Part shown: in pieces, positions 1-64,000 of the stretch
How the letters are laid out: every line of letters begins with the position of its first letter
How positions within the stretch are numbered: the stretch's first letter is position 1
NCBI GenBank assembly: GCA_023819145.1
Contig: JAMWCW010000001.1
Span: 66,400 to 130,399 of the forward strand
DNA length: 64,000 nucleotides
Direction: 5' to 3'
Source of the DNA: Candidatus Omnitrophota bacterium
GTDB lineage: Bacteria > Omnitrophota > Gorgyraeia > DTHP01
Program-made: the position numbers and the translations under genes
The notes under the pieces: model-generated
Seen by the model: the letters and a program-made list of their open reading frames with translations, nothing else
Database searches by the model: none
What the model was told of the DNA's origin: nothing

Positions 1-145
1 ATTAAGAAACCCGATGAAGTCTGGGAGTATGTATTTAACTGGAGTAAAGCGCGGGGCAAAATAACCCTTCAAGATAACCTTACGATGGGTCTTCCTTAGC
101 AATTCTTTCTTGTGAATTTTCTGTTGTTCCAGCCAGCACACATCC

Positions 146-174
146 TTGACGATAGCCGATAATTGTGGTATCTT
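146..174 (+). promoter_or_regulatory. sigma70-type promoter ccTTGACG-N17-TATCTT upstream of the 287 gene
   Basis: TTGACG at 146-151, a 17-nt spacer ending in TGg, TATCTT at 169-174. Confidence 0.4.
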
Positions 175-286
175 TAAAGAGGAAGCAATTGCAAGAATAA
201 AAATCTTGAATTGTTTTGTAAAAGTATACCCTGTTTGGGCGATTTTAAGCCGGTTATAAAATCTTTTTCTTAAAAATGGCTTAGCG

Positions 287-1210
287 GTGATGAAATTTAG
301 AAGAATGAAAATGGGGCTTGTTTTATATTTTGCTGTGGTATGGTCTTTTCTATCCGGTAGCTATCTTATCTTACCTCAAAAGAGCCAAATTATCTACGAT
401 AGGCTAAGTGCACGTAGAGTAAAAAGTGACTCTCGTTCAGATTACAATCTTACTTATTGTGCTCCTCAGTATTTTATTGATGGGATTAAAGAATTTATCC
501 CACCCTCTTATTACCCTATTGCTTGGCGGTTATATGAACATTTACGAACAGGTTATAGGGGGGAGCTGCTTTCTTCCGATTTAAGAACTGCATTTATCCA
601 ACTATTTAAGTATCATGGTATTAGGTCAATATTAGATTTGGGTTGTGGGAGGGGTAATTTTTTGTTTATGCTTCAACCTCTCGCTAAGGAAGCGGGGATA
701 GAACTGGTTGGTGTAGATTTAGAATTATCTCAAGATGTTAAAGAGAAAATGAGCAGGCTTGGTATTGAATTTTACGAGGGCGATTCCGAGGATTTAAGCG
801 AATTGGTGGGCAGGAGAAAATTTGACATTATTGTTGCGGCAGGAGTATTGGGGCAAGCTCAAATTTCTCTTTCTAAAGAAAATCTATCGCAGGCCCAAAA
901 GCAAAGCACGCATATTGCTCTTGCGGCAGTAGATGCATTAAGTAGTAATCCTTACGCAGTGTTTATTACCGCTTCAATATTCTCTTTTTTGTTTTTAGAA
1001 CGCAGTAAATTGGAAGAGATGGGTATTAGAATCGTTTATTGGAATAATGAAGAGATGAGGGTGAGAGAAGAGACGAGCTGGGATTCCATAGATGACCGCA
1101 TACGTGTTTGGTATGGGGAGAGATATTACGGGGAAGATTGTCCAAGTATTGGATTCTACAACCTATGGAACCAAAGCGCCAATGTTGCGGTTATGCAAAA
1201 ACGAAGATAG
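287..1210 (+). CDS. class I SAM-dependent methyltransferase with the N-terminal hydrophobic leader and RR motif
   Basis: Motif I is ILDLGCGRGNF, followed by VGVDLE. The start is GTG 287 or ATG 290. The leader reads GLVLYFAVVWSFLSGSYLIL, then SARRVKS with RR at nt 413-418. Confidence 0.7.
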   Translation: MMKFRRMKMGLVLYFAVVWSFLSGSYLILPQKSQIIYDRLSARRVKSDSRSDYNLTYCAPQYFIDGIKEFIPPSYYPIAWRLYEHLRTGYRGELLSSDLRTAFIQLFKYHGIRSILDLGCGRGNFLFMLQPLAKEAGIELVGVDLELSQDVKEKMSRLGIEFYEGDSEDLSELVGRRKFDIIVAAGVLGQAQISLSKENLSQAQKQSTHIALAAVDALSSNPYAVFITASIFSFLFLERSKLEEMGIRIVYWNNEEMRVREETSWDSIDDRIRVWYGERYYGEDCPSIGFYNLWNQSANVAVMQKRR

Positions 1211-1361
1211 AATCTAAAGGGAATTATTCTCTAAAAAAACATCTTAAATAGATTATGGCGTAGTTGCAGGGTTTTACTTAAAAAAAGTCTTCCCGACTAA
1301 CTGAGTTGTTGATAGTTCGTCTTTCTTAATTTTTGTTAAGATTAGAGGGGGGATTCTAACT

Positions 1362-2210
1362 TTATTTTTTGCCACGCTCGGCAAGGATTTTATCCCAGAC
1401 CTCTCTTTGATATTGAGTGAAAAGTTCGTAAAGTCTTGACTCTAAAACTTTTCTTTCCCCTTCTTCGCTCCATAGTCTATAACTTTCCGAACAGAGCTTA
1501 AAAGCAATCATTAAAAGCTCATATTTATAACCTAATACTTCTCTTAAACGCTGCTCCTCTTTTTTTAGAGATTCTTCTAATTTTTCGTAGTCAATATTTA
1601 TCGCTTCATAATCAATTAAATAACCATCCTCGCCGGTTTTAGGATTATAATTTTCTCCTTCAATCCAGTGTTTACCTACGCGTCCATCATCTGCTTGTAC
1701 TGTATCCCGCGTATAGTCTATACCCCAGCTTTTGAGCTTAGGTAAAAACGGGGGGAGGGGCCTATATTTTTCTGCTTCTCCTGTCCAGGGATTCTGTACC
1801 CATCCGGAAGGAGGAGAGTCTTCCCTTCCTTCTGCATATTGATAGATATAGCAACCATCTTGGTAAAGGGTAAGAATATAAGGGACGTTTCTTGCTGGCA
1901 CTTCTCCCGTTAAGAACCAGTATTCATTCAAAAGAGCGCAAATAAGATGAATTTTATCTCCCCCTTTTGACTTGGCAATTAACAATAAAGGAGGACTAAA
2001 TTTTACTCCTTTAAGTTCTTCTATCTCAATAAAATCAACCTGCCCAACGCGCCAATTATTTGCTGCTTCGCGTATTTCTTCGGTGGTGATAAACGAGGGA
2101 TGAGTTTTTATTCTGCGTAGAGAAGAATAAGAGAGAGGTTCTATAAAGATAAAAAGAGCGTTAAATAATAGACTAAGCAAAGATAAGAGTAATAAAATTC
2201 TTGTTCTCAT
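1362..2210 (-). CDS. hypothetical protein with the leader and RR motif
   Basis: I chose ATG 2210 because the track start at 2276 lies inside the divergent promoter. The N-terminus is MRTRILLLLSLLSLLFNALFIFIEPLSYSSLRRIKTHP, with RR at nt 2112-2117. I recognise no domain. Confidence 0.6.
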   Translation of the reverse strand: MRTRILLLLSLLSLLFNALFIFIEPLSYSSLRRIKTHPSFITTEEIREAANNWRVGQVDFIEIEELKGVKFSPPLLLIAKSKGGDKIHLICALLNEYWFLTGEVPARNVPYILTLYQDGCYIYQYAEGREDSPPSGWVQNPWTGEAEKYRPLPPFLPKLKSWGIDYTRDTVQADDGRVGKHWIEGENYNPKTGEDGYLIDYEAINIDYEKLEESLKKEEQRLREVLGYKYELLMIAFKLCSESYRLWSEEGERKVLESRLYELFTQYQREVWDKILAERGKK

Positions 2211-2226
2211 TTTTCTTCCCTGAGAA

Positions 2227-2255
2227 AATATAACACCTAATTTACCTAGCGTCAA
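2227..2255 (-). promoter_or_regulatory. minus-strand promoter cccTTGACG-N17-TATATT for the 1362-2210 gene
   Basis: The reverse complement of 2227-2258 reads cccTTGACGctaggtaaattaggtgtTATATT. The -35 is the complement of 2250-2255 and the -10 is the complement of 2227-2232. Confidence 0.5.
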
Positions 2256-2262
2256 GGGACAC

Positions 2263-2291
2263 TTGACGATTTGCAAAAAGCGTGTTATATT
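2263..2291 (+). promoter_or_regulatory. promoter TTGACG-N17-TATATT for the PGK gene (copy A of a duplicated cassette)
   Basis: TTGACG at 2263-2268 and TATATT at 2286-2291. The 29 nt at 2262-2290 are identical to 3915-3943. Confidence 0.6.
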
Positions 2292-2399
2292 TTAAACGAA
2301 ACTAAAATTCCTTTATCTAAGGATGCGGTAACTAATCTTTCCTTTAAGCTTAAATTTAGAACCCCTATAATTAAATACATAAAGAAGGTGTTTATACAA

Positions 2400-3785
2400 A
2401 TGTTATTGGTGAGGTTATTTTTGCTATTTGTTTTTGGTTTAGATGTATTATTTAATTTTTCTTCTTATTTATCTTGCCATAATTTTCTCTACGCATTACG
2501 CAGAAGTAAGCAAAGTAATATTTTTAGCTTAGGAATTGGTTCAAAGAAGACTATCGATGATTTGGGAGATATTTATGGCAAGGTTGTTTTAGTGAGGGTA
2601 GATTTTAATGTGCCTATTAAAGATGGACTTGTTTTAGACACCTATCGCTTAGAAAGAGCAAAAGAGACAATAGAAAATTTAACTAAGCGTGGTGCGAAGG
2701 TAGTTTTGATGTTTCATTTAGGCCGACCCAAAGGAAAGATTGTTCAAGAATATAGGATAGAACCGGTAATTGCTAAGTTTAGTGAAATGTTAGGCAAAGA
2801 GATTAAAATAGGTCCAGATGCCGTAGTAGGTGATGAATTAAGGGAGTTGGTTAGCAAGATGAATCCGGGGGAGGTAATTTCTTTACAGAATTTGCGTTTT
2901 CATTCCGGAGAAGAAAAACAAGATGAAGCCTTTGCGGAGGCAATTCTTAATTACACGAGGGCAGAGATTTACGTAAATGATGGGTCTGCCAATATGCACG
3001 GTAGCGACCAAGTGTCTGAAACTATCTTACCTCTCTTAATGCAGAGAAGAGGGCTTCCGACGGTTTTAGGAAAATTGGTGGTAGAAGAGTTTGGAATTCT
3101 GGAAAATTTTGTTAAGGGTGGTATAGATTTAGCCTTGTTTGGCGGTTCAAAATTTGAAAAGATTGAATCTATAAAGAATTTAGTGTCTAGTGGAAGAGTA
3201 AAAACTGTTTTTCTCTCGGGAGCAATGGCACACTTGTTCCTTAAAGCCAAAGGATTTGAATTAGGAAAGTCTAAAATTGACACAGAACTCGTGAGTGAAG
3301 CAGAAGAGATACTTGCTTTAGCCGAAAAGCGTGGCGTACGCATTGTGCTTCCTGTGGATGTGCGTTTAGATGATGGAAGTTTATTAGTTATTGCTGATAA
3401 AAAAGGAAATAAAATTGCTGATATACCGCCAGAAAGAGCCATTTGGGATATTGGAATTATTACTTTAAAAATGCTCAAAGACATGATGGAGATGATTCCT
3501 TCTTCAGGAAGAATAATTAGTAACGGCACCGCAGGATGGTTAGAAAAAGGTTTTCCTTTTGACTGGGGAACAAATGATATAAATAGAATGTTGATAAATC
3601 ATCCTGCAGAAAAATTAATTTTAGGAGGAGAAGGAGCTTTTGCTGCTTTGAATATGTTGGCTGAATATCAGGGAACACCTGAGCAGTTTAATATGACCAT
3701 TCTTACTGCAGGAGGAGCAGCACTTGCTTATCTAGCAGAAAGAGCGGATGAGCTTACGCCTTTTAATTATATTGATACGAAGTGA
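2400..3785 (+). CDS. pgk: phosphoglycerate kinase homologue with the leader and RR motif
   Basis: PGK motifs are VLVRVDFNVP and FHLGRPKG. The C-terminal motifs are divergent (LGGEGAFAA, LTAGGAALAYL). I chose ATG 2400, preceded by gaaggtg, because the track TTG 2271 lies inside the promoter. The leader is MLLVRLFLLFVFGLDVLFNF...YALRRSKQ. Confidence 0.8.
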   Translation: MLLVRLFLLFVFGLDVLFNFSSYLSCHNFLYALRRSKQSNIFSLGIGSKKTIDDLGDIYGKVVLVRVDFNVPIKDGLVLDTYRLERAKETIENLTKRGAKVVLMFHLGRPKGKIVQEYRIEPVIAKFSEMLGKEIKIGPDAVVGDELRELVSKMNPGEVISLQNLRFHSGEEKQDEAFAEAILNYTRAEIYVNDGSANMHGSDQVSETILPLLMQRRGLPTVLGKLVVEEFGILENFVKGGIDLALFGGSKFEKIESIKNLVSSGRVKTVFLSGAMAHLFLKAKGFELGKSKIDTELVSEAEEILALAEKRGVRIVLPVDVRLDDGSLLVIADKKGNKIADIPPERAIWDIGIITLKMLKDMMEMIPSSGRIISNGTAGWLEKGFPFDWGTNDINRMLINHPAEKLILGGEGAFAALNMLAEYQGTPEQFNMTILTAGGAALAYLAERADELTPFNYIDTK

Positions 3786-3793
3786 TAATGAGT

Positions 3794-3895
3794 CGTAATC
3801 CGTAAACCGTAATCGGTAATTTGTAATAAAAAATAACGAACTCAACGAAATAACCAACTAAACGAAAATAACGAAATTAACGAACACAACGAACA
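3794..3895. repeat. intergenic stuttered word array: 5 copies of NGTAAT, then about 7 copies of AACGAA
   Basis: The sequence reads cgtaat ccgtaa accgtaat cggtaat ttgtaat, then ataacgaac tcaacgaaa taaacgaaa ataacgaaa ttaacgaac acaacgaac. Confidence 0.6.
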
Positions 3896-3915
3896 AAATA
3901 TCATCAACGCAGCCC

Positions 3916-3944
3916 TTGACGATTTGCAAAAAGCGTGTTATATC
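3916..3944 (+). promoter_or_regulatory. promoter cccTTGACG-N17-TATATC (copy B), probable promoter of the 4188-18471 operon
   Basis: TTGACG at 3916-3921 and TATATC at 3939-3944. It is identical to copy A over 29 nt. Confidence 0.6.
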
Positions 3945-4187
3945 TTAATGTAGAAGAGAGGTACTTTATAAAACTTAAATTTCAATATCATAAATTAACT
4001 TTCTAGAATAAAAAGATGAGAGATTTTAATTATTTCTTTCTATTGGAAAGTGAAAAAATAGTTTCTCATTCTAAAGGGTATCAAGCCCTGATTAAAGCAT
4101 TGGAGCATGGTTTTGAAGGATTAGACAAGGAAATAGCCAAGAGGTTAATAAATTCCTATTTATATTTAAATGAAAGGAGGGAATGTA

Positions 4188-6611
4188 ATGAAAGGTTCTA
4201 AAATAAAATTTTTCTTAGTTTCTTTTTTGGTGCTTTCTTTTAGTTTTGGTTTTTCTTTTTCCGGTGATTCTTCTTTTTTATTGAGAAGACTCAGAAGTGT
4301 TCCTGTAGGTTATTTACCATCTTCAGGGATAGAAGTGGTAGATGCATTAGATGGTATGGTGAAGGTAGAGATGATTTTGCCTCAAACTTTTGAAGAGAAT
4401 CCGGCGTTAGTTCCGACATTATCGGCTTTTTTTCGTGCTTTAAGCTATAACCGCGATATAGAAATCTCAGCGATTGTATCTCCTGTTTCTGCGGAAGAGT
4501 TGGCTAGAGCCATTCAGTCAAATTATGCGTTAGGTCCGTGGAGAGGGGTTAATGTAAGTGCTGAAGGAAACACCTTAATTATAAGAGGAATGGATACAGA
4601 GGTAAGAATACCTGTTTCTACAAGTTCTACAAGATCCACCGGCGGAGCCGATGTTTCTATCTGTCTAGGAGATGTCTCCCGTGCTCCTTCGATTCTTTCC
4701 GGGAAAAGAGCGCTTTATTTTCCTGTAGGAAGCATAACAACGCAAGAAGGAATAACTGCTTTACCTGGTTCTATTGGAGAATGGGATAGTGCGGTGGTTA
4801 ATGTTTCGGAACTTACAGGTTTAGCAATAGCTTTACAAGCTCTGAGAGAAGAATTAGGAGGTTTTGGGATGGTGGGTAGAATAGATGTATTTTGTCCGGA
4901 AGGGGATATGACTATTGTGCCTTCGGCAAAAGAAGCCGATGTTTCTGATTACCTTTCTTCTTTAGGGATAACCTCCCCGGGAATGAGAGTAACTCTTCAT
5001 ACCACAAAAATATCCGGAGATATCAAAGGAGCAAGACTGGTAGGAATAGTAATTACTTTTCCCAGTAAAGTTACCAAAGAAGATTTAATAAAAATATTTG
5101 AAGCGCATCCTTTATTAGGAGTTGCTCCTGAAAAAGATTCTACTTCGGCAATGTTTACCAACCCCTATGAGACAAAACTTTTTTATCTCAATACCGGTAA
5201 GACTGTGGTAGACGAGCTAAAAGATGGTTCTACCATGATAACTCTGCGTGGTTGGGTAGGGGATTATTCTTACGCAGGAATGATGATTTCTGCCATCACT
5301 GAGGTGGGACAGCGTTTGTCGGAGTTAGGTATTCTTTCTACCCAGAAGGCAAGTGTAATCTATCCGGCAGTAGAGCATCCTAAAGTTCAAGTTCTTGCTC
5401 AACCGAAGAGAGTTATGGTCAATGGGGGAGGAGGGAGAATTGGAGTAAATATTTTGAGAAGTCTTATCGGAGATCCTAATTTTGATGTGGTGGCGGTTAA
5501 CGGAGTGCGTAGTGCCGAAGCCTTGCGTCAGGGATTACTTTATGACGAAATACTAGGTCCTACGCGGGCGGTAATAGAAACCGGCAAGCAGAAGTTATTG
5601 GACGGGAGAGAGATAGAGTTTGTGACTATAAATGGCCATAAAATATATGTGTTTAATGCCCGTGAAGATGAAGAAGTGCGTCAACTTCCGTTAGGTGATT
5701 TGGGGATTGAGTATGTTTTAGAAGCAAGTGGCAATTATACTCAAACAAAGGATTTTGAACCTTTCTTTCAAGCAGGAGCTAAATATGGCTTTATCAGCGC
5801 TCCCGCAAAAGATAAAACTACTCCAGAGATTGTTCCCGGTGTAAATCCTGAAACTTTTGTAGCGATGGCAAGAGAAGGACTATCTCAAGTGGTTTCTTTT
5901 GGTTCATGTACTACAAATAATGCTGCTCCTGCCATAAGAGCAGTGCTTGATCTTTTAGAAGCAAGAGGATTGCAAGTAGAAGAGCAATTAGAAAAAGTCA
6001 CTTTAGAGACAGTTCATGCAGTAACCCAGACCCAAGCACATCTTTTACCAATTCAAATCAGAGACCCAAATAAAGAGCCTGAGAGAGCAAGAGCAGGAGC
6101 ACTTAATATTGTAGTTTCTAGTACTGGTGCAGCTAAAGTTATTCCTAAAATCATTGAAGAAATTGACAAAATGGAGGGAATAGCTTTGCGCGTGGGCAAT
6201 CCTAATGGTTCGGAATCGCAGATTTCTTTCTATTTAGATGGTAAATCGCCCGTGACCAAGGAAGAAATAGTTGCTTATTTACAAGAAAGAGCGAGAACTG
6301 ACCTCTTTAATATTTTAAGAGTAAATACTGGAGAAAAATTAGATTCCCTAGCGATAAACGGTTCAGATATTACTTCCATTGTGGAAGCTTCAACGGTGAA
6401 AGTTACTCCTCGTTATAATGATAAAGGAGAATATGTTGGCGATATGATCGTGCTTAATACTTGGTATGATAACGAATGGAGTTATACTCAACAGTACTTA
6501 AGGGGAATTATTATGTTTACCCTATTACTGGAGAACCCTGGTTTAACCCCCGAAGAACTCTTGGTGCGTAGTGACAGATTGGGTGTACATGCCTATGCTC
6601 CTATCCCATAG
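4188..6611 (+). CDS. gap: GAPDH-like protein: leader with RR motif, an N-terminal module of about 400 aa (possibly a degenerate GAPDH catalytic-domain copy), then an intact GAPDH
   Basis: The RBS aggaggg precedes ATG 4188. The C-terminal half has NGGGGRIGVNILR (Rossmann), SCTTNNAAPA (catalytic Cys) and WYDNEWSYTQ. The leader is FFLVSFLVLSFSFGFSFSGDSSFLLRRLRS. Confidence 0.8.
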   Translation: MKGSKIKFFLVSFLVLSFSFGFSFSGDSSFLLRRLRSVPVGYLPSSGIEVVDALDGMVKVEMILPQTFEENPALVPTLSAFFRALSYNRDIEISAIVSPVSAEELARAIQSNYALGPWRGVNVSAEGNTLIIRGMDTEVRIPVSTSSTRSTGGADVSICLGDVSRAPSILSGKRALYFPVGSITTQEGITALPGSIGEWDSAVVNVSELTGLAIALQALREELGGFGMVGRIDVFCPEGDMTIVPSAKEADVSDYLSSLGITSPGMRVTLHTTKISGDIKGARLVGIVITFPSKVTKEDLIKIFEAHPLLGVAPEKDSTSAMFTNPYETKLFYLNTGKTVVDELKDGSTMITLRGWVGDYSYAGMMISAITEVGQRLSELGILSTQKASVIYPAVEHPKVQVLAQPKRVMVNGGGGRIGVNILRSLIGDPNFDVVAVNGVRSAEALRQGLLYDEILGPTRAVIETGKQKLLDGREIEFVTINGHKIYVFNAREDEEVRQLPLGDLGIEYVLEASGNYTQTKDFEPFFQAGAKYGFISAPAKDKTTPEIVPGVNPETFVAMAREGLSQVVSFGSCTTNNAAPAIRAVLDLLEARGLQVEEQLEKVTLETVHAVTQTQAHLLPIQIRDPNKEPERARAGALNIVVSSTGAAKVIPKIIEEIDKMEGIALRVGNPNGSESQISFYLDGKSPVTKEEIVAYLQERARTDLFNILRVNTGEKLDSLAINGSDITSIVEASTVKVTPRYNDKGEYVGDMIVLNTWYDNEWSYTQQYLRGIIMFTLLLENPGLTPEELLVRSDRLGVHAYAPIP

Positions 6612-6644
6612 AAAATAAGATTTATTCTCGCAAAAGGAGGAATT

Positions 6645-8798
6645 ATGCGGATAAGCAATTTAGTAAGAGTTATTTTTATTTTCTTTTCTGTTCAATTTTC
6701 TCTCTTTTCTGGTGAACTCCGGAATGGAGTAATCTTAATTTCTCGTCGGGCTAAGAATCAAGAATTTTTAATAGTGTCTCCCTTTCAAAAATTACTCTCT
6801 CTTTTAGGAAACGGATTACAAACTGGTCTTAACTTTGATGAAGGGATAGAACTTTTTCGCCAGATAGAGAGATTGCGCTTGTCTGTGGAGGAAACAGAAG
6901 ATTTTTATTCTTTTATAGCGAATAATCTTGTTGATTTTTTGGTAGTTTCAGAAAGGTCAGGAATTAGAATTGACCTTCTTGATATTCGCGACCTTTTCTC
7001 GGCAGCACAGAACTATGCTTTGGGGATAAGAAGAGATGAGTTGGGATTAAATAGGGGAGGAAGGGCTCTTTTAAATAAGATGTTAAGTGTTAAAGATATA
7101 AAAATCATTGGTGAACAGCTTTTAGAAGCACTTGACTCCTCTTTTAACAATGGCAGGATTGATAAAGCTAATTACCTGAAATATAGAGAGCGTCTTGAAA
7201 TTATTACTCTGATGGCTGGACTCTGGGCAACTTCACCAGTGAGTTCTAAGAGTATGCTTAGAGCTTTAGAAGGAGGAAATACCGCCATTATGGCCGCAAA
7301 TACCCAGATGTCGGTAAGTATTCCCGGACTTATGCTTGCTTCTTTAGAATTTGGAGCTCCCCTTATGTTTGAATCGGCAATGAGTGAAGTCAACCTGCAA
7401 GACCCAAATGACCCTGCGAAAATAGCTATTGGTTATATCGGTAGAAATCCCCAGGAATTTGCGGAAGTAGTAAGATACTATGCCTTTCTTTTAGGTTACG
7501 ACCTGCCTTATGCCATTCATGCTGACCACACCACAGTAAGTAAAGATACAGCGGAGGCAATTGACTATGCTAAAAGACTTAATCAAGCACAATTATCTGC
7601 AGGATATACCTCTTTTGCTATTGATCCTTCATCTCTTCCCGCAGTGAGAGAAGATACCCAGTTAAAAACGCTCAATGCCATGGAGGTGGAAGAGTTCTTG
7701 AGGCTTGGTTTTGATGAAAGTTTAGCAAAAACTTTAGCCGCGCGAGAATTTAAAAAATTAAAAGAACTCTCTTCTATTGAAGGAATAGACGAGAGAAAGA
7801 TCAATATTCTGATGGACTATATTGAGTCACAGATTCTAGTTGCAGTTTTGAATAAAATGGGGTATGAAGATTTGATGAGCATTCCACGTATGCCTGGAAC
7901 TATTGCCCGTGCCATTGTAGAGAACGGTCCGTTTACTTCCTTGGAAGAGCTAAAAGAAATTGATGGGCTGGGTGATGATGATATTTTCTATATTGAGGGA
8001 ATAGACAATGCGGTTCTTTTGTTTGATTATTTAAAGGCTTACTTAGATTTAAAGCGGATTATTGAGATAAATATAGAATTAGCAAAATTTATTCCTGAAG
8101 AGTTTGGTTTAGAGGTGGAAGTTGGTCATATTGGAAGAGTTGATCCACTGACGGGAGAGGCGGTGATGACTACTCCTTTAGAAGCGGTAGTTTTGATTGA
8201 AGCATTACAAAGATTTGGGATAAAACCACAGCTTTTGGCGGTAAATAATGGAACAAAACACGGAATTGTCTTCATTGGGGGTAAAGAGGTTCCTACGACT
8301 GTAGATGTAAAAAGAACCGATGAAATAGCGAGCGCTATAAGACCTTTAGGAGTTTCCCTTGCTCAGCACGGAACTACTGGTACGCCTTTTGAGGTTATAA
8401 AAGATCAACTTGCGGGAAATATCCTTAAAGCCAATGTAGGAACCGAGTGGCGGAGAACTGTTTTAAGAAGCATGCCTTTGGATTTATTCTATAGAATGGT
8501 AGAGTGGACAGTGGAAGAAGAAAAAAGGAAAGCTCCAGAGAAATTTTCTGGACTTCTTCCGGTAAGAAGTTATACACGTGAACAACTGCTAAGTTCAGAG
8601 TGTCCTTACTATGCTTTAATTATTGATCCTATAAAACGGGCAATAGGAGTTTTTAGAGCTGAAATTGATAATATTTCTGGTGAGGATTTGGATTTAATTG
8701 TAGAAACAACCCGCGAAGTAGCAAGAGAGTATTTTACTGCTTTTAATGCTCTAGAGAAAGTTTGGAAGATTGTAAAGTATTTGGGTTGGGGATGGTGA
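6645..8798 (+). CDS. fba: class II fructose/ketose-bisphosphate aldolase-like protein with the leader, the RR motif and an inserted helix-hairpin-helix module
   Basis: The RBS is aggagg. Aldolase motifs are IHADHTT, GYTSFAIDPSSLP, VEVGHIG, NNGTKHG and QHGTTGTP. The insert near aa 345-455 has LKELSSIEGIDERK and LEELKEIDGLGDDD. The leader ends ILISRRAKN. Confidence 0.7.
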   Translation: MRISNLVRVIFIFFSVQFSLFSGELRNGVILISRRAKNQEFLIVSPFQKLLSLLGNGLQTGLNFDEGIELFRQIERLRLSVEETEDFYSFIANNLVDFLVVSERSGIRIDLLDIRDLFSAAQNYALGIRRDELGLNRGGRALLNKMLSVKDIKIIGEQLLEALDSSFNNGRIDKANYLKYRERLEIITLMAGLWATSPVSSKSMLRALEGGNTAIMAANTQMSVSIPGLMLASLEFGAPLMFESAMSEVNLQDPNDPAKIAIGYIGRNPQEFAEVVRYYAFLLGYDLPYAIHADHTTVSKDTAEAIDYAKRLNQAQLSAGYTSFAIDPSSLPAVREDTQLKTLNAMEVEEFLRLGFDESLAKTLAAREFKKLKELSSIEGIDERKINILMDYIESQILVAVLNKMGYEDLMSIPRMPGTIARAIVENGPFTSLEELKEIDGLGDDDIFYIEGIDNAVLLFDYLKAYLDLKRIIEINIELAKFIPEEFGLEVEVGHIGRVDPLTGEAVMTTPLEAVVLIEALQRFGIKPQLLAVNNGTKHGIVFIGGKEVPTTVDVKRTDEIASAIRPLGVSLAQHGTTGTPFEVIKDQLAGNILKANVGTEWRRTVLRSMPLDLFYRMVEWTVEEEKRKAPEKFSGLLPVRSYTREQLLSSECPYYALIIDPIKRAIGVFRAEIDNISGEDLDLIVETTREVAREYFTAFNALEKVWKIVKYLGWGW

Positions 8799-8868
8799 GA
8801 TCTTATAATTCTTCTTAGTAATTGAAGTTGTCTAAAAATTATTTGCTACTAAAGGAGGGATTGTAGAG

Positions 8869-10407
8869 ATGAGAAAAATATTTTTAGTTCTTTCTTTTTG
8901 TTTATTGTTTTTTCTATTTTGTCCTTTAAATTATAATTCTCAAGAATATTTTTCTTTCCGTAGAATTCATCGTAATCTTTTAATCACTGACCCACAACTT
9001 TTAGATGAGGCATATTTGTTGAATATCCTCCATATTGGGGGTGGATTGGGTTCCATTGTAGTCGATGCTCGTAGCGGAGAGCATATTGCGAGATTGAGTA
9101 TCTCTGGGAAAAGAATTATTAGTCGTGATGGTTTTAGCGTGCAGGATATTTTAAAAGGGATAGAAGAAGGGCGATTCGTTACTGTTACTCATCAAGAATT
9201 AGTTCAGAGGGCTCTTGAACATAGAGAGAATTGTGTGCTTGTCTTTACAGGTGGTGGAGATTCTGCGGGTATAAATGCAGTAATCAGTTCTGCAGTCCAA
9301 GGATTAAAGAAATTGAAACCAGAAATGACTGTTTTGGGTTTAAGAAACGCAGGAGCCAGTCTGGTGGTTTCTCCGGAAGAATTTCCCGAACATCTTGTTC
9401 TGATAGATGAATTATACGCTGAAGATGTTGCGGAACAGGGCAGTACTTTTTTGGGCTCTTCAAGGTATAATCCTTTTAAGAAAGCAGAAGATATGGCAAA
9501 GACTCTGGAAAACATAAAGGGTTTTGGAGCGTGGATTTCTACAGGAGGAGATGATAATCTTAAGGTTGCCCAGAGATTATCCCAGGAAAATCCGGAAATG
9601 GTGGTTTTGGCTACTGCCAAAACCATCGATGGTGATGTGATGGTTAATGGAAGAGGAGTGCAATGTTTGGGATTTGATTCAGCAGCGAAGATGTATCGGG
9701 ACGAAATTTATTCTATTGCCCAGAGTGCCAAAGCTCATGGAGAGAAAGAACAACCGCTGGTAATTGTGGTTGAGGTGTTTGGAAGGGATTCCGGAAGGTT
9801 GGCTTTTGAATCGGCGCGCCCCGATGACTTTTCCGGATTGAATGCGGAGGAAATTCGGAGACAAGTTGACCTTGCAGGAACGATAATGATCGTTGTTCCT
9901 GAGGAGAAACATGCTGACGGGACTCAAGCGACCATTGATGAATTAGTAAAAAGGGCAGAGGAAATTATTGCCCGCGAAAATGCAGTGGTAATAGTTGTTG
10001 CTGAAGGTTATCGGCCAGGAGATATGCCGGATATTGTAAAAACTTCTTCTAAAACAGATGCCTACGGACACGTTCAACTTGCCGGCATTGGTTCCGCGCT
10101 TGTTCCGGTTTTAGAAAAAAGAATTCCTAAAGCAAAAGTAAGAACCTCTCTTCTTAACTATGAAGGAAGGGGAACGCTTCCCAGCGAATACGATGTTACA
10201 TTGGGTTATAAGATTGGTTGGGAAATGGCTGAACTAATAGCCCAAGGAGTGACGGGTGGAAGGTTTGTAGGATATTTCAATGAAATGGATGCCCGTTTTG
10301 AACTGCCGGTGGTGCTGGAATTGGTGAATATCTCTAACCAGAATACCTTAGAGCTTTATCCCCGTCAAATATTAGAGAGGAATAGGGTTTTGGTGCTTGA
10401 TAGGTAA
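8869..10407 (+). CDS. pfk: phosphofructokinase, PPi-type by sequence determinants, with the leader and RR motif
   Basis: The RBS is aggaggg. Motifs are FTGGGDSAGINAVI, TGGDDN (Asp at the position equivalent to E. coli 104) and AKTIDGD (Lys at the position equivalent to 124). The leader is IFLVLSFCLLFFLFCPL...FSFRRIHR. Confidence 0.8.
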   Translation: MRKIFLVLSFCLLFFLFCPLNYNSQEYFSFRRIHRNLLITDPQLLDEAYLLNILHIGGGLGSIVVDARSGEHIARLSISGKRIISRDGFSVQDILKGIEEGRFVTVTHQELVQRALEHRENCVLVFTGGGDSAGINAVISSAVQGLKKLKPEMTVLGLRNAGASLVVSPEEFPEHLVLIDELYAEDVAEQGSTFLGSSRYNPFKKAEDMAKTLENIKGFGAWISTGGDDNLKVAQRLSQENPEMVVLATAKTIDGDVMVNGRGVQCLGFDSAAKMYRDEIYSIAQSAKAHGEKEQPLVIVVEVFGRDSGRLAFESARPDDFSGLNAEEIRRQVDLAGTIMIVVPEEKHADGTQATIDELVKRAEEIIARENAVVIVVAEGYRPGDMPDIVKTSSKTDAYGHVQLAGIGSALVPVLEKRIPKAKVRTSLLNYEGRGTLPSEYDVTLGYKIGWEMAELIAQGVTGGRFVGYFNEMDARFELPVVLELVNISNQNTLELYPRQILERNRVLVLDR

Positions 10408-10461
10408 AGAGATAACTTATTTTATTTGGCATTTTTAAAACAAATAGGTTTCTGAGTATTT

Positions 10462-11253
10462 GTGCGATATTTAATAATAAGAAAAATAGTAATTATTTTA
10501 TTTTTTTTGGCTCTTTCTCAGACAATAGTATTTTCTCCGGTGTATGCTCGCAGAGTGAAGTGGTTTGGGGGTGAGTTATCACTTCTTCAAGAAAATAATT
10601 TTTTTGTAGGGCTGGAAGATAGTTTGAAAGAGTTTGTTATTAAATTCGAGGATGCCAGAGTAATAAAATCTATCTCTCAGCCAGAGCCATTAGAAGGGGA
10701 TGCCCCTTTTGATTCCGGAGAAAAGATAGTTACCTATAAAATTGAGGTTTTGACAGATAAAGGGGTTAGCAGTTTAGTAGTGAAATTGGTAAGTAGCAGA
10801 GAAGCAAAAAATTTCTTAACTGCTTCTTTAAGGGGTGTTTCTCCAGGTCCAGCGATTTTTGTAGAACAGGGGTGGGAGAACAGAAATGGCGTTAGCGAAG
10901 GTTATTTAATCTATCGGTTCTTTGAAGGAGTGAAGTTAAGCGAAATTTGTAATCAGGAACAGGCAATTGATATCCTAAAGAATAATCTTTGGATTATTGA
11001 AGAATTAGGTATTAAACTTGCGAATTTAAAGAAAGCAGGGGTAAAATATAGAGATTTTTTATATTATAATACGCTTATTGATTTAGAAAAGAGAGCTCTT
11101 GTGATTGTTGATTACGGTGATAGGCATTGCGCTGATCCCTTTATTCAGGTAAGAGATTGGTGGTTGCCTTTGATGTTCAATACTGAACCCGAGATATTAG
11201 AGAAAGTTATTAGTTTATTTGTAGAAGTTTATCAGAGAGAATTAAATAATTAA
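10462..11253 (+). CDS. protein-kinase-like fold protein (RIO/Kdo/APH-like) with the leader and RR motif
   Basis: YRDFLYYNTLI resembles the HRD..N catalytic loop and IVDYGD resembles DFG. The start is GTG with a weak RBS. The leader is IVIILFFLALSQTIVFSPVYARRVKW. Confidence 0.45.
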   Translation: MRYLIIRKIVIILFFLALSQTIVFSPVYARRVKWFGGELSLLQENNFFVGLEDSLKEFVIKFEDARVIKSISQPEPLEGDAPFDSGEKIVTYKIEVLTDKGVSSLVVKLVSSREAKNFLTASLRGVSPGPAIFVEQGWENRNGVSEGYLIYRFFEGVKLSEICNQEQAIDILKNNLWIIEELGIKLANLKKAGVKYRDFLYYNTLIDLEKRALVIVDYGDRHCADPFIQVRDWWLPLMFNTEPEILEKVISLFVEVYQRELNN

Positions 11254-11325
11254 TGAGATTTGCTACTCTTAAAGAAATTATCTTGCGGCGAGAAATGATC
11301 ACAATTTTAAGGGGGAGGAAGTGAT

Positions 11326-13551
11326 ATGGGTATGAGGAAAATATTCATATTTTGTTTTATTCTCATAAAATTTGCCATCTTTTCATTTTCTTTTAATTTT
11401 TCCTCTTTAGAAATTATTGCGCATCGCAGAACTAAAATTTCTCCTTTAGTAGCAAATCATGAGTCTGTAAGGAAAGTTTTAGTAGATATTTTCTACAGAG
11501 CAGCAGGATTTCAAGGGGCTTTGCGCAGCGGAACAGCACAAGAACGGCGAGATATTTTAAACCAACCTGAGGTAAAGCGCGCTGTTTCTTTGCTCCAATA
11601 TGGTTTGAGTTTAGGAAGTACAACTTTAAGAAATCAAGTGGCTTATCTTGCTGAACGTTTAGGGATAAGCGCGAATCCCGCAGTAAATATTGGAATCTAT
11701 CAGGGAGAAGCCGAAATTTTTGATATTCTGGGAAATATCTTTATGCCTGAGGGAGATGGTTTAGTCTTTTATCAAAAAGGAACTGATAATCCCGAAACTC
11801 TTTTTAAGCCTTTTTTGGCTCGCTATGGAGCCAAAATATTTGAATTTGACCCTTACTTCGTAGAGCGCAATTCTACTCCCTCCTATTCTACAGAATTAAG
11901 CGGTTTTGAAGCGCTGATTTCTTTAGCTATTCAAGAGGGACAAAATCCGCGTTTTATCTATCTTAGCGGAAAAGGTTTAACCGAAGCGCAAGCAAGAAGA
12001 ATTTATGCTTTGGCAGAAACTTACAATCTTATAATTATTGAGGATATTACCAACGCAAACCCTACAGATTATCTACTTTCTGCAAACGATTCTCAAGGGA
12101 GAGTAATTTCCATCGGAAATTTTGACAAGTATTTAGGGGCTGCAAATCCTTTAAGTTATGCCATTGCGGGAGAAGAGATTATGCGTCTTATGGAAATTGC
12201 TATTGGCGGGATAAGTCTTCATCCCAATGCTTTTATTCAGCCGATAGTCTCGGAAATTTTAGCCCAAAACGGTATACCTTTCTCGGTAAATGTTTCCTAT
12301 AAACCCATCACTCTTTCTGAGAGTGTAAAAGCAATTCTTGCTTCAACAGGTGCAGACCAGCGCTTAAAACCCTCCATCATTAGAGAAATTCTTAAAGGGG
12401 CAGTTTCGGATATGGTGCGTATGGGAGGAGGGGTTCCTGCCGAGGAGTTCTTCCCTTATGTGGAAATTGCCCAGATTATAGAAAATATGAGCCCTGAGGA
12501 ATGGGAAAAGGTAATGGCTGGGGACCCGGCGATTAATTTAGAGTTGCGCAGTGTTTTTTGCCGGTGGCTTGAAGAAAGAGGAATAAAAGCTGACCCCCGT
12601 CAGGTTTTGGTAACCAATGGGAGCCAGCAGGGTTTGGATTTATTGGGAAGATGGGTGGGAAAAGAAGGAGTTGTTTTTGCCGAATCTCCTACCTATGTAG
12701 GAATGATTACGGGAGTTGCTCCTTACGGAGGCCTTCCTTATGGTAGAAATATTCGGCATTGGGATTTACGCACACTCACTGGATTAGAGAATTTAGAGAA
12801 AGAAATTGAAGAGAACTATCGAGGTAAAAAAATTGTTTTATATGTTACACCAAACTTTGGTAATCCTCCTTCAGGGAATATGTGGACGATTAGCGAAAGA
12901 AGGAATCTTCTGGCTTTTGCCCAGAGGATGCGCTTAAAGGGATACGATTTGCATATTGTAGAAGATGATCCTTATGGAGAACTAAATTATACTGGTCAAA
13001 GAATTGTAGATATCAAAGAGTTGGATACAAACGGAACAGTAATTTATTTCAACTCCAATTCCAAAGTCTTTTCTCCGGGAATGCGTGTGGGGTACATTGT
13101 GGCTGATGAGAAAATAATTCATGAATTTGCTTCTCTTATGGATGAAGTAGGTTCTTTTGTTCCTACACTCCCCCAACTTATTATTACTAAGTTTATCGAG
13201 ACAGGAGCGATGGATAGACATATTGAATTTTTGATTGGTGAATATTCAAAACGTGCACGGGCAATGGAAGAAGCTTTAGAGGAATTTATGCCTGAAGGTG
13301 TAACCTGGACAAAACCTGAGGGAGGGTTATTTATTACTTTAACTGTTCCCTGGGATATAGATTTTATGGCCATGCTTGAGGAGGCCAAAAATTACGCGAT
13401 TCCCTTTAACTTTGTTCCGGGTATCGCCTTTAGTGTGGATGGCTCAAGTGCTCATAAAATTCGTCTTTGCTTTTCCACAGAGTCTGAAGAAAGAATAACC
13501 TTAGGTATTAAGGCTTTTGCGGAGTTGATAAAAAAACACCTTGGCCAATAG
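11326..13551 (+). CDS. tandem class I/II PLP-dependent aminotransferase-fold protein with the leader and RR motif
   Basis: The second half has LVTNGSQQGLDLL, YVTPNFGNPPSG, IVEDDPYGEL and NSNSKVFSPGMRVGY (PLP Lys). The first half parallels it (IYQGEAEIFDIL, IIIEDIT, GNFDKYLGAANPLSY). The leader ends SSLEIIAHRRTKI. Confidence 0.75.
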   Translation: MGMRKIFIFCFILIKFAIFSFSFNFSSLEIIAHRRTKISPLVANHESVRKVLVDIFYRAAGFQGALRSGTAQERRDILNQPEVKRAVSLLQYGLSLGSTTLRNQVAYLAERLGISANPAVNIGIYQGEAEIFDILGNIFMPEGDGLVFYQKGTDNPETLFKPFLARYGAKIFEFDPYFVERNSTPSYSTELSGFEALISLAIQEGQNPRFIYLSGKGLTEAQARRIYALAETYNLIIIEDITNANPTDYLLSANDSQGRVISIGNFDKYLGAANPLSYAIAGEEIMRLMEIAIGGISLHPNAFIQPIVSEILAQNGIPFSVNVSYKPITLSESVKAILASTGADQRLKPSIIREILKGAVSDMVRMGGGVPAEEFFPYVEIAQIIENMSPEEWEKVMAGDPAINLELRSVFCRWLEERGIKADPRQVLVTNGSQQGLDLLGRWVGKEGVVFAESPTYVGMITGVAPYGGLPYGRNIRHWDLRTLTGLENLEKEIEENYRGKKIVLYVTPNFGNPPSGNMWTISERRNLLAFAQRMRLKGYDLHIVEDDPYGELNYTGQRIVDIKELDTNGTVIYFNSNSKVFSPGMRVGYIVADEKIIHEFASLMDEVGSFVPTLPQLIITKFIETGAMDRHIEFLIGEYSKRARAMEEALEEFMPEGVTWTKPEGGLFITLTVPWDIDFMAMLEEAKNYAIPFNFVPGIAFSVDGSSAHKIRLCFSTESEERITLGIKAFAELIKKHLGQ

Positions 13552-13608
13552 ATTTTTTTGTAATATTTATATCTCCCTTTGGTTATAGATAATAGGGGGG
13601 CGAGAAAG

Positions 13609-14769
13609 ATGAAGAAATACTTAAGAATTAGAGGGATATTTATTTTAGTAGTATTTGTAGTATTTTTATTTACGCTTTTGATTCCTGTAAAACATTCCTT
13701 GGCTTATCCCAGGAGTTATCCTTATTTAGTTTCTAATTCATTACCAGCTTTTTCCGCGCGAGGGTTTAATGAAGCGCTCTTAGCGCGAGTTTTGCGCGAG
13801 ATTATCATTATCTATAAATTCTTGGCTCAAATCGAAAGGGTTCTTAATGAAAGAGGAGAAAATGATTTTCCATCTTTAGGTAGGGTCATCGGAGACAGAC
13901 CTCAGGAGAGAGAAAATTCCCAAAATACTCCCCCCAAAAGAAGTAATTTAAGGGAAGAACCTGCGGGTAACCGTCATCTAGACCCAGAAAATCCTTCGGC
14001 AAAACTACCAGAAGGGTCATCTTCGTCACCTGCTGGTTCTCTAGGAAAGATAAAGATTGCGATTATTGATATTGACTCTAAGCACGCCGCAGAAGTAAAG
14101 GCGGTAATGGAAGAGACAATTCGGCGTAAGAATCCCGGGGCAAAAGTAGAAATTCGTACCATTATTCTTCCTGGCAAATGGCAAAGGGATGGTTCTAAAG
14201 CGGTGGCTACCAGTGATATTTTAGACGCTTTTGCAGAAGCCAAAGCTTGGGGCGCAAAGGTAATCAATATGAGTATTGGTGCACAAGGAGGTGTAGACGG
14301 TATAGTGCTTAGTGCCTTACGCGACCTTTCTGAAAGTGGCATTCTGGTAGTAGCGGCATCAGGTAATGAAGGTAGTTATGATGCTTGGGGGCAAGCTGGC
14401 CGATATGTCTTATCAGTGGGGGTAAGAGGTGCACCTTATTCCAATACCGCTGATTTATATGTCGATTGGGGAGAGCTTCCACCTGGATTAGAAGGCACAT
14501 CTTTTGCTGCTCCGATTATTGCTGCGGAAGCGGCTTTAGCCTGGTTAGAAAACCCTTCCCTTAACTTGGCAAGTTTGCCTTCTCAATTAGGTTCACGGGA
14601 CACAGTTTATGCCCGGAGTAATCCTCCGCAAAGAAGTTCGCAGGGGTTTCACACTTCGGCAATAGAGTTTGTAAGGCCACCTGTTGTTTTTTATACGCCG
14701 GTGGAAGAAATGCCTTTTTACGAACAGAGTTTTTATTCGCCTGTTGGCTGTTTTCCGTCTTTTTGGTAA
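13609..14769 (+). CDS. membrane-anchored S8 subtilisin-like serine peptidase
   Basis: Motifs are IAIIDID (Asp), SKHAAEV (putative His), VINMSIG, VVAASGNEGS (oxyanion Asn) and GTSFAAPIIAAE (Ser). The N-terminal helix is IFILVVFVVFLFTLLI. AYPRSY occupies the position where neighbouring genes have RR. Confidence 0.7.
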   Translation: MKKYLRIRGIFILVVFVVFLFTLLIPVKHSLAYPRSYPYLVSNSLPAFSARGFNEALLARVLREIIIIYKFLAQIERVLNERGENDFPSLGRVIGDRPQERENSQNTPPKRSNLREEPAGNRHLDPENPSAKLPEGSSSSPAGSLGKIKIAIIDIDSKHAAEVKAVMEETIRRKNPGAKVEIRTIILPGKWQRDGSKAVATSDILDAFAEAKAWGAKVINMSIGAQGGVDGIVLSALRDLSESGILVVAASGNEGSYDAWGQAGRYVLSVGVRGAPYSNTADLYVDWGELPPGLEGTSFAAPIIAAEAALAWLENPSLNLASLPSQLGSRDTVYARSNPPQRSSQGFHTSAIEFVRPPVVFYTPVEEMPFYEQSFYSPVGCFPSFW

Positions 14770-14876
14770 TTTTTGTTTGTTTTCTTCTAAATAAAGGGGA
14801 CACTTACTACCGACTCTTCATTGGTTGTAAGAAAGTAAAAGATATTAAACTTGAATTCCGAGGAGGTATTATATAA

Positions 14877-16064
14877 ATGAAAAATAGTAGAGGAAAGATT
14901 TATGTTATGTTTTTGGGTTTGTTATTTTTCTTTCTTAACTCATTATTATATTTAGACTTATCTGCGGGATGCTCTTTCCGGCGAATCAAAACTCAACCTG
15001 CCAAAGAATCTGCGCTGGTGCTTTTTTTCCACGAATTAGGTAGAGAAGATATTTTTTTAGTGGGAGGAAAAGGGGCAAATTTGGGAGAACTTTCGCATAT
15101 TGCCGGGATAAGCGTTCCCGAGGGGTTTGTAGTTACCACCACCGCTTTTCAAAAATTTTTAGATGCCAACCCTGGATTACAAGATAAAATTATCAGGATT
15201 ATAAATAGTATAGATTGGGATACCCCTTCCAGTATAAACTCTGCTGCGGAAAAGATAAAAGAAGCGGTTTTGCGTGCGAACATGCCGCGAGAGATTATTG
15301 AGATGATTAAAGCAGGTTATGGCCATTTAGAAGAGATCTCCGGAATAAAGGATGTGCCCTGTGCTGTAAGAAGTTCGGGAGTTGCTGAGGATTCTCCTAA
15401 CTTTTCTTGGGCAGGTCAATTCCGCACTGAATTAAATCAGAGGGGAATATATCAGGTTTTAGAGGCGGTTAAATTAATCTGGGCAGAGTTGTATAATCCT
15501 GATGCCCTTACCTATGGACATCAGAATGGTATCGACCCGCGCAAATTTTCTATGGGAGTGGTAATTCAGCGGATGATAAATTCAGAGAAATCAGGAGTGG
15601 CTTTTGGACTGGAGTCCGATACAGGTTTTCGTGCCAATCCCGGAGGAATGGAAGGAGTTTTTTATATTGAAGGGGTTTATGGTTTAGGTGAAGGGATGGT
15701 GCAAAATATTCAAGAACCTGATGGATTTTTGGTAGTAAAGATGCCTAATGGTGAATTTAAAATTATTGAACGCATTTTCGGTTCCAAAAGAGAACAGATA
15801 GTTTATCGGTCTGGAATGAGTGGGACAGAGAAAACTTCGGTTCCCGAAGAATGGCGTCAGAGATGGGTTTTTTCAGAAGCAGAGGTGTTAGAGATTGCTC
15901 GTGCAGTTTTTGCCTTAAATAGCCACTATAATCATCCCCAGGATGTAGAATTTGCCTGGGAAGGAGGAAAACTATACATATTACAATCACGCAATGAGAC
16001 AGTTCATGCAGATAAACCAGTAGATTTAATTGAATGGAGAAAGTTTAGAATTAACCTTAAATGA
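14877..16064 (+). CDS. PEP synthase (pyruvate, water dikinase) N-terminal ATP-grasp module as a separate polypeptide, with the leader and RR motif
   Basis: VGGKGANLGELS is the PPDK_N signature. The protein ends after the nucleotide-binding domain. The leader is VMFLGLLFFFLNSLLYLDLSAGCSFRRIKTQP. Confidence 0.75.
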   Translation: MKNSRGKIYVMFLGLLFFFLNSLLYLDLSAGCSFRRIKTQPAKESALVLFFHELGREDIFLVGGKGANLGELSHIAGISVPEGFVVTTTAFQKFLDANPGLQDKIIRIINSIDWDTPSSINSAAEKIKEAVLRANMPREIIEMIKAGYGHLEEISGIKDVPCAVRSSGVAEDSPNFSWAGQFRTELNQRGIYQVLEAVKLIWAELYNPDALTYGHQNGIDPRKFSMGVVIQRMINSEKSGVAFGLESDTGFRANPGGMEGVFYIEGVYGLGEGMVQNIQEPDGFLVVKMPNGEFKIIERIFGSKREQIVYRSGMSGTEKTSVPEEWRQRWVFSEAEVLEIARAVFALNSHYNHPQDVEFAWEGGKLYILQSRNETVHADKPVDLIEWRKFRINLK

Positions 16065-16083
16065 AAAAAGGGGGAGATAAATA

Positions 16084-18471
16084 ATGAAGTGGTTACATGT
16101 TAAAATTTTTTGGAGTATTGCCTTTTTAATTATTGCCAGCCTACTTTATGTTGATAATCTTTTTATGTTTTCTTCTTTAGATTTTATTACAAGAAGAGTA
16201 TTAACTCCTTCTTATACAGATTCTCCTTCGGTTGAGGTTCCCTCCGGTTCTCCTAAAATAATTGCCCGTGGAGAAGGGGTAGGTGCTAAAGGAGCGGGGG
16301 TAGGACGAGTGGTTATCATTGATGAAAATAGTTCCATCCCTATTCGTGAGCAGGCAATGCGTGTGCGCGAAGGAGATGTACTTGTTGCTTATCGCACCGA
16401 TCCTTCTTTGGTGGATGCCATGCGCCGAGCAGGTTTGGTGATTACTGAAATTGGAGGGAAAAATTCTCATGCTGCGATTGTCGCTAGAGAATTTAATTTA
16501 AATGCGGTTATTGGTGTGCCCAATGCTACGCGTATTTTTGCTCAAGGGCAGGTAGTTACTGTTGATGCTGAGCATGGAGTCATTTATGCTGGAGCTTTGC
16601 CGCTTGAAGAAGATAGTGTTTCCTATCGCGTGAGTGAACTTCCGTCTACGAGCCCTGTAAAGATAGGGATACTTTCCTTTGATACTGCTCGGGTGAGAGC
16701 GATGTTTCCTTTGGGTTTGTATTCTGATTTTTACGGTATAGGGCTGATGCGTGCAGAGTTTGCTTTACAAAATATTGGCATCCATCCGTTAGCAATATTG
16801 GATTTTGATAGAGGTACGCTTAGAGATGCAAGGCTACAAACAGAAATTACGCAAAAAATCAAAGGCTATGCGAGTGCGCGAGACTATTACATCTCAAAAC
16901 TTTCTTCTGCAATATTTTCCAATTCGCTTATTCTACATGAGGGGCAAAAGGTTATTTACCGCACCACTGATTTTAAAACCAACGAATATGAAGATATGTT
17001 AGGAGGGGATGTTTACGAGCATAAAGAGCCCAACCCCATGATGGGCAATCGCGGTTTACAGCGAATGATTAGTCCTGAATACCGGGAAGCATTTGATATG
17101 GAACTCGAAGCATTTTTACTTGCCTGGAAAGATAATCCGGGAAAGATTTCTATCATGGTTCCTATGGTACGCACTCCCCAAGACCTTCTGACTTTTCGTC
17201 AAATTCTTGAGGGAAAAATAAGGAGTATGGGGCTCTCGGGTATGCCTGAGGTAGTAATGATGTATGAATTGCCCGCGAATGTTTTTCAGATAGAGGAATT
17301 TATTCACGCCGGTATAAATGGTATTTCCATTGGTTCAAATGACCTGACACAATTTATTCTGGCAGTAGACAGGGACAGTGGTTTATTTAGAGAAGGAGGT
17401 AGAGAAGAATATGATGCCGTAAATAGAGCAGTATTGCGTGCTATCGGCATCGGTATAACTTCTTCTAAAGCCCGCGGTGTAAAAACAGGTATTTGTGGGC
17501 AAGCGCCATCAGACCATCCAGATGTTTATCCTGCAATTCTTACTGCTTTAGGAATAGATTCTATAAGTGTTACTCCCGATGTGTTTCATAAAGTGGTAGA
17601 AGCAGTAGCCCAAGCACAACAAAATCCTTCTTTTGGGATGAGATACCTTTCGGGTTTAGATTTATTTTTAGGCTACGATACCCAGACTAATCCCAAACGA
17701 GAATTAAAGAAGATAATTAGTTCTGATGATATACTTCGGAGTATTGGCATTCATCCTTTAGCCTTACTTGCCTTTGACCGGGGAAGTAGTTTATTGAGTG
17801 ATACGGCGATAAGTAGGCAGATTGTTTCTTTTGCCGGAGAAGAAACTGCAGAACGGGCTTACTTTGACCGTGTATATAGGGCGGTAAAGAATGCTTTACT
17901 TATGGATGGAGAGGTAGTTTATAGAACAGGAAGTTTGCTCAGTACCGATTATAAAACGCTTGTGGGAGGAGATATTTTTGAAAAAGAAGAAGCAAATCCC
18001 TTATTGGGTGCGTTTGGAATGTACCGCCTGCTCAGATATGGTTCAGAAGATGGCGCTTTGAGTATGCGTGATATTTTTAACATAGAGATGGATGCAGTTT
18101 TAAAAGCTGTGCGGGATACCGGTAAAGTTATTCATTTAGAGTTAGATATGGTGCGCACTTTTGGAGAATTACAGGAGGCAGTTTCTGTGATTAATGAGGC
18201 AATACGCCGTACAGGGATTTCTCCAGATAAGGTGAAAATTGGTCTAAATGTTTCTACTCCGGCAAATGTTCTGCTTATTTCTGATTTTATTAACCAAGGG
18301 AGATTAAGTTTTGTGAGTATCGACGAAAAAAGGTTAGCCTGTTATCTTTTGGGGGTGGATTCCTTGAGTATGGTTAGCCCCGAGGCTATTGAACGAGCCC
18401 TATATATACCTCGTCAACTGGTTTATACAGCATTAGCTCAAAAGGGAATCCCTTTAGTTAACTCCCCCTAA
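16084..18471 (+). CDS. PEP synthase phospho-His swivel domain, an intact PEP/pyruvate TIM barrel and a degenerate second barrel, with the leader and RR motif
   Basis: Motifs are GGKNSHAAIVAREFNLNAVIGV, GLMRAEF, NPMMGNRG, GSNDLTQ and CGQAPSD. Residues 545-795 repeat the barrel with lost motifs (NPLLGAFG, SIDEKRLAC). The leader ends LDFITRRVLTP. Confidence 0.8.
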   Translation: MKWLHVKIFWSIAFLIIASLLYVDNLFMFSSLDFITRRVLTPSYTDSPSVEVPSGSPKIIARGEGVGAKGAGVGRVVIIDENSSIPIREQAMRVREGDVLVAYRTDPSLVDAMRRAGLVITEIGGKNSHAAIVAREFNLNAVIGVPNATRIFAQGQVVTVDAEHGVIYAGALPLEEDSVSYRVSELPSTSPVKIGILSFDTARVRAMFPLGLYSDFYGIGLMRAEFALQNIGIHPLAILDFDRGTLRDARLQTEITQKIKGYASARDYYISKLSSAIFSNSLILHEGQKVIYRTTDFKTNEYEDMLGGDVYEHKEPNPMMGNRGLQRMISPEYREAFDMELEAFLLAWKDNPGKISIMVPMVRTPQDLLTFRQILEGKIRSMGLSGMPEVVMMYELPANVFQIEEFIHAGINGISIGSNDLTQFILAVDRDSGLFREGGREEYDAVNRAVLRAIGIGITSSKARGVKTGICGQAPSDHPDVYPAILTALGIDSISVTPDVFHKVVEAVAQAQQNPSFGMRYLSGLDLFLGYDTQTNPKRELKKIISSDDILRSIGIHPLALLAFDRGSSLLSDTAISRQIVSFAGEETAERAYFDRVYRAVKNALLMDGEVVYRTGSLLSTDYKTLVGGDIFEKEEANPLLGAFGMYRLLRYGSEDGALSMRDIFNIEMDAVLKAVRDTGKVIHLELDMVRTFGELQEAVSVINEAIRRTGISPDKVKIGLNVSTPANVLLISDFINQGRLSFVSIDEKRLACYLLGVDSLSMVSPEAIERALYIPRQLVYTALAQKGIPLVNSP

Positions 18472-18480
18472 CCGGGAAAA

Positions 18481-18580
18481 ACCGACCCCACCTCGTAGGT
18501 GTCCTTTTCACTGTATTGTAAGTTGTTTTTATATGGATACTTATGTGGGACGATTTTGGCCACCTACGAGGTGGGCACGG
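18481..18580. repeat. REP-like inverted-repeat pair 1
   Basis: ACCGACCCCACCTCGTAGGTGTCC at 18481-18504 faces GGCCACCTACGAGGTGGGCACGG at 18558-18580. The cores are exact reverse complements (CCACCTCGTAGGTG and CACCTACGAGGTGG). Confidence 0.75.
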
Positions 18581-18948
18581 TTAGTTTTGGTTTGGGTGTG
18601 GGTTGAGGAAAGTAGATTTTGGGTTGAGGAGTTAGATTAAGGAAAAATAAAAAACAGAATAGAATGTTTTGAGGTGTAAAGAAAGTTTACCCCCACAATG
18701 ATAGAAGATGTCAGTGTAAGTAGATATTTATCAGTAACTTATGGATAGATGCTCTTAGAATGTAATTTTAATTTACTTTCTTATTTGCCTTATGAAAAAA
18801 GGAGGAAGATAAATTTTCTTGTTTTATAGTCGGAAAAATCTGTCTTTGGTGATTATCTAATATTCTGGCATAAATTTTGCTTACTCTAGTAACAGAAAAA
18901 ATGTCAGAATTAAAAATTGAAATAAGAAAATTTTTACCATCTCTGCCA

Positions 18949-18977
18949 TTGACGATAAGAGAAAGATGTGATATAAT
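18949..18977 (+). promoter_or_regulatory. promoter TTGACG-N17-TATAAT upstream of the 1378-aa gene
   Basis: TTGACG at 18949-18954, a 17-nt spacer ending in tgtga, TATAAT at 18972-18977. Confidence 0.55.
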
Positions 18978-19001
18978 TTATATAGAGAATAATAATAAAT
19001 A

Positions 19002-22000
19002 ATGAATAAAATAATAAAAATGATAAATATGGAAAAGAAGAGAAAATATATTCTTATCTTTTTGGGACTATTTTTGCTTATTAGTGCCTATGTAGAGGCA
19101 AAGGTGCGTACTCAAGTAATTCGCAATAGCCCCGTCCCGGAAAGAAATGTGGGAATTATTCCTGAGGCGCGTTCGGTAGAAGACTGGGCACGGGTGAGAA
19201 CTCAGGTTATAAAAGAAACAGAAAGGAGAAACCGTCAAATAGAGACCAGCCAGAATCTTCCCGATAAAATGGAAGATAGCCGGAGAGAGACAGAAGAGGA
19301 ACGCCTCAAATCCGCTTACAAAATAGAAAAAGATGCTCGGGAGATGAAACAAAAAATAGAGCAGGCTTCTCCCAATGAGGTGGTAGGAGAAAATCCCGAT
19401 GGGACAAAATGGTATCAATACTCAGGAAGATTTGACATCTTCAAGAACTGGATAAAAAACAAACTCAAAGAACTTGGCCTCTTGGATAAATGGAAGGGTG
19501 AAAGTTTTGAGGAATTAGTTCAAAAATATGGTAAAACCAATTTTGACCTCACCTTCAACAAAAAATCTTGGTCTTATTTTGGTAAGCGCTCCTCGACTCT
19601 GCAAACCACAGAATTTCAATTTAGTTTAACCAATCCCGAAGATAATTTTGAAAAATATATTCAGACGCGCTCGCGTCAATTAATCTGGGATAGCGCCAAT
19701 AATCGCGAGGCAGAAATTGTGCAACATACTATAACCGATGAGATAGAATGGGCAGGTAAGTTCTATGGCACGCCGGGAAAAACCGAACAAGGAAGGCAGA
19801 TGCTTTCTTCTCGCCAGAGAACTTGGGATGAGACCAGGGGAACTTATTCTGAGGTAAACCAGAGAAATGTCTATGAAGGGAATTTCCATATGCCCATTAA
19901 GACCATCCGCAAGGTCTTTGAATCGGGCTACGATACTAAAGGCAATTACTATGAACGCCGATACGAGATGACCCGTGAGAATATTGAATGGGCGTGGGTT
20001 GTTTCAAGTGACCCAATTTCTGGCGGAAGTTATGAAACAAAGAGCTTTGACCAGACGATGATTGATTATTCCACGCCTGATAAAAAGACAATTTCCCACC
20101 ATGAGTTTACTTATACTGATGATGGAGTTCCGGAAAGTCAATTGATTGTTAGCCGAGAAGTTGGTTTAGGGCTAAATCATATTTCAGTAAGTTTAGAAAG
20201 ATATCTTGACTACTACAAAGATGGTTCTTTGCGCCAAGGACTGAGTCTTGATCTCACTGGTGATTTTCCTGACGTATATACCGCCGTAAAAGAAGGAAGA
20301 ACTTTACAGAATTTAATCAATAATAAAGAAACAAAGTCGCAAATCGAAGCACAGTTGGGACGCAGTTTAAACTTGAACAATCCTCAAGATTTAAAAATCT
20401 ATACCGCTTATCTGAGGGAAGGATTGGGGGAAACAGCAAGAAAAATCAGTTTGAGTTTTGCCGAGAAGAAACACAATGACAAAGCATTCCTTGCCTGGGA
20501 AAAAGAGACAGTTGCCATTGAAGGAAAAGATGAAAATGGGAGCCTGATTAGTTCTAGCAGTGAAATAGAAAAAACTTATACCCAGTTCTTACCCTTTGGT
20601 CAACCCACAGAGATTGAGCAACTGATAAGAAGCGAAGCCACACCAAATGTAGAAACAAAATTAAAGATTTCTTTAAAATACAACAAGTATTGTCAGGTAA
20701 CTGAACAGAGAACCGAAACGCGAGAAACAAGCCTTGATGGCAAACTTAATAAACACACGATAAGCATAAAAGATAAAATTGTTTACAATGGTTTAGGACA
20801 GGAAATTTCCTATCGTGAGCGAGAAGAAGAATATGATATAGATGGAAAGCGCATTGGCAATCGTGAAACTTTAGTAAAAAATATTACCTATAATGAAGAT
20901 GGCTTGCAGACCGGTTACGAGATGCAGAGCATAACCAGAGGAATTGATACTCATGATGGAAGTATTTTTGAGATAATTACTGAAACAAAAGTGCGCGATA
21001 TCCGATATAATGAATTGGATATGCGTATATCCTGGAAGGAGATAAGTATAGATTTAAGCAGAAGCCCGGGATTAATTAGTGAGAGAATGTATCAGGTAAA
21101 GGCAATAGATGAATTTGGAAGAATTACGGAGATAGATATAAAAGAACACACTTATGGCACTGCTTCCGATGGAACCTCTCTAAATACTGAACGCACCATT
21201 AACCGCAAGATAAAATACAACTCTTTAGGTCAGGAAGAAGAGGCAATTGAGGAGGTAATTGAGAAGGCAAAGACCACTATCTCAACCATTAAATATGCCT
21301 ATGACCAGTATGGGAGAATTTCGCGCGAAGAAAGAAAAGTGCATGTAACGGGGAAAGATGGAGATAGCGAATTGGACTATACTTATACTCTATTGCGCTA
21401 TGGATTTGAGTACAATGATGCAGGACTTCTACAGAGATATAAGGCTAAAATCCGGAATGAATCTACAGCCGATATAGAAATAACTCAGGAGGTAGAGATT
21501 GGCTATGACAGTCTGGGAAGAGTAGATTATCAGAAGACTCAAGTCTGGGAAGATACGCGAAGCGGAGATAAGGCCTTACACAAATACACACTTACCGTAA
21601 GGGAAAACATTACCTATAATGAATTAGGATTAGAGACAGCTTATACTGAAACAGAGGAGGAATTTGATGAAGATGGAAAACGCATTGGCAATCGTAAGGT
21701 TAAGGTAAGTAACATTACTTATAATGAAGATGGTTTGCAGACTGGTTATGACATGGCGGTAATAGTAGAAGGGACTGATACCCATGACGGAAGTAGTTTT
21801 GAAACCTTTACCGAGATTAAAGTGCGCGATATTCGTTACAACAATTTAGGCATCCGCATTAGTTGGAGAGAAACCACCATAGATACAAGTAGGAGTCCAG
21901 GATTAACTACCGAAAGAAAATACGCGGTTACAGAGATAGATAGGTTTGGTAGACCTATAGAGCTTATAATCAATGAGCATGCTTATGGCTCTGCTTCTGA

Positions 22001-23138
22001 CGGGACAAGTTTAGATACCTTCCGCAAGATTACACGCCAGATAACCTACAATTCTTTAGGTCAGGAAGAGGAAATTACTGAAACCGTAGAAGAAGGGGCA
22101 AAGAAAACCACTTCCAAGATTAAGTACGAATACGATGAATGTGGCAGGATTAAATATGAAGAAAGAAATATTCATGTAGAGGGCGAAGAAGAGGGGGTTG
22201 AGTTGGATTATATTTCTACAATAAGGCGTTATGGATTTAAATACAATGATGCAGGGCTTGTACAGGGCTATACGGCAGAAATCTGGAACGAGTCCAGTCC
22301 CGACTTAGAAATAAAGCAGGAGGTAGAATTTGGCTATGACAGTCTGGGAAGAATAGACTATCAACGAAGCGAAACCTGGGAAAAGGGAATAAGTAAAAAG
22401 CGCGATAAACATGGTGAACCTACAGGCGAGGAAGAAGAGGTTGAACGGCATACAATTTCTGAGAAATATGATATCCAATATAATGAATTGGGCTTGGAAA
22501 CTTATTATAAAACCGATAGAAAAGAATACGAGGATGGAGAGTTAATCCGCGATGTTACCGAGACCACTTCGGGAATAAGGTATGATAGTAAGGGAAGAAT
22601 GACTGAATACACCACCCATAGAACTGGTCAAGAGAGATTCCTTGAAGACAGTGGAGAATATGGGGAATTAAAGAGTGTAAATATTACTACCCATATTTAC
22701 AACATTACCTATGTTGATGGTCTGGATTTAAGAAAATCCTGGAGAGAAGAAATTTCTGGTTATATAGGGGGACAGGAATTTAAGGCAAGCACCCGTCAAT
22801 ATGAAATCTTAGAATTTGACCGCTTTGGAGAAGTGGTAGATATAAATATTGAAGGAGATGGAGTGGAGGAGGAAAATTCTGCTCCTCAGATTGATACGCG
22901 GGGAACAACTTCTGGCCCAGAAGTTAATCAGACCACCAGACCTTACTCTCCGACAGGTTCAATAAAGACAACAAGTGTTCGTCGGGGACCAGTAAGAGGT
23001 TTAGGAGTGCGCGGAAAAAGTAGAACTTATGCAAAAAGACCTTCCGGAATAAGTCTTTTGAGTAGTGAATCCAGTCAGCGTAAGAAATTAGAAGAGGAAG
23101 CAGAATATATTACGCCAGATAAAGAAGAAGAAAAATAG
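19002..23138 (+). CDS. secreted YD/Rhs-type repeat protein, 1378 aa
   Basis: The signal peptide is ILIFLGLFLLISAYVEA/KV. YD-like motifs recur (ITYNEDGLQTGY, IKYAYDQYGRI, IGYDSLGRVDY, ITYNELGLETAY). The true start may be ATG 19029. Confidence 0.7.
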   Translation: MNKIIKMINMEKKRKYILIFLGLFLLISAYVEAKVRTQVIRNSPVPERNVGIIPEARSVEDWARVRTQVIKETERRNRQIETSQNLPDKMEDSRRETEEERLKSAYKIEKDAREMKQKIEQASPNEVVGENPDGTKWYQYSGRFDIFKNWIKNKLKELGLLDKWKGESFEELVQKYGKTNFDLTFNKKSWSYFGKRSSTLQTTEFQFSLTNPEDNFEKYIQTRSRQLIWDSANNREAEIVQHTITDEIEWAGKFYGTPGKTEQGRQMLSSRQRTWDETRGTYSEVNQRNVYEGNFHMPIKTIRKVFESGYDTKGNYYERRYEMTRENIEWAWVVSSDPISGGSYETKSFDQTMIDYSTPDKKTISHHEFTYTDDGVPESQLIVSREVGLGLNHISVSLERYLDYYKDGSLRQGLSLDLTGDFPDVYTAVKEGRTLQNLINNKETKSQIEAQLGRSLNLNNPQDLKIYTAYLREGLGETARKISLSFAEKKHNDKAFLAWEKETVAIEGKDENGSLISSSSEIEKTYTQFLPFGQPTEIEQLIRSEATPNVETKLKISLKYNKYCQVTEQRTETRETSLDGKLNKHTISIKDKIVYNGLGQEISYREREEEYDIDGKRIGNRETLVKNITYNEDGLQTGYEMQSITRGIDTHDGSIFEIITETKVRDIRYNELDMRISWKEISIDLSRSPGLISERMYQVKAIDEFGRITEIDIKEHTYGTASDGTSLNTERTINRKIKYNSLGQEEEAIEEVIEKAKTTISTIKYAYDQYGRISREERKVHVTGKDGDSELDYTYTLLRYGFEYNDAGLLQRYKAKIRNESTADIEITQEVEIGYDSLGRVDYQKTQVWEDTRSGDKALHKYTLTVRENITYNELGLETAYTETEEEFDEDGKRIGNRKVKVSNITYNEDGLQTGYDMAVIVEGTDTHDGSSFETFTEIKVRDIRYNNLGIRISWRETTIDTSRSPGLTTERKYAVTEIDRFGRPIELIINEHAYGSASDGTSLDTFRKITRQITYNSLGQEEEITETVEEGAKKTTSKIKYEYDECGRIKYEERNIHVEGEEEGVELDYISTIRRYGFKYNDAGLVQGYTAEIWNESSPDLEIKQEVEFGYDSLGRIDYQRSETWEKGISKKRDKHGEPTGEEEEVERHTISEKYDIQYNELGLETYYKTDRKEYEDGELIRDVTETTSGIRYDSKGRMTEYTTHRTGQERFLEDSGEYGELKSVNITTHIYNITYVDGLDLRKSWREEISGYIGGQEFKASTRQYEILEFDRFGEVVDINIEGDGVEEENSAPQIDTRGTTSGPEVNQTTRPYSPTGSIKTTSVRRGPVRGLGVRGKSRTYAKRPSGISLLSSESSQRKKLEEEAEYITPDKEEEK
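20778..22472 (+). repeat. in-frame tandem duplication inside the YD protein gene: an 831-nt unit (20778-21608), a second unit of 864 nt (21609-22472), and a decayed third copy at about 22473-22860
   Basis: gatggaaaRcgcattggcaatcgt and ataatgaagatggYttgcagacYggttaYgaSatg recur at 20841 and 21672, an offset of 831 nt. The protein units align over about 277 aa. Confidence 0.8.
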
Positions 23139-23395
23139 AAAAAAAATTACGGAGGATAACAAAAATCTTTCATTTTAAGTAATTGTAATTAAATAGTTTA
23201 AAAATTAATTTTATAAGCATGTAACTTAAGTTTACAATTATTAAACATTTTAGGGAGGAGAAAAAAGAGAGATAAAAAATGTAAATTTAATTATATTAAT
23301 TACTTATAAATGACGATGATTTTAGAGGAAAATTGGCATTAAACTTGCTTATATAAAGATGAAAAATTAAAATTTTGAAAAAAGGAGGGTAAAAA

Positions 23396-26300
23396 ATGAA
23401 AAAGACAAGATTTTTACTAAACCGGGCCGGGGGAATTTTAATACTTTTCTTAATTTTGGCTTTTACAAAGCCGGGAGAGGGATTATTTTTTACTGGTGAT
23501 GACCCTACTCAATACCATATGAGTACTGGATGCGGGATGTATGGTAATGGTTGTAATGCTTTTGGGGATCAAGAACGGCAAACTCCAGGCTTACTGAGGC
23601 AAATGAGTTCGTCACCGGCGTCTATTCAATTTAAGGACGGAATTCCAGTGACAGGGGATTCAGTGAGGTGGTCTCTTTTCGATCTGGATAATGATGGTAA
23701 TGTTGATTGTTATATAGATGAAAGTGGAAATAGATATTTAAAAACTATAACCTCAGATGGCATAATAACAGGTTATATTTTAGCAAAAAATCTTGAAAAT
23801 GGAGATTTAGATGTTCAAGTATATGGATATACTCAAACTTCAGGTTATTTTCCTATAATTCCTATAGAACCACTTGATCACACAGAACAGAATACTCAGG
23901 TAGTTGAAACACAATACCGTTTAGTGGCACATTTTAAAGTAGACCAAGCCGCTGGGCTTAATTCTTTAATAAAAGCTATTTTAGATGATACTCGCCTGCA
24001 ATCATTCCTTCAAAAATTTGATCCCAATATGAATAGTATGCTTAATGTGGGTGGCCAACAACTGAAGTTAGTTGAAAGTTTTACATATAACGATACAGAC
24101 TCTGAATGGAATAAAAATGACCAGGAGGAAAAATATTACTCCTCTATAAATGGATATTTAAAAAGGGAGGTAATTTCTGGAAAGGAATATTATTATGTCT
24201 ATAATTCCGACTATACCTTAGCTGCGCGCTATACAAAAGATACTAGTGGTGATATCACAAGCTTGACATTTATTACTCCTTCTGGAGGAGCTTTTGAGCG
24301 AGGTAAGTTAATTAGTGGGACTGAATATGAATTATCCGGGGCTTCCTTGGGGTATCTGAAGGGCTTATCGGAACTCTCGCTAAATATAAATAATATAGGT
24401 TCTTTAATGGAAAAATCTGCAATAATAGCGGGAACCTCATGGCTTAAGTTAGGCGAAAACCACTATTTTCAGCTTAAAAAAGGAACAATTGAGCAGGTAG
24501 TAACTGTAACTGTAGCAGACGATGGAAAATCTTCTTCTTTAACTTTGCAAAGGCTCAAATTGGAAGATGATAAATTGGTAGTAGTAAATGGTCAGTCAAT
24601 AACTGTTTCCAACGCGCTTTTAACTGGCAAGTTGCCAAGCGGATACTTAGATTCCTCAATTACTTCCCCTAAAGTCTTAGACCTTATTTTAAAAGGAGCC
24701 TCCATAGATTACACTCATCAGAGAATTTATTTTGATTATACAGGAAAGACTTATGCTTATGATGTTACTGGAGAAGGCTTACAGTATTATTATGTTTATT
24801 ATATGGGCGGAGGAAATACATTACCATTATTACAAATTTATGGTCCTGATACTAATATAACAACTGAAAACCCTGATTTAACTTTAACTGTGCCACAAGA
24901 ATTAAAAATCACTAATTTTACTTTTAATGTTAAAGGAACTAGCGCTACATTATCTTTCCAAGCAGATGGTAAAGAATACACATATAACCTTCCTACTAGT
25001 AAAAATGGTTCTTTTACCTTGAGTATTGATCCCCAAGCCACTGGTGCAGGGGTAATTGCACCTACTATTAAAATACTACCACCCGCATTAAGCGAGGAGC
25101 AAAAAAGATGGATTGCTAGTATTTTGGGTCTAGAAGACGATCCGGGTGGTCGAACAGCCGTACAACAATTGGATAATTTATTGGGAGATTCCCAAAATTA
25201 TTTTGTAACTGGTAATTATTTTGGGATTCAATCAGGAGAGAGTATTTTTATATTTAATACTTCCTCACTAAGTGCAGGTAGTAGATATCTTAAATTTGAT
25301 GGTAAAAATCTAATAATTAATGAGGGTACTACAACTATAACTATAGGAGATTTCGCTAAAGTTTTAAAGAGTCTAGGATTCTCTGCTTGGCTGGATGCTT
25401 TTAAATCTATGGAGGAAGATTCTCTGAGGACCCTTTTTGGACTAAATCCGAGCAATTCAGCCAATTTCACACTTGCCTTTGAGAAGATTATTACTGAGGC
25501 GCAGAAAGAGTTTTATAATTTCTCGTTTGAGAAAGACACAAGTGGTAGTAATTATTCGCCTAGGGGATATGCTAAGGCTATGTTGGATAATTCCCGATCT
25601 GTTGTTGTTGTTGAGTTTTATATTAGTGATGGGGATAGTTTCACCAAAGTTTTAGGATTTGATAGACCTACATTACTGCAAATATTAGATAGATCAGAAA
25701 CCTTTGAAGGCTTGTATGAAAAAGCTAAGGGATTTGTCAGGAATATTAGTTATGTAAAAAGGTTAGATGGAACTTATGTTTGGGTATGTAGTATAGGTAA
25801 TAAGTTTGTTCAATTTTATTCTATTGGAGGAGGAAGTGAATGGTGGGCATTGGCTGTTGATGCTACTGGTGATGTTACTGTATATGATAGCGGATGGGAG
25901 ATAAAATATACAATTGCTAAAATAGAGTTAGAATCGTCACCATCACCAAGCGTTGATTTAGTAAAAAGCCTAATTTTTGATGAGCAAACATTGCATCTTC
26001 TTCGGTTAAGTATAGAGCAAAGAGGAGACGGTGGTGTAACAGGTGTAACAATCCAAAGAAACAAAATAGAAGTGTGGGAACTGAAAAAAGCTTCGGCGAA
26101 TAGTAATGCGTTAAAGAGGATAGAAAAATTTACTTTGCTTGGAGAGGAATCTGTGGTAGCAGGAAGGGCGACCCCACTTGATCCAGAGCCAGTTATTGAA
26201 TTCGGCAGTAGAAAAATAAAGGAAATCCAATTTACCAATTTTGCGGGGATGGTAACCTTCGCTCGAGGAATTAGTTTTAAGACTCAGGGTGATAAAAGTT

Positions 26301-29300
26301 ATCTGATTTTAGGAGGAAAAATTTATGAGCTTTCTTTAGCAGAAGATGGATCAATCTTTACAATTAGCCAAACTCCTATTATTACGATTGAGCAACAAAC
26401 TTGGGAAGCAATAAGAACACTTATTGCTTACGAGCGGACAAATACTGGAAGTGTAACTGGCCCGAGTGCAATTGGCTGGGCTGATATTAGTATAGTAATA
26501 GAAAAAGAGGACAAAGTGTACTTTGAGGTGCCAGTGAAATCAATTGATGAGGGAAGATATGTATTGAGATTTGATAGTAAGGGACAATTAATTAAGAGAG
26601 ATGGTGCAGTATTGAGTTTTACTCCCACAGATTCAGATGAATCCCAAAAAGCAGAAAGCTTTAAAACATTTTTGCAAAATAATGTAGGCAATCTTCCTTT
26701 ATCTGCAGCAGGCAAAGCCTATGAGAGATTTTGTTCACAGTTGGCAATTGCTGGTGTGGCTAAAGTAGATTGGGAGATATTTCTTCGTAGCTGGAATGAA
26801 GGGGCAAAAACTCTTGAAGGCTTTAGTGACCCCGGATGGGGTGGGGGACTTAGTAGGAGCGAACTTATCGCGGCATTGGAGCTTAGTGATGAGCAGAAAC
26901 AACAGCAGTTGCGTAGAATTGAGGCTACAGATATAAATGGGTTTAATAAATATCTTTATATTGATGACAAGGGAAATATAGTTTATGTAGAAGAACTACC
27001 TGATCCCTCGAAAGGAAAATATAAAGGATATTTATTAAGGTATCAGTGGAATGATTCTGCTAATCCTCCGGAAGCGAATATTTCTGGAGTATTGGTAGGA
27101 GCTATGCAGCGTTCAACTTCACAAAATGTTTTATCACAAAATGTTTTATATGGAATAGTAGCAGAGGTTGATAATGGTGGGGGTTATGTAAAATTGAATG
27201 ATAAAGGATTTGAATTAAATTTAAATATTATATTTAAAGGTAATAACAAGGGGTATGAGAATCTTTTTGATTTTGAAACATACAAAATCGAAATCAAGGT
27301 TAGTAGAGTGGATAATACATTGACGCAGGTAGAAACAACGAATTGGGCTAATTCTAATGCGCAAAGATGGTATACGAGCTCTACCATTACTACAGTAGTA
27401 GGGCTACTGGAGGATGGGAAATTTGAAAAAAAGCGAGAAGAAAGGGTATTAAAAAATAATGAGGGGGAGCAAGAAACAATCACTTTTCCTGAATTTGATG
27501 GAAAAGGCAACCCCACTAAAAAACAGGTGCATTCTTTGAGGAAAGTCGATATTGAGGGTTGGGAATGGAGAGAGGATAATTATACAGAGACAGGAACTCT
27601 TAACAGTAATCAACAATGGGTGAGGAAAGGTTATGAACCTAATACTCAAAGGACAATTAAGCTAAGTAGAGGAAATGGGGATTATCTACAGCAGGAGTAC
27701 TCTATAGATGGAAATGGAAAAGCAATCAGATGTGTTATTGAGGAAAAAAGAGGTTCGGTAACTGCCAAAGTAGAAGAAGAAGTAGTAGGTGAAGGGGATT
27801 TATTATTCTTAGGAGAGAATACACAACTTACCTTGAATATTAATGGAGATAGGATAGATCCCAAAACAGGACAAACGGTAAGTGTAAGTGGCAATAATGT
27901 AGTAAGGTCTGTTTATGTATTTAAGGACGAAGAGGTGGCAGCACTTAAACAGCAGGGCTTAACCATAAGGGCTGGTATTCCTTATATCCTTGATAAATAT
28001 GAAGATGGTTCGTTTAGAATATATACCGCATTTGTAGAACAAACATATCTTGATGCACAAGGAAAACCTAAAGCGTATTATGTGGCTGGAGAATATGTAG
28101 GAACCCTTGGTTCAAAAAAAGCCAGTGACGGTGCCAGTGGCGGAGGCGGTGGAGGAGGTGGAGGAGGTGGAGGAGGTGGACCGGCAGGAAGTGACAAAAT
28201 TCCTCCTTCACAAATAGCTAATCAGGATACAGGAGAGATTGTTGGTGGTATGGAAGGGCAATTAGATGGTTTTGTGAAAAGAAGCTATCCTGAGAGAGTA
28301 GAGGAATTAGCTCATACTTATCGGGCAATGGGTCCGGGAATGAAGGAGAGAGCACTTTCTATAAACGATAGAGATAGTGCCAGAATATATCTATTGGGGA
28401 GATTTCTTTCCAGAGATAAAATTAAACAAGTTCTTTCGGTTCTTAAAAATAAGAATCTTTCTATTGAGGAAAAACGCGCTTTACTTAAGAAACTGGGGCT
28501 TTCGGATAAATTGCTTGACTTACTCCTTAATGGTGATGAAGAAGCATTAATTAAAGAAGCTCAAAAAATGCTCCTTAAGGATTTCGGGCTTTCTGATGAG
28601 GAGATTGAAGAATTCTTCAAGAGCAGTGATAAAAAAGGATATTTGCAGAAGAAAGGACTTTCTGATGAACGCATTGAGGCGGTAATGGAGATAACAGATT
28701 TAGAGAAGGCTCAAGAGGCAATCCTTAATCAGGAGGCAGTTTTGGAAGAGTTGCTCAGTGAGGAAGAGAAAGCACTTATGGAGGAGCTTTTTGCTTTGTT
28801 AGAGGAATATACCGGATTTATTAGTGATGAAGAGTATGCGGAATTAAGGGAGATTTTGGTAGATTTGGGGCTTTCTGAGGAGACCATAGATGATTTAATA
28901 GGTAAAAATGCGGATGAGTTTATGAATAGTCAGTTGCGGAATTGGGCAATGATGGATGAGAAAAATATTCTTGAATTGGCAAGGATGCTTTTCTTTGATG
29001 AAGACTTAAAGTTAGATAAATGGACTGCGGAGTTTATTGTAAAAGGTGATGAGTTTATGGTAAATGAGCTCTTAAGTAAAATTAGACAAGCAGTAAAAGA
29101 GTATCTTGAAGAGTATTGGGGTAAAGAGGTCAGTGAAGAAGAAGTTAAAGGTTTGGATGAGGCGACTAGAGAGAAAATTGCCGATGCTTTACTGCAAGCG
29201 ATAGGTAGAGGAGGACTTACGCTGGAAAATGCTTCTAAAAAAGTAAAGGAAATTCTTGCAGAGATTATCCCTTTGAAGGAAGCGAAAGAGGAGAAGAGCC

Positions 29301-29443
29301 CTATTCAGCCAGCACCTTCTCCGGAACCGTTACAGCCACAATCTCTTGCTGCGGTAAGTATTCAGGGTAACTGGAGGAGCAAAAATAATGATGATGATAT
29401 TCCGCGGTTGTTAAGAGAAAAAAATGAACTCAGAAGCAGATAG
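23396..29443 (+). CDS. giant secreted protein, 2015 aa: signal peptide, about 1580 aa of beta-rich region, a Gly14 hinge, then an acidic helical C-terminal domain with GLSD/E repeats
   Basis: The RBS aaggaggg precedes ATG 23396. The N-terminus is GGILILFLILAFT. I recognise no catalytic motif. Confidence 0.7.
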   Translation: MKKTRFLLNRAGGILILFLILAFTKPGEGLFFTGDDPTQYHMSTGCGMYGNGCNAFGDQERQTPGLLRQMSSSPASIQFKDGIPVTGDSVRWSLFDLDNDGNVDCYIDESGNRYLKTITSDGIITGYILAKNLENGDLDVQVYGYTQTSGYFPIIPIEPLDHTEQNTQVVETQYRLVAHFKVDQAAGLNSLIKAILDDTRLQSFLQKFDPNMNSMLNVGGQQLKLVESFTYNDTDSEWNKNDQEEKYYSSINGYLKREVISGKEYYYVYNSDYTLAARYTKDTSGDITSLTFITPSGGAFERGKLISGTEYELSGASLGYLKGLSELSLNINNIGSLMEKSAIIAGTSWLKLGENHYFQLKKGTIEQVVTVTVADDGKSSSLTLQRLKLEDDKLVVVNGQSITVSNALLTGKLPSGYLDSSITSPKVLDLILKGASIDYTHQRIYFDYTGKTYAYDVTGEGLQYYYVYYMGGGNTLPLLQIYGPDTNITTENPDLTLTVPQELKITNFTFNVKGTSATLSFQADGKEYTYNLPTSKNGSFTLSIDPQATGAGVIAPTIKILPPALSEEQKRWIASILGLEDDPGGRTAVQQLDNLLGDSQNYFVTGNYFGIQSGESIFIFNTSSLSAGSRYLKFDGKNLIINEGTTTITIGDFAKVLKSLGFSAWLDAFKSMEEDSLRTLFGLNPSNSANFTLAFEKIITEAQKEFYNFSFEKDTSGSNYSPRGYAKAMLDNSRSVVVVEFYISDGDSFTKVLGFDRPTLLQILDRSETFEGLYEKAKGFVRNISYVKRLDGTYVWVCSIGNKFVQFYSIGGGSEWWALAVDATGDVTVYDSGWEIKYTIAKIELESSPSPSVDLVKSLIFDEQTLHLLRLSIEQRGDGGVTGVTIQRNKIEVWELKKASANSNALKRIEKFTLLGEESVVAGRATPLDPEPVIEFGSRKIKEIQFTNFAGMVTFARGISFKTQGDKSYLILGGKIYELSLAEDGSIFTISQTPIITIEQQTWEAIRTLIAYERTNTGSVTGPSAIGWADISIVIEKEDKVYFEVPVKSIDEGRYVLRFDSKGQLIKRDGAVLSFTPTDSDESQKAESFKTFLQNNVGNLPLSAAGKAYERFCSQLAIAGVAKVDWEIFLRSWNEGAKTLEGFSDPGWGGGLSRSELIAALELSDEQKQQQLRRIEATDINGFNKYLYIDDKGNIVYVEELPDPSKGKYKGYLLRYQWNDSANPPEANISGVLVGAMQRSTSQNVLSQNVLYGIVAEVDNGGGYVKLNDKGFELNLNIIFKGNNKGYENLFDFETYKIEIKVSRVDNTLTQVETTNWANSNAQRWYTSSTITTVVGLLEDGKFEKKREERVLKNNEGEQETITFPEFDGKGNPTKKQVHSLRKVDIEGWEWREDNYTETGTLNSNQQWVRKGYEPNTQRTIKLSRGNGDYLQQEYSIDGNGKAIRCVIEEKRGSVTAKVEEEVVGEGDLLFLGENTQLTLNINGDRIDPKTGQTVSVSGNNVVRSVYVFKDEEVAALKQQGLTIRAGIPYILDKYEDGSFRIYTAFVEQTYLDAQGKPKAYYVAGEYVGTLGSKKASDGASGGGGGGGGGGGGGGPAGSDKIPPSQIANQDTGEIVGGMEGQLDGFVKRSYPERVEELAHTYRAMGPGMKERALSINDRDSARIYLLGRFLSRDKIKQVLSVLKNKNLSIEEKRALLKKLGLSDKLLDLLLNGDEEALIKEAQKMLLKDFGLSDEEIEEFFKSSDKKGYLQKKGLSDERIEAVMEITDLEKAQEAILNQEAVLEELLSEEEKALMEELFALLEEYTGFISDEEYAELREILVDLGLSEETIDDLIGKNADEFMNSQLRNWAMMDEKNILELARMLFFDEDLKLDKWTAEFIVKGDEFMVNELLSKIRQAVKEYLEEYWGKEVSEEEVKGLDEATREKIADALLQAIGRGGLTLENASKKVKEILAEIIPLKEAKEEKSPIQPAPSPEPLQPQSLAAVSIQGNWRSKNNDDDIPRLLREKNELRSR
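28139..28180 (+). repeat. coding GGN microsatellite encoding Gly14, with (ggtggagga) repeated about three times
   Basis: The sequence reads ggc gga ggc ggt gga gga ggt gga gga ggt gga gga ggt gga. Confidence 0.9.
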
Positions 29444-29474
29444 GTTAAACAAAAGTAATTAACCCCAAACCCCT

Positions 29475-29500
29475 GCCCACCGCGTAGGTGGGCATTTTTT
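29475..29500 (+). terminator. intrinsic terminator after the 2015-aa gene, formed by the left REP of pair 2
   Basis: The stem pairs GCCCACC (29475-29481) with GGTGGGC (29487-29493). The loop is GCGTA, followed by A and TTTTTT. Confidence 0.6.
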
Positions 29501-29501
29501 C

Positions 29502-29530
29502 TTGACATAAGCTTATAAATTTGCTATATT
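29502..29530 (+). promoter_or_regulatory. promoter TTGACA-N17-TATATT for the transposase gene, located between the two REPs of pair 2
   Basis: TTGACA at 29502-29507 and TATATT at 29525-29530. Confidence 0.55.
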
Positions 29531-29622
29531 TATTATAGAGTTTAAGGGACACCTACGCGGTGGGATAGGTTTTATTAATTATAGGAGAGTATAAAGAAGT
29601 TAACGAGAGTTAAGGAGAAAAA

Positions 29623-30276
29623 ATGAGAAAGAATTTTCTGGCAGTAGGAGAAATTTATCACGTGTTGAATAAAAGTATTGCGGGTTTTCAGATTTTTAAC
29701 GATGAAGATGAATATCAGCGAATGGCTGGGCTTTTTGCCTATTATCAAAAAGAGAATCCTCCAGTTAAGTTCTCTAAGTATTTAAATTCCAATAAAAAAG
29801 GTTCTGAGGGGGAGAATACAGGAAATAAATTAGTGGAAATTATCGCCTATTGTCTTATGCCTACCCATCTTCATCTCTTATTGAGACAGATGAAAGAAGA
29901 AGGGATTTCTCTTTTTATGGGAAATGTTTTAAATAGCTACACCCGCTATTTTAATACCCGACATAAGCGCAAAGGACCTCTCTGGGAGGGTAGATTTAAA
30001 AGAATTCAAGTAAAAACCGAGGAAAATTTATTGCACCTTACCCGCTATATCCATCTTAATCCGGTTACAGCGTATCTGGTGAACAAGCCCGAGGATTGGC
30101 TTTTTTCTTCTTATCGAGAGTATTTAGGTCAGGTTGATGGTAAGGAGAAAATTTGCAATTTTGAAGATTCTTTAGAGATAGGCCCTGACTATAAAGAATT
30201 TGTGGAAGATAGAATTTCTTACCAGAGAGAACTTGCTCAGATTAAAGATTTAATAGTTGAAAACCTCTCCACCTAA
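29623..30276 (+). CDS. REP-associated tyrosine transposase (RayT, IS200/IS605 TnpA-like Y1 HUH enzyme)
   Basis: The HUH motif is in CLMPTHLHLLLRQ. The Tyr helix is LLHLTRYIHLNPV. At 217 aa the size is typical. Confidence 0.8.
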   Translation: MRKNFLAVGEIYHVLNKSIAGFQIFNDEDEYQRMAGLFAYYQKENPPVKFSKYLNSNKKGSEGENTGNKLVEIIAYCLMPTHLHLLLRQMKEEGISLFMGNVLNSYTRYFNTRHKRKGPLWEGRFKRIQVKTEENLLHLTRYIHLNPVTAYLVNKPEDWLFSSYREYLGQVDGKEKICNFEDSLEIGPDYKEFVEDRISYQRELAQIKDLIVENLST

Positions 30277-30280
30277 ACCT

Positions 30281-30377
30281 TAGACCACCTCGTAGGTGTC
30301 CTAAATCGATGATTATAAGTGTAAGAAATTATGTAGCTTATGATGAAGGAAATAGACCACCTACGAGGTGGGTACGG
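30281..30377. repeat. REP-like inverted-repeat pair 3
   Basis: GACCACCTCGTAGGTGTCC at 30283-30301 faces GACCACCTACGAGGTGGGTACGG at 30355-30377. Confidence 0.75.
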
Positions 30378-30439
30378 TTTATAACGGTAGGAAAAGGAAG
30401 GAAGAAGAGGAAAGGTAAGTGAGAGGAGGAAAGAGGGAG

Positions 30440-30838
30440 ATGAAAAAAAGAATTCTGTTTTTGGGGATGGTTGGAGTATTATTGAGTTTTGTTTCTTGTG
30501 GAAAGGCAAAAGAGGAAGTTTACGAATCAGAGACAAAGGCAAGCGAAGAGGTGAAAATAGCTATGGTAGAGGAGGGAGAAATGGCCCAGAAACCTGAACT
30601 AAAATATGTGGAAGGAGAGCTTTTAGTAAAGTTTAAACCCGAAGTTTCTGCAGAAGAGATAATTACGATCCTCAAAGACGAATATCAATGCGAGATTATT
30701 GATATTATAAAAGGATTAGATGTTTACAGGATAAAAATGCCCAAAGGAAAAACTGTCCCCGAGATGGTGGAGTTATTGAGTAAAGATGAACGGGTGAAAT
30801 ACGCCGAACCTAACTATATCTATCGCTTACAGATGTAG
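30440..30838 (+). CDS. lipoprotein consisting only of a subtilase propeptide (I9/fervidolysin-type prodomain)-like domain
   Basis: The RBS gaggagg precedes ATG 30440. The lipobox is LLSFVSCG. GELLVKFKPEVSAEE...VKYAEPNYIYRL matches the S8 N-terminal prodomain pattern, and no protease domain follows. Confidence 0.55.
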   Translation: MKKRILFLGMVGVLLSFVSCGKAKEEVYESETKASEEVKIAMVEEGEMAQKPELKYVEGELLVKFKPEVSAEEIITILKDEYQCEIIDIIKGLDVYRIKMPKGKTVPEMVELLSKDERVKYAEPNYIYRLQM

Positions 30839-30895
30839 AGGTAAAACATGAGACGCAGTATAATCGCGAGAGATAAAGCGGAATTAGTGCGCAAA

Positions 30896-31612
30896 ATGAG
30901 GCTAAAATATTTATTTTCTTTTGGCGTAATCAGCGGGTTTGTTTTTTACTCTGGCTTGGCTTTCGCAGAGGAAAAAGCAGAAAAGCTTGAGGATTACAGC
31001 AAGTACGGTTATACCCTTAAATATAAAGACCCCAAGGTCTATACTACGCAACCGGGAGAAAAAGAATCTCCCTACCATCAGAAAGAACCCCAGCTTCCTC
31101 CCGCTTTAGAAGGCAGAACCAAATCGCCCCAATGGTCTAAACCAGAAAAGTTGCAAGAGGTTAAACCGGAAGAACTCTACATGCCTCCCTTGGAAGCAAT
31201 TTTAGGCTCATTACCACCTCCTCGCGAAGAGGAAAGCGTAGAAGAAAAGATTTTAACTAAAGAAGGGGAGATTTCCTTAGAGGCTTGGGGAGAAAAAGTA
31301 GAGTTAATGATTGAGGAAGTTCTGGGGAAAGAAGCTGAGGTGAAATTGGTAAGAGAAGGATTTTCTTTTACTACGCCGGTTACTCCCGTAGAGGAAGAAG
31401 AAGAAAAAGAAGTCCAAGAAAAACCTTCTACCTCCCTTTTCTCTGATACTTGGGAGATGCTTATCCAAGAAGGAAGGGTTACCCTTAAACCTTTAGGGAA
31501 AGTCTCACCCGAAGATTTAGAGAAAATTGCTGCTTATTTAGTAGACCTCTTAGGAAGGGGCGGAGAAATAACTAAGATAAGTCCGGAAGGAATTGAGGTT
31601 GAACTAAAATAG
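30896..31612 (+). CDS. secreted Glu/Pro-rich hypothetical protein
   Basis: The signal peptide is MRLKYLFSFGVISGFVFYSGLAFA/EE. The track start at 30848 is also possible. Confidence 0.5.
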   Translation: MRLKYLFSFGVISGFVFYSGLAFAEEKAEKLEDYSKYGYTLKYKDPKVYTTQPGEKESPYHQKEPQLPPALEGRTKSPQWSKPEKLQEVKPEELYMPPLEAILGSLPPPREEESVEEKILTKEGEISLEAWGEKVELMIEEVLGKEAEVKLVREGFSFTTPVTPVEEEEEKEVQEKPSTSLFSDTWEMLIQEGRVTLKPLGKVSPEDLEKIAAYLVDLLGRGGEITKISPEGIEVELK

Positions 31613-31762
31613 ATACTGTATCAAACCATATCAAGAAACTTTCTCGCTTATTTATTCCCAAATCTCACGAGAAAAGATAAACCGTATCAGAGCCGTGATA
31701 CGGTATTTAATTTCCTAAATTACCGAGCCACTCTCCATAAAGCAAGGGTATCAACTGTATCA
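31612..31762. promoter_or_regulatory. cluster of GATAC/GTATC half-sites upstream of the efflux operon
   Basis: GATACtGTATC is at 31612-31622. ACCGTATCA-gagccg-TGATACGGT is at 31681-31704. GGGTATCAACTGTATCA is at 31746-31762. Confidence 0.35.
31681..31715 (+). terminator. possible intrinsic terminator: a 9-bp perfect stem followed by a T-rich tail
   Basis: ACCGTATCA and TGATACGGT form the stem with a 6-nt loop, followed by atttaatttcc. It could instead be an operator. Confidence 0.3.
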
Positions 31763-31838
31763 TAATTCTTTAAAAACCCTTGCCAAAATCCCTGCCGAAA
31801 AAGATAAGAAAAAAATATAACCAAAATGATTTTTTTTC

Positions 31839-31867
31839 TTGACAAAAGTTCTTAATTATGATAAGGT
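31839..31867 (+). promoter_or_regulatory. possible promoter TTGACA-N17-TAAGGT with TGa extended -10, for the efflux operon
   Basis: TTGACA at 31839-31844. The track's TTG start codon is the -35 element. Confidence 0.3.
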
Positions 31868-31922
31868 TAAAACCCTGATACTGTTTGATATAGTTAAACC
31901 CCCTTTAAAACAGGAGGGAGAA

Positions 31923-34109
31923 ATGAAGAAAGGTTTATTAAGGAAAGGAACCTTCATCGGGTTTCTTTTTTTATTGTTCTGGACAAGTAAGGTGAAGGGA
32001 GAAAAACAGGAAAGGAGTTTGGATAGTATAGAGCTAAAAGAACGGAATGAAGGGATACGGTTGATTATCTTGACCGACCAACCAGTAGAATATTCAGTGT
32101 ATGAAACCGACCTTCCTCCACGGCTGATTGTTGACCTCATCGGTACAGATATTTATGCCCATTCTAGAGTACCTTCTCATCTTGTGGTAGATAAATCACA
32201 ACTTAGGGCGGTGAACTTGCGTTGGTATGGCAAGCCTCCAGAAAAAGAAGGAGAACGGGCAAAAGTAGATTTGATAGAGTTTTTGCTAAAGAAAAAAGTT
32301 AAATATAAAGTGCTTAAACAAAATAACCGGATTATCGTAGATTTGGATTTACCGGGTTTTGTGCCTACGAAAGAGATAACGGAGGAGAAAGAAGTAAAAA
32401 CCCCTTTAGTAAATTTAGAACCCAGATTTCTGGAAGAAACCGAGGGTTGGGAAAAATGGATGGACATTGCCCTTGCCAATTACAAACCACTCCATATCGC
32501 TTATGAACAGGTGGAACTGGCACAGATAAAGGTGCGCGAAGCAAGAAGAATGCTTTTCCCGATTACGGTGATTAAGGCTGGACGCACCCGCGGTGATACT
32601 TCCGTAAGGGATGTCAGTTTTACGGAACAATCCTTTGGGATTCAGATGGAACAACCCATTAGCCAGGGAGGAGAACTGCGTTATAAATTGGAACAGGCTC
32701 TGGTTAATATGGATATTGCTCAGCGCGAGTATGAGCGGATAAAGGCAGATTATATGCTGGAAGTGAAACGCGCCTATTACAATTTACTGATTTATATTAT
32801 GAATGCAAAAATTTATGAAGATATTTTTAAGGAAGCAAATGATTTTTTGGAAATGGCCAAAAACCACTATGAAAAGAAATTAATTACCCAGTTGGAATTC
32901 CTCAATGTCCAGTCCCTCTATAGCCAGATTAAATACCAGCTGGTGGCTGCCCAGAAAGACCGCACCTTGGCAGAGCTTACTTTCAAACAAGTGCTAAACT
33001 TAGACCCCACGGTTACGCTGGAGCTTGAAGGCTGGTTAAAATTTGAAAAGCTTAATTTACACTTAGAACGGTGCAAGGAAATTGCTTTTAAGAAGAGGCC
33101 AGAGTTATCCATTAATGAGTTGATTGTCCGCTTTAATGAGTTAGGACAGAAAGCAGCAGATTCCAAAGAGAAACTTAAAGTTAGTCTAAGCGGATATTTG
33201 GGCACTACGGGAAGTGCCTATGATACTGAAGAGTTAAAGATGAAATCTGACTGGTTTCTAGGGCTTAAACTGAGCAAGGCATTTGGAGGGAATACCTTAA
33301 ATACCTCCCTGGTCAAGGAAGAGACGGTTCCTCGGCTTTCTCTTTCCCAGGAAAAAACCGGGAGTATAAGCGCCTCTGCAGAGTTTAATCTCTTAGATGG
33401 ACTTAGTCGTTTATCAGAGAAAAAAGGAGCCAGCGTAGAATATCTGCGCGCGGTGAATGAATTGTGGGAGGTGAAAAAGACTGTGGAATCAGAAGTGGTC
33501 AGTTCTTTTAACGAGTATCAGAAAGCCCTTTATCAATTAGATAATGTCTGGGAACGTATCCAGTTTCAGAAGAAGCGCGTGGATGTGACGGAGGCGCGCT
33601 GGAAACTGAATGAGGCAGGTATTTCTGATGTGCTGGAAGCAAAGATTGCCCTTGCTTCGGAAAAAGCATATTACAATAATCTCTTAGCCAATTACTATGG
33701 GGCGTTGAGCACGCTTACAAAAGCGTGCGGTCTGTATAAATATGCGGAGTTGATTCAAGGAGCTTCTCCGGAAATATTCTGGCATCGGGTAGCGGGAACA
33801 GAGGAACTTGATTATACCCAACTGCATAAGGAAGTTTTTCTTCCTAAGGGCGAGAAAATAGTCAAAATTGAGGACCTTCCCGGAGGGAAAATTATTGCGG
33901 TAAATAACGAAAGTGGTTTTGCCATCATTAATCTCGGTCAGGACCAGGGTGTAAGAGAAGGAGCAGAGTTGTGGGTGTATCGCCGGAAGGAAAAGGTGGG
34001 AGTATTAAAAGTCAGTAAGACCAAAAATGCTACTTCTTCTTGTAGGATTGCCCGTGCGGAAGCAGGAGAGAAAATTAGATTAGGGGATGAAGTAAAGGTA
34101 ATACCTTAG
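31923..34109 (+). CDS. TolC-family outer membrane efflux protein with an N-terminal AMIN domain and a small extra C-terminal beta domain
   Basis: The RBS caggaggg precedes ATG 31923. The AMIN pattern is IRLIILTDQPVEYSVYETDLPPRLIVDLIG...NRIIVDL. A long two-repeat OEP-like helical region follows. The C-terminus reads GKIIAVNNESGFAIINLGQDQGVREGAELWVY. Confidence 0.65.
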   Translation: MKKGLLRKGTFIGFLFLLFWTSKVKGEKQERSLDSIELKERNEGIRLIILTDQPVEYSVYETDLPPRLIVDLIGTDIYAHSRVPSHLVVDKSQLRAVNLRWYGKPPEKEGERAKVDLIEFLLKKKVKYKVLKQNNRIIVDLDLPGFVPTKEITEEKEVKTPLVNLEPRFLEETEGWEKWMDIALANYKPLHIAYEQVELAQIKVREARRMLFPITVIKAGRTRGDTSVRDVSFTEQSFGIQMEQPISQGGELRYKLEQALVNMDIAQREYERIKADYMLEVKRAYYNLLIYIMNAKIYEDIFKEANDFLEMAKNHYEKKLITQLEFLNVQSLYSQIKYQLVAAQKDRTLAELTFKQVLNLDPTVTLELEGWLKFEKLNLHLERCKEIAFKKRPELSINELIVRFNELGQKAADSKEKLKVSLSGYLGTTGSAYDTEELKMKSDWFLGLKLSKAFGGNTLNTSLVKEETVPRLSLSQEKTGSISASAEFNLLDGLSRLSEKKGASVEYLRAVNELWEVKKTVESEVVSSFNEYQKALYQLDNVWERIQFQKKRVDVTEARWKLNEAGISDVLEAKIALASEKAYYNNLLANYYGALSTLTKACGLYKYAELIQGASPEIFWHRVAGTEELDYTQLHKEVFLPKGEKIVKIEDLPGGKIIAVNNESGFAIINLGQDQGVREGAELWVYRRKEKVGVLKVSKTKNATSSCRIARAEAGEKIRLGDEVKVIP

Positions 34110-34142
34110 GTAAAATCAAAAATTAGCAAAAGGAGGAGAAAA

Positions 34143-35411
34143 ATGGCAAAAATGTCTCCTAAGAATTTAAGGATTGTAATTTTGATACTTATGGTGGTGT
34201 TAGTGATGGTTTTAGCGAAGAAATTAGCCAAGCCACCTCCGCAACCCCCAAAAGGGAGGACTACTGCTACTAAGGTTAGTCCCAAACTTACGCGGGGCGC
34301 AGAAGTGAAAAAGGAAGAAAAAAAGAAGAAAAAAGAGGAAAAAGCACCTCAGATTCCTTCTGCCTTGGAACAATTGCTGATGGGCACGGGTGAGGCAGAG
34401 AAAATTCCCGTTAAAGTTTATAAAATCTCCCGCACCGATTTTCAGGATGAACTGCCCATTGTGGGAACAGTAAGGAGTATTCCGGAGATAGACCTGAAGT
34501 TTGAGATAAATGGCAGAGTGGCAGAAATCCGGTTTAAGGAAGGAGAGCGGGTGAAAAAAGGAGAGCTTATTGCCCGGTTAGACCAAAAAGATGCCCAGTT
34601 AGAACTCTCTTGGGCAGAGGCAAAATATAATGCGGCGTTAGCAGAGGCAGAAGCAGTAAAGAAACGTGCAGAGACTATTGAGAAATTGTATGAAGTAGGG
34701 GCAATTGTAGAAGCACGGGTGGAAGAAGCAAGAGCAGAAGTCAAAGCCTCAGAAGAAAGAGCCAAAGTAGCAAAGGCAGAAGTAGAATCGGCTAAATCAA
34801 GACTGGAAAAGACTAATCTCTATGCTTCTCAAAATGGGATTATGGGCCCCCGGGACCTAGATGTAGGAGAGTTTGTTACCCCCAATGAACGTTTGGGAAC
34901 GCTTTTTAGTGAAGAGAATACTTTTATTGAAGTGGGGGTGATTGAAAAAGATATAGGTAAAGTTCAGACGGGTCAGAGGGTCATTGTAAATGTTGACGCT
35001 TATCCCTATACTGATTTCTATGGAGTAGTAGAAAATATCTTTCCTAACTTAGAAGCACGTACCCGCACCTTGAATGTACGCATCAGACTTATAGAAACCA
35101 AAACGACGCTTCTTCCAGGAATGTTTGCCCGGACAAGGATTGTGGTCTATACGAAAAAGAATGCCTTGGTTGTTCCCAGCACCGCACTGTCAGTAGAAGG
35201 GAGAAGATATTTTGTTCCCGTTGTTAAGGATAATCGGGTAAGGAATAAAGAAGTGTTTACCGAGTATGCCACGTTAGACTATGCAGTGATTGCCCGTGGA
35301 TTGGAAGAAGGGGAATTGGTTATTGTTGAGACGCCGGGATTAAAGAAATTAAAAGACGGAACTCCTGTGGAGATTACCGAGACCCAAGAGAAATTGGCCT
35401 CGGGTAAATAG
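34143..35411 (+). CDS. RND efflux periplasmic adaptor (membrane fusion protein, HlyD family)
   Basis: It has an N-terminal TM, a coiled-coil hairpin (AEAKYNAALAEAEAVKKRAE...) and lipoyl/beta-barrel-like flanks. It sits between the TolC and RND genes. Confidence 0.75.
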   Translation: MAKMSPKNLRIVILILMVVLVMVLAKKLAKPPPQPPKGRTTATKVSPKLTRGAEVKKEEKKKKKEEKAPQIPSALEQLLMGTGEAEKIPVKVYKISRTDFQDELPIVGTVRSIPEIDLKFEINGRVAEIRFKEGERVKKGELIARLDQKDAQLELSWAEAKYNAALAEAEAVKKRAETIEKLYEVGAIVEARVEEARAEVKASEERAKVAKAEVESAKSRLEKTNLYASQNGIMGPRDLDVGEFVTPNERLGTLFSEENTFIEVGVIEKDIGKVQTGQRVIVNVDAYPYTDFYGVVENIFPNLEARTRTLNVRIRLIETKTTLLPGMFARTRIVVYTKKNALVVPSTALSVEGRRYFVPVVKDNRVRNKEVFTEYATLDYAVIARGLEEGELVIVETPGLKKLKDGTPVEITETQEKLASGK

Positions 35412-35470
35412 TATTTTTGGTTAAATAGTTAAATTGGTTAGATGGGTAAATAGTTAAAAGGTTAAATAGT
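35403..35470. repeat. intergenic stutter of four GGT(T)AAATAGT words
   Basis: The words are gggtaaatagt, ggttaaatagt, gggtaaatagt and ggttaaatagt, starting near 35403, 35419, 35445 and 35460. Confidence 0.6.
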
Positions 35471-35495
35471 CAATTAGTTGATTTAATTTGCGAAG

Positions 35496-38400
35496 ATGAG
35501 ATTACCTGAGTTTTCAGTAAGAAAGCCGGTTACGGTAACCATGATTTTTCTGGGAGTGGCGCTTTTAGGATACATTTCCTGGACAAGACTTCCCCAAGCA
35601 CTTTTTCCTGCCATTACTTATCCCCAGATTACAGTAGTTACCGTTTACGAAAACGCTGCTCCCGAAGAGGTAGAGATTCTTATCACCAAAGTTATTGAAG
35701 AGGTGGTAGGTACTGTACCTAATCTTAAACGCATTTCTTCTATCTCCAAAGAGGGTCTTTCCACAATTATTCTAGAATTTAACTGGGGAACCAATATGGA
35801 TTTGGCTTCTTTGGCAGTGCGGGAGAAAATTGATTTAATTAAAGAAAGACTTCCCTTAGGCGCGCAAGACCCGATTGTAATGAAATATAATCCTTTTGAA
35901 CTTCCGGTAGTGATTCTTTCGGTTACCGGACCAATCAGCCCTCTGGAATTACGCGAGGTCTGCCGTAAGGTAATCAAAGATGAAATAGAAAAAATTGAGG
36001 GTGTTGCCTCCGCAAACATTACCGGAGGATGGGAAAGGGAAATCATCGTGGAAGTTGACCAAGGAAGACTTTCCGCAAACGGAATTCCTATTTTGCGCAT
36101 TGTTAATGCCTTGAAGGAAACAAATTTTTCTTTTCCTGCAGGGACAATAAAGGAGACATTTTTTGAGTATCTGATTCGCACCATGGGAGAATTCGAAAGG
36201 GTTAATGAAGTAAAGAGTGTGGTAATCGAAGCAATGGAACCCAACCCACCAAAGACTCGTTACGAAATGTTCTTGCAGGAAAGAGAGAAGAAAGAAAAAG
36301 ATAGACGCCTGATTTCTCTTTCCGATTTAGCCACGGTAAGAGATGCTTGGAAGGAACAAACCTCCATCTCCCGCTACAACGGCAAAGACAATGTGACGGT
36401 TTCGGTAATGAAACAGGCGGATGCCAATGTTGTGCTTACCGCACGTAAGGTAAGAGAGGTTTTGGAGAAGATTAAAGATAGAATTCCTAAACAATTGAAT
36501 GTAGAAGTTATCTATGACCAGTCGGAATTTATCCGCGCTTCCATCCAGGATTTAAAGACAAATGCCTGGCAGGGAGGCGTGCTTGCCTTTTTAGTACTTT
36601 TGTTATTCTTGCGCGAGTTCCGTAGTTCTTTGATTATCAGTCTCTCCATACCTGTTTCCATTATGGCTGCGCTGTGCATGATGTATTTTCAGGGCATAAG
36701 TATCAATATGATGTCCCTAGGAGGATTGGCTTTAGGAGTGGGAATGATTGTAGATAATTCCATCGTTGTTTTGGAAAACATTTATCGTTATCGCAAACAG
36801 TATGGCAAAGGATTTAGGGAAGCAGTTATTTTGGGAGCAACCGAGATGGGCTCGGCAATTACCGGTTCGACATTGACTACCGTTGTCGTTTTTGTTCCCC
36901 TAATCTATGTGGTGGGAATTGCCGGGCAACTTTTCCGAGAAATGGCTTTGACCATTACCTACTCTTTGCTTATTTCTTTGGTTGTTGCTTTGACGCTTGT
37001 TCCTCGTCTGGCAGCAATAGGTAGCGAAAAAAAAGAGATAGAGATTAGTAAAGAGGTAAGGAAAAAAGAGCCAAAATTCTTCTTAAAGATCGGTAATGCC
37101 TATGCAAGACTAATTGCTATTTTTTTAAAATTTCGTTTTATAGGTCTTTTTCTCATTGGACTTGTTTTTATTTTGAGTATTGGGATGCTTGCTAAATCGG
37201 ACCGAGAATTGTTGCCCAAAATTGATGAGAGGCAGTTTGTTCTGAAATTAGAGATGCAGACCGGAACAAAATTAGAAGTAACCGACCGAATATGCCGAGA
37301 GGTGGAGAAAGCACTTTTAAGTATTCCCGATATAGAAGGCGTAAGTTTGGCTATCGGTTCTACACGTGAGGAAAGAACCGGTGAAGTGGTGGAGACGATG
37401 GGTTCGCACCAAGCACGCTTTGTTGTGAATTTAAAGAAAGTGAATCGCCGGGACCCTGGTTATCGCTCGACGCAAGAGATAATTAATGTTTTCCAGGAGG
37501 AATTGGCGCATGCAAATTTGGAAGGAGCGCGTCTGGAGTATATTTTGCAAGAAAGTGTGTTCAAGATGGCTTTTCAGGCAGGTAAACCCATAAGTTTAGA
37601 AATAAAAGGGCATGATTTAAAAACTCTGGAAGCAATTTCCAAAGATATGGAGAAAATGTTGCAAGGAATTTCTGGGGTTTATGGAGTTACTTCCTCACTC
37701 GCTCCTCCCCATCCTGAAACAAAAGTCAATGTTTTAAAAGATAAGGCAGCTTACTATAATCTCTCGGTAAACGATATCGCTATGTCTGCCCAAGTGGCTA
37801 TCAAAGGACATGTCGCCACCAAGTTTAAAGAAATGGGGCAGGAATATGATATAAGAGTGCGATTGAGGGAAGAGGACAGGAATGAGATGAATAAACTAAG
37901 GCAGATATTGATTCATTCTAATGCGCTTGATGTGGATATTCCGCTTTCTGATGTTGCCTATATTGTTTCCGGAACCGGTCCAAGTCAGATTGAAAGATTA
38001 GACCAGCAGAGAGTAATCGTCCTTTCTGCTAATATTTATAAACGTGGATTTGATAAAGTGGCGAAGGACATTGAATCTGCTTTATCCCGCTACAGGATAC
38101 CCGAGGGATTTACTATAAAGTTGGGAGGCGAGCGTAAGGATATGGAAGAATCTTTTAAATCATTGCGTTTTGCCCTTATCCTTTCACTTATTCTCAACTA
38201 TATGGTTATGGCTTCGGAATTCGAATCTTTATGGCAACCGTTTATTATTATGTTCAATCTTCCTCTATCAATAATCGGTGTTGCCTTGGCAATATTTTTC
38301 ACCCGTACCACTTTAAATTCGGTGGTGATTTTAGGAACGATTATGTTGGGAGGAATTGTGGTTAATAATGGAATTGTTTTAATCGAGACGATAAACAGCC

Positions 38401-39026
38401 TCCGTAAGGAAGGGATGGTTGTAGAGAAGGCTTTAATCCAGGCAGGATTACAGAGGGTGCGTCCGATTATGATGACCTCGTTGACTACAATATTGGGACT
38501 ACTTCCGCTTGCTTTGGGTTTAGGAGAGGGAGCTGAATTGCGTGCGCCGATGGCAATTACGGTTATTGGAGGGCTATTATCCGGAACATTCTTGACCCTT
38601 TTGGTGATTCCAGCTCTCTATTTAATCGTGTTTAGATTCTTTGCCCTCTTTAGAAAGAAGGAGGTTTTAGTAGAGATTGAGCCGCCGGAAATAATTCACG
38701 AAGGCGTAAAGCCCATTCCTGTAGAAATAACCCCGGAGGTAAAAATACTACCTGAGAAAGAAACAGTTCCTCAAATTTCCGGCATTCCTTTTGCCGAAGA
38801 GAAACTTCCTTTAGTGGAAGAGGAGAAACTCGGCGGATTGAACGAACGTCAGAAAAAGTTTTTAGCAGAGTTAAAGACAAAAATTCGTCTTACACGCAAA
38901 GATTATATTAAATTATTTAATGTTTCTATGCCCACTGCTGCACGGGATATTAAGATTTTGGTAGAAAAAGGTTTTATCCGTGCTAAAGGTCCTGCAGGAC
39001 CGGGGAGATGGTATGAACTGACATAA
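35496..39026 (+). CDS. RND (AcrB/HAE-type) efflux permease with a C-terminal linker and winged-HTH extension
   Basis: It has the typical RND N-terminus (FSVRKPVTVTMIFLGVALLG), 12-TM topology and two large loops. The extra tail at aa 1115-1176 reads LNERQKKFLAELKTKIRLTRKDYIKLFNVSMPTAARDIKILVEKGFIRAKG. Confidence 0.8.
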   Translation: MRLPEFSVRKPVTVTMIFLGVALLGYISWTRLPQALFPAITYPQITVVTVYENAAPEEVEILITKVIEEVVGTVPNLKRISSISKEGLSTIILEFNWGTNMDLASLAVREKIDLIKERLPLGAQDPIVMKYNPFELPVVILSVTGPISPLELREVCRKVIKDEIEKIEGVASANITGGWEREIIVEVDQGRLSANGIPILRIVNALKETNFSFPAGTIKETFFEYLIRTMGEFERVNEVKSVVIEAMEPNPPKTRYEMFLQEREKKEKDRRLISLSDLATVRDAWKEQTSISRYNGKDNVTVSVMKQADANVVLTARKVREVLEKIKDRIPKQLNVEVIYDQSEFIRASIQDLKTNAWQGGVLAFLVLLLFLREFRSSLIISLSIPVSIMAALCMMYFQGISINMMSLGGLALGVGMIVDNSIVVLENIYRYRKQYGKGFREAVILGATEMGSAITGSTLTTVVVFVPLIYVVGIAGQLFREMALTITYSLLISLVVALTLVPRLAAIGSEKKEIEISKEVRKKEPKFFLKIGNAYARLIAIFLKFRFIGLFLIGLVFILSIGMLAKSDRELLPKIDERQFVLKLEMQTGTKLEVTDRICREVEKALLSIPDIEGVSLAIGSTREERTGEVVETMGSHQARFVVNLKKVNRRDPGYRSTQEIINVFQEELAHANLEGARLEYILQESVFKMAFQAGKPISLEIKGHDLKTLEAISKDMEKMLQGISGVYGVTSSLAPPHPETKVNVLKDKAAYYNLSVNDIAMSAQVAIKGHVATKFKEMGQEYDIRVRLREEDRNEMNKLRQILIHSNALDVDIPLSDVAYIVSGTGPSQIERLDQQRVIVLSANIYKRGFDKVAKDIESALSRYRIPEGFTIKLGGERKDMEESFKSLRFALILSLILNYMVMASEFESLWQPFIIMFNLPLSIIGVALAIFFTRTTLNSVVILGTIMLGGIVVNNGIVLIETINSLRKEGMVVEKALIQAGLQRVRPIMMTSLTTILGLLPLALGLGEGAELRAPMAITVIGGLLSGTFLTLLVIPALYLIVFRFFALFRKKEVLVEIEPPEIIHEGVKPIPVEITPEVKILPEKETVPQISGIPFAEEKLPLVEEEKLGGLNERQKKFLAELKTKIRLTRKDYIKLFNVSMPTAARDIKILVEKGFIRAKGPAGPGRWYELT

Positions 39027-39096
39027 ATTCGAAGCACGAAATCCGAAGCTTGAAACAGGAAATTTAAAACTAGAAACTCTCGTTCCTTTGGGGCGA

Positions 39097-39172
39097 TGTA
39101 ATTTGTAAATCGTAAACCGTAATTCAGGAAAACGAACCCGAAGAACAGAACTGACTGAACGAGCTAACGAAC
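39097..39172. repeat. intergenic stutter sharing words with 3794-3895 (GTAAT/GTAAA array, then AACGAAC words)
   Basis: The sequence reads tgtaatttgtaaatcgtaaaccgtaattc, then aaacgaaccc, ctgaacgagctaacgaacc. The word cgtaaaccgtaat occurs in both arrays. Confidence 0.55.
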
Positions 39173-39196
39173 CAAAGGGAGTTAACATTAAGTAAA

Positions 39197-42100
39197 ATGA
39201 ATCTGCCAAAATTATCCATTCATCGGCCAGTTACTTTTACCATGGTTTTCTGGGGAATAATTCTTGTAGGCATAGTTTCCCTACAGCGTTTGCCTGTAGA
39301 GATGATGCCCAATGTAGCTTTTGAAGATATCTCCATAATTATTCAGATTCGAGGAGGAATTCCTCCTTCTGATGTAGAGATGCTGGTTACTAAGCCAGTG
39401 GAAGAGGCGGTTGGTGGTGTGAGTCACTTAAGGGAAATTATTTCTATCTCTGAGGAGGGAGAGTCGCGGGTGGTTTTAAGGTTTGAGCCCGGAACCAATA
39501 TGGATTTTGCCGCATTAGAGGTGAGAGAAAAATTTTCACGTATTGTTGATAAACTTCCCCGAGAAATTGAAAAGCCAGTGATTGCAAAATATCAAAAGAC
39601 TGATGTTCCAATAGTTATTCTTGCCGTTACCGGAATAGGTTATACTCCGGAAATTTTAAGACGCTTGGTAGATGAGAAGATAAAAGAGCGTTTTCAGCGT
39701 TTGGAAGGGGTGGCTAATGTGGAAGTAGTGGGAGGGAGAGAAAGGAAAATTCTCATTGAGGCAAGACAAGATGACTTACAGAGATACGGGATTCCCTTAG
39801 GCCGTGTGCTTAATATTTTAAATTTGAACAATCTTAATCTTCTGGCGGGAGAGATAAAGAGGGAAAGAGATAAATTTCTTATTCGCACGATGGGACAATA
39901 TGAAAATATTTCTGATATTGAGAATTTGGGAGTGGGGGTTTCTCATCAGGGTTCAGTAATCAGACTTAGAGATGTTGCTTTTGTGAAGGACTCTTTTCTT
40001 GAACCCATAGATTTGGCACGTGTGGATATCCAGCCGGTAGTTTCTTTGTATCTCCAGAAAGAATCAACTGCTAATACCGTTAAGGTAGTTGAATCGATAA
40101 AAAAAGAAATTGAAGAAACCCGCTTCATTATTCCTAAGGATATTGTAATGAAACTGACTTACAATCAAGCGGAGGCAATTCGTGATGCTATTTCTGCGGT
40201 AAAGAGTTCACTTTTCTGGGGAGGTATTTTGGCGATTATAGTACTTTTCTTTTTCTTGTGGGATTTGAAATCAACTTTAATTATTGGTATTTCTATTCCG
40301 GTTTCTGTCATCGCTACTTTTGCTTTTATGTTTTTTGCTAAACTTACTTTGAATGTTATGACTTTGAGTGGGCTTGCTTTAGGCATAGGGATGTTGGTGG
40401 ATAATTCTGTCGTGGTTTTGGATAATATTTTTAAAAAAAGAGAAGTCGGCCTTTCGCAGAAAAAGGCTGCAGAAGAGGGCAGTTCTGAAGTAACTTTGGC
40501 GATAACTGCTTCTACCCTTACCACGATCGTAGTTTTTTTGCCGATTGTTTTTGTAAATAAAGAGATTAGACTTCTGTATGTAGGGCTTTCCTTAACGGTG
40601 GTTTTTTCCCTGCTTGCCTCGTTGTTTGTGGCAATATCTTTTATACCGCTTTTGGGTTCGCGTTTAGTGATGCGTTCATACGGAAGGAAGATAGAAAATG
40701 TTCCCCGTGCGAGGAGATATTTTATAAAAATAAAGAAATTTTATCGAAACGCTTTAGCTAAAGCTCTCCATTTTCGTTATGCAATAGTGCTCGTTGCCTT
40801 CCTGCTTTTTATTTTTGCTCTCAAGATGGGGAAAAATTTAAAAACCGAGTTTATCGGAGTAACAGAACAAAATGAATTCACCATCCATGTGCAATTACCG
40901 GTGGGAGCGAAATTGGATGTTTCGGATAAGTGCGTAGAGCAGATAGAAAGGGTAGCCAAGGAGCTTCCTGAAGTCAGAACAATTTCTTCGCGCATTGAGC
41001 GCTGGTCTTCAAAAATATATGTAAGACTCTATCCTTTAGCCCAACGTGCAAGGTCTACCCAGGAGATTATTAATGAACTCCGTCCCAGAACTGAGGAGAT
41101 TGAACGTTACTATGATGCCTTCATCTATTTTGAAGAACCTCAGGAAGTAGGGACACGGGAAGTTTTTTTAGATGTGTTTGGTTATGATTATGAAGTATTG
41201 AAGAATCTTGCCATTGCTATGGCAAGTAAACTCCAGACAGTAAAAGGAATGACCGATGTCAAGATAAGAATGCGCGAAGGACGGCCAGAACTGCGATTAT
41301 TTATTGATAAAGAAAAAGCAGCTTCATTTGGGTTAAATATCGAAGATATTTCTACCACCATTCATGGACAGATGCGTGGTTTGCGTGCTACCTATTACCA
41401 TACGGAAGCAAAAGAGGTGGAAATAGTAGTGCGTCTTCATGAAGACGACCGTCGGCGGTTTAAAGATTTACATCGTCTTATTCTTACCTCTCGCGATGGA
41501 AATAGTGTTTATCTTAACCAGATTGCGAATTTTCGTTTTGATATCGGTCCGAGTGAAATCTGGCGCAAGAATAAACAGAGGATGGTTCAGGTGAGTGGAA
41601 GCAGAGGTTCTATGTCTTTGAAAGAAGCGGGTGAGAAAATTAAAGAGGCCTTAAAGAGCGTGGAATTTCCCAAAGACTATTTTTATCGCTTTGGTGGTGA
41701 TTATGAGAAAATGTTGAAAAATCAGAAAGAATTTACTTTTGCTATATTTTTAACTTTATTTTTGGTATACTTAGTAATGGCTTGTTTATTTGAGTCATAT
41801 GCTCAACCGTTAATTATTATGATGACAGTTCCTTTGGCAGCGATTGGTGTGGTTTCTATAATGCGAATTACGGATACTTCTATAAATATTGGCGCGCTGA
41901 TTGGATTTATGATGTTAGGGGGAATTGTGGTGAACAACGCCATAGTTTTAATTGATTTTATTAATTTAAAATTGCAAAATAAGAAGCATAAAAGGTATAA
42001 TTTACTCAAAGCTTTGATTTTTGCGGGAGAGGATAGGTTGCGTCCGATACTTATGACTACCATTACTACTTTATTGGGACTTACGCCGATGGCCCTTGAC

Positions 42101-42295
42101 CGTTCGGAGTCCGCAAGTCTCTGGTCTCCTCTAGCGATTACCGTTATGGGAGGTTTGACAAGTTCTACTTTTTTGACCCTTTTTATTATTCCCAGCTTAT
42201 TCTTGATTTTTGAAGACATAAAGAAATTTATATTGGCAGTTGTAATTGAAAGAAAGCCTTTGCTGAGTCTGAAACTTCTGCGAAGGACTACATAA
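39197..42295 (+). CDS. second RND efflux permease
   Basis: The N-terminus is LSIHRPVTFTMVFWGIILVG. The architecture is the RND 12-TM type, at 1032 aa. Confidence 0.8.
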   Translation: MNLPKLSIHRPVTFTMVFWGIILVGIVSLQRLPVEMMPNVAFEDISIIIQIRGGIPPSDVEMLVTKPVEEAVGGVSHLREIISISEEGESRVVLRFEPGTNMDFAALEVREKFSRIVDKLPREIEKPVIAKYQKTDVPIVILAVTGIGYTPEILRRLVDEKIKERFQRLEGVANVEVVGGRERKILIEARQDDLQRYGIPLGRVLNILNLNNLNLLAGEIKRERDKFLIRTMGQYENISDIENLGVGVSHQGSVIRLRDVAFVKDSFLEPIDLARVDIQPVVSLYLQKESTANTVKVVESIKKEIEETRFIIPKDIVMKLTYNQAEAIRDAISAVKSSLFWGGILAIIVLFFFLWDLKSTLIIGISIPVSVIATFAFMFFAKLTLNVMTLSGLALGIGMLVDNSVVVLDNIFKKREVGLSQKKAAEEGSSEVTLAITASTLTTIVVFLPIVFVNKEIRLLYVGLSLTVVFSLLASLFVAISFIPLLGSRLVMRSYGRKIENVPRARRYFIKIKKFYRNALAKALHFRYAIVLVAFLLFIFALKMGKNLKTEFIGVTEQNEFTIHVQLPVGAKLDVSDKCVEQIERVAKELPEVRTISSRIERWSSKIYVRLYPLAQRARSTQEIINELRPRTEEIERYYDAFIYFEEPQEVGTREVFLDVFGYDYEVLKNLAIAMASKLQTVKGMTDVKIRMREGRPELRLFIDKEKAASFGLNIEDISTTIHGQMRGLRATYYHTEAKEVEIVVRLHEDDRRRFKDLHRLILTSRDGNSVYLNQIANFRFDIGPSEIWRKNKQRMVQVSGSRGSMSLKEAGEKIKEALKSVEFPKDYFYRFGGDYEKMLKNQKEFTFAIFLTLFLVYLVMACLFESYAQPLIIMMTVPLAAIGVVSIMRITDTSINIGALIGFMMLGGIVVNNAIVLIDFINLKLQNKKHKRYNLLKALIFAGEDRLRPILMTTITTLLGLTPMALDRSESASLWSPLAITVMGGLTSSTFLTLFIIPSLFLIFEDIKKFILAVVIERKPLLSLKLLRRTT

Positions 42296-42349
42296 TAAAT
42301 AACAATAGTTTAAATATATAACAATTTAGCAGTTTAACAATTTAAGACG

Positions 42350-43564
42350 ATGAGGCAAATTTTTCGCACACTCTTAACTGCGGTGTTTGTGCTTTTACTT
42401 TTTGTAATGGCTATTGCCTTATTTTATCTTGCTTCGGAAAAAAGAAAAATTACCAATCAATATAATAAAGACCGTGAATTGTGGACCATTAGAAATAACG
42501 CCTTACGGGAGAGCCTTAAGAAGAGTGAGGAAGATATCTTGAATTTAAAGAAAGAGTTGGAAGGTTTAAATGTTGAGTTAAAAAAGGCTAACGATGAATT
42601 AAGTGCATTGAGGTTGAGTTATGAAAATTTGAACAAAGAAAATCTTTCGCTCAATCAGAAAATCAATGTTTATTCGAGAGAAAGGGAAGGGCTTCTGCAA
42701 AAAATTGCACGTCTAGAACAGGATTTACGCATGGTTCAAAACACAAAAGCCCCACAAGAGGAATCTTGGGCGACTCTTTTGAAAGAAAAGGTTGATTTAC
42801 AGATGCGCATAAATGAGGTAGAAGAAAAACTTAAAAATAACCGTTTATTGATTACCCAATTGGAGACAGAACGGAGGAAGTTGGGAGAGCGTTTAAGCGG
42901 GGTTCAACTGGATAAGATTGGCATAGAGAAGAATCTTGGAAGTGGTGGGACTACCAAATCAACTTCTCCCCGTGATATATTGAAGGCAAATTTAGAAAAA
43001 GAAAATATGGAGCAGAAGTTAGCAGACTTGGCAATAGAGAAGGATAATTTGGAAGAGCGGATTATTTCCTTAAAAGAAGAAGTAGATAAAGCCGATGCAG
43101 AGAGAGATGTCCTTAATACCCAGATAGAACGTATAAATCAATTATTGGAAGAGAAGTTAAGCCAGATAAATAAAGTAAGAGAAGAATTGGAAAGTGCGCT
43201 TAAGGAAGCAAAACGCATAGCTCTTGCAGGAACTTCTCCTGTAGAACTCCCTCCGGTGGTAGTAAAGAAAGGAATAGCAGAAGGGACTCAGAAATTACCT
43301 CCGCCACCACGCATTCCTCCTCCCAGAACCGAACAGGCGAATATAGTTTTAGTTAACGAAAAATACAATTTCGTGATTATAAATGTGGGTAAAAGCGAAG
43401 GGGTTGTAGAAGGTATGCTTTTTGACCTCTATGAAAATAAAGAGAACATTGGGCAGATAAAGATAAAAGAAGTCAGAGAAAGACTTTCTGCAGGTGAGAT
43501 TGTAGAATTGAAAAAAGGTAAGAGCATAAAATCTGAAACCACTCTGGCAATATACTCTCCTTGA
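42350..43564 (+). CDS. membrane-anchored coiled-coil protein with the same small C-terminal beta domain as the TolC-like protein
   Basis: It has an N-terminal TM (LLTAVFVLLLFVMAIALFYLAS) and heptad-rich E/K/L sequence. The C-terminus ANIVLVNEKYNFVIINVGKSEGVVEGMLFDLY parallels the end of the 31923 protein. Confidence 0.6.
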   Translation: MRQIFRTLLTAVFVLLLFVMAIALFYLASEKRKITNQYNKDRELWTIRNNALRESLKKSEEDILNLKKELEGLNVELKKANDELSALRLSYENLNKENLSLNQKINVYSREREGLLQKIARLEQDLRMVQNTKAPQEESWATLLKEKVDLQMRINEVEEKLKNNRLLITQLETERRKLGERLSGVQLDKIGIEKNLGSGGTTKSTSPRDILKANLEKENMEQKLADLAIEKDNLEERIISLKEEVDKADAERDVLNTQIERINQLLEEKLSQINKVREELESALKEAKRIALAGTSPVELPPVVVKKGIAEGTQKLPPPPRIPPPRTEQANIVLVNEKYNFVIINVGKSEGVVEGMLFDLYENKENIGQIKIKEVRERLSAGEIVELKKGKSIKSETTLAIYSP

Positions 43565-43700
43565 TATTCTCTTCTGTAACCCGAAATAATGCAAAGAGTT
43601 ATATTTTCTTGCTATTATACGCGTTTTTAATCTAATAAAATTTTTGCAATCAATTTCTTCATCTACCGTTATAAATTTGGAGCACAATTACAATAATTAC

Positions 43701-43728
43701 TTGACAAATATAGAAATTTCAAGATAAT
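43701..43728 (+). promoter_or_regulatory. promoter TTGACA-N16-GATAAT upstream of the MscS gene
   Basis: TTGACA at 43701-43706 and GATAAT at 43723-43728. Confidence 0.5.
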
Positions 43729-43824
43729 CCCTTTTAAGGAAGGGATAATTTATTAGAATAAGCTGTTGTAAAGAATAGTAATACTGTTTCCACCAGATGT
43801 TTTCTTTTGGTTTAGTAAAGGGAG

Positions 43825-44865
43825 GTGATTATTTTGCAGAAGACATATGAGGTTTTATTGCCGGTAGTTATTTTCTTTTTTATCTTTATTCTTGGTTACA
43901 TCGTCAGGAAGTTAATCTTAAATAGATTGACCAAGTGGACAGAAAAGACCAGAACCAGCATCGATGATATTATCGTTTCTTCTATTAAAGGGCCGTTTAT
44001 TATCTGGTGCATTATGTTGGCAGTTTATTCAGCGTTCAAATTTTCTCATTTCTCAGACGAGGTAGTAACTTTTATCGGTAAGGCGCTTCTTTCTTTAGGG
44101 ATTTTATCAGTAACGCTGGTTATCGCAGGTATTGCGACGCGGATAATTAAGCAATATTCTTCAGAAAAAGAAGGAGGATTACCTCTTCCTTCACTTACAG
44201 AGAATATTGTGCGGATAGTAATCTTAGGGATAGGCATACTTGTAATATTGAACAATCTTGGGATATCGATTACCCCGCTTCTTACTGCTTTGGGTATTGG
44301 GGGGCTCGCAGTTGCTTTAGCGCTTCAGGACACACTTTCCAATCTCTTTGCGGGATTTTACATTTCTTTTACTCACCAGATTAGCGTTGGAGATTTTGTA
44401 AAATTGGAATCAGGTGATGAGGGTTATGTCTTAGATATTGGCTGGCGTGCCACAAGAATAAGAATGCTACCCAATAATGTAATTATTATTCCCAATAGTA
44501 AACTGGCGCAGTCTATAATTACCAATTATTATCTTCCGGATAAAGAAATGGCAGTGTTAGTTCCTGTAGGTGTGCATTATAGTAGCGACTTAGATAAGGT
44601 AGAAGAGATAACTATTGAAGTAGCCAAGGAGGTAATGCGTGAAGTAGAGGGAGGGGTTCCAGAGTTTGAACCTTTTATAAGGTATCATACTTTTAATGAT
44701 TTCAGTATAAATTTCAATGTAATCTTAAGAACAAAAGAGGTTGTAAATCAGCATTTAATTAGACATGAATTTATTAAAAGATTGCACAAACGATATAAAA
44801 AAGAGAAAATTGTAATTCCCTATCCCATAAGGGCAATAAATTACGAACAGGAAAAAACAGGGTAA
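43825..44865 (+). CDS. mechanosensitive ion channel, MscS family
   Basis: The pore helix and beta domain read ALQDTLSNLFAGFYISFTHQISVGDFV. The real start may be TTG 43834, 8 nt after agggagg. Confidence 0.75.
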   Translation: MIILQKTYEVLLPVVIFFFIFILGYIVRKLILNRLTKWTEKTRTSIDDIIVSSIKGPFIIWCIMLAVYSAFKFSHFSDEVVTFIGKALLSLGILSVTLVIAGIATRIIKQYSSEKEGGLPLPSLTENIVRIVILGIGILVILNNLGISITPLLTALGIGGLAVALALQDTLSNLFAGFYISFTHQISVGDFVKLESGDEGYVLDIGWRATRIRMLPNNVIIIPNSKLAQSIITNYYLPDKEMAVLVPVGVHYSSDLDKVEEITIEVAKEVMREVEGGVPEFEPFIRYHTFNDFSINFNVILRTKEVVNQHLIRHEFIKRLHKRYKKEKIVIPYPIRAINYEQEKTG

Positions 44866-44882
44866 TAAGGAAAGAAAACATT

Positions 44883-46358
44883 ATGTGGACAAAAGAGAGT
44901 TTAGAAGAGTTGATTAAGACGCGACTGGAAGATTATCTTTTGATTGTAGTTTCTAATCGTGAACCCTATGTGCATACTCTGAAAAAAGGAAAAGTTGTTT
45001 GTCAGAAAGGTGCCGGAGGAGTGATCACTGCTTTAGACCCCGTCATGCGGACATGTAAAGGAATCTGGATTGCCCAAGCCTCTGGTGAAGCCGATAGGAA
45101 AGTAGCCGATAGAGAAGGGAAAGTTAAAGTTCCTCCCGAAGAACCTTTGTATGAATTAAAAAGAGTCTGGTTAAGCAAGGAAGAAGATGAGGGATATTAT
45201 TATGGTTTTTCTAATGAAGCCCTCTGGCCCCTTTGCCATATGGCTTTTATCCGACCTATCTTTAGAGAATCAGATTGGGAGTATTACAAGAAAGTTAATG
45301 AGAAATTTGCCAAAGCAGTACTTGAAGAGACAAAGGGTAAAAAAGCATTTGTTTGGATTCAGGATTATCATCTGGCACTTTTACCTAAATATCTTAAAGA
45401 GGCGCAGTCTAACATTATTACAGCACACTTCTGGCATATCCCTTGGCCCGGTCCTGATGTTTTTAGAATTGCTCCTCACCGTCAGGAGATATTAGAGGGA
45501 CTGCTTGCCAATGACCTCCTCGGTTTCCATATTCGTTATAATTGCGATAATTTCTTGGGTTGTGTAGATAGAGAGCTGGAAGCAAAGATTGACCGTGAAA
45601 GATATTCGGTAATTAAAGGTGGACACGAAACCCTTATAAGACCTTATCCCATAAGCGTAGATTTTCTTGATATTGCCCGAAAAGCTGATTTCCAAGAAGT
45701 GCAGGAACTAATAGGACAACTGCGGGAAGAATTTTCACTTAATTATGAGTTTGTCTGTTTGGGACTTGATCGGATAGATTATACAAAAGGGATTCCTGAA
45801 AGATTACAAGCGGTGGGAAGATTTCTGGATAAATATCCCCAGTATCGGGAAAGGTTTGTCTTTATACAAATGGGAGAAATTTCCCGTTTGCATATTCCCC
45901 AATATAAGCTCCTGAATGATGAACTTAATGCTTTGGTAGAGAAGATAAACTGGAAATATGCTACTGAATATTGGTCACCTATCGTTTTAGTAAGAAGACA
46001 TTTAAGCTATCCGGAACTGCTCGCTTTTTATCGTTTAGGTAACCTCTGTATTGTTTCCTCCTTGCATGATGGGATGAATTTAGTTTCTAAGGAATTTGTA
46101 TCCGCAAGAGTTGATTTGGATGGGGTTTTACTCTTAAGTCAATTTACGGGAGCAGCCAGAGAACTTACAGATAGTATTTTAATCAATCCCTACGATACCG
46201 AAGAATTTGCCGATAAAATCTATCAAGCAGTTAATTTATCTCGGGAGGAGAGAGAAAAAAGAATGTTAAAGATGCGTAAAATTGTAGAGTTTAATAATAT
46301 CTATCGCTGGGCAGGGAAAGTGATTTCTGAACTTTTAAAATTTGAGTTTAAGGAATGA
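44883..46358 (+). CDS. otsA: alpha,alpha-trehalose-phosphate synthase (GT20)
   Basis: Motifs are YYYGFSNEALWPLCH and WIQDYHL, followed by LGLDRIDYTKGI. Confidence 0.85.
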   Translation: MWTKESLEELIKTRLEDYLLIVVSNREPYVHTLKKGKVVCQKGAGGVITALDPVMRTCKGIWIAQASGEADRKVADREGKVKVPPEEPLYELKRVWLSKEEDEGYYYGFSNEALWPLCHMAFIRPIFRESDWEYYKKVNEKFAKAVLEETKGKKAFVWIQDYHLALLPKYLKEAQSNIITAHFWHIPWPGPDVFRIAPHRQEILEGLLANDLLGFHIRYNCDNFLGCVDRELEAKIDRERYSVIKGGHETLIRPYPISVDFLDIARKADFQEVQELIGQLREEFSLNYEFVCLGLDRIDYTKGIPERLQAVGRFLDKYPQYRERFVFIQMGEISRLHIPQYKLLNDELNALVEKINWKYATEYWSPIVLVRRHLSYPELLAFYRLGNLCIVSSLHDGMNLVSKEFVSARVDLDGVLLLSQFTGAARELTDSILINPYDTEEFADKIYQAVNLSREEREKRMLKMRKIVEFNNIYRWAGKVISELLKFEFKE

Positions 46359-47131
46359 AACATTTGGTTAGACACTGGGAAGAGATAAGAGGGATAATAA
46401 AGGACAAAAAGGTTTTTATTTTTCTTGACTACGACGGCACGCTTGCTCCTATTGTAAATACTCCTCAAGAAGCAAAATTGTCTTTGGAAATCAGGGCATC
46501 GCTCCTTAAATTAGTTAAAAAATCCAATTTTAGTCTGGCGGTTATTAGCGGAAGAGAATTGAGGGAAATAAAACAGAGAGTGAATATAAAAGGAATAGTT
46601 TATGCCGGGAATCACGGATTAGAGATAGAAGGGAAGGGAGTAAATTTTAAAGGTTTGGTTTCAGATGATTACCGAAAACTCTTGAAAGAGATTAAGCGGC
46701 GTTTATTAAAAATATTTGCCTCTTTTAAAGGGGTAATAGTTGAAGATAAAGGATTGAGTATAAGTATCCATTATCGCCTTGCAGAGAAGAGTAGAATACC
46801 TTTAATAAAGAAAGAAATTGAGCGGGTTGTAAAGCGATTAAAGGCAAGAAGGAATGTAGAGTTAAAAGAAGGGAAGATGGTTAAAGAGATAATGCCAAAG
46901 GTTAAATGGGATAAAGGCAAGGCAGTTAAGTGGATTCTTGCTAATAAAAAGGGTAATTACTTTCCGATTTATATTGGCGATGATAAAACCGACGAAGATG
47001 CTTTTCGGGTAGTTAGAAAAAAGGGAATTTCTATTTATGTAGGAAAGCCCAAAAGGAGTTTTGCGGAGTATTTTCTATACGATACCCAAGAAGTAAATAA
47101 ATTTTTGAATAAACTTTTATGGTTGAACTAA
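46355..47131 (+). CDS. otsB: trehalose-phosphate phosphatase (HAD family)
   Basis: Motifs are FLDYDGTLAPI, SGR and GDDKTDEDAF. There is a 4-nt ATGA overlap with otsA. Confidence 0.8.
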   Translation: MKHLVRHWEEIRGIIKDKKVFIFLDYDGTLAPIVNTPQEAKLSLEIRASLLKLVKKSNFSLAVISGRELREIKQRVNIKGIVYAGNHGLEIEGKGVNFKGLVSDDYRKLLKEIKRRLLKIFASFKGVIVEDKGLSISIHYRLAEKSRIPLIKKEIERVVKRLKARRNVELKEGKMVKEIMPKVKWDKGKAVKWILANKKGNYFPIYIGDDKTDEDAFRVVRKKGISIYVGKPKRSFAEYFLYDTQEVNKFLNKLLWLN

Positions 47132-47790
47132 CGAGAGCAAAAGAACCATTTAGATTCTATACACGTTTGCATCTGACGGAACTTACTGGTTTTAGGGCGG
47201 TGAACCTTTCACAATTATTAGAGTTGATTAAAGAAATCCCAGGTTCTGCTATCTATCATCATACCCATAGATTCCTGCAACAACATCTTTATCTCTCTCC
47301 CGAACCACCTAATGATTTTGCATACTGGGTGAGAGAATTTCTGGGAGAGGATGAATTAGGAGAAAAACTTGCGAGCATCGATACCTTAGAATTTTCTACC
47401 ATCCGTGCTTTAAGAGAGAAGATAATAGAAATGGTTGAAGTTTATCTTAAGGAGAAACCACGTGCAAGATTGAAGTTTGCTAATGAGGGAGAAGAATTTC
47501 ATTTTGTTAAATCCGTAAGTTTCATCCTCCCTACTCCTTACATTGCCTATGACCTTAAAGAATTTGTAGAAATTATAAAGAAAATTACTATAGATTCCAT
47601 ATACTTTCATATTTTTGAAGCACGTTTACGTCTGGAGAAGGGCAGAAACGATTTTTCTTACTGGATAGAGACCTCGTTGGGAGATAGAGAATTAGCTGAA
47701 GAGATTTCTCAATTTGATCCTTATACAAGGACTCTTGAAGAATTAAGAAAAACTCTCATAAGGATAATTGAAAAGAGAATTAAAATTTAG
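47119..47790 (+). CDS. conserved hypothetical protein made of two repeats of about 100 aa
   Basis: The internal repeat pairs ...IPGSAIYHHTHRF...NDFAYWVREFLGEDELGEKLASID with ...ITIDSIYFHIFEA...NDFSYWIETSLGDRELAEEISQFD. It overlaps otsB by 13 nt. Confidence 0.55.
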   Translation: MVELTRAKEPFRFYTRLHLTELTGFRAVNLSQLLELIKEIPGSAIYHHTHRFLQQHLYLSPEPPNDFAYWVREFLGEDELGEKLASIDTLEFSTIRALREKIIEMVEVYLKEKPRARLKFANEGEEFHFVKSVSFILPTPYIAYDLKEFVEIIKKITIDSIYFHIFEARLRLEKGRNDFSYWIETSLGDRELAEEISQFDPYTRTLEELRKTLIRIIEKRIKI

Positions 47791-47807
47791 AGTTTAGTAT
47801 TTTATAA

Positions 47808-49025
47808 ATGGCAATGGAAAAATTAGAAGCATATATTCCTATTGTGGGAGAATCGGTAATCAATGACCTGCGTCTTCTTGCCAAAAGTCTTAAAGGGAGA
47901 GTTATCCAGAACATAAATTCTACTGCTGTTGGAGGAGGAGTAGCAGAAATTTTAACGCGGATGGTACCTCTTTTGAAGGAGCTCGGCATAGATGCACGAT
48001 GGGATTTAATAAAAGGAGGAGAAGATTTTTTTACCGTAACCAAGAAATTTCACAATGTCTTGCATGGAAGAAAAGAAGAGGTTACCGACAGAGATTTTGA
48101 GATTTTCCTTAAGACAAGTGAAGAAAACATTAAAGAGGTTAATATTGATGGAGACATTATCTTTATTCACGACCCTCAGCCAATTGCCTTGGTAGAGAAG
48201 AAAGGAAATAATAAGTGGCTTTGGCGTTGTCATATTGATGTCTCGCGCCCTGACCTTAAAGTCTGGGATTTTTTAAAAAGATATATTGTAAATTATGACG
48301 CCTGTATTTTTTCTGCTCCTGCTTTTTCCCAGCCTTTGCCTATACGACAATTTCTCATTGCACCCTCTATTGATCCTTTAAGCGATAAAAATAAGGATTT
48401 GCCTCAAGAAATAATTGATTCGGTTCTGAGAAAATATAACATTCCTCAGGATAAGCCGATAATTACCCAGATTTCTCGTTTCGACCGTTTAAAAGACCCT
48501 TTGGGAGTTATTGAGGCATATAGACTGGTTAAAAAATATAATGAGTGTAGACTTATTTTAGCCGGAGGTTTGGCTACCGATGATCCGGAAGGATTGAAAG
48601 TTTATGATGAGCTAAAAGAAAAAGCAGGCAAAGACCCATGTATCCATATTTTGCTTTTGCCTCATTCGGATATCACGGTGAACGCTCTACAAAGGGCTTC
48701 TGACATAATTATTCAAAAATCTCTCCGGGAAGGATTTGGTTTAACAGTAGCCGAGGCGCTTTGGAAAGCAAAGCCAACAGTTGCTTCAGCGGTAGGAGGT
48801 ATTCCTTTACAGATTAAACATAAATATTCTGGTCTTTTGTGCCATTCTGTAGAAGGTGCAGCTTTTGCTCTGAAACAACTATTGAATAGTCCTGATTATG
48901 CAAAGAAACTGGGAGAAAATGGGAAGGAGCATATAAGACAGAATTTTCTTTTGACTCGTCATCTACGCGACTATATGTTGCTTTTTCTTTCGCTTTATCA
49001 TCAGGAAGACATCGTTTATCTTTAA
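47808..49025 (+). CDS. GT4 glycosyltransferase, TreT (trehalose glycosyltransferring synthase)-like
   Basis: The N-terminus NSTAVGGGVAEILTRMVPLLKELGIDARW and FFTVTKKFHNVLHG recall TreT. The C-terminal GT-B motif is SLREGFGLTVAEALWK. Confidence 0.55.
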   Translation: MAMEKLEAYIPIVGESVINDLRLLAKSLKGRVIQNINSTAVGGGVAEILTRMVPLLKELGIDARWDLIKGGEDFFTVTKKFHNVLHGRKEEVTDRDFEIFLKTSEENIKEVNIDGDIIFIHDPQPIALVEKKGNNKWLWRCHIDVSRPDLKVWDFLKRYIVNYDACIFSAPAFSQPLPIRQFLIAPSIDPLSDKNKDLPQEIIDSVLRKYNIPQDKPIITQISRFDRLKDPLGVIEAYRLVKKYNECRLILAGGLATDDPEGLKVYDELKEKAGKDPCIHILLLPHSDITVNALQRASDIIIQKSLREGFGLTVAEALWKAKPTVASAVGGIPLQIKHKYSGLLCHSVEGAAFALKQLLNSPDYAKKLGENGKEHIRQNFLLTRHLRDYMLLFLSLYHQEDIVYL

Positions 49026-49152
49026 AAATTACACTCATCGGTAAAAAATCGGTTTTTTCGTAATTGTTTAGCAAAGTTTATTAGGCAATAACCAATAGGA
49101 CTAAGCTAACATGCTAAACAAACGAACGTACTTATAAAATTTATAATTTTTC

Positions 49153-49180
49153 TTGACATATACATAAAATTATTGATAAT
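49153..49180 (+). promoter_or_regulatory. promoter TTGACA-N16-GATAAT
   Basis: TTGACA at 49153-49158 and GATAAT at 49175-49180. Confidence 0.5.
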
Positions 49181-49206
49181 TAATACTGCCCAAGAAAGGA
49201 GGAGAG

Positions 49207-49659
49207 ATGAAGAATTGTATAATGCTGATAGTGGTAGCTGGTTTTTTATTCTCAGGTTGTGCCACCTCTTCTAAACAAATGGATTTAGAAACGCAGAGAT
49301 TACGGACCCAGATTGGAACACTTGAACAACAGCTTAAAGATAGTGAGAAAGAAATCGAAATTTTGGAGATCCAGTTAGAAAGAGAGAGACAGACGCGAAG
49401 AAATTTAGAAAGGCAGATATTAGCGGAGAAGTCAAAGTTAGCGGATTTTCAGACTTTACCCCGACCTTCGGTGAGAAATATTCAAGAGGCATTACGCAAA
49501 GCAGGTTTTTATGATGGGGCGGTGGATGGGAAATTGGGCCCTAAGACCAAAGAGGCGATTAAGAATTTTCAGAGAAGTAGAGGATTGCAAGTAGATGGCA
49601 TCGTAGGGAAAGCAACTTGGAGAGAATTAGCAAAATATTTAACTGATAAACAGAAATAA
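49207..49659 (+). CDS. lipoprotein with a coiled coil and a C-terminal peptidoglycan-binding (PG_binding_1) domain
   Basis: The RBS is aggagg and the lipobox is LFSGC. The PG-binding region reads ALRKAGFYDGAVDGKLGPKTKEAIKNFQRSRGLQVDGIVG. Confidence 0.7.
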   Translation: MKNCIMLIVVAGFLFSGCATSSKQMDLETQRLRTQIGTLEQQLKDSEKEIEILEIQLERERQTRRNLERQILAEKSKLADFQTLPRPSVRNIQEALRKAGFYDGAVDGKLGPKTKEAIKNFQRSRGLQVDGIVGKATWRELAKYLTDKQK

Positions 49660-49744
49660 CCCCCTGTTATTCCTTTCTATCATCCTTCCATTTTAATTGC
49701 TAAGAGCACTCTCTTTTGTTATATTATTTTTCGCAAAAAGGCAA

Positions 49745-50758
49745 ATGAAAACTAAGCTCTTCAAGATAAACCCTCGTAAGATAGAAATTGATAAAATTAG
49801 AAAAGCAGCCCAGATAATAAAAAAAGGAGGTCTGGTTGCTTTTCCTACAGAGACTGTTTATGGTTTGGGTGCGGATGCTTTTAATAAGCAAGCGATAACC
49901 AAAATTTTTAGAGTAAAGAAACGTCCTTTTAATGACCCGCTGATCGTGCATATTGCAGATAAAAAAGATGTTTTTAAAGTTGCTGATAAAATAGATAAAA
50001 CAGTCTGTAAGATTATAGAGCAATTCTGGCCGGGGCCATTAACGGTAATTTTAAAGAAAGCCAAAGATATTCCCAAAATAGCCACTGCAAACTTAGAGAC
50101 AATAGCTATAAGAATGCCTGCTCATTCAGTTGCTTTGAGTTTGATAAAAGAAGCAAAGACTCCTCTAGTTGCTCCCAGCGCTAATCTCTTTGGAAAGCTT
50201 TCACCTACAACAGCAGAAGATGTTTTGGAAGATTTGAGAGGGAAAATAGACTTAGTCCTTGATGCGGGAAAAACGGTTGTGGGGATAGAGTCCACTATTT
50301 TAGACCTCACGCGGCGACCTTTTTCCGTATTACGTTTCGGAGGAGTTTCTTTAGAAGAACTTAAAAGAGTAATTCCTGAATTTAGGTTGTATAAAGAAAA
50401 AGAGATTCTTGCTCCGGGGATGTTTATACGCCATTATTCCCCTCGGGCAAAGTTGATTGTGGTAGAGGAAGGCAAAGGACAAATAGGGAAGGTTAAGAAA
50501 ATGGTTTATAAATTTTTGCGGGAAAGGAAGAAAGTAGGGATAATGGCGAAGGCAGAACACCGGTCTCAATATCGCAACTTTAAAGTAAAATTTCTGGGAA
50601 GAGGCAATGATTTTTCTTCCTGCGCAAGCAATCTTTTTGCTCTATTGCGTGAGTTTGATAGAGAGAAATTTGAGATAATTATTGCCGAAGGCGTTAAAGA
50701 AAAGGGTTTGGGCAGGGCAATTATGGAGAGATTAAGAAAGGCTCAAGGAGATGGTTAA
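49745..50758 (+). CDS. tsaC: L-threonylcarbamoyladenylate synthase (YrdC domain plus Sua5 C-terminal domain)
   Basis: Motifs are GGLVAFPTETVYGLGADA and PSANLFG, with a Sua5-type tail. I prefer ATG 49745 over the TTG at 49697. Confidence 0.8.
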   Translation: MKTKLFKINPRKIEIDKIRKAAQIIKKGGLVAFPTETVYGLGADAFNKQAITKIFRVKKRPFNDPLIVHIADKKDVFKVADKIDKTVCKIIEQFWPGPLTVILKKAKDIPKIATANLETIAIRMPAHSVALSLIKEAKTPLVAPSANLFGKLSPTTAEDVLEDLRGKIDLVLDAGKTVVGIESTILDLTRRPFSVLRFGGVSLEELKRVIPEFRLYKEKEILAPGMFIRHYSPRAKLIVVEEGKGQIGKVKKMVYKFLRERKKVGIMAKAEHRSQYRNFKVKFLGRGNDFSSCASNLFALLREFDREKFEIIIAEGVKEKGLGRAIMERLRKAQGDG

Positions 50759-51431
50759 TCTTTTTTTATTTTTAACGATTTTTTTCTTTAGTACCGATAT
50801 TAATGCCGAAGATTTTTCCTTAGCAAGAGAAAGAATGGTTAAAGAGCAGATTGAAATAAGAGGAATAAAAAACCCTCGACTTTTGGAGGTAATGCGTAAA
50901 GTAGAAAGACACCTTTTTGTTCCTTCTTCCTATAGAATGTTTGCTTATGAAGATAGCCCCCTTCCCATCGGTTTTGGACAAACTATTTCTCAGCCGTATA
51001 TTGTGGCTTTAATGACAGAATTATTGGATTTAAAGGGTACGGAAAAGGTCTTAGAAATTGGGACTGGATCCGGTTATCAGGCAGCAATTTTAGCAGAGCT
51101 CGCCAAAGAAGTTTACACCATAGAAATCATCAAACCCTTGGCAGAGAAAGCAGAGGAGTTGCTTAAAGATTTGGGTTACGCTAATATCTTTGTAAAATAT
51201 GGAGACGGATTTTTAGGTTGGCCAGATAAAGCCCCTTTTGAGGCAATAATTGTAACCTGTGCACCTCCAGAGATTCCTCCTCCTCTAATTGAGCAGTTAG
51301 TGGAAGGAGGAAGATTGGTTATTCCCGTTGGAGAAGACTGGCAGATTTTAAAGCGCGTAGAAAAGAGAGAAGGGAAGGTTTTTATAAAGGATATTATCCC
51401 GGTGATTTTTGTTCCCATGATGAGAGATTGA
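50751..51431 (+). CDS. pcm: protein-L-isoaspartate O-methyltransferase, with a possible signal peptide
   Basis: Motifs are QTISQPYIVALM and VLEIGTGSGYQAAILAEL. The N-terminus MVNLFLFLTIFFFSTDINAE is hydrophobic. Confidence 0.8.
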   Translation: MVNLFLFLTIFFFSTDINAEDFSLARERMVKEQIEIRGIKNPRLLEVMRKVERHLFVPSSYRMFAYEDSPLPIGFGQTISQPYIVALMTELLDLKGTEKVLEIGTGSGYQAAILAELAKEVYTIEIIKPLAEKAEELLKDLGYANIFVKYGDGFLGWPDKAPFEAIIVTCAPPEIPPPLIEQLVEGGRLVIPVGEDWQILKRVEKREGKVFIKDIIPVIFVPMMRD

Positions 51432-53686
51432 TGAAAAAGAAATTGATTCTTTCTTTAATGGTGTTGGGTTTAAGCGGAATAATAGCCGAAGTTTTACTTT
51501 TGCGGGAACTTTTGATAATTTTTTATGGTAATGAGTTAACCATTGGAATAATTCTAGCTAACTGGTTAATTCTTGAGGCGATAGGAGCATACTTACTGGG
51601 TAAGAACATAGAGCATATTTTGCGAAAATTAGAAGGCTTTGTGGGGTTGGAGGTTATTTTTTCTCTCTCTTTTCCTTGGGCTATTTATCTTACGCGCATT
51701 ATCAGAGATGTTTTTGGAATTGTTCCGGGTGTTGGGCTGGGTTTGGGTCCAGTTTTTTTGTTTTCTTTTTTGGTACTTTTCCCTGTTAGCGTGTCTCACG
51801 GAGCGCTTTTTACCTTCGGGTGTAGAATTTTTTCTCTGCATGTGCAGCCGGAAGCGAAAGGAATCGGGAGAGTTTATGTTTATGAAACGATAGGAACTAT
51901 TCTTGGCGGTTTGATTTTTACCTATTTTTTAATTCCTTATCTACATTCTTTTCAGATTGCGTTCAGTATAACTTTAATAAATTTTTTGCTCTGTGTTTTA
52001 CTATTAGGAAAATTCTGGGATAAAGGTAGGACTTTAACGAGTAAAACTTTAGGGTTAGTTGTTGCCATTTTATGTTTTATCAATATTATCTTATTTACAG
52101 GAGAGGTGGAAAAGATTCATCGTTATTCTATCCGCAGACAATGGAAGGAGTATGAAGTTAAATATTATCAAAATACATTCTTTGGTAATATAGTGGTGGC
52201 AGAAAAGGAAAATGCGCTTACTTTCTTTTTTAACGGTTTACCTCTGGTTGACTTATCATCTCCGGATGTTTATTCGGTGGAGGAGTTTGCACATTTTTCT
52301 CTGCTTTCTCACGAGGCACCAAGGGATGTTCTGGTTATTGGTAAAGGAGCAGGAGGATTAATTAATGAGTTACTTAAACATTCAGTCAAAAGTATTGATT
52401 ACGTAGAGATTGACCCCCTATTTTTAAAGGCTCTTAAGAAATTTTCTAATTCGCTTATTGCAGAAGAACTTAATAATCCTCGAGTAAATATTATCTCTCT
52501 CGATGGCAGATTTTTTATTAAGAGAACAGATAAAAAATATGATTTGATTCTTGTGGGTATTATTAATCCCTGGGACTTACAGAGCAATCGTTATTTTACC
52601 CAAGAATTTTTCTCTTTGGCAAAGCGGAGTTTAAAAGATAAAGGTATTTTAGCCTTTCGTCTTCCCAGCTTGCCCCGGGCGATTTTAAATTTGAAAGAAC
52701 TCAGGGAACTCAATGGTTCAATTCTCTTTGCCTTAGAGAAGGTATATAGATGCACAAGAGTAATTCCCGGTGATGGGAATAATCTTTTTCTTGCTTCGAC
52801 GAGTAAAGAGATTACGTTGATTGATTCTAAATTGTTTATAGAGAGGATGAAGGATAGAAGAATTGCCACTTCGTTGCTTATCCCTCCCTATGTTGAATAT
52901 AGATTAGAGCCATGGTGGTATAATAATTTCTTTAATTCTCTTAAGGATGCTCCTCTTAATCTTAACAAGGACTTTAAACCCATAGCTACATTTTATAGCC
53001 TTGCCTACTGGAATGCGCTTTTTTCACCCTATTTATTAGGAATTTCACGGGGAATAGATAAAACAATTCTTTTTACGGGAATCTTTCTTCTTTGTTCTTT
53101 TGTGGTGGTATTACTATCCAGAAGAATTCGTTTAAGCATTCCCTATTCTGTTTTAACTACTGGTTTTTCGGGAATGCTTTTTAATTTAGTCTTGATTTTC
53201 GTCTTTCAGATAGTCTACGGATATGTCTTTCACTGGATAGGTTTTTTAATCACTTCTTTCATGGGAGGTGTAGCGTTTGGAGGTTTTCTTATGACAGAAA
53301 ATTTAGAAAAGATTAAAAGAGACCGTTTCTGGTTTCTGAATACAGAACTATCTCTTATCTTATTTTCAATAATCCTTCCTTTTATTTTCTTTATTATCCA
53401 CAATTTTTCAAATAATCCATTTGTTTTTCTTCTTACCGCTTTCCTTGCGGGGATATTTATCGGAGTGCAGTTTCCTTTAGCTAATAAGATCTATCTGAAT
53501 AATTGTCCTGATTTGAGTAAGACCGCTGGTTTACTTTATGGTGCGGATTTAGTAGGAGGTTGGTTTGCAGGAATATGTGGGGGGATTTTAATCTTACCTC
53601 TTTTGGGAGTTTATGGGACCTTTATGGTAATTTTTATACTTAAATTAGCTAGCTTCACTATATTCTTCTTTAGCCGGAGGTTTTGA
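51428..53686 (+). CDS. polytopic membrane protein fused to a spermidine synthase-like (aminopropyltransferase fold) domain
   Basis: It has multiple TM helices at both ends. The central region reads VLVIGKGAGGLINELLKH..VKSIDYVEIDP...YDLILVG. Confidence 0.65.
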   Translation: MMKKKLILSLMVLGLSGIIAEVLLLRELLIIFYGNELTIGIILANWLILEAIGAYLLGKNIEHILRKLEGFVGLEVIFSLSFPWAIYLTRIIRDVFGIVPGVGLGLGPVFLFSFLVLFPVSVSHGALFTFGCRIFSLHVQPEAKGIGRVYVYETIGTILGGLIFTYFLIPYLHSFQIAFSITLINFLLCVLLLGKFWDKGRTLTSKTLGLVVAILCFINIILFTGEVEKIHRYSIRRQWKEYEVKYYQNTFFGNIVVAEKENALTFFFNGLPLVDLSSPDVYSVEEFAHFSLLSHEAPRDVLVIGKGAGGLINELLKHSVKSIDYVEIDPLFLKALKKFSNSLIAEELNNPRVNIISLDGRFFIKRTDKKYDLILVGIINPWDLQSNRYFTQEFFSLAKRSLKDKGILAFRLPSLPRAILNLKELRELNGSILFALEKVYRCTRVIPGDGNNLFLASTSKEITLIDSKLFIERMKDRRIATSLLIPPYVEYRLEPWWYNNFFNSLKDAPLNLNKDFKPIATFYSLAYWNALFSPYLLGISRGIDKTILFTGIFLLCSFVVVLLSRRIRLSIPYSVLTTGFSGMLFNLVLIFVFQIVYGYVFHWIGFLITSFMGGVAFGGFLMTENLEKIKRDRFWFLNTELSLILFSIILPFIFFIIHNFSNNPFVFLLTAFLAGIFIGVQFPLANKIYLNNCPDLSKTAGLLYGADLVGGWFAGICGGILILPLLGVYGTFMVIFILKLASFTIFFFSRRF

Positions 53687-53687
53687 T

Positions 53688-54602
53688 TTGTTTAGAAAAA
53701 AAATAAAACTTTTTTCTTTAATCATCTTCTTTTCAGCGGTTATTTATTTTTCATACCTTACCTATACTAAAATCGAGCGCATAATAAGAGAAAAAGAACT
53801 GTTTAGAAAAAGGGAACTCGCCTGGACAGAACTAAGAAAAGATTTAGGAAATAAATTGAAAGAGTTCAAAGGAAAGGTAGGGATATTGATCAAAGATTTA
53901 GAGACAAACTGGGTAATTTCTTTTAATGAGGAACTTTCTTTTCCTGCAGCAAGTTTGATAAAAGTGCCCATTATGCTTGCCTGTTTTTCTGCGGTTGAAG
54001 AAGGAAGAATGAAATTTGAAGATACTGTAAAATTAAAAAATTCTGATAAAACTTCCGGCTCGGGAATATTAAAAAACTTACCCGCGGGAAAAATCTTTAA
54101 TATTGAACGCCTCGTTGAACTTATGATTACCGTGAGTGATAATACAGCTACTAATATACTGATAGAGAAATTAGGTTTTGAATACTTAAACAATTATTTT
54201 AATAAAATTGGGTTAAGAAACACTACTCTTGTACGGAGGATGATGGATTTTCGCGAGCGTAAAAAAGGAGTAGATAACTTTACTACCGCAAAAGATATGG
54301 CTTGTGTTTTTGAAAAGATTTATCGTAAACAGAAGGTAAAGGCAAATTTTGCCGATAAATCTCTTGGTTTTCTGGAGGCGCAGAAATATCGTGATCGCAT
54401 TCCTTCAAAACTACCTCCCGAAATAAAAGTAGCGCATAAAACAGGGTTAGAACGAGGTGTATGTCATGATACAGGGATAGTTTTTGGACCTAAAGGAGAT
54501 TTTCTTATTGTAGTTTTGACAGAAGGTGCAGAGGCAAAGAATGCTAAGGAATTTATTGCCGATGTCTCTTTTCGTGTCTACAGCTATTACCTTAAATTTT
54601 AG
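53688..54602 (+). CDS. class A beta-lactamase-related serine hydrolase
   Basis: The SxxK motif is in FPAASLIKVP, SDN is in VSDNTATN and KTG is in HKTGL. The start is TTG, 7 nt after ggagg. Confidence 0.7.
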   Translation: MFRKKIKLFSLIIFFSAVIYFSYLTYTKIERIIREKELFRKRELAWTELRKDLGNKLKEFKGKVGILIKDLETNWVISFNEELSFPAASLIKVPIMLACFSAVEEGRMKFEDTVKLKNSDKTSGSGILKNLPAGKIFNIERLVELMITVSDNTATNILIEKLGFEYLNNYFNKIGLRNTTLVRRMMDFRERKKGVDNFTTAKDMACVFEKIYRKQKVKANFADKSLGFLEAQKYRDRIPSKLPPEIKVAHKTGLERGVCHDTGIVFGPKGDFLIVVLTEGAEAKNAKEFIADVSFRVYSYYLKF

Positions 54603-54625
54603 AATTTAAATATGGAAAATAAAAC

Positions 54626-54654
54626 TTGACAAAAACAATTGAATAAAATAAAAT
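54626..54654 (+). promoter_or_regulatory. promoter TTGACA-N17-TAAAAT
   Basis: TTGACA at 54626-54631 and TAAAAT at 54649-54654. Confidence 0.45.
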
Positions 54655-54697
54655 AATTTTATAAAATCCTTTAAAATTATAAAAGGAGGGAAGAATA

Positions 54698-55969
54698 ATG
54701 GAGAGAAAATTTATTTTTCTTTTAATTTTATGTTTTTTTATAATTGGTTGCGGAAAGAAAGAGACAAGAGAATCTATACCCACCATTAAAGTAGCCTTTT
54801 GGGGTACTCCTGAAGAGGTAGAGATTATAGAGAATATCATTCTACCTTGGCAAAAGGAGCATCCGCAAATAAAAGTAGAATTACAACACTCCCCTTTTGC
54901 CGGTTATGTGAATAAGATTCTAACACGGATTGCTGGTGGCGCTCCACCTGATGTGATATGTGCCGAGGCAAATCTTTTTGTAAGTTTATGGAATAAAGGG
55001 ATATTTTTAAATCTTAGTCCTTTTCTCGAGAAAGAAATAGGCTTTTCTATAAAAGATTTCTTTCCCGAAGTAGTCAATCGTTTTACTGTGGAGGGGAAGG
55101 TCTATGGTATTCCTCGGGACACCGCTCCCTTTGCTTGCGTTTATTACAACAAGAAGATTTTTGACGAGAAGAATGTTTCCTATCCTACTGATGATTGGAG
55201 TTGGCAGGATTTATTAGAAAAAGCAAAAGCCCTTACTGAATATGATGAACAAGGGAGAGCCCTCTGTTATGGTTTTTACGGCTGGGCTTGGCAGAATTTT
55301 ATCTATTCTAACGGAGGTGCTCTTGTAGATAATGTAGAAAAACCTACTCTTTGTCTTCTGGACCGTCCTGAATCTATTGAGGGTTTAGAATTTTATGTCG
55401 ATTTAATTCATAAGTATAAAGTTTCTCCTACACCTACTGCTCTCATAAACTTGGGGATGGGGGTCCAGATGATGTTTATGACCGGAAGGCTAGCAATGTT
55501 TTCTTCAGGAATCTGGGAGACCCCTATTTTAAGAAAAGCAAAAGATTTTGATTGGGATGTGGTAATGTTTCCCAAAGGGCCAAAAGGCATCAGGGGGTTT
55601 GGAACAGGAGGGAGTGCCTATGGAATTTTGAAAACAACGAAATATCCTAAAGAAGCTTGGGAGGTAGTAAAGGCACTTACTAATGAAAGAGCCCAGACAA
55701 TTCTCGCAGATTCCGGACTCGCTCAGCCGGCGAATCGGAAAATAGCAGAGAGTGAACATTTTGCTTTGGATGAGAAGTTACCAAAGAATAAGAAAATGCT
55801 TAACGAAGCAGTAAAATATATTTCTTACGAACCTTTTCATGGCCGTTGGAGGGAGATTAATGAGTTGTATATTGTGCCTGAACTTGATATGGTTTTTAAT
55901 GGACAGAAGAGTGTACGGGAAGCGATTGCTAAGATTGTTCCCGATATAAATAAGTTATTGAAACAATAA
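54698..55969 (+). CDS. ABC transporter extracellular solute (sugar)-binding lipoprotein
   Basis: The RBS is aggaggg and the lipobox is FFIIGCG. The N-terminus is family-1 SBP-like (IKVAFWGTPEEVE...WQKEHPQIKVE). Confidence 0.7.
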   Translation: MERKFIFLLILCFFIIGCGKKETRESIPTIKVAFWGTPEEVEIIENIILPWQKEHPQIKVELQHSPFAGYVNKILTRIAGGAPPDVICAEANLFVSLWNKGIFLNLSPFLEKEIGFSIKDFFPEVVNRFTVEGKVYGIPRDTAPFACVYYNKKIFDEKNVSYPTDDWSWQDLLEKAKALTEYDEQGRALCYGFYGWAWQNFIYSNGGALVDNVEKPTLCLLDRPESIEGLEFYVDLIHKYKVSPTPTALINLGMGVQMMFMTGRLAMFSSGIWETPILRKAKDFDWDVVMFPKGPKGIRGFGTGGSAYGILKTTKYPKEAWEVVKALTNERAQTILADSGLAQPANRKIAESEHFALDEKLPKNKKMLNEAVKYISYEPFHGRWREINELYIVPELDMVFNGQKSVREAIAKIVPDINKLLKQ

Positions 55970-55987
55970 AAAAGAGGAGGTGGGAAA

Positions 55988-57190
55988 ATGGCGGAAGAAA
56001 TTTTTGGTGAAGAAATAATGAGCGACCGTGAAAGGAAGAACTGGGTAATTCTGGATTTGATTCGGCGTAAGGGACCAATTACCCGAACCGAAATTTCTAA
56101 GGAAACACAGCTTAATATAGTGACAGTTTCCAACTATATTAATAGTTATATTCAAAAAGGATTGGTTTTAGAAGGGGGGCTTGATGTTTCCAGCGGTGGT
56201 CGAAGACCGGTGATGGTAGAGCTTAATCCCAAGGCGGGATTTGTTGTTGGTGTCGGTCTTGACCTTTTTAATATTATAGGGCTTACTACTGATCTTCAGG
56301 CAAATGTCTTGGTTAAGGTAAAGAAACCTCGTCCTGTTGGTTCCGAGGATATGGTTATAGACAATATCGTAGATTTGGTAGATGAGTTAATGAAGAAATC
56401 TGAATTGGAACCCTCCAAGATTAAGGGTTTAGGAGTAGGCATTCCCGGAATAATAGACCGCCGAGTAGGGACAATTCGCTGGCCAAATCAGATGGGAAGT
56501 ATTTATATTTCTACTTTGAAGAGTCTATTGGAACAGAAATTTGGCATTCCTACCTTTATCGAGAATGATGCCACTGTTGCCGCCTGCGGAGAAAGAGAAC
56601 TGGAATTGGAAACAGGAGTCCAGAATCTTATATTTATGTATTCGGGAGTAGGTTCGGGGATTATTATTAATGGTCAGGTTTACCGTGGAGCAAGTGGATG
56701 TGCGGGAGAACTGGGGATTGCTAATTTTACCGAAGATGAGAAACATAAATGGGGTGGTATGGCACGTTGGGAAGCAGATTTGGGCTTAACAACGCGGGCA
56801 ATAGAAGCGATTAAGAAAGGAGAAAAGACACGGATTTTTGATCTGGCCAATGGAGATGTAAATAAGATTACCATGAAAACCGTGGTGGAAGCAGCCAAAG
56901 AAGGCGATGCATTAGCTGATAAATTGGTAGAAGAGGCGGGTATAGAACTGGGTATACGTATTGCCTACTTGGTTAACTTTCTCAATCCTGAAGTAGTGGT
57001 AATCGGAGGAGGGATTGAACGTGCGGGGGCAGTGCTTCTCGATGCTATAAAACGCACGGTGAGAGCAAGAGCGTTTGAAGAAATGGCAAATGTTGTGCGT
57101 ATTGTCCCTACCCAGTTGGGAGAAGATTCGGTTGCTATGGGTGCAGTAAGTTTGGTAATTCAAGAAATCTTTACCCATGTGATGCTTTAA
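55988..57190 (+). CDS. ROK family transcriptional regulator (wHTH plus sugar-kinase fold)
   Basis: The N-terminal HTH reads ILDLIRRKGPITRTEISKETQLNIVTVSNYI. ROK motifs are GVGIPGIID, ENDATVAACGE and GSGIIINGQVYRGASGCAGELG. Confidence 0.75.
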   Translation: MAEEIFGEEIMSDRERKNWVILDLIRRKGPITRTEISKETQLNIVTVSNYINSYIQKGLVLEGGLDVSSGGRRPVMVELNPKAGFVVGVGLDLFNIIGLTTDLQANVLVKVKKPRPVGSEDMVIDNIVDLVDELMKKSELEPSKIKGLGVGIPGIIDRRVGTIRWPNQMGSIYISTLKSLLEQKFGIPTFIENDATVAACGERELELETGVQNLIFMYSGVGSGIIINGQVYRGASGCAGELGIANFTEDEKHKWGGMARWEADLGLTTRAIEAIKKGEKTRIFDLANGDVNKITMKTVVEAAKEGDALADKLVEEAGIELGIRIAYLVNFLNPEVVVIGGGIERAGAVLLDAIKRTVRARAFEEMANVVRIVPTQLGEDSVAMGAVSLVIQEIFTHVML

Positions 57191-57230
57191 ATTCTAAAAG
57201 AATAAAGACACATAGAGAAGAAACAAAAGA

Positions 57231-57425
57231 ATGGAATGTACCCAAAAGAAAAATTTGGATTTTTGCACTTGCACTTACGAACCCTGTCCTCGTAAAGGCA
57301 AGTGCTGTGAATGTATAATCTATCATCGAAACAAGGGGCAACTTCCCGGATGTCTTTTCCCACCCCAGGCAGAGAAATCTTACGACCGTTCTCTGAAAGC
57401 ATTCATCTCTGCGTTTAAGAAATAG
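57231..57425 (+). CDS. small Cys-rich protein, 64 aa
   Basis: The Cys pattern is C-x8-CxC-x4-C-x5-CCxC...C (MECTQKKNLDFCTCTYEPCPRKGKCCECIIYH). The RBS is weak. Confidence 0.45.
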   Translation: MECTQKKNLDFCTCTYEPCPRKGKCCECIIYHRNKGQLPGCLFPPQAEKSYDRSLKAFISAFKK

Positions 57426-57434
57426 AGGGGAATT

Positions 57435-57854
57435 ATGGAAAGCAAAGATAATGGTTTAATTGAAATGGAACTTTTTAGAATCCAGATAGATGAAAATAGA
57501 GGAGAACAGGTGATTGTTCTCAAGGAAAAAAATGGCACACGCACTATGCCCATTGTTATTGGCATTGTGGAAGCTACAGCCATAAAGATGAAAATCGGTG
57601 GTTTTTCGCCTCCTCGTCCTTTGACGCACGATTTACTTAATAATACTATTAAGGAACTGGATGCCCATTTAGAACGGATTGTGGTAGAAAAACTTGAGGA
57701 TAATATTTTTTATGCTAAGCTTGTAATCCGAGATTATGTGGGTAATTTTAGAGAAGTTGATGCCCGTCCATCCGACTCTATTGCTTTAGCCCTCCGTGCC
57801 AATGCTCCTATCTTTGTACGCAACGAAGTTTTAGAAAAATTGAAGCTTACATGA
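57435..57854 (+). CDS. bifunctional nuclease (BFN/DUF151) family protein
   Basis: Motifs are MPIVIGIVEATAI, PPRPLTHDLL and DARPSDSIALALR. Confidence 0.7.
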   Translation: MESKDNGLIEMELFRIQIDENRGEQVIVLKEKNGTRTMPIVIGIVEATAIKMKIGGFSPPRPLTHDLLNNTIKELDAHLERIVVEKLEDNIFYAKLVIRDYVGNFREVDARPSDSIALALRANAPIFVRNEVLEKLKLT

Positions 57855-58897
57855 ACACCTTTGAATTTCAAGCTACAGGTATTGGGAGTTTAGGACACGT
57901 TAATTACCAGGAAGCGGTTTCTTTTGTATTAGACCTTTTTCCCGAAATTCCTTTTTGGGTTCAGCTTCCCCAGCGCTGTTTCCGAGAGAATATGTATGTT
58001 CAATTTAGTGAAGGTATTCCTGGTATTGTAGTTAAGGAAGAAGAGAGGAAGGTCTATGTTGATACACGGAAAATAACTGAAGAGGACTTGTCCAATATCT
58101 ACGAGCATTATCTTGGAGGCAAGAATGATTTTTTTGGGATAAGCAAAGAATACGCGGAGGGATTTTATGAGTTTATTGAACAGCTAAGAGCAAAAAAGAT
58201 TTCTTGCTCTTTCCTAAAAGGTCAGATTATCGGACCGATTAGTTTTATGCTTACGGTCACCGACGATTCTAAAAAACCGCTTATCTATCAGGAACAAATT
58301 GCAGACTCAATTCTTAAAATTCTTACAATGAAAGCCAGATGGCAAGTAAGAAGATTAAAAGAGATTGCTCAAAGGGTAATTATTTTCGTTGATGAGCCGT
58401 ATTTAGTTTCTCTCGGTTCAGGTTATGTGAATTTAGACTTTCGGGATGTTTTGAAGAATCTTGATGAAATGATTGAGGGTATTCGGCAGGAAAATGCCTT
58501 GGTGGGGATTCACTGCTGTGGGAATACCGATTGGGGATTGTTAACTCAGACAAAAACTGATATCATAAGTTTCGATGCTTATAATTTTAGCGAATCAATT
58601 TTAGTGTATTCTGAAGCGATAAATATTTTTATGAAACGAGGGGGGGTAATTGCTTGGGGAATAGTTCCTACGGACTCTGACGTGGAAAAACTCAGCTCTA
58701 AGGAGTTATTTAAGAAATTTATGGAAACAGTAGAAATACTTGTTTCCAAGGGATTAAATAGAGAGTTGATTTATAAGCAGTCAATAATTACTCCCGGCTG
58801 TGGTTTAGGAAGCTTTTCCTCAGAGAAAGGAGAGGTTGTTCTCCGCGCTACTTGTGAATTATCTCGTAAGTTAAGAAAAGAATTGTTTTTCAGGTAG
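57851..58897 (+). CDS. cobalamin-independent methionine synthase catalytic-domain-like (MetE-C/URO-D superfamily) protein
   Basis: IFVDEPYL, IHCCGN and ITPGCGLG resemble the MetE C-terminal Zn/substrate motifs. There is a 4-nt overlap with the upstream gene. Confidence 0.45.
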   Translation: MNTFEFQATGIGSLGHVNYQEAVSFVLDLFPEIPFWVQLPQRCFRENMYVQFSEGIPGIVVKEEERKVYVDTRKITEEDLSNIYEHYLGGKNDFFGISKEYAEGFYEFIEQLRAKKISCSFLKGQIIGPISFMLTVTDDSKKPLIYQEQIADSILKILTMKARWQVRRLKEIAQRVIIFVDEPYLVSLGSGYVNLDFRDVLKNLDEMIEGIRQENALVGIHCCGNTDWGLLTQTKTDIISFDAYNFSESILVYSEAINIFMKRGGVIAWGIVPTDSDVEKLSSKELFKKFMETVEILVSKGLNRELIYKQSIITPGCGLGSFSSEKGEVVLRATCELSRKLRKELFFR

Positions 58898-58899
58898 TT

Positions 58900-60069
58900 A
58901 TGAAATTTAATAAGCCTCTTACGCGCAGAAACTTCATAAAAAAAACCTGCCTCTTTTGCTTAAGTTTGGGGTTTTCCGGTCTCATAAAGTCTCTCCTCAA
59001 AGAAAAATTTGTCTTTGGAGATATCCTGCTTCGTCAGGGAATGCGGGAGGCAATGTTTTATGATGTTATAGATACGGAGACGGTGCAGTGTCATTTATGT
59101 CCACGTAATTGCACATTGACAAACGGTCAGCGCAGTTTCTGTCGTGTAAGGGAACCCGAGAAGGGTAAACTTTATAGTTTAGTTTATGGGCTTGCTTGTG
59201 CGGTGCATGTTGACCCGATAGAGAAAAAACCCATATTTCATATGCTTCCCGGAACGAGTTCCTTTTCTATAGCTACGGTAGGTTGCAATCTCCGTTGTAA
59301 GTTCTGTCAGAACTGGACAATTTCGCAGGTTAAGCCAGAGGAAGTTGACTACCTATATTTACCGCCACTGGAGGTTATTAAAATGGCTGAGGAAAAAAAA
59401 TGTGCATCCATTGCCTATACTTATACAGAACCAACTATCTTCTATGAGTATATGCTTGATACCGCAAAACTCGCTAAAGAAAAAAATATAAAAAATATTT
59501 ATGTCACCGCTGGCTATATTAATCCCCAGCCCGCAAGACTTTTAGCTAAATATATTGATGCGGCAAACATTGACCTTAAGGCATATGATGATGAGTATCT
59601 CCAAAATATCTGTGCCCAGAGACTCGAGCCTCTTCTTGAAGCAATAAAGTTGTTTAAGGATTTAGGAGGCTGGGTAGAGATTACTAACTTAATTCTTCCC
59701 ACATTGAATGACAAAATGGAAAAAATTCGCCAAATGTGCTACTGGATAAAGAAGAATTTAGGTGCGGATACCCCTATACATTTTTCAAGATTTTCTCCAA
59801 TGTATAAGATGGTTCATTTACCTTCTACACCAGTTTCTACCTTGGAGGAGGCAAGAAGGGTAGCCATGGAGGTTGGGCTTAACTATGTTTATATCGGAAA
59901 TGCTCCCGGACATCCCGGAGAACATACCTACTGTCCGGGATGTAAAAAAATACTTATCGAAAGAAAAGGATTTTTTCTAACCCAATATAATTTAAATAAA
60001 AATAGATGTAAATATTGCAAGTGCGAGATTGCCGGAATCTGGCCTGAAAAATATTCTTTAGTTGATTAG
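58900..60069 (+). CDS. amrS: AmmeMemoRadiSam system radical SAM enzyme with a Tat-type N-terminus
   Basis: Motifs are CHLCPRNCTLTNGQRSFCRVR, DPIEKKPIFH and GCNLRCKFCQNW. The N-terminus is LTRRNFIKKTCLFCLSLGFSG. Confidence 0.8.
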   Translation: MKFNKPLTRRNFIKKTCLFCLSLGFSGLIKSLLKEKFVFGDILLRQGMREAMFYDVIDTETVQCHLCPRNCTLTNGQRSFCRVREPEKGKLYSLVYGLACAVHVDPIEKKPIFHMLPGTSSFSIATVGCNLRCKFCQNWTISQVKPEEVDYLYLPPLEVIKMAEEKKCASIAYTYTEPTIFYEYMLDTAKLAKEKNIKNIYVTAGYINPQPARLLAKYIDAANIDLKAYDDEYLQNICAQRLEPLLEAIKLFKDLGGWVEITNLILPTLNDKMEKIRQMCYWIKKNLGADTPIHFSRFSPMYKMVHLPSTPVSTLEEARRVAMEVGLNYVYIGNAPGHPGEHTYCPGCKKILIERKGFFLTQYNLNKNRCKYCKCEIAGIWPEKYSLVD

Positions 60070-60080
60070 AGGTTCATCCC

Positions 60081-60109
60081 TTGACGCTCTCCTAAGAATA
60101 TGCTATCTT
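60081..60109 (+). promoter_or_regulatory. promoter cccTTGACG-N17-TATCTT for the 60162 gene
   Basis: TTGACG at 60081-60086 and TATCTT at 60104-60109. Confidence 0.5.
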
Positions 60110-60161
60110 TTATATTAGAGAGATTAAATTACTTTTTAAATTAAAATAAAAAGGTGTTTTT

Positions 60162-61886
60162 ATGATGAATAAGAAAAAATTATGTATCACAATTGTATTT
60201 TTAACTTTATTCTTATCAGCTGGAGATATCTGTTTTGCCCGTCGAATACCCTCATATTTTAGTCTTTCGCAAATTCTTAACGCGGCGTATGTTCGAGGAT
60301 ATCTTACCCCAGAAGAGATAACTGCCCTGTATCGAAGATCTTCCGGAAAGGCAGATTTAACAGATATGCAAGGTGAGGTCAAACTTGCCATCTTACTTGA
60401 TGGGAGGTCTCTTCCTGTCAGGGTTTATGGCGGATATATCGATGTGGGACAAGACAGATTCGTTATTCAGATTAAAGGGGAAGAAGAAACAGGTTTATAT
60501 AATGAAATTATTTTCCAAGAAGGAAATGCAGGAAAACCTTTTGTTATAAATCTAAGGACCGGCGGGACCATCAGCATGGAAGAGAAAGACGAAAAAAGAG
60601 GAACAGCAAGAGATGGGCTTAAATCAGAATTACCATATATCCAGGTTGGTTCTACGAGGTGGGATTCCAGCCAGATTGGCGGAGAAGAACTGCTTACCTT
60701 AGTAAATTGTGTTTCACGGGTATTGGATTTAGGTATGGTTCCTTTGATTACGCATGGGACTGATACGATGGAGATCACCGCATTTATTCTCAGTCTTTTG
60801 TTTCCTAATAGATTTATGGTTATGACCGGTGCTTTTGATGCTGCCAACACTCCCGGAGGAGACGCTCCTATTAATTTTAGGTCTTCCCAGCAATTAGCCG
60901 AAAGTGGTAATGTTCCAGCACATCTCTATGTAGTGATGAACAATAAAATTCATTTGGGCTCACGGCTGGTGAAAGTAGGGACGTCTAAAGAATATGGATT
61001 TTTAAGTTATGGTGGCCATATTGGAGAAATAGATGAAAACGGTGTGATTCGGTTTAATAACTCTTTTCTGGTTGAAGAAAAGAGTTTTTCCTCCACTATA
61101 CTTGACCCCACAAAATACGGAATTTCTGATACGGTGTTATTTTATAGTAACGCTTACTTACCACTTATTGCTATCAAGACACTAACCACACAATTAATCA
61201 CCAAAAAGGAATCTGGTGGAAGACCGGGTTTAGTTATAGAAGGAAGTCTCCCCCCAGGAAGCGAACCTTTCTTGGATATGCTTTTTCAGAGAGGTATTCC
61301 CGTATTTGTAGAGGATGTTAATCAGGAAATTACAGGCGTTTTTAAAATCCCCGATTGGCTTAGTCCTTTGCAGGCTTGGGCAAAACTCAGTTTATTGCTC
61401 AATCAATTTGAGAACGAGGTGATACCAGATTTAATGCTTTTAGATATAGCTGGAGAAAAGGTTTATCACGATTATCTGTGGATAAAAAAGGCAGAAGAAG
61501 TGTCTCGACCTTACAGTGAAAGGATTCCTCGTCAGAAAATCAGCGGAAATTTCTATTCTAATGCAGGGAGAGCAGTGAGTTTTGTTTTGACCTTTCCTGG
61601 CTCAATGTCAAAAGCAGTTTTGAAATCAGAGATAGATAGACTTTTGGCAACACCTGCCCAAGAAAAGATTCTTGTAATTGAAGGCGCAGGAAATGGTAAT
61701 GTTGACTTGCAGTTAAACGATTTGCTAAGCTTTGCGCTGAATAAAGGTATTAAAGTTGTAGTAATTGCCCGTCCAGTTACAGGCAGAGCAGATCTAAGCT
61801 ATGATGTAGCACTTAAATTAGATTCCCGCTGTATACATGCGGATGGTTTGGGTAGGGACTATTTGTTGAGCTTACTTGAGCCATAG
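60162..61886 (+). CDS. L-asparaginase/glutaminase-fold protein with extra C-terminal asparaginase-C-like modules, the leader and the RR motif
   Basis: Motifs are TGGTIS, LITHGTDTME, MVMTGAFD and later VIEGAGNGNV...GIKVVVIARPVTGRAD. The leader is LCITIVFLTLFLSAGDICFARRIPS, with RR at nt 60240-60245. Confidence 0.65.
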   Translation: MMNKKKLCITIVFLTLFLSAGDICFARRIPSYFSLSQILNAAYVRGYLTPEEITALYRRSSGKADLTDMQGEVKLAILLDGRSLPVRVYGGYIDVGQDRFVIQIKGEEETGLYNEIIFQEGNAGKPFVINLRTGGTISMEEKDEKRGTARDGLKSELPYIQVGSTRWDSSQIGGEELLTLVNCVSRVLDLGMVPLITHGTDTMEITAFILSLLFPNRFMVMTGAFDAANTPGGDAPINFRSSQQLAESGNVPAHLYVVMNNKIHLGSRLVKVGTSKEYGFLSYGGHIGEIDENGVIRFNNSFLVEEKSFSSTILDPTKYGISDTVLFYSNAYLPLIAIKTLTTQLITKKESGGRPGLVIEGSLPPGSEPFLDMLFQRGIPVFVEDVNQEITGVFKIPDWLSPLQAWAKLSLLLNQFENEVIPDLMLLDIAGEKVYHDYLWIKKAEEVSRPYSERIPRQKISGNFYSNAGRAVSFVLTFPGSMSKAVLKSEIDRLLATPAQEKILVIEGAGNGNVDLQLNDLLSFALNKGIKVVVIARPVTGRADLSYDVALKLDSRCIHADGLGRDYLLSLLEP

Positions 61887-62010
61887 GGAATTAAAATCCT
61901 TCTAATTACTTTTTCATTGCTTATTATCCCACGGAGTGAACCTCTGATTCTTTTCTAGATTTTAGATAAATTTGTACGGAATTAGTAGAGAACTATTAAA
62001 TTTAATTTCC

Positions 62011-62039
62011 TTGACAAGCAGTCAGATAAGTTCTAAAAT
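62011..62039 (+). promoter_or_regulatory. promoter TTGACA-N17-TAAAAT
   Basis: TTGACA at 62011-62016 and TAAAAT at 62034-62039. Confidence 0.45.
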
Positions 62040-62078
62040 ATTCCCCAATTATTGTGAAAAAAATCACAAATTTATAAA

Positions 62079-63134
62079 ATGCCTCTATACTATTTCCCCA
62101 GAGCCAAGTGTTTAGAATTCTTATCTCTTTTAGAGAAAGAATATGAGCTTTATCTCCCTTCGGTAATAGAAGGTAAAGGTATATCTTGCGAATTCGGTTA
62201 CAATTTACCGATAACCGATTTCACACTGGTGAAATACTCATCTTCTAAAGAATCCGATTTATTCTTTAATTCTTATCGAACCGTAGAGCCTTTAAAAACA
62301 TTTTTTACTTTTCCTAAAGAAAAACTTGTTTCTAAGAAAGAAAAATTTGCCATTTTGGGAGTTAAAAATTGCGATTTATTCTCTTTAAAAATTCAGGATT
62401 ATGTTTTTTTAGAAGGAATAGTTTCTGACCCTTTCTACCGAGCGAGGAGAGAAAACTCTTTAATTATCTCTGGAGATTGCACTGCTTTTAAAGAAGTATG
62501 TTTCTGTTTGTCTTTGGAAATAAATCCCTATCCTGGGGATGGTTTTGATATAAACCTCTCTCCTTTAGAAGACGGTTTTTTGGTAGAGGCGGGTTCTTTA
62601 AAAGGTGAAGAGATAATTAAGAAAGGTAAAGGCATTTTTTCCTTAGCGCAAAATGAACAGATTGCCAAACGGATTGAAAACAGAGAGGCTTTTAAGAAGA
62701 GTTTGGATAAACATATTCAATTCCATAATATTCCTAAAAAAGAGGTTCTGCAAAAAATAGTCAAAGATGGATTTAGTTCTTCTTTATGGCAGGAAGAAGC
62801 TCTCCGTTGTGTAGAATGTGGAGGATGTAATTTATCTTGTCCCACTTGTCACTGTTTTTTACTGGCTGAAGATAGATTTGGTAATGCGCACGAAAAGGTG
62901 CGCCTCTGGGATGCCTGTCTTTATGCCAATTTTGCTAGGGTAGCAGGGGGAGCTAACCCTTTGCGTTATCGTTATCAACGTTTGCGTAATCGCTATTTGA
63001 AAAAATTTGATTTTTTCCCGGAGAATATTTCTTTGTTTGCCTGTTCTGGCTGTGGAAGGTGTATTGAGGTTTGTCCGGCAAAGATTGACATCAGGAAAAA
63101 TCTAAAAGAATTAAGTGTAAGGTGTAAAGTATAA
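62079..63134 (+). CDS. 4Fe-4S dicluster protein, AsrA / sulfhydrogenase-beta-like
   Basis: The cluster motifs are CVECGGCNLSCPTCHC and CSGCGRCIEVCP. Confidence 0.6.
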   Translation: MPLYYFPRAKCLEFLSLLEKEYELYLPSVIEGKGISCEFGYNLPITDFTLVKYSSSKESDLFFNSYRTVEPLKTFFTFPKEKLVSKKEKFAILGVKNCDLFSLKIQDYVFLEGIVSDPFYRARRENSLIISGDCTAFKEVCFCLSLEINPYPGDGFDINLSPLEDGFLVEAGSLKGEEIIKKGKGIFSLAQNEQIAKRIENREAFKKSLDKHIQFHNIPKKEVLQKIVKDGFSSSLWQEEALRCVECGGCNLSCPTCHCFLLAEDRFGNAHEKVRLWDACLYANFARVAGGANPLRYRYQRLRNRYLKKFDFFPENISLFACSGCGRCIEVCPAKIDIRKNLKELSVRCKV

Positions 63135-63203
63135 AGTATGTATGATTTTTTTTGAATAAGCGGGAATTTATATCCTGTATATTTCATATTGAATAATACT
63201 AAG

Positions 63204-64000
63204 ATGGATAATCCTTATCAACCTCTAAAAGCAACTTTAGAAACGATAATCACGGAAACGCCGAATATTAAAACTTTTGTGATGAAACCGGAAAAAGATT
63301 TTTCTTTTAAAACAGGGCAGTTTATTGAAGTTTCTTTTCCTGGTTTTGGAGAGGGACCTTTTACTCCCTCCTCTGACCCAGAGGTTAAGAATAGATTAGA
63401 AGTAACAATTATGAATGTCGGGAGACTTACTTCTAAACTCCATAGCCTTAGTGGGGGAGAGGTATTGGGGATACGTGGACCATATGGCAAAGGTTATCCT
63501 TTGGATAAATTTGTGGATAAGGACGTTTTAATAGTTGGTGGAGGAGTGGGACTTGCTCCTTTACGCTCTCTGCTTTTTGCCCTTTTTTCTGATATTAAGA
63601 GGTATAATAAAGTCATCTTGCGTTACGGAGCCCGTTCTCCCCAAGATATTGTTTATAAAAATTCTCTTCCCGAATGGGGCAAAAGAGAAAAAGTAGATGT
63701 TTTGGTTACTGTAGATGTCGGAGATAATAGTTGGAAAGGGAATGTGGGTTTGGTCACTTCTATCCTCAAAGATTTGCCTTTGGAGATAAGTAGGGCGGTA
63801 GCGGTTGTTTGTGGGCCACCGATAATGATGAAGTTTGTTACCTTGAAATTAGTGGATTTGGGTTTTGGTGCTCAGGATATCTATCTTTCAATGGAAAAGA
63901 ATATGTCCTGTGGTTTGGGAAAATGTGGGCATTGTCGACTGGGAAAATACTATGTCTGTCGCGATGGTCCGGTGTTTACCTATCAAGAGATGAAGGATAT
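63204..64000 (+). CDS. FAD/NAD(P)-binding plus 2Fe-2S oxidoreductase subunit (AsrB / PyrK / sulfhydrogenase-gamma-like), 3' end cut by the window
   Basis: ATG 63204 opens a frame that runs to the window end. It encodes FKTGQFIEVSFPGFGEGPF, LIVGGGVGLAPL and CGLGKCGHCRLGKYYVCRDGPVF. It is missing from the ORF track because it has no stop codon. Confidence 0.7.
   Translation, partial: MDNPYQPLKATLETIITETPNIKTFVMKPEKDFSFKTGQFIEVSFPGFGEGPFTPSSDPEVKNRLEVTIMNVGRLTSKLHSLSGGEVLGIRGPYGKGYPLDKFVDKDVLIVGGGVGLAPLRSLLFALFSDIKRYNKVILRYGARSPQDIVYKNSLPEWGKREKVDVLVTVDVGDNSWKGNVGLVTSILKDLPLEISRAVAVVCGPPIMMKFVTLKLVDLGFGAQDIYLSMEKNMSCGLGKCGHCRLGKYYVCRDGPVFTYQEMKD

Follow-up and report, generated by a model that had tools for sequence, protein, structure and literature searches.

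Heat-shock promoters read by sigma-32 (RpoH) carry the -35 consensus CCCTTGAA and the -10 element CCCCATnT at a spacing of 13-15 nt. Compilations of E. coli promoters show the lowest conservation within TTGACA at its final base, the sixth of the -35 hexamer. The promoter of the gapA operon of Bacillus subtilis is repressed by CggR. Promoters of the primary sigma factor can harbour an extended -10 element (TGn; TRTG in the Gram-positive '-16 region'), which is able to supply information comparable to that of the -35 element (PMC1807945).

The stretch of DNA analysed here (64 kb, referred to as the window) originates from the metagenome-assembled genome (MAG) of an uncultured Candidatus Omnitrophota bacterium. 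In the initial annotation, twelve promoters had been read by eye, of which those with the -35 hexamer TTGACG preceded leader or RR-like-motif genes and those with TTGACA all other genes. All sites were found where they had been placed, with TTGACG at 146 (+), 2255 (-), 2263 (+), 3916 (+), 18949 (+) and 60081 (+) (G-type), and TTGACA at 29502, 31839, 43701, 49153, 54626 and 62011, all on the plus strand (A-type). When the 64-kb window was searched exhaustively for TTGAC-N and additionally scanned with the consensus, no further near-consensus promoter was found that was intergenic and co-oriented with a gene, and the list of twelve is effectively complete. No TTGAC[AG] promoter is present between genes at 23139-23395, 30277-30418 or 57191-57434. 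Loose matches to the consensus were not more frequent elsewhere in the window than in shuffled sequence, and weight was therefore placed on the high-scoring intergenic sites.

All twelve promoters are intergenic and co-oriented with their gene, with the -35 element beginning 45-144 nt 5′ of the first start codon. As in sigma-70-type promoters, every -35 hexamer (12/12) matches TTGACA at five or more of the six positions, and the spacers stay within 17 ± 1 nt, being 17 nt in ten promoters (the six G-type plus four A-type ones) and 16 nt in two. The -10 boxes are TAnnnT-like, except those of 3916 (TATATC, without the final T) and 31839 (TAAGGT), and match TATAAT at 4-6 of 6 positions, or at 3/6 in the case of 31839. 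Both groups share the -35 core C-TTGAC, the 16-17 nt spacer and the TAnnnT -10 box. An extended -10 (TGn, mostly TRTG), with TG at -15/-14, is present in all six G-type promoters, and two A-type promoters also have TG at these positions. The shared bases that had been pointed out around TTGACG were recovered as well: GTG or TGT before the -10 in five of the six promoters, CC directly upstream in four and AT directly downstream in four. This arrangement of TTGAC-N, 17 nt and TAnnnT shows no architectural difference from primary-sigma promoters with an extended -10, function here being deduced from sequence and conservation only. A primary holoenzyme of the sigma-70/sigma-A type would read all twelve sites through C-TTGAC-N, 16-17 nt and TAnnnT, and the six G-type promoters would add the extended -10.

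Like the -35 region of sigma-32 promoters, four of the six G-type promoters have a C-rich run before TTGA (CCCTTGAC in three of them). Sigma-32 promoters were rejected, as the CCCCATnT -10 and the 13-15 nt spacing are absent and a 17 nt spacer with a TATATT-like -10 is found instead. Direct reading of both groups revealed no -10 or spacing of the sigma-32, ECF or sigma-54 type. The anatomy does not support an alternative-sigma class either, the -35 and -10 consensus and the spacing of the G-type promoters not being distinct from those of the A-type group.

Five of the G-type promoters precede genes whose products combine a signal peptide with an RR motif (SARRVK, SLRRIK, ALRRSK, LLRRLR and FARRIP). 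The promoter at 146..174 (+; CC-TTGACG, 17 nt spacer, TG-G-TATCTT) precedes a leader-bearing gene with methyltransferase domains (287/290-1210; leader motif SARRVK). The one at 2227..2255 (-; CCC-TTGACG, 17 nt spacer, TG-T-TATATT) is found 45 nt 5′ of the leader-bearing gene 1362-2210 (-), the product of which has no assigned function. It stands back-to-back with the promoter of leader-bearing pgk (2400-3785; PGK domain) at 2263..2291 (+), and the two form an inverted repeat. The promoter at 3916..3944 (+; CCC-TTGACG, spacer ATTTGCAAAAAGCGTGT, TATATC) is followed by a small open reading frame and the gap-fba-pfk-...-ppdk operon (4016-18471), whose genes are leader-bearing, apart from that of an S8 peptidase. 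At 60081..60109 (+; CCC-TTGACG, 17 nt spacer, TG-C-TATCTT) the promoter precedes a leader-bearing asparaginase gene (60162-61886), for which a close orthologue was absent from the protein database. The sixth promoter, at 18949..18977 (+; CCA-TTGACG, 17 nt spacer, TG-A-TATAAT, 11/12 consensus matches), lies upstream of a 1378-aa YD protein that has a signal peptide and the sequence KVRTQVI; it lacks an RR motif and therefore belongs to the leader class only loosely.

The A-type promoters lie on the plus strand upstream of a variety of genes. At 29502..29530 (TTTTTTC-TTGACA, 17 nt spacer, TATATT) the promoter sits directly 3′ of a REP hairpin and T-run and precedes the gene of a RayT-like Y1 transposase (29623-30276). 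The promoter at 31839..31867 (TTTTTTC-TTGACA, 17 nt spacer, TAAGGT) is followed by a TolC-like gene and an RND efflux operon. Two promoters with a 16 nt spacer and the -10 box GATAAT precede the MscS gene (43701..43728; TTGACA) and a peptidoglycan-binding lipoprotein gene (49153..49180; TTTTTC-TTGACA), and two with a 17 nt spacer and TAAAAT precede the genes of a solute-binding protein (54626..54654; TTGACA) and a 4Fe-4S protein (62011..62039; TCC-TTGACA).

The split of six TTGACG and six TTGACA promoters by gene class is thus real in the window. The chance of 1 in 924 given for it is arithmetically right (Fisher p = 0.0022), and the p-value becomes 0.015 when 2263 is dropped as a duplicate of 3916 and the YD protein is reclassified as non-leader. 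A purely coincidental split of twelve unrelated promoters is highly improbable. Such a reading would agree with the choice of the hypothesis after the data had been seen, with the generally weak constraint on position 6 of the -35, and with a perfectly splitting column appearing somewhere among the 74 aligned columns for 34 of the 924 labellings (3.7%). However, two of the promoters (2263 and 3916) are demonstrably related, and both the GC content overall and the bases at several positions vary with gene class. C at -38 (five G-type, no A-type) and T at -28 (six and none) also discriminate, and the GC content of the spacers is 36% in G-type compared to 21% in A-type promoters (p = 0.04); a regional GC difference between the groups was not found in the window. 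For summed column differences, the labelling by gene class was the most extreme of all 924, also after removal of the duplicate, which indicates that the two promoter groups differ within the window.

The initial annotation had also raised the possibility that a promoter-plus-leader cassette was inherited by common descent. For promoter DNA this holds for the pgk/gap pair only. A stretch of 34 nt is 97% identical between the promoter regions of pgk (2263) and gap (3916) (E = 1e-12) and lies inside a 55-nt repeat at 80%. These promoters are copies of each other, and their G is therefore shared by descent and not independent. Between the other pairs of G-type promoters no DNA similarity was detected beyond the consensus elements, only short matches at chance level, and a blastn-short comparison of the 5′ regions of all 13 leader/signal-peptide genes did not find significant similarity extending into the leader-peptide coding parts. 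Promoters 2255 and 60081, though unrelated in other respects, have a 12-nt string, TCCCTTGACGCT, in common.

The pgk and gap promoters belong to a promoter family that is conserved across related Omnitrophota, of which 14 homologous glycolytic promoters from 12 genomes, all upstream of leader-bearing genes, were aligned. All the aligned promoters have C-36 and TTGAC (-35 positions 1-5). The sixth base is G in 6/14 promoters (the two of the window, both of L136, L138 and L140) and A in 8/14 (L001, L139, L124, L126, L128, L132, L133 and L135). As even the closest relative, L001 (71% GAPDH identity), carries A, the base at this position must have changed at least twice. The bases before TTGAC vary too, with TTC, TAC or ATC occurring in place of CC. 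Elements are also kept in the orthologous regions of two other promoters. That of 1362-2210 has G at position 6 in 5/5 aligned lineages, with a diverged spacer, and the orthologue of the 62011 Fe-S promoter in L124 (18023) likewise has TTGACA. The proposal that G is recognised by a sigma factor or activator of its own is therefore not supported, given the common core anatomy and the frequent A at the glycolytic homologues; at these orthologues G is not conserved as a class-defining base would be, though it is at 1362-2210.

It is nevertheless conceivable, if unlikely, that the leader genes form a real regulon. Its promoters would be flavoured by C-rich positions -38 to -36, G-30, T-28 and a TRTG extended -10, and they would be read by a paralogue of sigma-70 or by a factor in contact with the flank of the -35, with G frequent but dispensable. 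The global difference between the groups in the window fits with this, as do the TCCCTTGACGCT string shared by 2255 and 60081 and the invariant G of the 1362-2210 promoter. Furthermore, within 183 kb (the 64-kb window and 119 kb from relatives) none of the intergenic TTGACG promoters found stood before a non-leader gene, each of them preceding a leader gene or leader operon. However, only about four non-leader promoters were sampled in the relatives (about ten overall), and leader genes also use A-type promoters. A leader gene of L136 (12683) has CCC-TTGACA, the leader operons of L136, L139 and L140 also bear a consensus TTGACA promoter, and a leader gene of L142 (~7249) has TTGTAA, which was read by eye and missed by the promoter scans. 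Conversely, CCC-TTGACA lies upstream of a non-leader Fe-S gene in L124. Over all sampled loci, leader genes had 12 G and 9 A and the others 0 G and 10 non-G, a difference whose significance (p = 0.004) is overstated owing to orthology and to the finding of loci through leader genes. The regulon would also have to cope with the identical -35 core, spacing and -10 of both groups and with the variable position 6 and upstream CC of the glycolytic homologues. A candidate factor gene is absent from the 64-kb window, the open reading frames of which include no sigma-70-family domain or sigma factor gene; the sole regulator gene seen is ROK/NagC-like (55988).

In the glycolytic promoters, 2263 and 3916 together with their homologues, G could instead be held by a putative operator that overlaps the core promoter, and not by sigma, which we consider quite unlikely. 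This operator, the presumed target of a dimeric regulator (repressor or activator) of the glycolytic operons, would consist of an imperfect spacer palindrome, ACGATTT-N4-AAAGCGT (-32 to -15), the left arm of which contains the G at -30, and of a second palindromic box, CTTTATAAAG, in the 5′UTR. Behind the gap promoter the conserved box reads CTTTATAAA(A/G) (3964..3973, +) and is a candidate operator. In favour of such an operator, the spacer ATTTnnnnAAAGCGTGT is kept in the window, L136, L138 and L140 although the proteins are only 45-70% identical, in contrast to the unconserved spacer of the neighbouring 1362-2210 promoter. The CTTTAT core of the UTR box is (nearly) invariant in the 14 promoters, except that of L136 pgk (CCGCG), and the box is rare, being one of four near-matches in 64 kb. 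Distant gap promoters carry the box in the spacer and again 42-43 bp downstream, a distance that places both copies on the same helical face. On the other hand, the palindrome arms are short, AT-rich and read by eye, the G is gone from L001 and L139 with no symmetric change in the opposite arm, and the promoters 146, 2255, 18949 and 60081 have no mirrored CGT and are left unexplained.

The gap operon resembles the CggR/gapA system in that it opens with a small non-enzymatic gene and in that conserved repeated or palindromic boxes are found in the promoter and 5′UTR, overlapping the core promoter. Its first gene is a conserved small open reading frame of 61 aa (4016..4201, +) that overlaps the GAPDH start at 4188. 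It has no Pfam match and no known fold or family, which does not help the operator reading; with 53-87 aa, this small protein is far smaller than CggR and lacks a Pfam family. The box CTTTATAAAG also differs from the CggR operator.

Taken together, the twelve sites are probably ordinary promoters of the primary sigma factor, in which the weakly constrained position 6 of the -35 would flip between G and A, as between the homologous promoters of relatives, and the split would arise from four causes. The first would be shared descent, the pgk promoter being copied from that of gap and the 1362-2210 promoter being its conserved back-to-back neighbour. The second would be lineage state, with G present here in a glycolytic family in which most relatives carry A. 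Local composition may contribute as well, as the promoters of leader genes are GC-richer and the others very AT-rich with T-tracts, and so may small numbers, with 146, 18949 and 60081 being singletons. One holoenzyme would then read both groups, and G would have no class-specific role. From the sequences compared, the division into G- and A-type promoters looks like mostly the outcome of copied promoters and drift, rather than the work of a dedicated transcription factor.

The initial annotation had divided twelve promoters by the final -35 base (position 6 of the hexamer, -30), assigning TTGACG to genes with a signal-peptide-like N-terminus followed by RR or an RR-like motif (leader genes) and TTGACA to all others. 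All twelve hexamers were found where they had been placed: TTGACG at 146, 2263 (pgk), 3916 (gap operon), 18949 and 60081 on the plus strand and at 2255 on the minus strand (G-type), and TTGACA at 29502, 31839, 43701, 49153, 54626 and 62011, all on the plus strand (A-type). At each site the hexamer is followed by a spacer of 16-17 nt and a TAnnnT-like -10 box, which is imperfect at 3916 (TATATC) and 31839 (TAAGGT). An exhaustive scan of the window for TTGAC-N, together with a scan for the consensus, returned no near-consensus site other than these twelve that lies between genes and points in the direction of a gene. The other long stretches between genes (23139-23395, 30277-30418 and 57191-57434, the last of which contains a small DUF6485 gene) harbour no TTGAC[AG] promoter. 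Loose consensus matches were about as common as in shuffled sequence (53 versus 47.7 expected, 44 versus 47.5, 69 versus 52 and 15 versus 10.5) and were therefore given no weight. The window has a GC content of 38% and a strong positive GC skew, and nearly all genes lie on the plus strand. Scanning the window for Rfam families and tRNAs gave zero matches, so that no riboswitch or known leader RNA lies behind these promoters.

The A-type promoters precede the genes they were said to precede: RayT, a TolC/RND operon, MscS, a lipoprotein, a solute-binding protein and an Fe-S protein. The claim that leader genes stand behind the G-type promoters holds for five of six; the product encoded behind 18949 is a large secreted protein with a KVRTQVI motif and without RR, and membership of the leader class is therefore loose. 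The chance of 1/924 calculated for this labelling is arithmetically correct, and Fisher's exact test on the twelve promoters gives p = 0.0022. Independence fails, however, because 2263 and 3916 are copies of each other (all 28 nt spanning the -35 to the -10 agree; 34 nt match at 97%, E = 1e-12), and p becomes 0.015 once the duplicate is dropped and the gene behind 18949 is counted as non-leader. Moreover, 34 of the 924 labellings (3.7%) have some perfectly splitting column among the 74 aligned columns.

Position 6 is not the only difference between the groups. T at -28 (6/0) and C at -38 (5/0) also discriminate, a TGn extended -10 is present in 6/6 G-type versus 2/6 A-type promoters, and spacer GC is 36% in the G-type versus 21% in the A-type (p = 0.04). 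A regional GC difference was rejected as the cause, GC being uniform across the window (35-42%). When column differences were summed, the gene-class labelling was the most extreme of all, also with duplicates removed. Three A-type promoters have the T-tract TTTTTTC immediately upstream. The ACA...TGT symmetry of the A-type promoters was considered as an operator, but it amounts to no more than the -35 consensus mirrored in that of the extended -10 and therefore provides no evidence for one. The window thus holds two promoter flavours, not a single-base switch.

Homologous promoters were collected from relatives reached via the clade-specific GAPDH extension and the unknown leader gene at 1362-2210, resulting in a comparison set of about 119 kb that represents around twelve different Omnitrophota genomes; a metagenome scan with the GAPDH N-terminal extension gave only 7 loci. 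An alignment of 14 glycolytic promoters shows clear homology throughout the clade among those that drive leader-bearing gap, pgk or small-ORF operons. Little or no variation occurs at C-36, at TTGAC, at several positions of the spacer, at TG, at the first bases of the -10 box or in a CTTTAT box further downstream; within the -35 hexamer, only position 6 varies. Six promoters have G there (pgk and gap in the window, pgk and the small-ORF operon in locus L136, and one promoter each in L138 and L140) and eight have A (L001, L139, L124, L126, L128, L132, L133 and L135). Position 6 changed at least twice, since A is found in L001, which is the closest relative (71% GAPDH identity). The promoter of the 1362-2210 gene, on the other hand, reads TTGACG in 5/5 lineages, with a diverged spacer. 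Other leader genes of relatives have CCC-TTGACA (L136, 12683) or, by eye, a weaker -35 TTGTAA (L142, ~7249). In addition, an extra conserved consensus TTGACA promoter lies upstream of the glycolytic G-type one in L136 (~9947, minus strand), L139 (~219, minus strand) and L140 (4482, plus strand), reading GC-TTGACA-A(A/G)nTTTTTAAATTAnAT-TA(C/G/T)AAT. In L136 and L139 it stands back-to-back with the promoter of the 1362-2210 homologue, a position where the window has the copy of the gap promoter that serves pgk. Among non-leader genes of relatives, TTGACA precedes a cold-shock gene (L001), an Fe-S gene (L124) and a secreted protein (L132), and TTGACT is found at L001 5980; TTGACG precedes none of these, which are only four promoters. 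The raw cross-lineage table (leader 12 G and 9 A versus other 0 G and 10 non-G) gives p = 0.004, a value inflated by orthology and by the retrieval of loci through leader genes.

Most likely, the twelve sites are ordinary primary-sigma promoters. They agree with sigma-70/sigma-A promoters with an extended -10 on every testable feature. In E. coli compilations the last -35 base is the least conserved position of TTGACA. A dedicated sigma factor, as proposed in the initial annotation, found no support: the core architecture is the same in both groups, and G and A vary at homologous leader-gene promoters. No sigma gene is present in the window. Sigma-32, ECF and sigma-54 readings were rejected on -10 sequence and spacing; the CCCTTGA run recalls the sigma-32 -35 region, but the -10 and spacing of that class are absent. 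An extended -10 can contribute information comparable to a -35 element (PMC1807945). For the other proposal, common descent of a promoter-plus-leader cassette, descent is demonstrated solely for the pgk and gap promoters; the other G-type regions share consensus elements only, with the exception of a 12-nt string, TCCCTTGACGCT, common to 2255 and 60081. Promoter likeness does not extend into the leader-coding DNA.

That the leader-gene promoters form a real regulatory subclass is unlikely, yet the idea keeps some weight because of three observations taken together: the overall sequence difference between the G-type and A-type groups, the invariant G at the 1362-2210 promoter and the lack of G-type promoters before non-leader genes. 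A more specific version, which we regard as improbable, is that a specialised sigma-70 paralogue, or a factor acting next to the -35, recognises a dedicated promoter subclass from which RR-leader genes are transcribed. The signature of this subclass could be a C-rich -38 to -36, G-30, T-28 and a TRTG extended -10, and its A-type counterparts in relatives would then have decayed or come under different regulation.

The glycolytic spacer is conserved far beyond that of the neighbouring promoter. It contains an imperfect palindrome, ACGATTT-N4-AAAGCGT (-32 to -15), with the -30 G inside it. The gap operon 5'UTR (3964-3973) has a conserved palindromic box of its own, CTTTATAAAG, of which distant gap promoters (L124, L126, L128, L132, L133 and L135) carry a second copy in the spacer, 42-43 bp upstream of the one in the UTR. 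Judged from these sequences, palindrome and box look like a candidate transcription-factor operator pair. Behind the gap promoter, a conserved small ORF (4016-4201, 61 aa) comes first and runs into the start of GAPDH. In L001, L136, L138 and L140 the same position is taken by homologues, 53-87 aa long, with a common E..F..LD motif, and the small ORF has no Pfam match. CggR-type control regulates the gap operon in Bacillus. The window operon likewise has a conserved small first gene and operator-like boxes, but both box and small protein are unlike those of that system. Directly upstream of the gap promoter are two short tandem arrays, CGTAATC x3.9 (3794-3820) and ATAACGAAC x7 (3831-3898).

REP-like hairpins with the core CCACCTACGAGGTGG occur as inverted pairs at 18471-18596, 29467-29573 and 30285-30388. 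They flank the RayT-type Y1 transposase gene (29623-30276), and one hairpin with a T-run adjoins the -35 element of the RayT promoter. A search of genome contigs with the REP pattern CACCTACGAGGTGGGNNCGG returned only chance matches in high-GC genomes. Two large secreted proteins of 1378 and 2015 aa (19002-23138 and 23396-29443) had no significant Pfam match. The gene of the former has internal repeats of ~40 nt (family D1), and its product carries a duplicated KVRTQVI/RVRTQVI motif close to the N-terminus.

The RR-leader family is probably the window's most interesting feature. The leader is clade-specific and is carried by enzymes that normally reside in the cytoplasm. Its positive n-region leads into a hydrophobic core of 15-20 aa; a linker of 5-20 aa comes next, and then RR, which is invariant, lies at residue 26-42 and precedes [VIASTL][KHQR]. 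Of 32 N-termini checked, 30 showed this pattern. Leader-bearing genes lie at 287-18471 and 60162-61886 and in L001, L124, L126, L128, L136, L140 and L142. In the window they encode PGK, GAPDH, FBP aldolase, PFK, both PPDK halves, an aminotransferase, an asparaginase, a methyltransferase and two unknown proteins; the leader is also found on FBPase, a glycosyltransferase and an LRR protein in the combined set. Neither Pfam nor NCBIfam has a model for the leader, and searching the leader peptides and the small ORF against both gave zero families. A radical-SAM protein (58900-60069) carries a classical twin-arginine signal, TRRNFIKK, ahead of its hydrophobic core, the opposite order to the RR leader, where the core precedes RR.

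The GAPDH-like protein (4188-6611, 807 aa) is 100% identical to NCBI protein NC818_00220 of a Candidatus Omnitrophica bacterium MAG. Ahead of its GAPDH domains it has a conserved N-terminal extension of ~390 aa (4188-5360), which has no Pfam match and is known from only 9 database proteins, all apparently of this clade. FBP aldolase and the aminotransferase carry comparable extensions of ~400 aa. A protein search found no orthologue of the leader-asparaginase above 30% identity; contig L141 from that search is GC-rich and does not resemble a member or relative of this clade. Within the leader-gene operon lies an S8 subtilase (13609-14769) with a signal peptide and no RR motif, and 16 kb away is a fervidolysin-prodomain-like protein (30419-30838). 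One idea to test is that a dibasic-site processing protease would cut the RR leaders. Our literature search found no report on Omnitrophota promoters or leader-bearing glycolytic enzymes.

The main lesson is one of caution: duplication, lineage-specific base states and local composition can yield a perfect 6/6 split, which is broken by comparing orthologous promoters. By-products are the conserved cassette of glycolytic promoter, small ORF and palindromic box, and the RR-leader family, which merits a study of its own. Were the split a true class marker, it would point to a sigma or activator specificity, so far unrecognised, for the -35 position that carries the least information, and would give a cheap sequence handle on a regulon of central-metabolism enzymes with unusual targeting in a phylum without cultures. 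The RR-leader genes of the clade include a near-complete glycolytic enzyme set, and if the improbable dedicated subclass did exist, a targeting signal and a transcription signal would mark one functional module.

Follow-up and report, generated by a model that had tools for sequence, protein, structure and literature searches.

An Arg-Arg tag behind the hydrophobic leader of glycolytic and other enzymes in an uncultured Omnitrophota bacterium

Gene content of the locus

The window analysed here is a 64,000-nucleotide stretch of a metagenome-assembled genome from an uncultured bacterium of the Omnitrophota. N-terminal translations of eleven of its genes share a leader in which one to four Lys or Arg residues are followed by a hydrophobic core of 12-19 residues and then by Arg-Arg (RR). 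These genes are listed below, together with three others that enter the argument.

287-1210, + strand: SAM-dependent methyltransferase homologue, RR leader (RR codons 413-418, residues 43-44)
1362-2210, - strand: 282-aa protein, function unassigned, RR leader (RR codons 2112-2117, from residue 32; ...SYSSL-RR-IKTHP)
2400-3785, + strand: phosphoglycerate kinase (PGK) homologue, RR leader (RR codons 2499-2504, residues 34-35)
4188-6611, + strand: GAPDH-like protein, RR leader (RR codons 4284-4289, from residue 33), strong Shine-Dalgarno sequence
6645-8798, + strand: class II fructose-bisphosphate aldolase (FBA)-like protein, RR leader (RR codons 6744-6749, from residue 34)
8869-10407, + strand: 6-phosphofructokinase (PFK) homologue, RR leader (RR codons 8959-8964, from residue 31), N-terminal extension of ~90 aa
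10462-11253, + strand: 263-aa protein, RR leader (RR codons 10549-10554, from residue 30), GTG start without a Shine-Dalgarno sequence
11326-13551, + strand: aminotransferase homologue, RR leader (RR codons 11425-11430, from residue 34)
13609-14769, + strand: S8 subtilase (Pfam Peptidase_S8), strongly hydrophobic N-terminal segment, no RR
14877-16064, + strand: first gene of a split PEP synthase / pyruvate dikinase, encoding the N-terminal (ATP-grasp) half; separate RR leader (RR codons 14979-14984, from residue 35; ...SAGCSF-RR-IKTQP)
16084-18471, + strand: second gene of this PEP synthase, encoding the C-terminal half; separate RR leader (RR codons 16192-16197, residues 37-38)
19002-23138, + strand: 1378-aa repeat-rich protein, ordinary signal peptide (..AYVEA|KVRTQVI); context
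23396-29443, + strand: 2015-aa protein of large secreted or coat type, downstream of the enzyme cluster, signal peptide, no RR; context
60162-61886, + strand: asparaginase-like protein, RR leader (RR codons 60240-60245, residues 27-28; ..DICFA-RR-IPS)

Pfam and NCBIfam place the tagged proteins in the methyltransferase, PGK, GAPDH, class II FBA, PFK, class I/II aminotransferase, PPDK_N, PEP-utilizers plus PEP-utilizers_C, and asparaginase families, and in every domain-bearing case the homology starts downstream of the RR motif, as the original prediction held. The methyltransferase matches Methyltransf_31/12/25 from residue 114; its exact start is uncertain, since no clear Shine-Dalgarno sequence precedes it. 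The PGK match (E=1e-76) begins at residue 52 and is divergent, to judge from an NCBIfam score of 253 against a cut-off of 883. In the GAPDH-like protein the leader is followed by a degenerate N-terminal domain of ~370 aa and then by the GAPDH domain (Gp_dh_N and Gp_dh_C, residues 414-745), whose catalytic Cys, His and NAD-binding loop align with PDB entry 1dbv; its AlphaFold model has a lone helix at residues 4-19 and pLDDT below 50 over residues 9-53. The FBA-like protein (F_bP_aldolase and HHH_3) has an inserted ComEA-type helix-hairpin-helix domain and contains HADH, KHG and QHG motifs, read here as probable metal ligands. The PFK domain occupies residues 123-457, its GGD, TIDGD and GR motifs aligning with PDB entry 4a3s.

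The aminotransferase domain (Aminotran_1_2) lies at residues 399-725, the N-terminal half being a degenerate second aminotransferase-like copy (BLASTP of the two halves is colinear, E=0.017). The two PEP synthase genes cover positions 2-341 and 353-791 of the NCBIfam profile: the first matches PPDK_N (E=2e-91), and the second has a mobile His domain, a PEP-binding domain and a second degenerate copy (PEP-utilizers and, over two stretches, PEP-utilizers_C). The asparaginase-like protein (Asparaginase and Asparaginase_C) is encoded 42 kb away from the main cluster; asparaginase has a periplasmic form (type II). The 282-aa protein has no Pfam family and no recognisable domain, and for the supposed kinase at 10462 the sole match is a weak one of Bud32/RIO-kinase type (NCBIfam Bud32, far under the cut-off at E=5e-4). 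Overall, the tagged glycolytic and gluconeogenic enzymes are divergent but appear to be catalytically intact.

The leader in the window and among relatives

All eleven N-termini were reproduced to the residue. The RR had been placed at a fixed distance; it instead occupies a narrow range (residues 27-43 in the window, 20-46 in relatives), always after the core, from which it is separated by a gap varying between 1 and 15 residues, with a polar, Ser-rich stretch following the core. The consensus is [S/I/A/V]-[L/F/S/C/A]-R-R-[V/I/T/A/S]-[K/R/Q/H]-[T/S], often with Pro a few residues later. RR-[VITASL]-[KRQH] is found in nine of the 11 leaders and only twice elsewhere in the window's proteins (19,286 residues). 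With a chance of 0.083 per protein of RR falling within residues 20-46, its presence in 11/24 window proteins with a hydrophobic N-terminus has a probability of about 1e-6. The pair is absent from the window's remaining signal-bearing or membrane proteins (30848, 31839, 49207, 54698, 50751, 53688, 23396 and the S8 peptidase encoded at 13609). This genome thus has two leader classes, the RR tag being confined within the window to this gene set. The S8 subtilase, the large repeat proteins and a fibronectin type III (fn3) domain protein carry ordinary signal peptides.

The RR codons (CGT AGA, CGC AGA, AGA AGA, CGT CGG, CGG CGA, CGT CGA) vary synonymously, hence the constraint acts on the protein, and the leaders are translated rather than artefacts of start-codon choice, as had been argued. 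The strong Shine-Dalgarno sequences adduced for this are clear at seven of the 11 starts (4188, 6645, 8869, 11326, 14877, 16084 and, more weakly, 2400); none was found upstream of 287 or 10462.

In a set gathered by homology, not by motif, there are 41 non-redundant leaders, spread over some ten genomes and no fewer than 17 protein families, and leader and RR are kept in orthologues down to 39-44% identity. RR is retained in all eight full-length GAPDH-like matches (44-73% identity) and the L091 copy, in aminotransferase orthologues from four genomes (L001, L003, L093, L098), and in five of seven full-length FBA-like proteins (orthologues P0011, P0012, P0014 and P0016 keep it); the other two are R-x-[VI]-R-T variants, P0013 and P0015 reading ARLVRT and FRTIRTQ. 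The 282-aa protein likewise has an orthologue in L001 with the leader and the tag RR-VKTP. The tagged class comprises PFK, FBA, FBPase, GAPDH, PGK, split PEP synthase, aminotransferase, methyltransferases, a glycosyltransferase, a leucine-rich repeat (LRR) protein and asparaginase. FBA-PFK fusions (P0014, P0022, L094) have one leader only, that of PFK being deleted at the junction, which indicates that the leader acts as an N-terminal signal; where PEP synthase is split, each half has its own.

The S8 gene adjoins RR-tagged genes in three genomes and is itself always without RR; its orthologues P0169 and P0170 are next to RR-leader genes in L097 and L098. In L097 the orthologue of the 19002 gene comes after the S8 gene, and an orthologue of the 23396 gene is also present. 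The KVRTQ of the 19002 protein resembles the tag variants FRTIRTQ (P0015) and TLRTQQ (P0037), and is possibly a variant itself.

Fused enzymes in more distant Omnitrophota

In more distant Omnitrophota the same enzymes are fused (FBA-PFK-GAPDH, PpsA, TIM-PGK-enolase), without any internal transmembrane segment in these three. Each fusion has a single N-terminal Ala-x-Ala signal peptide (AMA|GVVSNDHLR, GYA|AADNLR, AYA|GADSRLR), with Leu-Arg 4-10 residues past the predicted signal-peptidase cleavage site. [LF]R occurs within 28 residues of the core in 14/24 signal-bearing enzyme fusions, versus 1/16 ComEA-like controls. We read the RR tag as this clade's version of a tag found across the phylum, in which Arg follows a hydrophobic residue. 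The enzyme fusions adjoin a gene for a protein of 30,339 aa; of ten large proteins looked up, four have a source name, in each case Candidatus Omnitrophota. Neither the assignment to Omnitrophota, nor the phylum-wide form, nor the S8 synteny, nor the published predictions of extracellular glycolytic domains (below) had figured in the original prediction.

Possible roles of the leader

Three hypotheses had been offered unranked: a Sec signal with a tag near the mature N-terminus, a tether to a membrane or compartment, and a cargo tag for vesicles or for delivery to a host or prey cell. The first is favoured here, since the distant fusions have canonical Ala-x-Ala signal peptides and bear the Arg tag 4-10 residues past predicted cleavage, the spacing of tag from hydrophobic core varies, and the tag always has Arg, never Lys, even though Lys is the commoner of the two in the leaders' n-regions (58 Lys and 39 Arg in the first 10 positions). 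The last two features point to recognition, not mere charge. The N-terminal flank has a charge of +2 to +4 in 15/17 scored leaders, at least equal to that after the core in 13/17. Apparent insertion free energies of the cores are mostly 0 to +5 kcal/mol, as in the window's ordinary signal peptides, whereas its true anchors have -3 to -4.5 kcal/mol. Both features are Sec-like. The neighbouring proteins with ordinary signal peptides, the RR leader of the LRR protein, the ComEA-type domain within the FBA-like protein, the S8 synteny and the AlphaFold model, with its isolated leader helix and low-confidence linker, count on the same side.

That the leader is a Sec-type export leader with a clade-specific Arg tag driving a second sorting or processing step is a reading in which we have about even confidence. 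The leaders would form a lineage-specific, two-part targeting signal: a Sec/SRP-type signal would direct the growing chain to the cytoplasmic membrane, N-terminus inside, and a short linear tag 5-20 residues after the core, in a variable linker that is probably disordered and precedes the folded enzyme, would mark a separate class of exported proteins, mainly glycolytic and gluconeogenic enzymes. A dedicated factor may read the tag after membrane insertion and carry out the second step, in which the protein would be either released or processed, or else docked and sorted to the envelope, coat or exterior. The most likely reader of the tag would be the S8 subtilase, whose gene lies among those of the cargo, a candidate processing protease whose IIDID, KHAAE, NMSIG and GTSFAAP motifs appear to be the Asp, His, Asn and Ser catalytic sites.

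Several observations count against export, and a signal-anchor tethering the enzymes to a membrane or compartment is a live rival. The -1/-3 residues before RR in this clade (Leu/Phe and Leu/Phe/Val) do not fit signal peptidase I, and cleavage sites upstream are plausible but not clear. In E. coli, positive charge immediately behind a signal peptide reportedly inhibits Sec export (Andersson and von Heijne's "export initiation domain"), so that a conserved RR with Lys is unexpected on a Sec substrate. In a 7,819-aa Omnitrophota protein (P0051), paired transmembrane hairpins with positive flanks enclose PFK and FBA modules, which are read here as probably cytoplasmic, against export. GAPDH, PGK, PFK, PEP synthase, the aminotransferase and the methyltransferases also need NAD+, ATP/ADP, PLP or SAM, which are not expected in the periplasm or outside the cell. 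Exported, these enzymes would be of metabolic use only within a prey cell or with cofactors supplied; delivery to prey or to the cell coat is a possible destination for a Sec-exported, tagged enzyme.

If the Sec-plus-tag reading is correct, it suggests that a dedicated route takes normally intracellular enzymes, glycolytic and other, to the cell membrane or across it. Earlier published work on giant proteins of Omnitrophota flagged glycolytic domains predicted to be extracellular, and the 23396 gene parallels the giant gene adjoining the enzyme fusions in L096. The layout of the leader was matched by no Pfam or NCBIfam family model, and no description of it or of an Arg-Arg tag was found in the literature searched, in line with the original prediction. 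In a Tat signal, of which the window has a likeness (TRRNFIK at 58900, as had been noted), RR precedes the hydrophobic core; in these leaders the order is reversed, as had also been noted.

The eleven leader genes

Eleven N-termini with a hydrophobic core and then Arg-Arg (RR) had been predicted from the sequence, and all were reproduced exactly by an ORF listing and an independent scan; each begins with one to four Lys or Arg residues.

Leader-bearing genes of the window (start of gene, identity, position of RR, source of the identity where there is one)
Start 287: methyltransferase homologue; RR from residue 43 (Pfam/NCBIfam)
Start 2210 (-): protein of 282 aa without any family match; RR from residue 32
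Start 2400: PGK homologue; RR from residue 34 (Pfam/NCBIfam)
Start 4188: GAPDH-like protein; RR from residue 33 (Pfam/NCBIfam)
Start 6645: class II FBA-like protein with an inserted ComEA-type HHH domain; RR from residue 34 (Pfam/NCBIfam)
Start 8869: PFK homologue; RR from residue 31 (Pfam/NCBIfam)
Start 10462: "kinase", a Bud32-like match below threshold; RR from residue 30 (NCBIfam)
Start 11326: class I/II aminotransferase; RR from residue 34 (Pfam/NCBIfam)
Start 14877: split PEP synthase, first half; RR from residue 35 (Pfam/NCBIfam)
Start 16084: split PEP synthase, second half; RR from residue 37 (Pfam/NCBIfam)
Start 60162: asparaginase; RR from residue 27 (Pfam/NCBIfam)

Nine of the eleven identities agree with Pfam and NCBIfam; that of the "kinase" comes down to its sub-threshold match. 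In every leader protein with an identified family the enzyme homology starts only past the motif, as the original prediction had it, and the leader region is covered by no listed Pfam or NCBIfam match. Each enzyme has a gene (260-810 aa) and a leader of its own. The GAPDH-like protein keeps its NAD-binding loop and catalytic Cys and His, and PFK its GGD, TIDGD and GR motifs; the metal ligands of FBA and the motifs of PGK are visible in translation. All four score far below the NCBIfam equivalog cut-offs, which would fit fast-evolving paralogues.

The PEP synthase genes (14877-16064 and 16084-18471) are split at the ATP-grasp/mobile-His domain boundary, and the second has an extra C-terminal stretch that gives a second PEP-utilizers_C match. 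In the GAPDH-like (4188-6611) and aminotransferase-like (11326-13551) proteins the layout resembles a tandem of a degenerate and an active copy: the N-half aligns weakly and colinearly with the catalytic half (E=0.064 and E=0.017, respectively), and the GAPDH-like N-half retains echoes of the N-terminal and WYDNEW-region motifs. Both may be single-chain pseudo-dimers. The aldolase barrel of the FBA-like protein (6645-8798) is broken at residues ~345-450 by one or two ComEA/PsbU-type helix-hairpin-helix units (Pfam HHH_3, E=3e-8), a domain usually at home in extracytoplasmic DNA-binding proteins.

RR dipeptides in the window overall are about as frequent as expected (60 observed vs 62 expected). 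Within residues 20-46 the chance of finding one is 0.083 per protein, and one was found in 11 of the window's 24 proteins with a hydrophobic N-terminus (P about 1e-6); in the 19,286 residues covered, RR-[VITASL]-[KRQH] occurs nine times at the leader position and twice elsewhere. Because ordinary signal peptides, lipoproteins and membrane anchors in the window lack RR, the genome has two classes of N-terminal signal. Non-RR signals of the same genome include AFA/EEK, VEA/KV, lipoproteins and an S8 subtilase with SLA/YP. Six codon pairs encode RR (CGT AGA, CGC AGA, AGA AGA, CGT CGG, CGG CGA and CGT CGA), and this variation among genes places the constraint at the protein level rather than in a ribosome-binding-like DNA signal; an internal Shine-Dalgarno-like role for the RR codons (AGGAGG) is ruled out by it.

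What looks, from the translations, like a trehalose-type sugar synthesis cluster (44883-49025; OtsA-like, OtsB-like, glycosyltransferase) encodes no protein with a leader. GC skew is above zero in every 2-kb block of 1-64000, and large genes lie on the + strand with one exception: the window is probably on one replication arm, with genes strongly co-oriented.

Relatives, fusions and giant proteins

In the window, the GAPDH-like, FBA-like and S8 proteins are identical to NCBI entries of a metagenome-assembled Candidatus Omnitrophica genome (221-kb contig). Homologues were gathered by sequence similarity, independently of the motif. All eight full-length GAPDH-like matches (44-73% identity) keep leader and RR while adjacent residues diverge; so do most FBA-like proteins, two orthologues having the variants ARLVRT and FRTIRTQ, and the charged-then-hydrophobic layout and RR persist in orthologues that are 39-73% identical. 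Other genomes have syntenic clusters (loci L001/L085, L003, L092-L095, L097 and L098) with the same leader on FBPase and on further PFK, aminotransferase and PEP-utilizer proteins, as well as on a GT4 glycosyltransferase, a Methyltransf_28 protein, a leucine-rich-repeat (LRR) protein and several proteins without assigned function. Two of these genes lie in one locus:

L095, 1105-2505 (-): GT4 glycosyltransferase with RR leader, ..NYEL-RR-IKTFP
L095, 2587-3294 (+): LRR protein with RR leader, ..HHFIY-RR-VKG

Because these two have it, the cargo class reaches beyond the enzymes of central metabolism. Forty-one non-redundant leaders give the consensus Ser/Ile/Ala/Val at -2, Leu/Phe/Ser/Cys/Ala at -1, Arg, Arg, then Val/Ile/Thr/Ala/Ser, Lys/Arg/Gln/His, Thr/Ser and often Pro, with RR at residues 20-46 (median 33). 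One tag-spanning peptide reads SYSSLRRIKTHPS.

The leader-bearing family is rare, and a metagenome scan with the GAPDH-like N-terminal domain found seven loci. A profile scan of genome contigs with the full GAPDH-like alignment responded to the generic TWYDNEW motif and gave nothing but the ordinary GAPDH genes of other phyla; a word-based homologue search missed ordinary GAPDHs altogether and so has no bearing on the presence of paralogues. Exact look-ups of the window's PFK, 282-aa and FBA-like proteins gave no record.

When the FBA-like family was used as a profile in an exhaustive search, 507 relatives came up, many of them inside proteins of 800-7,800 aa in which TPI, FBA, FBPase, PFK, GAPDH, PEP synthase, enolase and transaldolase are fused. 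The source is named for four of ten large FBA-family proteins looked up, and all four are Candidatus Omnitrophota. Most such fusions have a textbook signal peptide with Ala-x-Ala, followed 4-10 residues on by Leu-Arg (for example AMA/GVVSNDHLRTKS, ATA/GVVSTFKLRNNS and AYA/SFAAKDHLRKPS); [LF]R follows the signal in 14/24 enzyme fusions vs 1/16 ComEA-like controls. RR is a clade-specific form of this broader tag, a hydrophobic residue and then Arg. One gene neighborhood of the fused kind is on a 470-kb contig:

L096 (JGI Ga0209749_1000013), 1-25094: end of a 30,339-aa ORF, then a 511-aa protein and three multi-enzyme fusions
L096 fusions: FBA-PFK-GAPDH (1,697 aa), PEP synthase (2,601 aa) and TIM-PGK-enolase, each with one signal peptide and Leu-Arg

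Jointly the L096 fusions cover most of glycolysis, and none of them, the 1,697- and 2,601-aa proteins included, has an internal hydrophobic segment. Divergent FBA-like, PFK, GAPDH and PpsA genes with signal sequences recur beside very large Omnitrophota proteins, with leaders in L001, L003 and L092-L098, and the window cluster is likewise trailed by signal-peptide proteins of 1,378 aa (19002) and 2,015 aa (23396). Since fused homologues occur across Omnitrophota, the window locus is a phylum-wide gene set in its unfused form.

The first of the two trailing proteins (19002-23138) has large internal repeats (..ITYNEDGLQTGY.., period about 280 aa), with KVRTQVI past its signal peptide and RVRTQVI 36 residues further, the second copy being only loosely conserved in the L097 orthologue. 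The other (23396-29443) has ~14 consecutive glycines around residue 1560 and a C-terminal region that is long, acidic and coiled. An IS200-like Y1 transposase (29623-30276; Pfam Y1_Tnp, E=4e-8) comes shortly after the genes for these large proteins.

Two arrangements define the element. FBA-PFK fusions (proteins P0014 and P0022, and locus L094) have the first leader only, that of PFK being precisely gone at the junction (GWGW-ESPYAVYITDQALL), and the split PEP synthase has a leader on each half; together they identify the element as an N-terminal signal, one per polypeptide. That the leader marks module boundaries in giant polyproteins, or is a linker for their cleavage, is unsupported, given the deletion of the internal leader in these fusions and the lack of internal hydrophobic segments in those of L096. 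P0051, a Candidatus Omnitrophota protein of 7,819 aa (NCBI MFC1675042.1), has PFK, two near-identical FBA and ClpB-like AAA+ modules, and between them come repeated pairs of hydrophobic segments (RTLPCIAGIAILGAAAL...) whose flanks are basic. The pairs are hairpin tethers, and all modules appear to lie on one membrane side; the hairpins are of a different kind from the leader and have no tag.

The Archaeovorins, giant Omnitrophota proteins, are described as having glycolytic domains "predicted to be in an extracellular region" and associated S8 and C39 peptidases, with post-translational cleavage proposed (West-Roberts et al., bioRxiv 10.1101/2023.11.21.568195), and a 2026 Omnitrophota preprint likewise reports an enzyme content at odds with the predicted topology. 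An Arg tag is mentioned in the searchable text of neither. That Omnitrophota have glycolytic enzymes with signals is partly known; the RR motif appears to be undescribed.

Export, tethering and other readings of the tag

Seventeen leaders were scored by a hydrophobicity and charge calculation on cores and flanks. Their cores are 12-19 residues long and follow a basic N-terminal region, as in Sec/signal peptidase I signals (flank charge +2 to +4 in 15/17). Apparent insertion free energies range from -3.9 to +5.4 kcal/mol, mostly 0 to +5, and are below zero in five; the window's true anchors give -3 to -4.5 kcal/mol, a level that only one scored leader reaches, and in this measure the cores are comparable to the ordinary signal peptides of the window. 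An AlphaFold model, mediocre and built on an eight-sequence alignment, has a lone helix at residues 4-19 and then a low-confidence linker through the tag. Signal peptidase I sites (small residues at -3/-1, 3-7 residues past the core) are clear in the lineages with Leu-Arg, as Ala-x-Ala; in the RR clade there are scattered plausible ones, and the residues directly before RR are mostly Leu or Phe. Nothing resembles a lipobox (L-[ASTVI]-[GAS]-C) at the core end except in one of the eleven window leaders (LSAG-C, first PEP synthase half), and the Cys residues frequent near RR in some orthologues stand outside a lipobox context.

The sole gene inside the window cluster without RR encodes the S8 subtilase (13609-14769), which has a strongly hydrophobic N-terminus and whose Asp/His/Asn/Ser set reads as intact. 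Its orthologues adjoin RR-tagged genes in L097 and L098, making three genomes with the window, and never have RR themselves; the closest solved-structure matches are sphericase and a cyanobactin protease of the PatA-like kind (E about 1e-6), as for a remote subtilase that is not kexin-like. The R-R-[V/I]-[K/R] tag is a candidate S8 processing site, by its likeness to kexin/furin and S1P sites.

The reading preferred here, with moderate confidence, is that the leader is a Sec-type export signal on the enzymes and that the Arg tag drives a second step after it. That step could be processing or release by the S8 protease, or else docking or sorting to the envelope, the coat or the exterior. More tentatively, the tag may be a bacterial second-step export signal of the PEXEL/TEXEL/RxLR kind, by which these predatory or parasitic nanobacteria would send most of ATP-yielding glycolysis, S8-processed, to a giant-protein coat or into prey cells; the exported set would be PFK, FBA, FBPase, GAPDH, PGK and PEP synthase, with TPI and enolase in the fused versions.

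The main rival, a less likely reading, is that the segment is uncleaved and tethers the enzymes at the cytoplasmic face, RR and the nearby Lys/Arg blocking translocation or acting as positive-inside residues: the enzymes would then be a membrane-held glycolytic assembly, and each window gene would correspond, as a single gene, to a hairpin-tethered enzyme module of the giant Omnitrophota proteins. Several features fit. The enzymes require cytoplasmic cofactors and their catalytic motifs are intact, the charge past the core is about +2 in most scored leaders, the RR clade lacks a clean Ala-x-Ala site, and the PFK and FBA modules of P0051 sit between paired transmembrane hairpins with basic flanks; in some leaders a run of 20-29 uncharged residues is interrupted midway by Pro, Gly or Asn and could form a re-entrant hairpin, and basic residues past Sec signals are inhibitory in E. 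coli. However, positive charge on the N-terminal flank is at least that on the post-core flank in most leaders, favoring N-terminus-in, C-terminus-out. RR lies 1-15 residues past a 19-residue segment around the core, at no fixed distance and not at the membrane interface, and the linkers ahead of it are often frankly polar, several of them (for example KDNQGNKNEGL, NGNKLGNKEILSL and ISQNSNSF) far too much so for membrane entry. Basic residues in the first ten leader positions are 58 Lys vs 39 Arg, yet Lys never replaces Arg in the tag, which argues for specific recognition and against a generic positive-inside effect. In the homologous fusions of other lineages the cores are Ala-rich, only weakly hydrophobic and followed by canonical cleavage sites; such segments would neither anchor a protein nor be needed in the cytoplasm. 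An LRR protein and an asparaginase are among the tagged proteins, and the cluster also encodes proteases and repeat proteins with signal peptides.

Three further explanations are unlikely. The first would do without a second step, RR being either part of an unusual signal peptidase cleavage region in this clade or a neutral habit with no sorting information. An Ala-x-Ala-like site does abut RR in four leaders of the window and its relatives (VYA/RR, CFA/RR, LSA/RR and VEA/RR), and phylum-specific rules for the mature N-terminus exist, such as the Gln rule of Bacteroidetes. It is nonetheless improbable: other exported proteins of the same genome have ordinary signal peptides without RR, so that RR marks a subset, this subset is functionally coherent and physically clustered, and position -1 is Leu, Phe, Tyr or His, not accepted by signal peptidase I, in 23 of 41 leaders.

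An inverted or atypical Tat signal, with cofactor enzymes folding inside, being exported folded and having RR read by TatC, would account for the invariant twin arginine and for cargo of the usual Tat kind (cofactor-binding, oligomeric enzymes), and the Tat-type TRRNFIK with hydrophobic core that had been reported at 58900 is present, suggesting a Tat system in the organism. It is very improbable because RR is past the core in 41 of 41 leaders, the reverse of Tat order, as originally noted; the first few residues after RR already include charged or polar ones, as in RRIKTHPSFITTEE and RRVKSDSRSD, where Tat signals have an uncharged hydrophobic stretch of 12-20, RR-[VI]-[KR]-[TS] differs from S/T-R-R-x-F-L-K, the wider phylum has a single Arg past a Sec-type signal with Ala-x-Ala, and no Tat or other N-terminal signal model is among the listed NCBIfam matches to the whole proteins. 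Finally, that the true starts are downstream and the leaders untranslated upstream sequence is scarcely credible: of the strong Shine-Dalgarno sequences claimed at all leader Met codons those at 287 and 10462 are absent, but seven of eleven are clear and open frames run from them, the GAPDH-like and FBA-like genes begin at these starts in the NCBI genome annotation too, layout and RR are conserved as amino acids at 39-73% identity, and the RR codons vary synonymously. The original prediction likewise held that the leaders are no start-codon artefacts.

Should the tag serve in sorting or processing, the sequence rule would be a signal peptide, then a hydrophobic residue, then R or RR. Omnitrophota are widespread, uncultured and believed to be predators or parasites of other microbes, and throughout the phylum this rule could pick out exported proteins of a class so far overlooked. 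No bacterium is known to us in which a single shared tag relocates most of glycolysis; the parallels would be with glycosomes, with microsporidian secreted hexokinases and with effector export of the PEXEL type. Such a signal would also bear on the problem posed by the two recent papers, that of glycolytic enzyme domains predicted outside the cytoplasm in Omnitrophota. If the tether is true instead, it would be a conserved way to assemble a membrane-bound glycolytic complex in ultra-small cells. The unfused window genes are small enough for direct reporter-fusion and RR-mutant work.

Comparison with known systems

Like Sec/signal peptidase I signals, the leaders have a basic N-region, a core of 12-19 residues and a polar stretch, lie at the extreme N-terminus and occur once per polypeptide, and related Omnitrophota lineages have the canonical Ala-x-Ala. 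Unlike them, they have an invariant Arg-Arg (or Leu-Arg) 5-20 residues past the core, a region that in Sec substrates is usually poor in basic residues; a clear -3/-1 site is lacking in the RR clade, and the cargo consists of normally cytoplasmic enzymes. With Tat signals they share an Arg pair that is never Lys and cofactor-binding enzyme cargo, but the order is reversed, the flanking consensus is another, and no hydrophobic stretch follows RR.

PEXEL (RxLxE/Q/D, in Plasmodium), TEXEL (RRLxx, in Toxoplasma) and the oomycete RxLR are host-targeting motifs of parasites and predators. The layout is alike: in those systems a signal sequence, a variable spacer and a short Arg motif near the mature N-terminus mark a subset of secreted proteins for a further step, and here too an Arg motif at a defined distance marks a subset, RR being restricted to a clustered enzyme set. 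The eukaryotic motifs are read by ER/Golgi aspartyl proteases, whereas the leaders come from a two-membrane bacterium; TEXEL's RRL is read only in the GAPDH-like leader, the consensus otherwise being RR-[VI]-[KR]-[TS]. The sites of kexin/furin (R-X-K/R-R) and SKI-1/S1P (R-X-hydrophobic-X) resemble R-R-[V/I]-[K/R], and a membrane-proximal S8 protease is among the cargo genes in three genomes, but that of the window is small, remote and not kexin-like, and the frequent Pro past Arg in the lineages with Leu-Arg argues against cleavage directly after Arg.

Trypanosomatid glycosomes (PTS1/PTS2) also receive glycolytic enzymes by targeting into an organelle, and in microsporidia secreted hexokinases have gained a targeting signal and go into the host (PMC6460350). 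Both systems are eukaryotic with unrelated signals, and microsporidia relocate single enzymes, not most of a pathway. The Archaeovorins (bioRxiv 10.1101/2023.11.21.568195) are likewise from Omnitrophota and have FBA, FBPase and pyruvate dikinase in common with the leader-bearing set, together with S8/C39 peptidases; TPI, GPI and PGM are described there as well. Unlike them, the window enzymes are unfused proteins of 260-810 aa, each with its own leader.

Follow-up and report, generated by a model that had tools for sequence, protein, structure and literature searches.

What does a short intergenic region do when two promoters stand back to back in it around a perfect palindrome, and why does one of these promoters recur, letter for letter over 29 nt, in front of a neighbouring operon? 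Both questions arise in a 64-kb stretch of Candidatus Omnitrophota DNA (the window hereafter, meaning the whole 64,000 nucleotides analysed), where the region in question spans 65 bp (Table 1). The reading that we favour, with a probability of roughly 0.7, is that this region would provide shared control of two divergent units, that its palindrome would be a by-product, and that the repeat would descend from an old duplication of a promoter module whose copies now flank pgk. Overall, the feature is of an ordinary kind, with a tidy evolutionary history.

Both strands of the 65-bp region read cCTTGACG, a 17-nt spacer ending in TGT, and TATATT. These two sites head a promoter scan of the window (10/12 + TG each); they lie on opposite strands, their core elements do not overlap, and transcription would point outward from both. 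The −10 of P(−) ends 16 nt from the ATG of the divergent gene (2210). A sequence-only reading of this DNA had described a perfect 7-bp inverted repeat whose arms are the −35 hexamers of divergent promoters. The coordinates confirm the repeat, and TTGACG-17-TATATT on both strands, together with the persistence of both promoters at orthologous loci, supports reading the arms as the −35 elements of a divergent pair of sigma-70-type promoters. With 5 bp between two −35 heptamers that face away from each other, a 7-5-7 palindrome results, and their placement alone suffices. The likeness extends further, since copy 1 and P(−) form 32-nt arms that are 75% complementary, with CTTGACG and GTGTTATATTTT common to both. 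Searching the 64-kb window for CGTCAAG-N5-CTTGACG returned this single site even with two mismatches allowed (0.04 expected with ≤ 2 mismatches). The palindrome was also considered as a hairpin or terminator (fold −10.2 kcal/mol) and rejected, as it lies between two gene starts, upstream of both inferred transcription starts, and carries no T-run.

Table 1. Coordinates of the features discussed, in window positions.
Feature	Positions	Strand	Details
Divergent gene, 282-aa protein, no assigned function	1362–2210	−	ORF and translation; N-terminal hydrophobic stretch, then RR motif
P(−), predicted promoter of the divergent gene	2227–2256	−	−35 CTTGACG 2256–2250 (TTGACG 2255–2250); TGT in 17-nt spacer; −10 TATATT 2232–2227
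Perfect 7-5-7 palindrome, two back-to-back −35 heptamers	2250–2268		CGTCAAG 2250–2256; ggaca 2257–2261; CTTGACG 2262–2268
Predicted promoter core, copy 1, before pgk	2262–2291	+	29-mer 2262–2290; −35 TTGACG 2263–2268; 17-nt spacer 2269–2285 with terminal GTGT; −10 TATATT 2286–2291
Box 1, copy 1 spacer	2270–2277		TTTGCAAA palindrome
Box 2, degenerate, pgk leader	2310–2319	+	CCTTTATCTA; 42 bp past box 1
Rest of duplicated module, copy 1	2341–2376	+	CCTTTAAGCTTAAATTT, then box 3; alignment and AAGCTTAAATTT repeat; −10-like TATAAT 2366–2371, 29 nt 5′ of pgk ATG
pgk, divergent phosphoglycerate kinase, 461 aa	2400–3785	+	Pfam PGK, E = 1.1e-76; hydrophobic N-terminus; RBS AAGAAGGTG at 2382–2390
Predicted promoter core, copy 2, before small ORF/gap operon	3915–3944	+	29-mer 3915–3943; −35 3916–3921; −10 TATATC 3939–3944
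Box 1, copy 2 spacer	3923–3930		TTTGCAAA palindrome
Box 2, gap-side leader	3964–3972	+	CTTTATAAA; 42 bp past box 1; about +14 to +21 of inferred transcript
Box 3, copy 2	3984–3995	+	AATATCATAAAT; −10-like TATCAT 3986–3991, about 25 nt 5′ of small-ORF ATG
Small ORF, 61 aa, first gene after copy 2	4016–4201	+	Conserved family
GAPDH fusion, 807 aa	4188–6611	+	Signal-like N-terminus, followed by an unknown domain (about 400 aa) and GAPDH

The arms belong to a wider set. The window contains 13 CTTGAC[AG] sites, 11 of them in intergenic DNA (7.7% of the window), each facing a gene, and seven intergenic sites fit TTGACR-N13-16-TGnTA; by this distribution the heptamer reads as the generic −35 of the source genome. 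Copy 2 shares the layout of the divergent pair, as TTGACG-17-TATATC, and went unlisted by the consensus scan because its −10 lacks the usual final T. For comparison, orthologous loci in relatives (given L numbers here) were reached via homologues of window proteins, whose exact sequences matched no recorded entry. All three window promoters, P(−) and the two core copies, carry an extended −10 (TGT-TATAT), with TGn in all orthologous promoters. P(−) and copy 1 have the canonical bases at −11 (A) and −7 (T), while the last base is C in copy 2 and L036 and A in L001. The promoters are intergenic, gene-facing and kept at orthologous positions. Judged by consensus and conservation, the three would be ordinary-looking sigma-70-type, extended −10 promoters, and together they give an uncultured phylum a workable promoter consensus, cCTTGACr followed after a 17-bp spacer by TGnTATAnT.

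The product of the divergent gene has no Pfam match; its orthologues, at the equivalent position, show 60% identity in L001 and 50% in L036. The PGK has one close homologue (73% identity), every other being at most 40% identical. What had been called the gap operon begins with the conserved small ORF, followed by an atypical protein whose C-terminal half matches Pfam Gp_dh_N and Gp_dh_C; downstream lie fba, pfk and further genes. The small-ORF family has five members, all in this position, and its product is modelled as one long helix of 60 residues (pLDDT 81). A role for it as a DNA-binding autoregulator was considered and set aside, given a single predicted helix and no Pfam or NCBIfam match. 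Between pgk and gap no terminator-like site was found, the intergenic RNA folding worse than its shuffles (z = +1.7), so that copy 2 would act as an internal promoter; pgk and the gap operon would start from an identical promoter core. A literature search on Omnitrophota promoters or tagged glycolytic enzymes returned nothing relevant.

Three gene orders were seen in the relatives. L001 has the divergent gene, P, the small ORF and gap, and L042 has Pa plus a core, the small ORF and gap, both without pgk; L036/L044 has the divergent gene, Pa and Pb, pgk, Pc and the small ORF. The core is thus single in L001 and L042 and double in the window and in L036/L044, where it flanks pgk as a direct repeat. 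Identity to the window 29-mer is 25/29 in L001 (gap 71% identical), 26/29 in L042 (gap 45% identical) and 24/29 in each of the two copies in L036, and the differences are limited to a 4-nt centre and three R positions. The gap-side leaders align over 51/64 and 52/67 matched columns, shuffled sequences giving at most 50 matches, and by this measure they are orthologous; on the pgk side, the leaders from the window and from L036 gave no alignment. P(−) likewise reads TTGACG-17-TATATT in L001 and L036, and in both relatives the ATG follows at 16 nt. These comparisons show that the predicted promoter module is conserved before the small ORF/GAPDH-fusion operon within a small Omnitrophota clade, and that by position copy 2 is orthologous to the one core that L001 and L042 each have. 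Throughout the clade it would drive the small ORF together with an operon for divergent enzymes of glycolytic type (gap, fba, pfk and others).

The 29-mer itself would be the −36 to −8 core of this module. Its exact second occurrence before the gap operon, reported from the letters alone, was verified, and a search of the 64-kb window with up to three mismatches returned the same two copies and no others (0.00 expected). The two copies are 80% identical across 55 ungapped nt, matching outside the core at 15/26 positions downstream and 7/25 upstream; a gapped alignment spans the whole ~80–115-nt module but needs indels of ~30 nt. The pattern suggests that the whole module was duplicated and that identity has been kept in the core alone. 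An exact 24-mer of the core had no match in 185,579 GTDB species genomes, a collection without the source genome. In JGI metagenomes, the degenerate core was found at one locus on the 390-kb contig of a relative (an L001-type genome) and in two unrelated contexts, the latter consistent with chance matches among consensus promoters.

Beyond the core, the module comprises the CTTTATAAA box 42 bp downstream, a AGCTTAAATTT stretch and a TAT-N-AT box. The position of box 1 is occupied in relatives by TTTATAAA, TTTCCGGAAA or TTTCAGAAA. The CTTTATAAA box recurs with identical spacing in L001, L007, L009, L030, L042 and L036 Pc, and box 3 is kept as AATAT-N-ATAAA in the window, L001, L036 and L042. 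These conserved AT-rich boxes may be operators or parts of tandem promoters. Riboswitch and attenuator readings were dropped, because Rfam gave for 2150–4300 one chance-level match, inside pgk, and the leader RNAs appear unstructured (z = +0.72 and +0.49 against shuffled sequence).

How, then, did pgk come to lie between two cores? The sequence-only reading had raised a copy-paste origin for these units, and the synteny fits it: the proposal is supported because the module is single in two relatives and double around pgk in the window and one other lineage. In the ancestor of the window genome and L036, pgk would have been placed between two module copies, either through a duplication event or through integration at the core in a single crossover. 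Lying between two module copies, pgk has the core on either side as a direct repeat, and L001 would then probably have lost pgk via recombination between these repeats. The branching of the window genome, L001 and L036 was taken from the divergent gene (60% vs 50%) and an aminotransferase (73% vs 58%); as the order rests on just these two proteins, two independent duplications are possible. Within the core, selection would allow almost no change in the −35, the spacer flanks (ATTT...AAA) or the extended −10 (TGTTATA). Lineage-specific states are shared within a genome, the variable 4-nt centre being GCAA in both window copies and TATACCTTA standing in both L036 copies. That the two window cores share one centre points to gene conversion or to co-selection of an operator, the argument for conversion drawing on characters shared within a genome, in two genomes.

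Co-selection is part of the alternative that survives best, which takes AT-rich boxes 1 and 2 as a two-site operator for a putative repressor acting on the promoters of gap and pgk and ascribes the identical cores to co-selection of box 1. Here, box 1 is TTTGCAAA, TTTATAAA or TTTCCGGAAA, and box 2, four helical turns (42 bp) further downstream, is CTTTATAAA. This distance, centre to centre, is found in window copy 2, L001, L007/8, L009, L030, L042 and L036 Pc, and it holds though box 1 lies at different distances from the −35 in different promoter types; L004, however, has 43 bp and L043 has 44 bp, and in L036 both boxes are degenerate. From lineage to lineage box 1 changes at its centre, which is nonetheless self-complementary in the window, L001, L042 and L036 Pb, TTTATAAAG is rare (two occurrences in 64 kb), and both boxes would fall within the expected RNA polymerase footprint. 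Also in favour, a blind scan for the arrangement of −35, box 1 and box 2 in 185,579 species genomes retrieved a further gap-fusion promoter, that of L030, among 26 matches; the other 25, in unrelated AT-rich taxa, are attributable to chance, so the scan provides no evidence of a wider regulon. Against the two-site reading, the pgk-side copies have no good box 2, in none of the loci examined does another gene have such a pair of boxes in front of it, and an equally good reading takes boxes 2 and 3 as −35 and −10 of a proximal tandem promoter, or as its −10 alone. Nor was a candidate regulator found, the small ORF next door being a single predicted helix and the only HTH protein seen in the window the product of a ROK-family gene 52 kb away, at 55988–57190.

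On balance, we consider the two-site operator a tentative and rather unlikely reading, although the spacer palindrome TTTGCAAA within the 29-mer is a better, if unproven, operator candidate than the 7-5-7 palindrome. Its fullest form, in which the T3-N2-4-A3 spacer box and CTTTATAAA would serve a putative repressor of an RR-tagged glycolytic-type module and the cores would be identical through operator–regulator co-evolution together with gene conversion, we hold to be doubtful. If that fullest form proved true, Omnitrophota would have its first defined cis-regulatory logic.

The 29-mers could instead be identical purely because the duplication is very recent, with neither gene conversion nor any special constraint. 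Exact identity over 29 nt and a likeness reaching past the core would follow from such an event; the sharp fall to 15/26 right after the core and the ~30-nt indels in the remainder of the module speak against it. So does the presence of pgk between two cores in L036/L044, where PGK is just 73% identical, and because this lineage has the same arrangement at that distance an old duplication is the simplest history. We judge a recent origin improbable.

Still weaker is the proposal, also made from the letters alone, that CGTCAAG-N5-CTTGACG is an operator through which a dimeric transcription factor controls both divergent units. The site is perfect and unique in the window, it sits between two co-functional genes, and a back-to-back −35-like pair is also present in L036, with a remnant in L042. 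The arms, however, are the generic −35 heptamer, and any two back-to-back promoters would yield such a repeat. Neither the spacing nor the inter-arm sequence is conserved, the arms being separated by 5 nt in the window and by 6 nt in L036, with unrelated sequence between them; the shorter remnant in L042, ~4–6 nt apart, has 6 nt between GTCAA and TTGAC (7 in the window), and L001 is missing the partner arm, yet keeps both promoters ~60 bp apart. No conservation of half-sites and spacing independent of the promoter elements was thus seen. No second site occurs at other promoters in the 64 kb, even with two mismatches, no regulator gene adjoins, and no DNA-binding domain was found in the neighbouring genes. 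With arms differently spaced or unpaired in relatives, a dedicated dimeric-regulator site is unsupported, and we regard it as very improbable. The locus is a warning against over-reading palindromes: two −35 elements can form one without any extra factor.

Finally, that the 29-mer is a dispersed repeat or mobile-element piece with no role in transcription may be practically dismissed: in favour stand its exact duplication and the presence of other intergenic repeat families in the window, but it has just two copies in the 64 kb, gene-facing, correctly oriented and 100–250 nt 5′ of gene starts, shows no terminal inverted repeats, target duplications or scatter over many unrelated sites of the REP/MITE kind, keeps its orthologous position in four lineages, and is absent as an exact 24-mer from the 185,579 species genomes while its degenerate form lies at the locus of one relative.

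On the favoured reading, shared divergent control with an old module duplication, a whole promoter module would have been reused, so that pgk came under common control as a second gene, and a 29-nt regulatory repeat would carry signs of concerted evolution. The promoters matter most for the conserved cluster that they would drive, a set of very divergent glycolytic-type enzymes, all with an N-terminal hydrophobic and RR tag.

This history has known counterparts. In the E. coli long-term evolution experiment, rnk-citT promoter capture reportedly took place; as there, a regulatory segment is duplicated and a second gene gains the same promoter. Gene conversion between tufA and tufB in Salmonella is a case of concerted evolution of paralogous sequences, and here, too, paralogous copies are identical within a genome while orthologues diverge. 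Unlike either, the conversion tract would be ~29 nt, near the minimum for homologous recombination, and is read in two genomes from sequence alone.

The gene content recalls the cggR-gapA-pgk-tpi-pgm-eno operon of Bacillus subtilis, which has an internal promoter and a CggR operator. In CggR-type control, gap is preceded by a repressor gene of the SorC/DeoR family, and the operator consists of tandem CGGGAC-N6-TGTC repeats. The likeness lies in probable co-transcription of gap and pgk, an extra internal promoter and a putative repressor site overlapping promoter and leader. The order is reversed here, however, with pgk first and no SorC/DeoR-family gene, the enzymes are highly divergent with N-terminal hydrophobic tags, and the internal promoter copies the upstream one. 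A CggR-type operator was searched for and rejected: CGGGAC is absent from 2100–4300 and CGGGAC-N6-TGTC from the window, and the gene upstream of gap encodes the 61-aa single-helix protein.

The divergent arrangement resembles ilvY-ilvC of E. coli (PMC4469952), where a single short intergenic region holds two promoters, one on each strand, that do not overlap, and coupling by transcription-generated negative supercoiling, or competition for shared upstream DNA, would likewise be expected. Unlike ilvY-ilvC, the −35 hexamers here are 7 bp apart and share one heptamer, hence the perfect palindrome; no IlvY-like regulator is known for the site, and the promoters are known from their sequence only. 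Divergent transcription with promoter pseudo-symmetry is also the mark of symmetric bidirectional promoters, in which the −10 elements of both strands coincide and RNA polymerase binds in one orientation at a time (bioRxiv 10.1101/2020.01.31.928960; PMC12825309). That class is recognised by overlapping −10 elements and starts ~18 bp apart. The present pair falls outside it: its symmetry lies at the −35, with the −10 hexamers 53 bp apart and the inferred starts ~78 bp apart.

The control region between pgk and the divergent 282-aa gene carries two promoters set back to back, and the 29-nt core of the plus-strand promoter (positions -36 to -8; CTTGACGATTTGCAAAAAGCGTGTTATAT) recurs exactly ahead of the gap operon, at 2262-2290 (copy 1) and 3915-3943 (copy 2), as the sequence-only reading had reported. 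The 7-5-7 palindrome that it described is likewise borne out: CGTCAAG (2250-2256), ggaca and CTTGACG (2262-2268), overlapping the plus promoter (TTGACG 2263-2268, a 17-nt spacer ending in GTGT, TATATT 2286-2291) and the minus promoter, P(-) (TTGACG 2255-2250, 17 nt, TATATT 2232-2227). These two promoters are the top two of a consensus scan over 12 kb, each with 10/12 matches and a TG. Copy 2 has the -10 TATATC, so the usual final T is missing. From their sequences, all three appear to be sigma-70-type extended -10 promoters, agreeing with that type in every respect except this last base, and the divergent pair would belong to the classical back-to-back class. No third copy of the core was found in the 64 kb, even at 3 mismatches (expected 0.00), nor any exact match to a 24-mer from it in 185,579 species genomes; a metagenome scan returned an L001-type genome (a relative described below) and two unrelated matches only.

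The locus belongs to a Candidatus Omnitrophica MAG, and the surrounding genes are listed in the table. NC818_00215 and NC818_00220 at NCBI are 100% identical to window proteins. The enzymes score far under the curated NCBIfam equivalog cut-offs, and are therefore very divergent. No terminator was found between pgk and copy 2, and an Rfam search and leader folding were negative.

Features of the pgk-gap locus and positions of the small ORF in related loci
Feature	Locus	Position	Strand	Remarks
282-aa protein	window	1362-2210	minus	function not assigned
Control region	window			between the 282-aa gene and pgk
pgk	window	2400-3785	plus	Pfam PGK, E = 1.1e-76
Repeat-rich spacer	window			between pgk and core copy 2
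Small ORF, 61 aa	window	4016-4201		after core copy 2
GAPDH fusion, 807 aa	window	4188-6611		C-terminal half is GAPDH
Class II aldolase-like protein, phosphofructokinase, 263-aa protein, aminotransferase	window			downstream of the GAPDH fusion
Small ORF	L001	9834-10001		
Small ORF	L036	6394-6555		
Small ORF	L042	3765-3950		
Small ORF	L044	529-702		

The window also holds several repeats. From the pgk stop codon to copy 2 (3794-3898) run two tandem tracts, (CGTAATC) x3.9 and (ATAACGAAC) x7.1; they are absent from the related locus L036, where ~35 nt lie between pgk and the core. The 13-mer CGTAAACCGTAAT occurs exactly again at 39111-39123, in another intergenic region of similar composition. A further repeat, CCACCTACGAGGTGGG, has 6 matches in the window against 0.15 expected, arranged as three inverted-copy pairs (18487-18575, 29476-29564 and 30284-30372; 73 bp start to start). 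Two of the pairs flank an IS200-like Y1 transposase gene (29623-30276), a layout like a REP/RAYT or IS200/IS605-end arrangement.

Orthologous loci in other genomes were reached via homologues of the GAPDH fusion and PGK. In L001-L003 and L040 (GAPDH 71% identical, divergent gene 60%), the divergent gene adjoins the small ORF-gap operon without pgk. P(-) is kept as TTGACG-17-TATATT, and the plus promoter is CTTGACAATTTATAAAAAGCATGTTATAT (25/29 against the window core). With ~60 bp separating the two -35 elements, no palindrome arises. In L036 and its close relative L044 (PGK 73% identical, divergent gene 50%), the divergent gene and P(-) are followed by a different promoter, Pa, placed back to back with P(-) at CGTCAAG-gtttcg-CTTGACA (spacer 6 nt). 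A core copy, Pb (CTTGACGATTTCAGAAAAACGTGTTATAC), follows ~145 bp beyond Pa, then pgk, and another, Pc (CTTGACGATTTTAAGAAAGCATGTTATAC), precedes the small ORF; in L036, Pb and Pc are identical at 24/29 positions, as is each to the window core. L042 (GAPDH 45% identical) has a Pa-like consensus promoter with a remnant inverted -35 (GTCAAGatgcgTTGACA) ahead of it, then a single core CTTGACGATTTCCGGAAAGCGTGTTATAT (26/29), small ORF and gap, without pgk. The more distant L004, L007, L009, L030 and L043 lack the small ORF, and their promoter, CTTGACA-N3-TTTAT(A/T)AA-N3-4-TG-N-TAT.., is related yet distinct. The upstream promoter Pa lies 120-150 bp before the core in L036 (4572-4601; TTGACA-17-TACAAT) and L042 (3552-3580; TTGACA-17-TATAAT), survives as a TACAAT remnant alone in L001 (about 9700-9720), and is absent from the window, whose core may have been brought next to P(-) by deletion between the two CTTGAC elements.

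Comparison with these loci supports the copy-paste origin suggested earlier, in that synteny points to duplication of a whole module around pgk. The two window copies share 80% similarity over 55 ungapped nt, beyond the core, with 15/26 matches in the flank after it and 7/25 before. The single core of L001 and L042 has its positional orthologue in copy 2, whose leader can be aligned with the L001, L042 and L036 Pc leaders (51/64 and 52/67 matched columns; shuffled sequences gave <=50 matches). Copy 1 is the entire module in diverged form: the core is followed by a degenerate CCTTTATCTA (42 bp beyond the spacer palindrome), a ~30-nt insertion, AGCTTAAATTT, and a TATAAT box, with 29 nt from there to the pgk start. 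The duplicated unit is thus longer in copy 1 (~115 nt) than in copy 2 (~80 nt). Direct repeats bracket pgk at a spacing of 1,653 bp, and the same bracketing is seen in L036/L044. Judged by two proteins, L001 appears to be nearer to the window than L036 is (divergent gene 60% against 50%, aminotransferase 73% against 58%). Given this branching order and the shared bracketing, the simplest history would place one duplication or integration ahead of the split between the window, L001 and L036 lineages and have L001 lose pgk afterwards; there, recombination between the two cores would give exactly the observed layout. A PGK search returned no L001-lineage orthologue, which fits such a loss.

Most of the identity between the cores is explained by purifying selection, since most core positions (C1-C6, A8-T11, A16-A18, C20 and T22-A28) are invariant across all copies of this promoter type, the exception being A8, which is C in L044. 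The 4-nt centre is GCAA in both window copies, and each of the other copies departs from it (ATAA, CAGA, TAAG, CCGG); at a rough estimate rather than a computed value, two old copies with a freely drifting centre would match at these four positions with p ~1%. Similarly, TATACCTTA is common to both L036 copies and occurs in no other lineage. Paralogues with common lineage-specific states are the signature of concerted evolution, which could proceed via short-tract gene conversion or parallel selection on an operator.

The genes belong to a cluster (window 287-18471, eleven genes, and 60162-61886) also present in L001, L004, L007, L036, L042 and L043. Its members are a methyltransferase, the 282-aa protein, PGK, the GAPDH fusion, class II aldolase, PFK, the 263-aa protein, the aminotransferase, a split PEP synthase and an asparaginase-like protein at 60162. 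Each has an N-terminal hydrophobic stretch resembling a signal peptide or membrane anchor, with x-RR-[IVTSA]-[KQHR] ~5-15 aa past it (e.g., SLRRIKT, FLLRRLRS, FSFRRIHR, CSFRRIKT), and every related lineage conserves this tag in its orthologues. The tag may serve for export, may tether the protein to the membrane with a cytoplasmic catalytic domain (positive-inside rule), or may mark a processing site. The cluster also includes a subtilase (S8) gene (13579-14769). The PEP synthase is apparently split between adjacent genes (14877-16064, N-terminal ATP-grasp; 16084-18471, phosphohistidine and PEP-utilising), each with its own tag. L036 carries after the small ORF (6597-8573) a tagged protein of 590 aa rather than a type I GAPDH fusion. 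This protein has a Rossmann-like segment plus VSCNTT and is by eye like archaeal-type GAPDH, though with no significant Pfam hit; next comes an ORF of 49 aa resembling a type I GAPDH C-terminus remnant (NVYSWYDNE). L001 has a GlpX-type fructose-1,6-bisphosphatase (14548-16164) where the window (8869-10407) and L036 have phosphofructokinase, and also lacks pgk; the cluster may therefore be rewired between glycolytic and gluconeogenic directions. The small ORF (53-61 aa) always sits between the core and the first enzyme gene and is restricted to lineages with this core. Its members share an LQEAxLxxExRFxxLDK-like segment, and the family numbers only 5 among 5.8 billion proteins; a single long helix is predicted (pLDDT 81), and Pfam and NCBIfam gave no family hit.

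Further conserved boxes lie within and after the core. Box 1, a small palindrome in the core spacer, keeps its position in most copies; it reads TTTGCAAA in the window, TTTATAAA in L001, L007, L009 and L030, TTTCCGGAAA in L042, and TTTCAGAAA in L036 Pb. Box 2, the AT-rich CTTTATAAA, lies 42 bp downstream of it, measured between box centres, in window copy 2, L001, L007, L009, L030, L042 and L036 Pc. An equally good reading joins box 2 with the conserved box 3 (AATAT-N-ATAAA, a TAT-N-AT -10-like hexamer ~25-30 nt upstream of the start codon) in a proximal tandem promoter. That boxes 1 and 2 form a two-site operator seems unlikely. In its favour, the 42-bp spacing holds although the distance from box 1 to the -35 differs between promoter types, TTTATAAAG occurs just twice in the 64-kb window, and a blind combined-pattern scan across 185,579 species genomes gave 26 hits, among them one immediately ahead of another gap-fusion gene (L030). 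Against it, the spacing is 43 bp in L004 and 44 bp in L043, L036 has degenerate boxes, no good box 2 accompanies the pgk copies, the pair stands at no other gene in any fetched locus, no regulator was identified, and the tandem-promoter reading fits box 2 as well. That such an operator co-evolves with its regulator and controls the cluster of tagged glycolytic-type enzymes is slightly less likely again.

We read the 7-5-7 palindrome as the outcome of back-to-back promoter placement, not a dedicated operator. The heptamer CTTGAC[AG] occurs 13 times in the window, 11 of them in intergenic DNA (4,944 bases, 7.7% of the window) and each of these facing the downstream gene, and TTGACR-N13-16-TG-N-TA.. 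fits 7 intergenic sites. With so generic a heptamer, any head-to-head promoter pair of this genome would yield an inverted repeat of 6-7 bp. The dimeric-regulator site proposed earlier is not supported, because sigma-factor recognition accounts for the half-sites, the inter-arm spacer varies in length and sequence among relatives, L001 keeps both promoters without the palindrome, and the palindrome, found once in the window (0.04 expected), neither recurs there nor adjoins a regulator gene. If transcribed, it would form a 7-bp RNA hairpin (-10.2 kcal/mol), but it lies upstream of both inferred starts. The window, L001 and L036 all have exactly 16 nt between the P(-) -10 and the start codon.

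RNA polymerase with the primary sigma factor would start near 2220 (-), 2298 (+) and 3951 (+), with ~78 bp between the starts of the divergent pair. As in E. coli pairs such as ilvY-ilvC (PMC4469952), local supercoiling may couple the two promoters, or they may compete for the upstream DNA that they share. Transcripts of pgk would read through into the gap operon, with copy 2 adding internal initiation, and thus promoter strength would be equal for pgk and gap. If the boxes are operators, both would come under the same regulation.

Both the duplication or capture of promoters and gene conversion between short repeats are known phenomena. Neither Omnitrophota promoters nor tagged glycolytic enzymes turned up in the literature search. 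What makes the locus valuable is not a new mechanism but its clean comparative reconstruction and the promoter consensus that it gives for an uncultured phylum. An internal promoter is shared with the gapA-pgk operon of B. subtilis, whereas CggR and its operator are absent here. The divergent pair also differs from the symmetric bidirectional promoter (10.1101/2020.01.31.928960; PMC12825309), because its -10 elements do not coincide.
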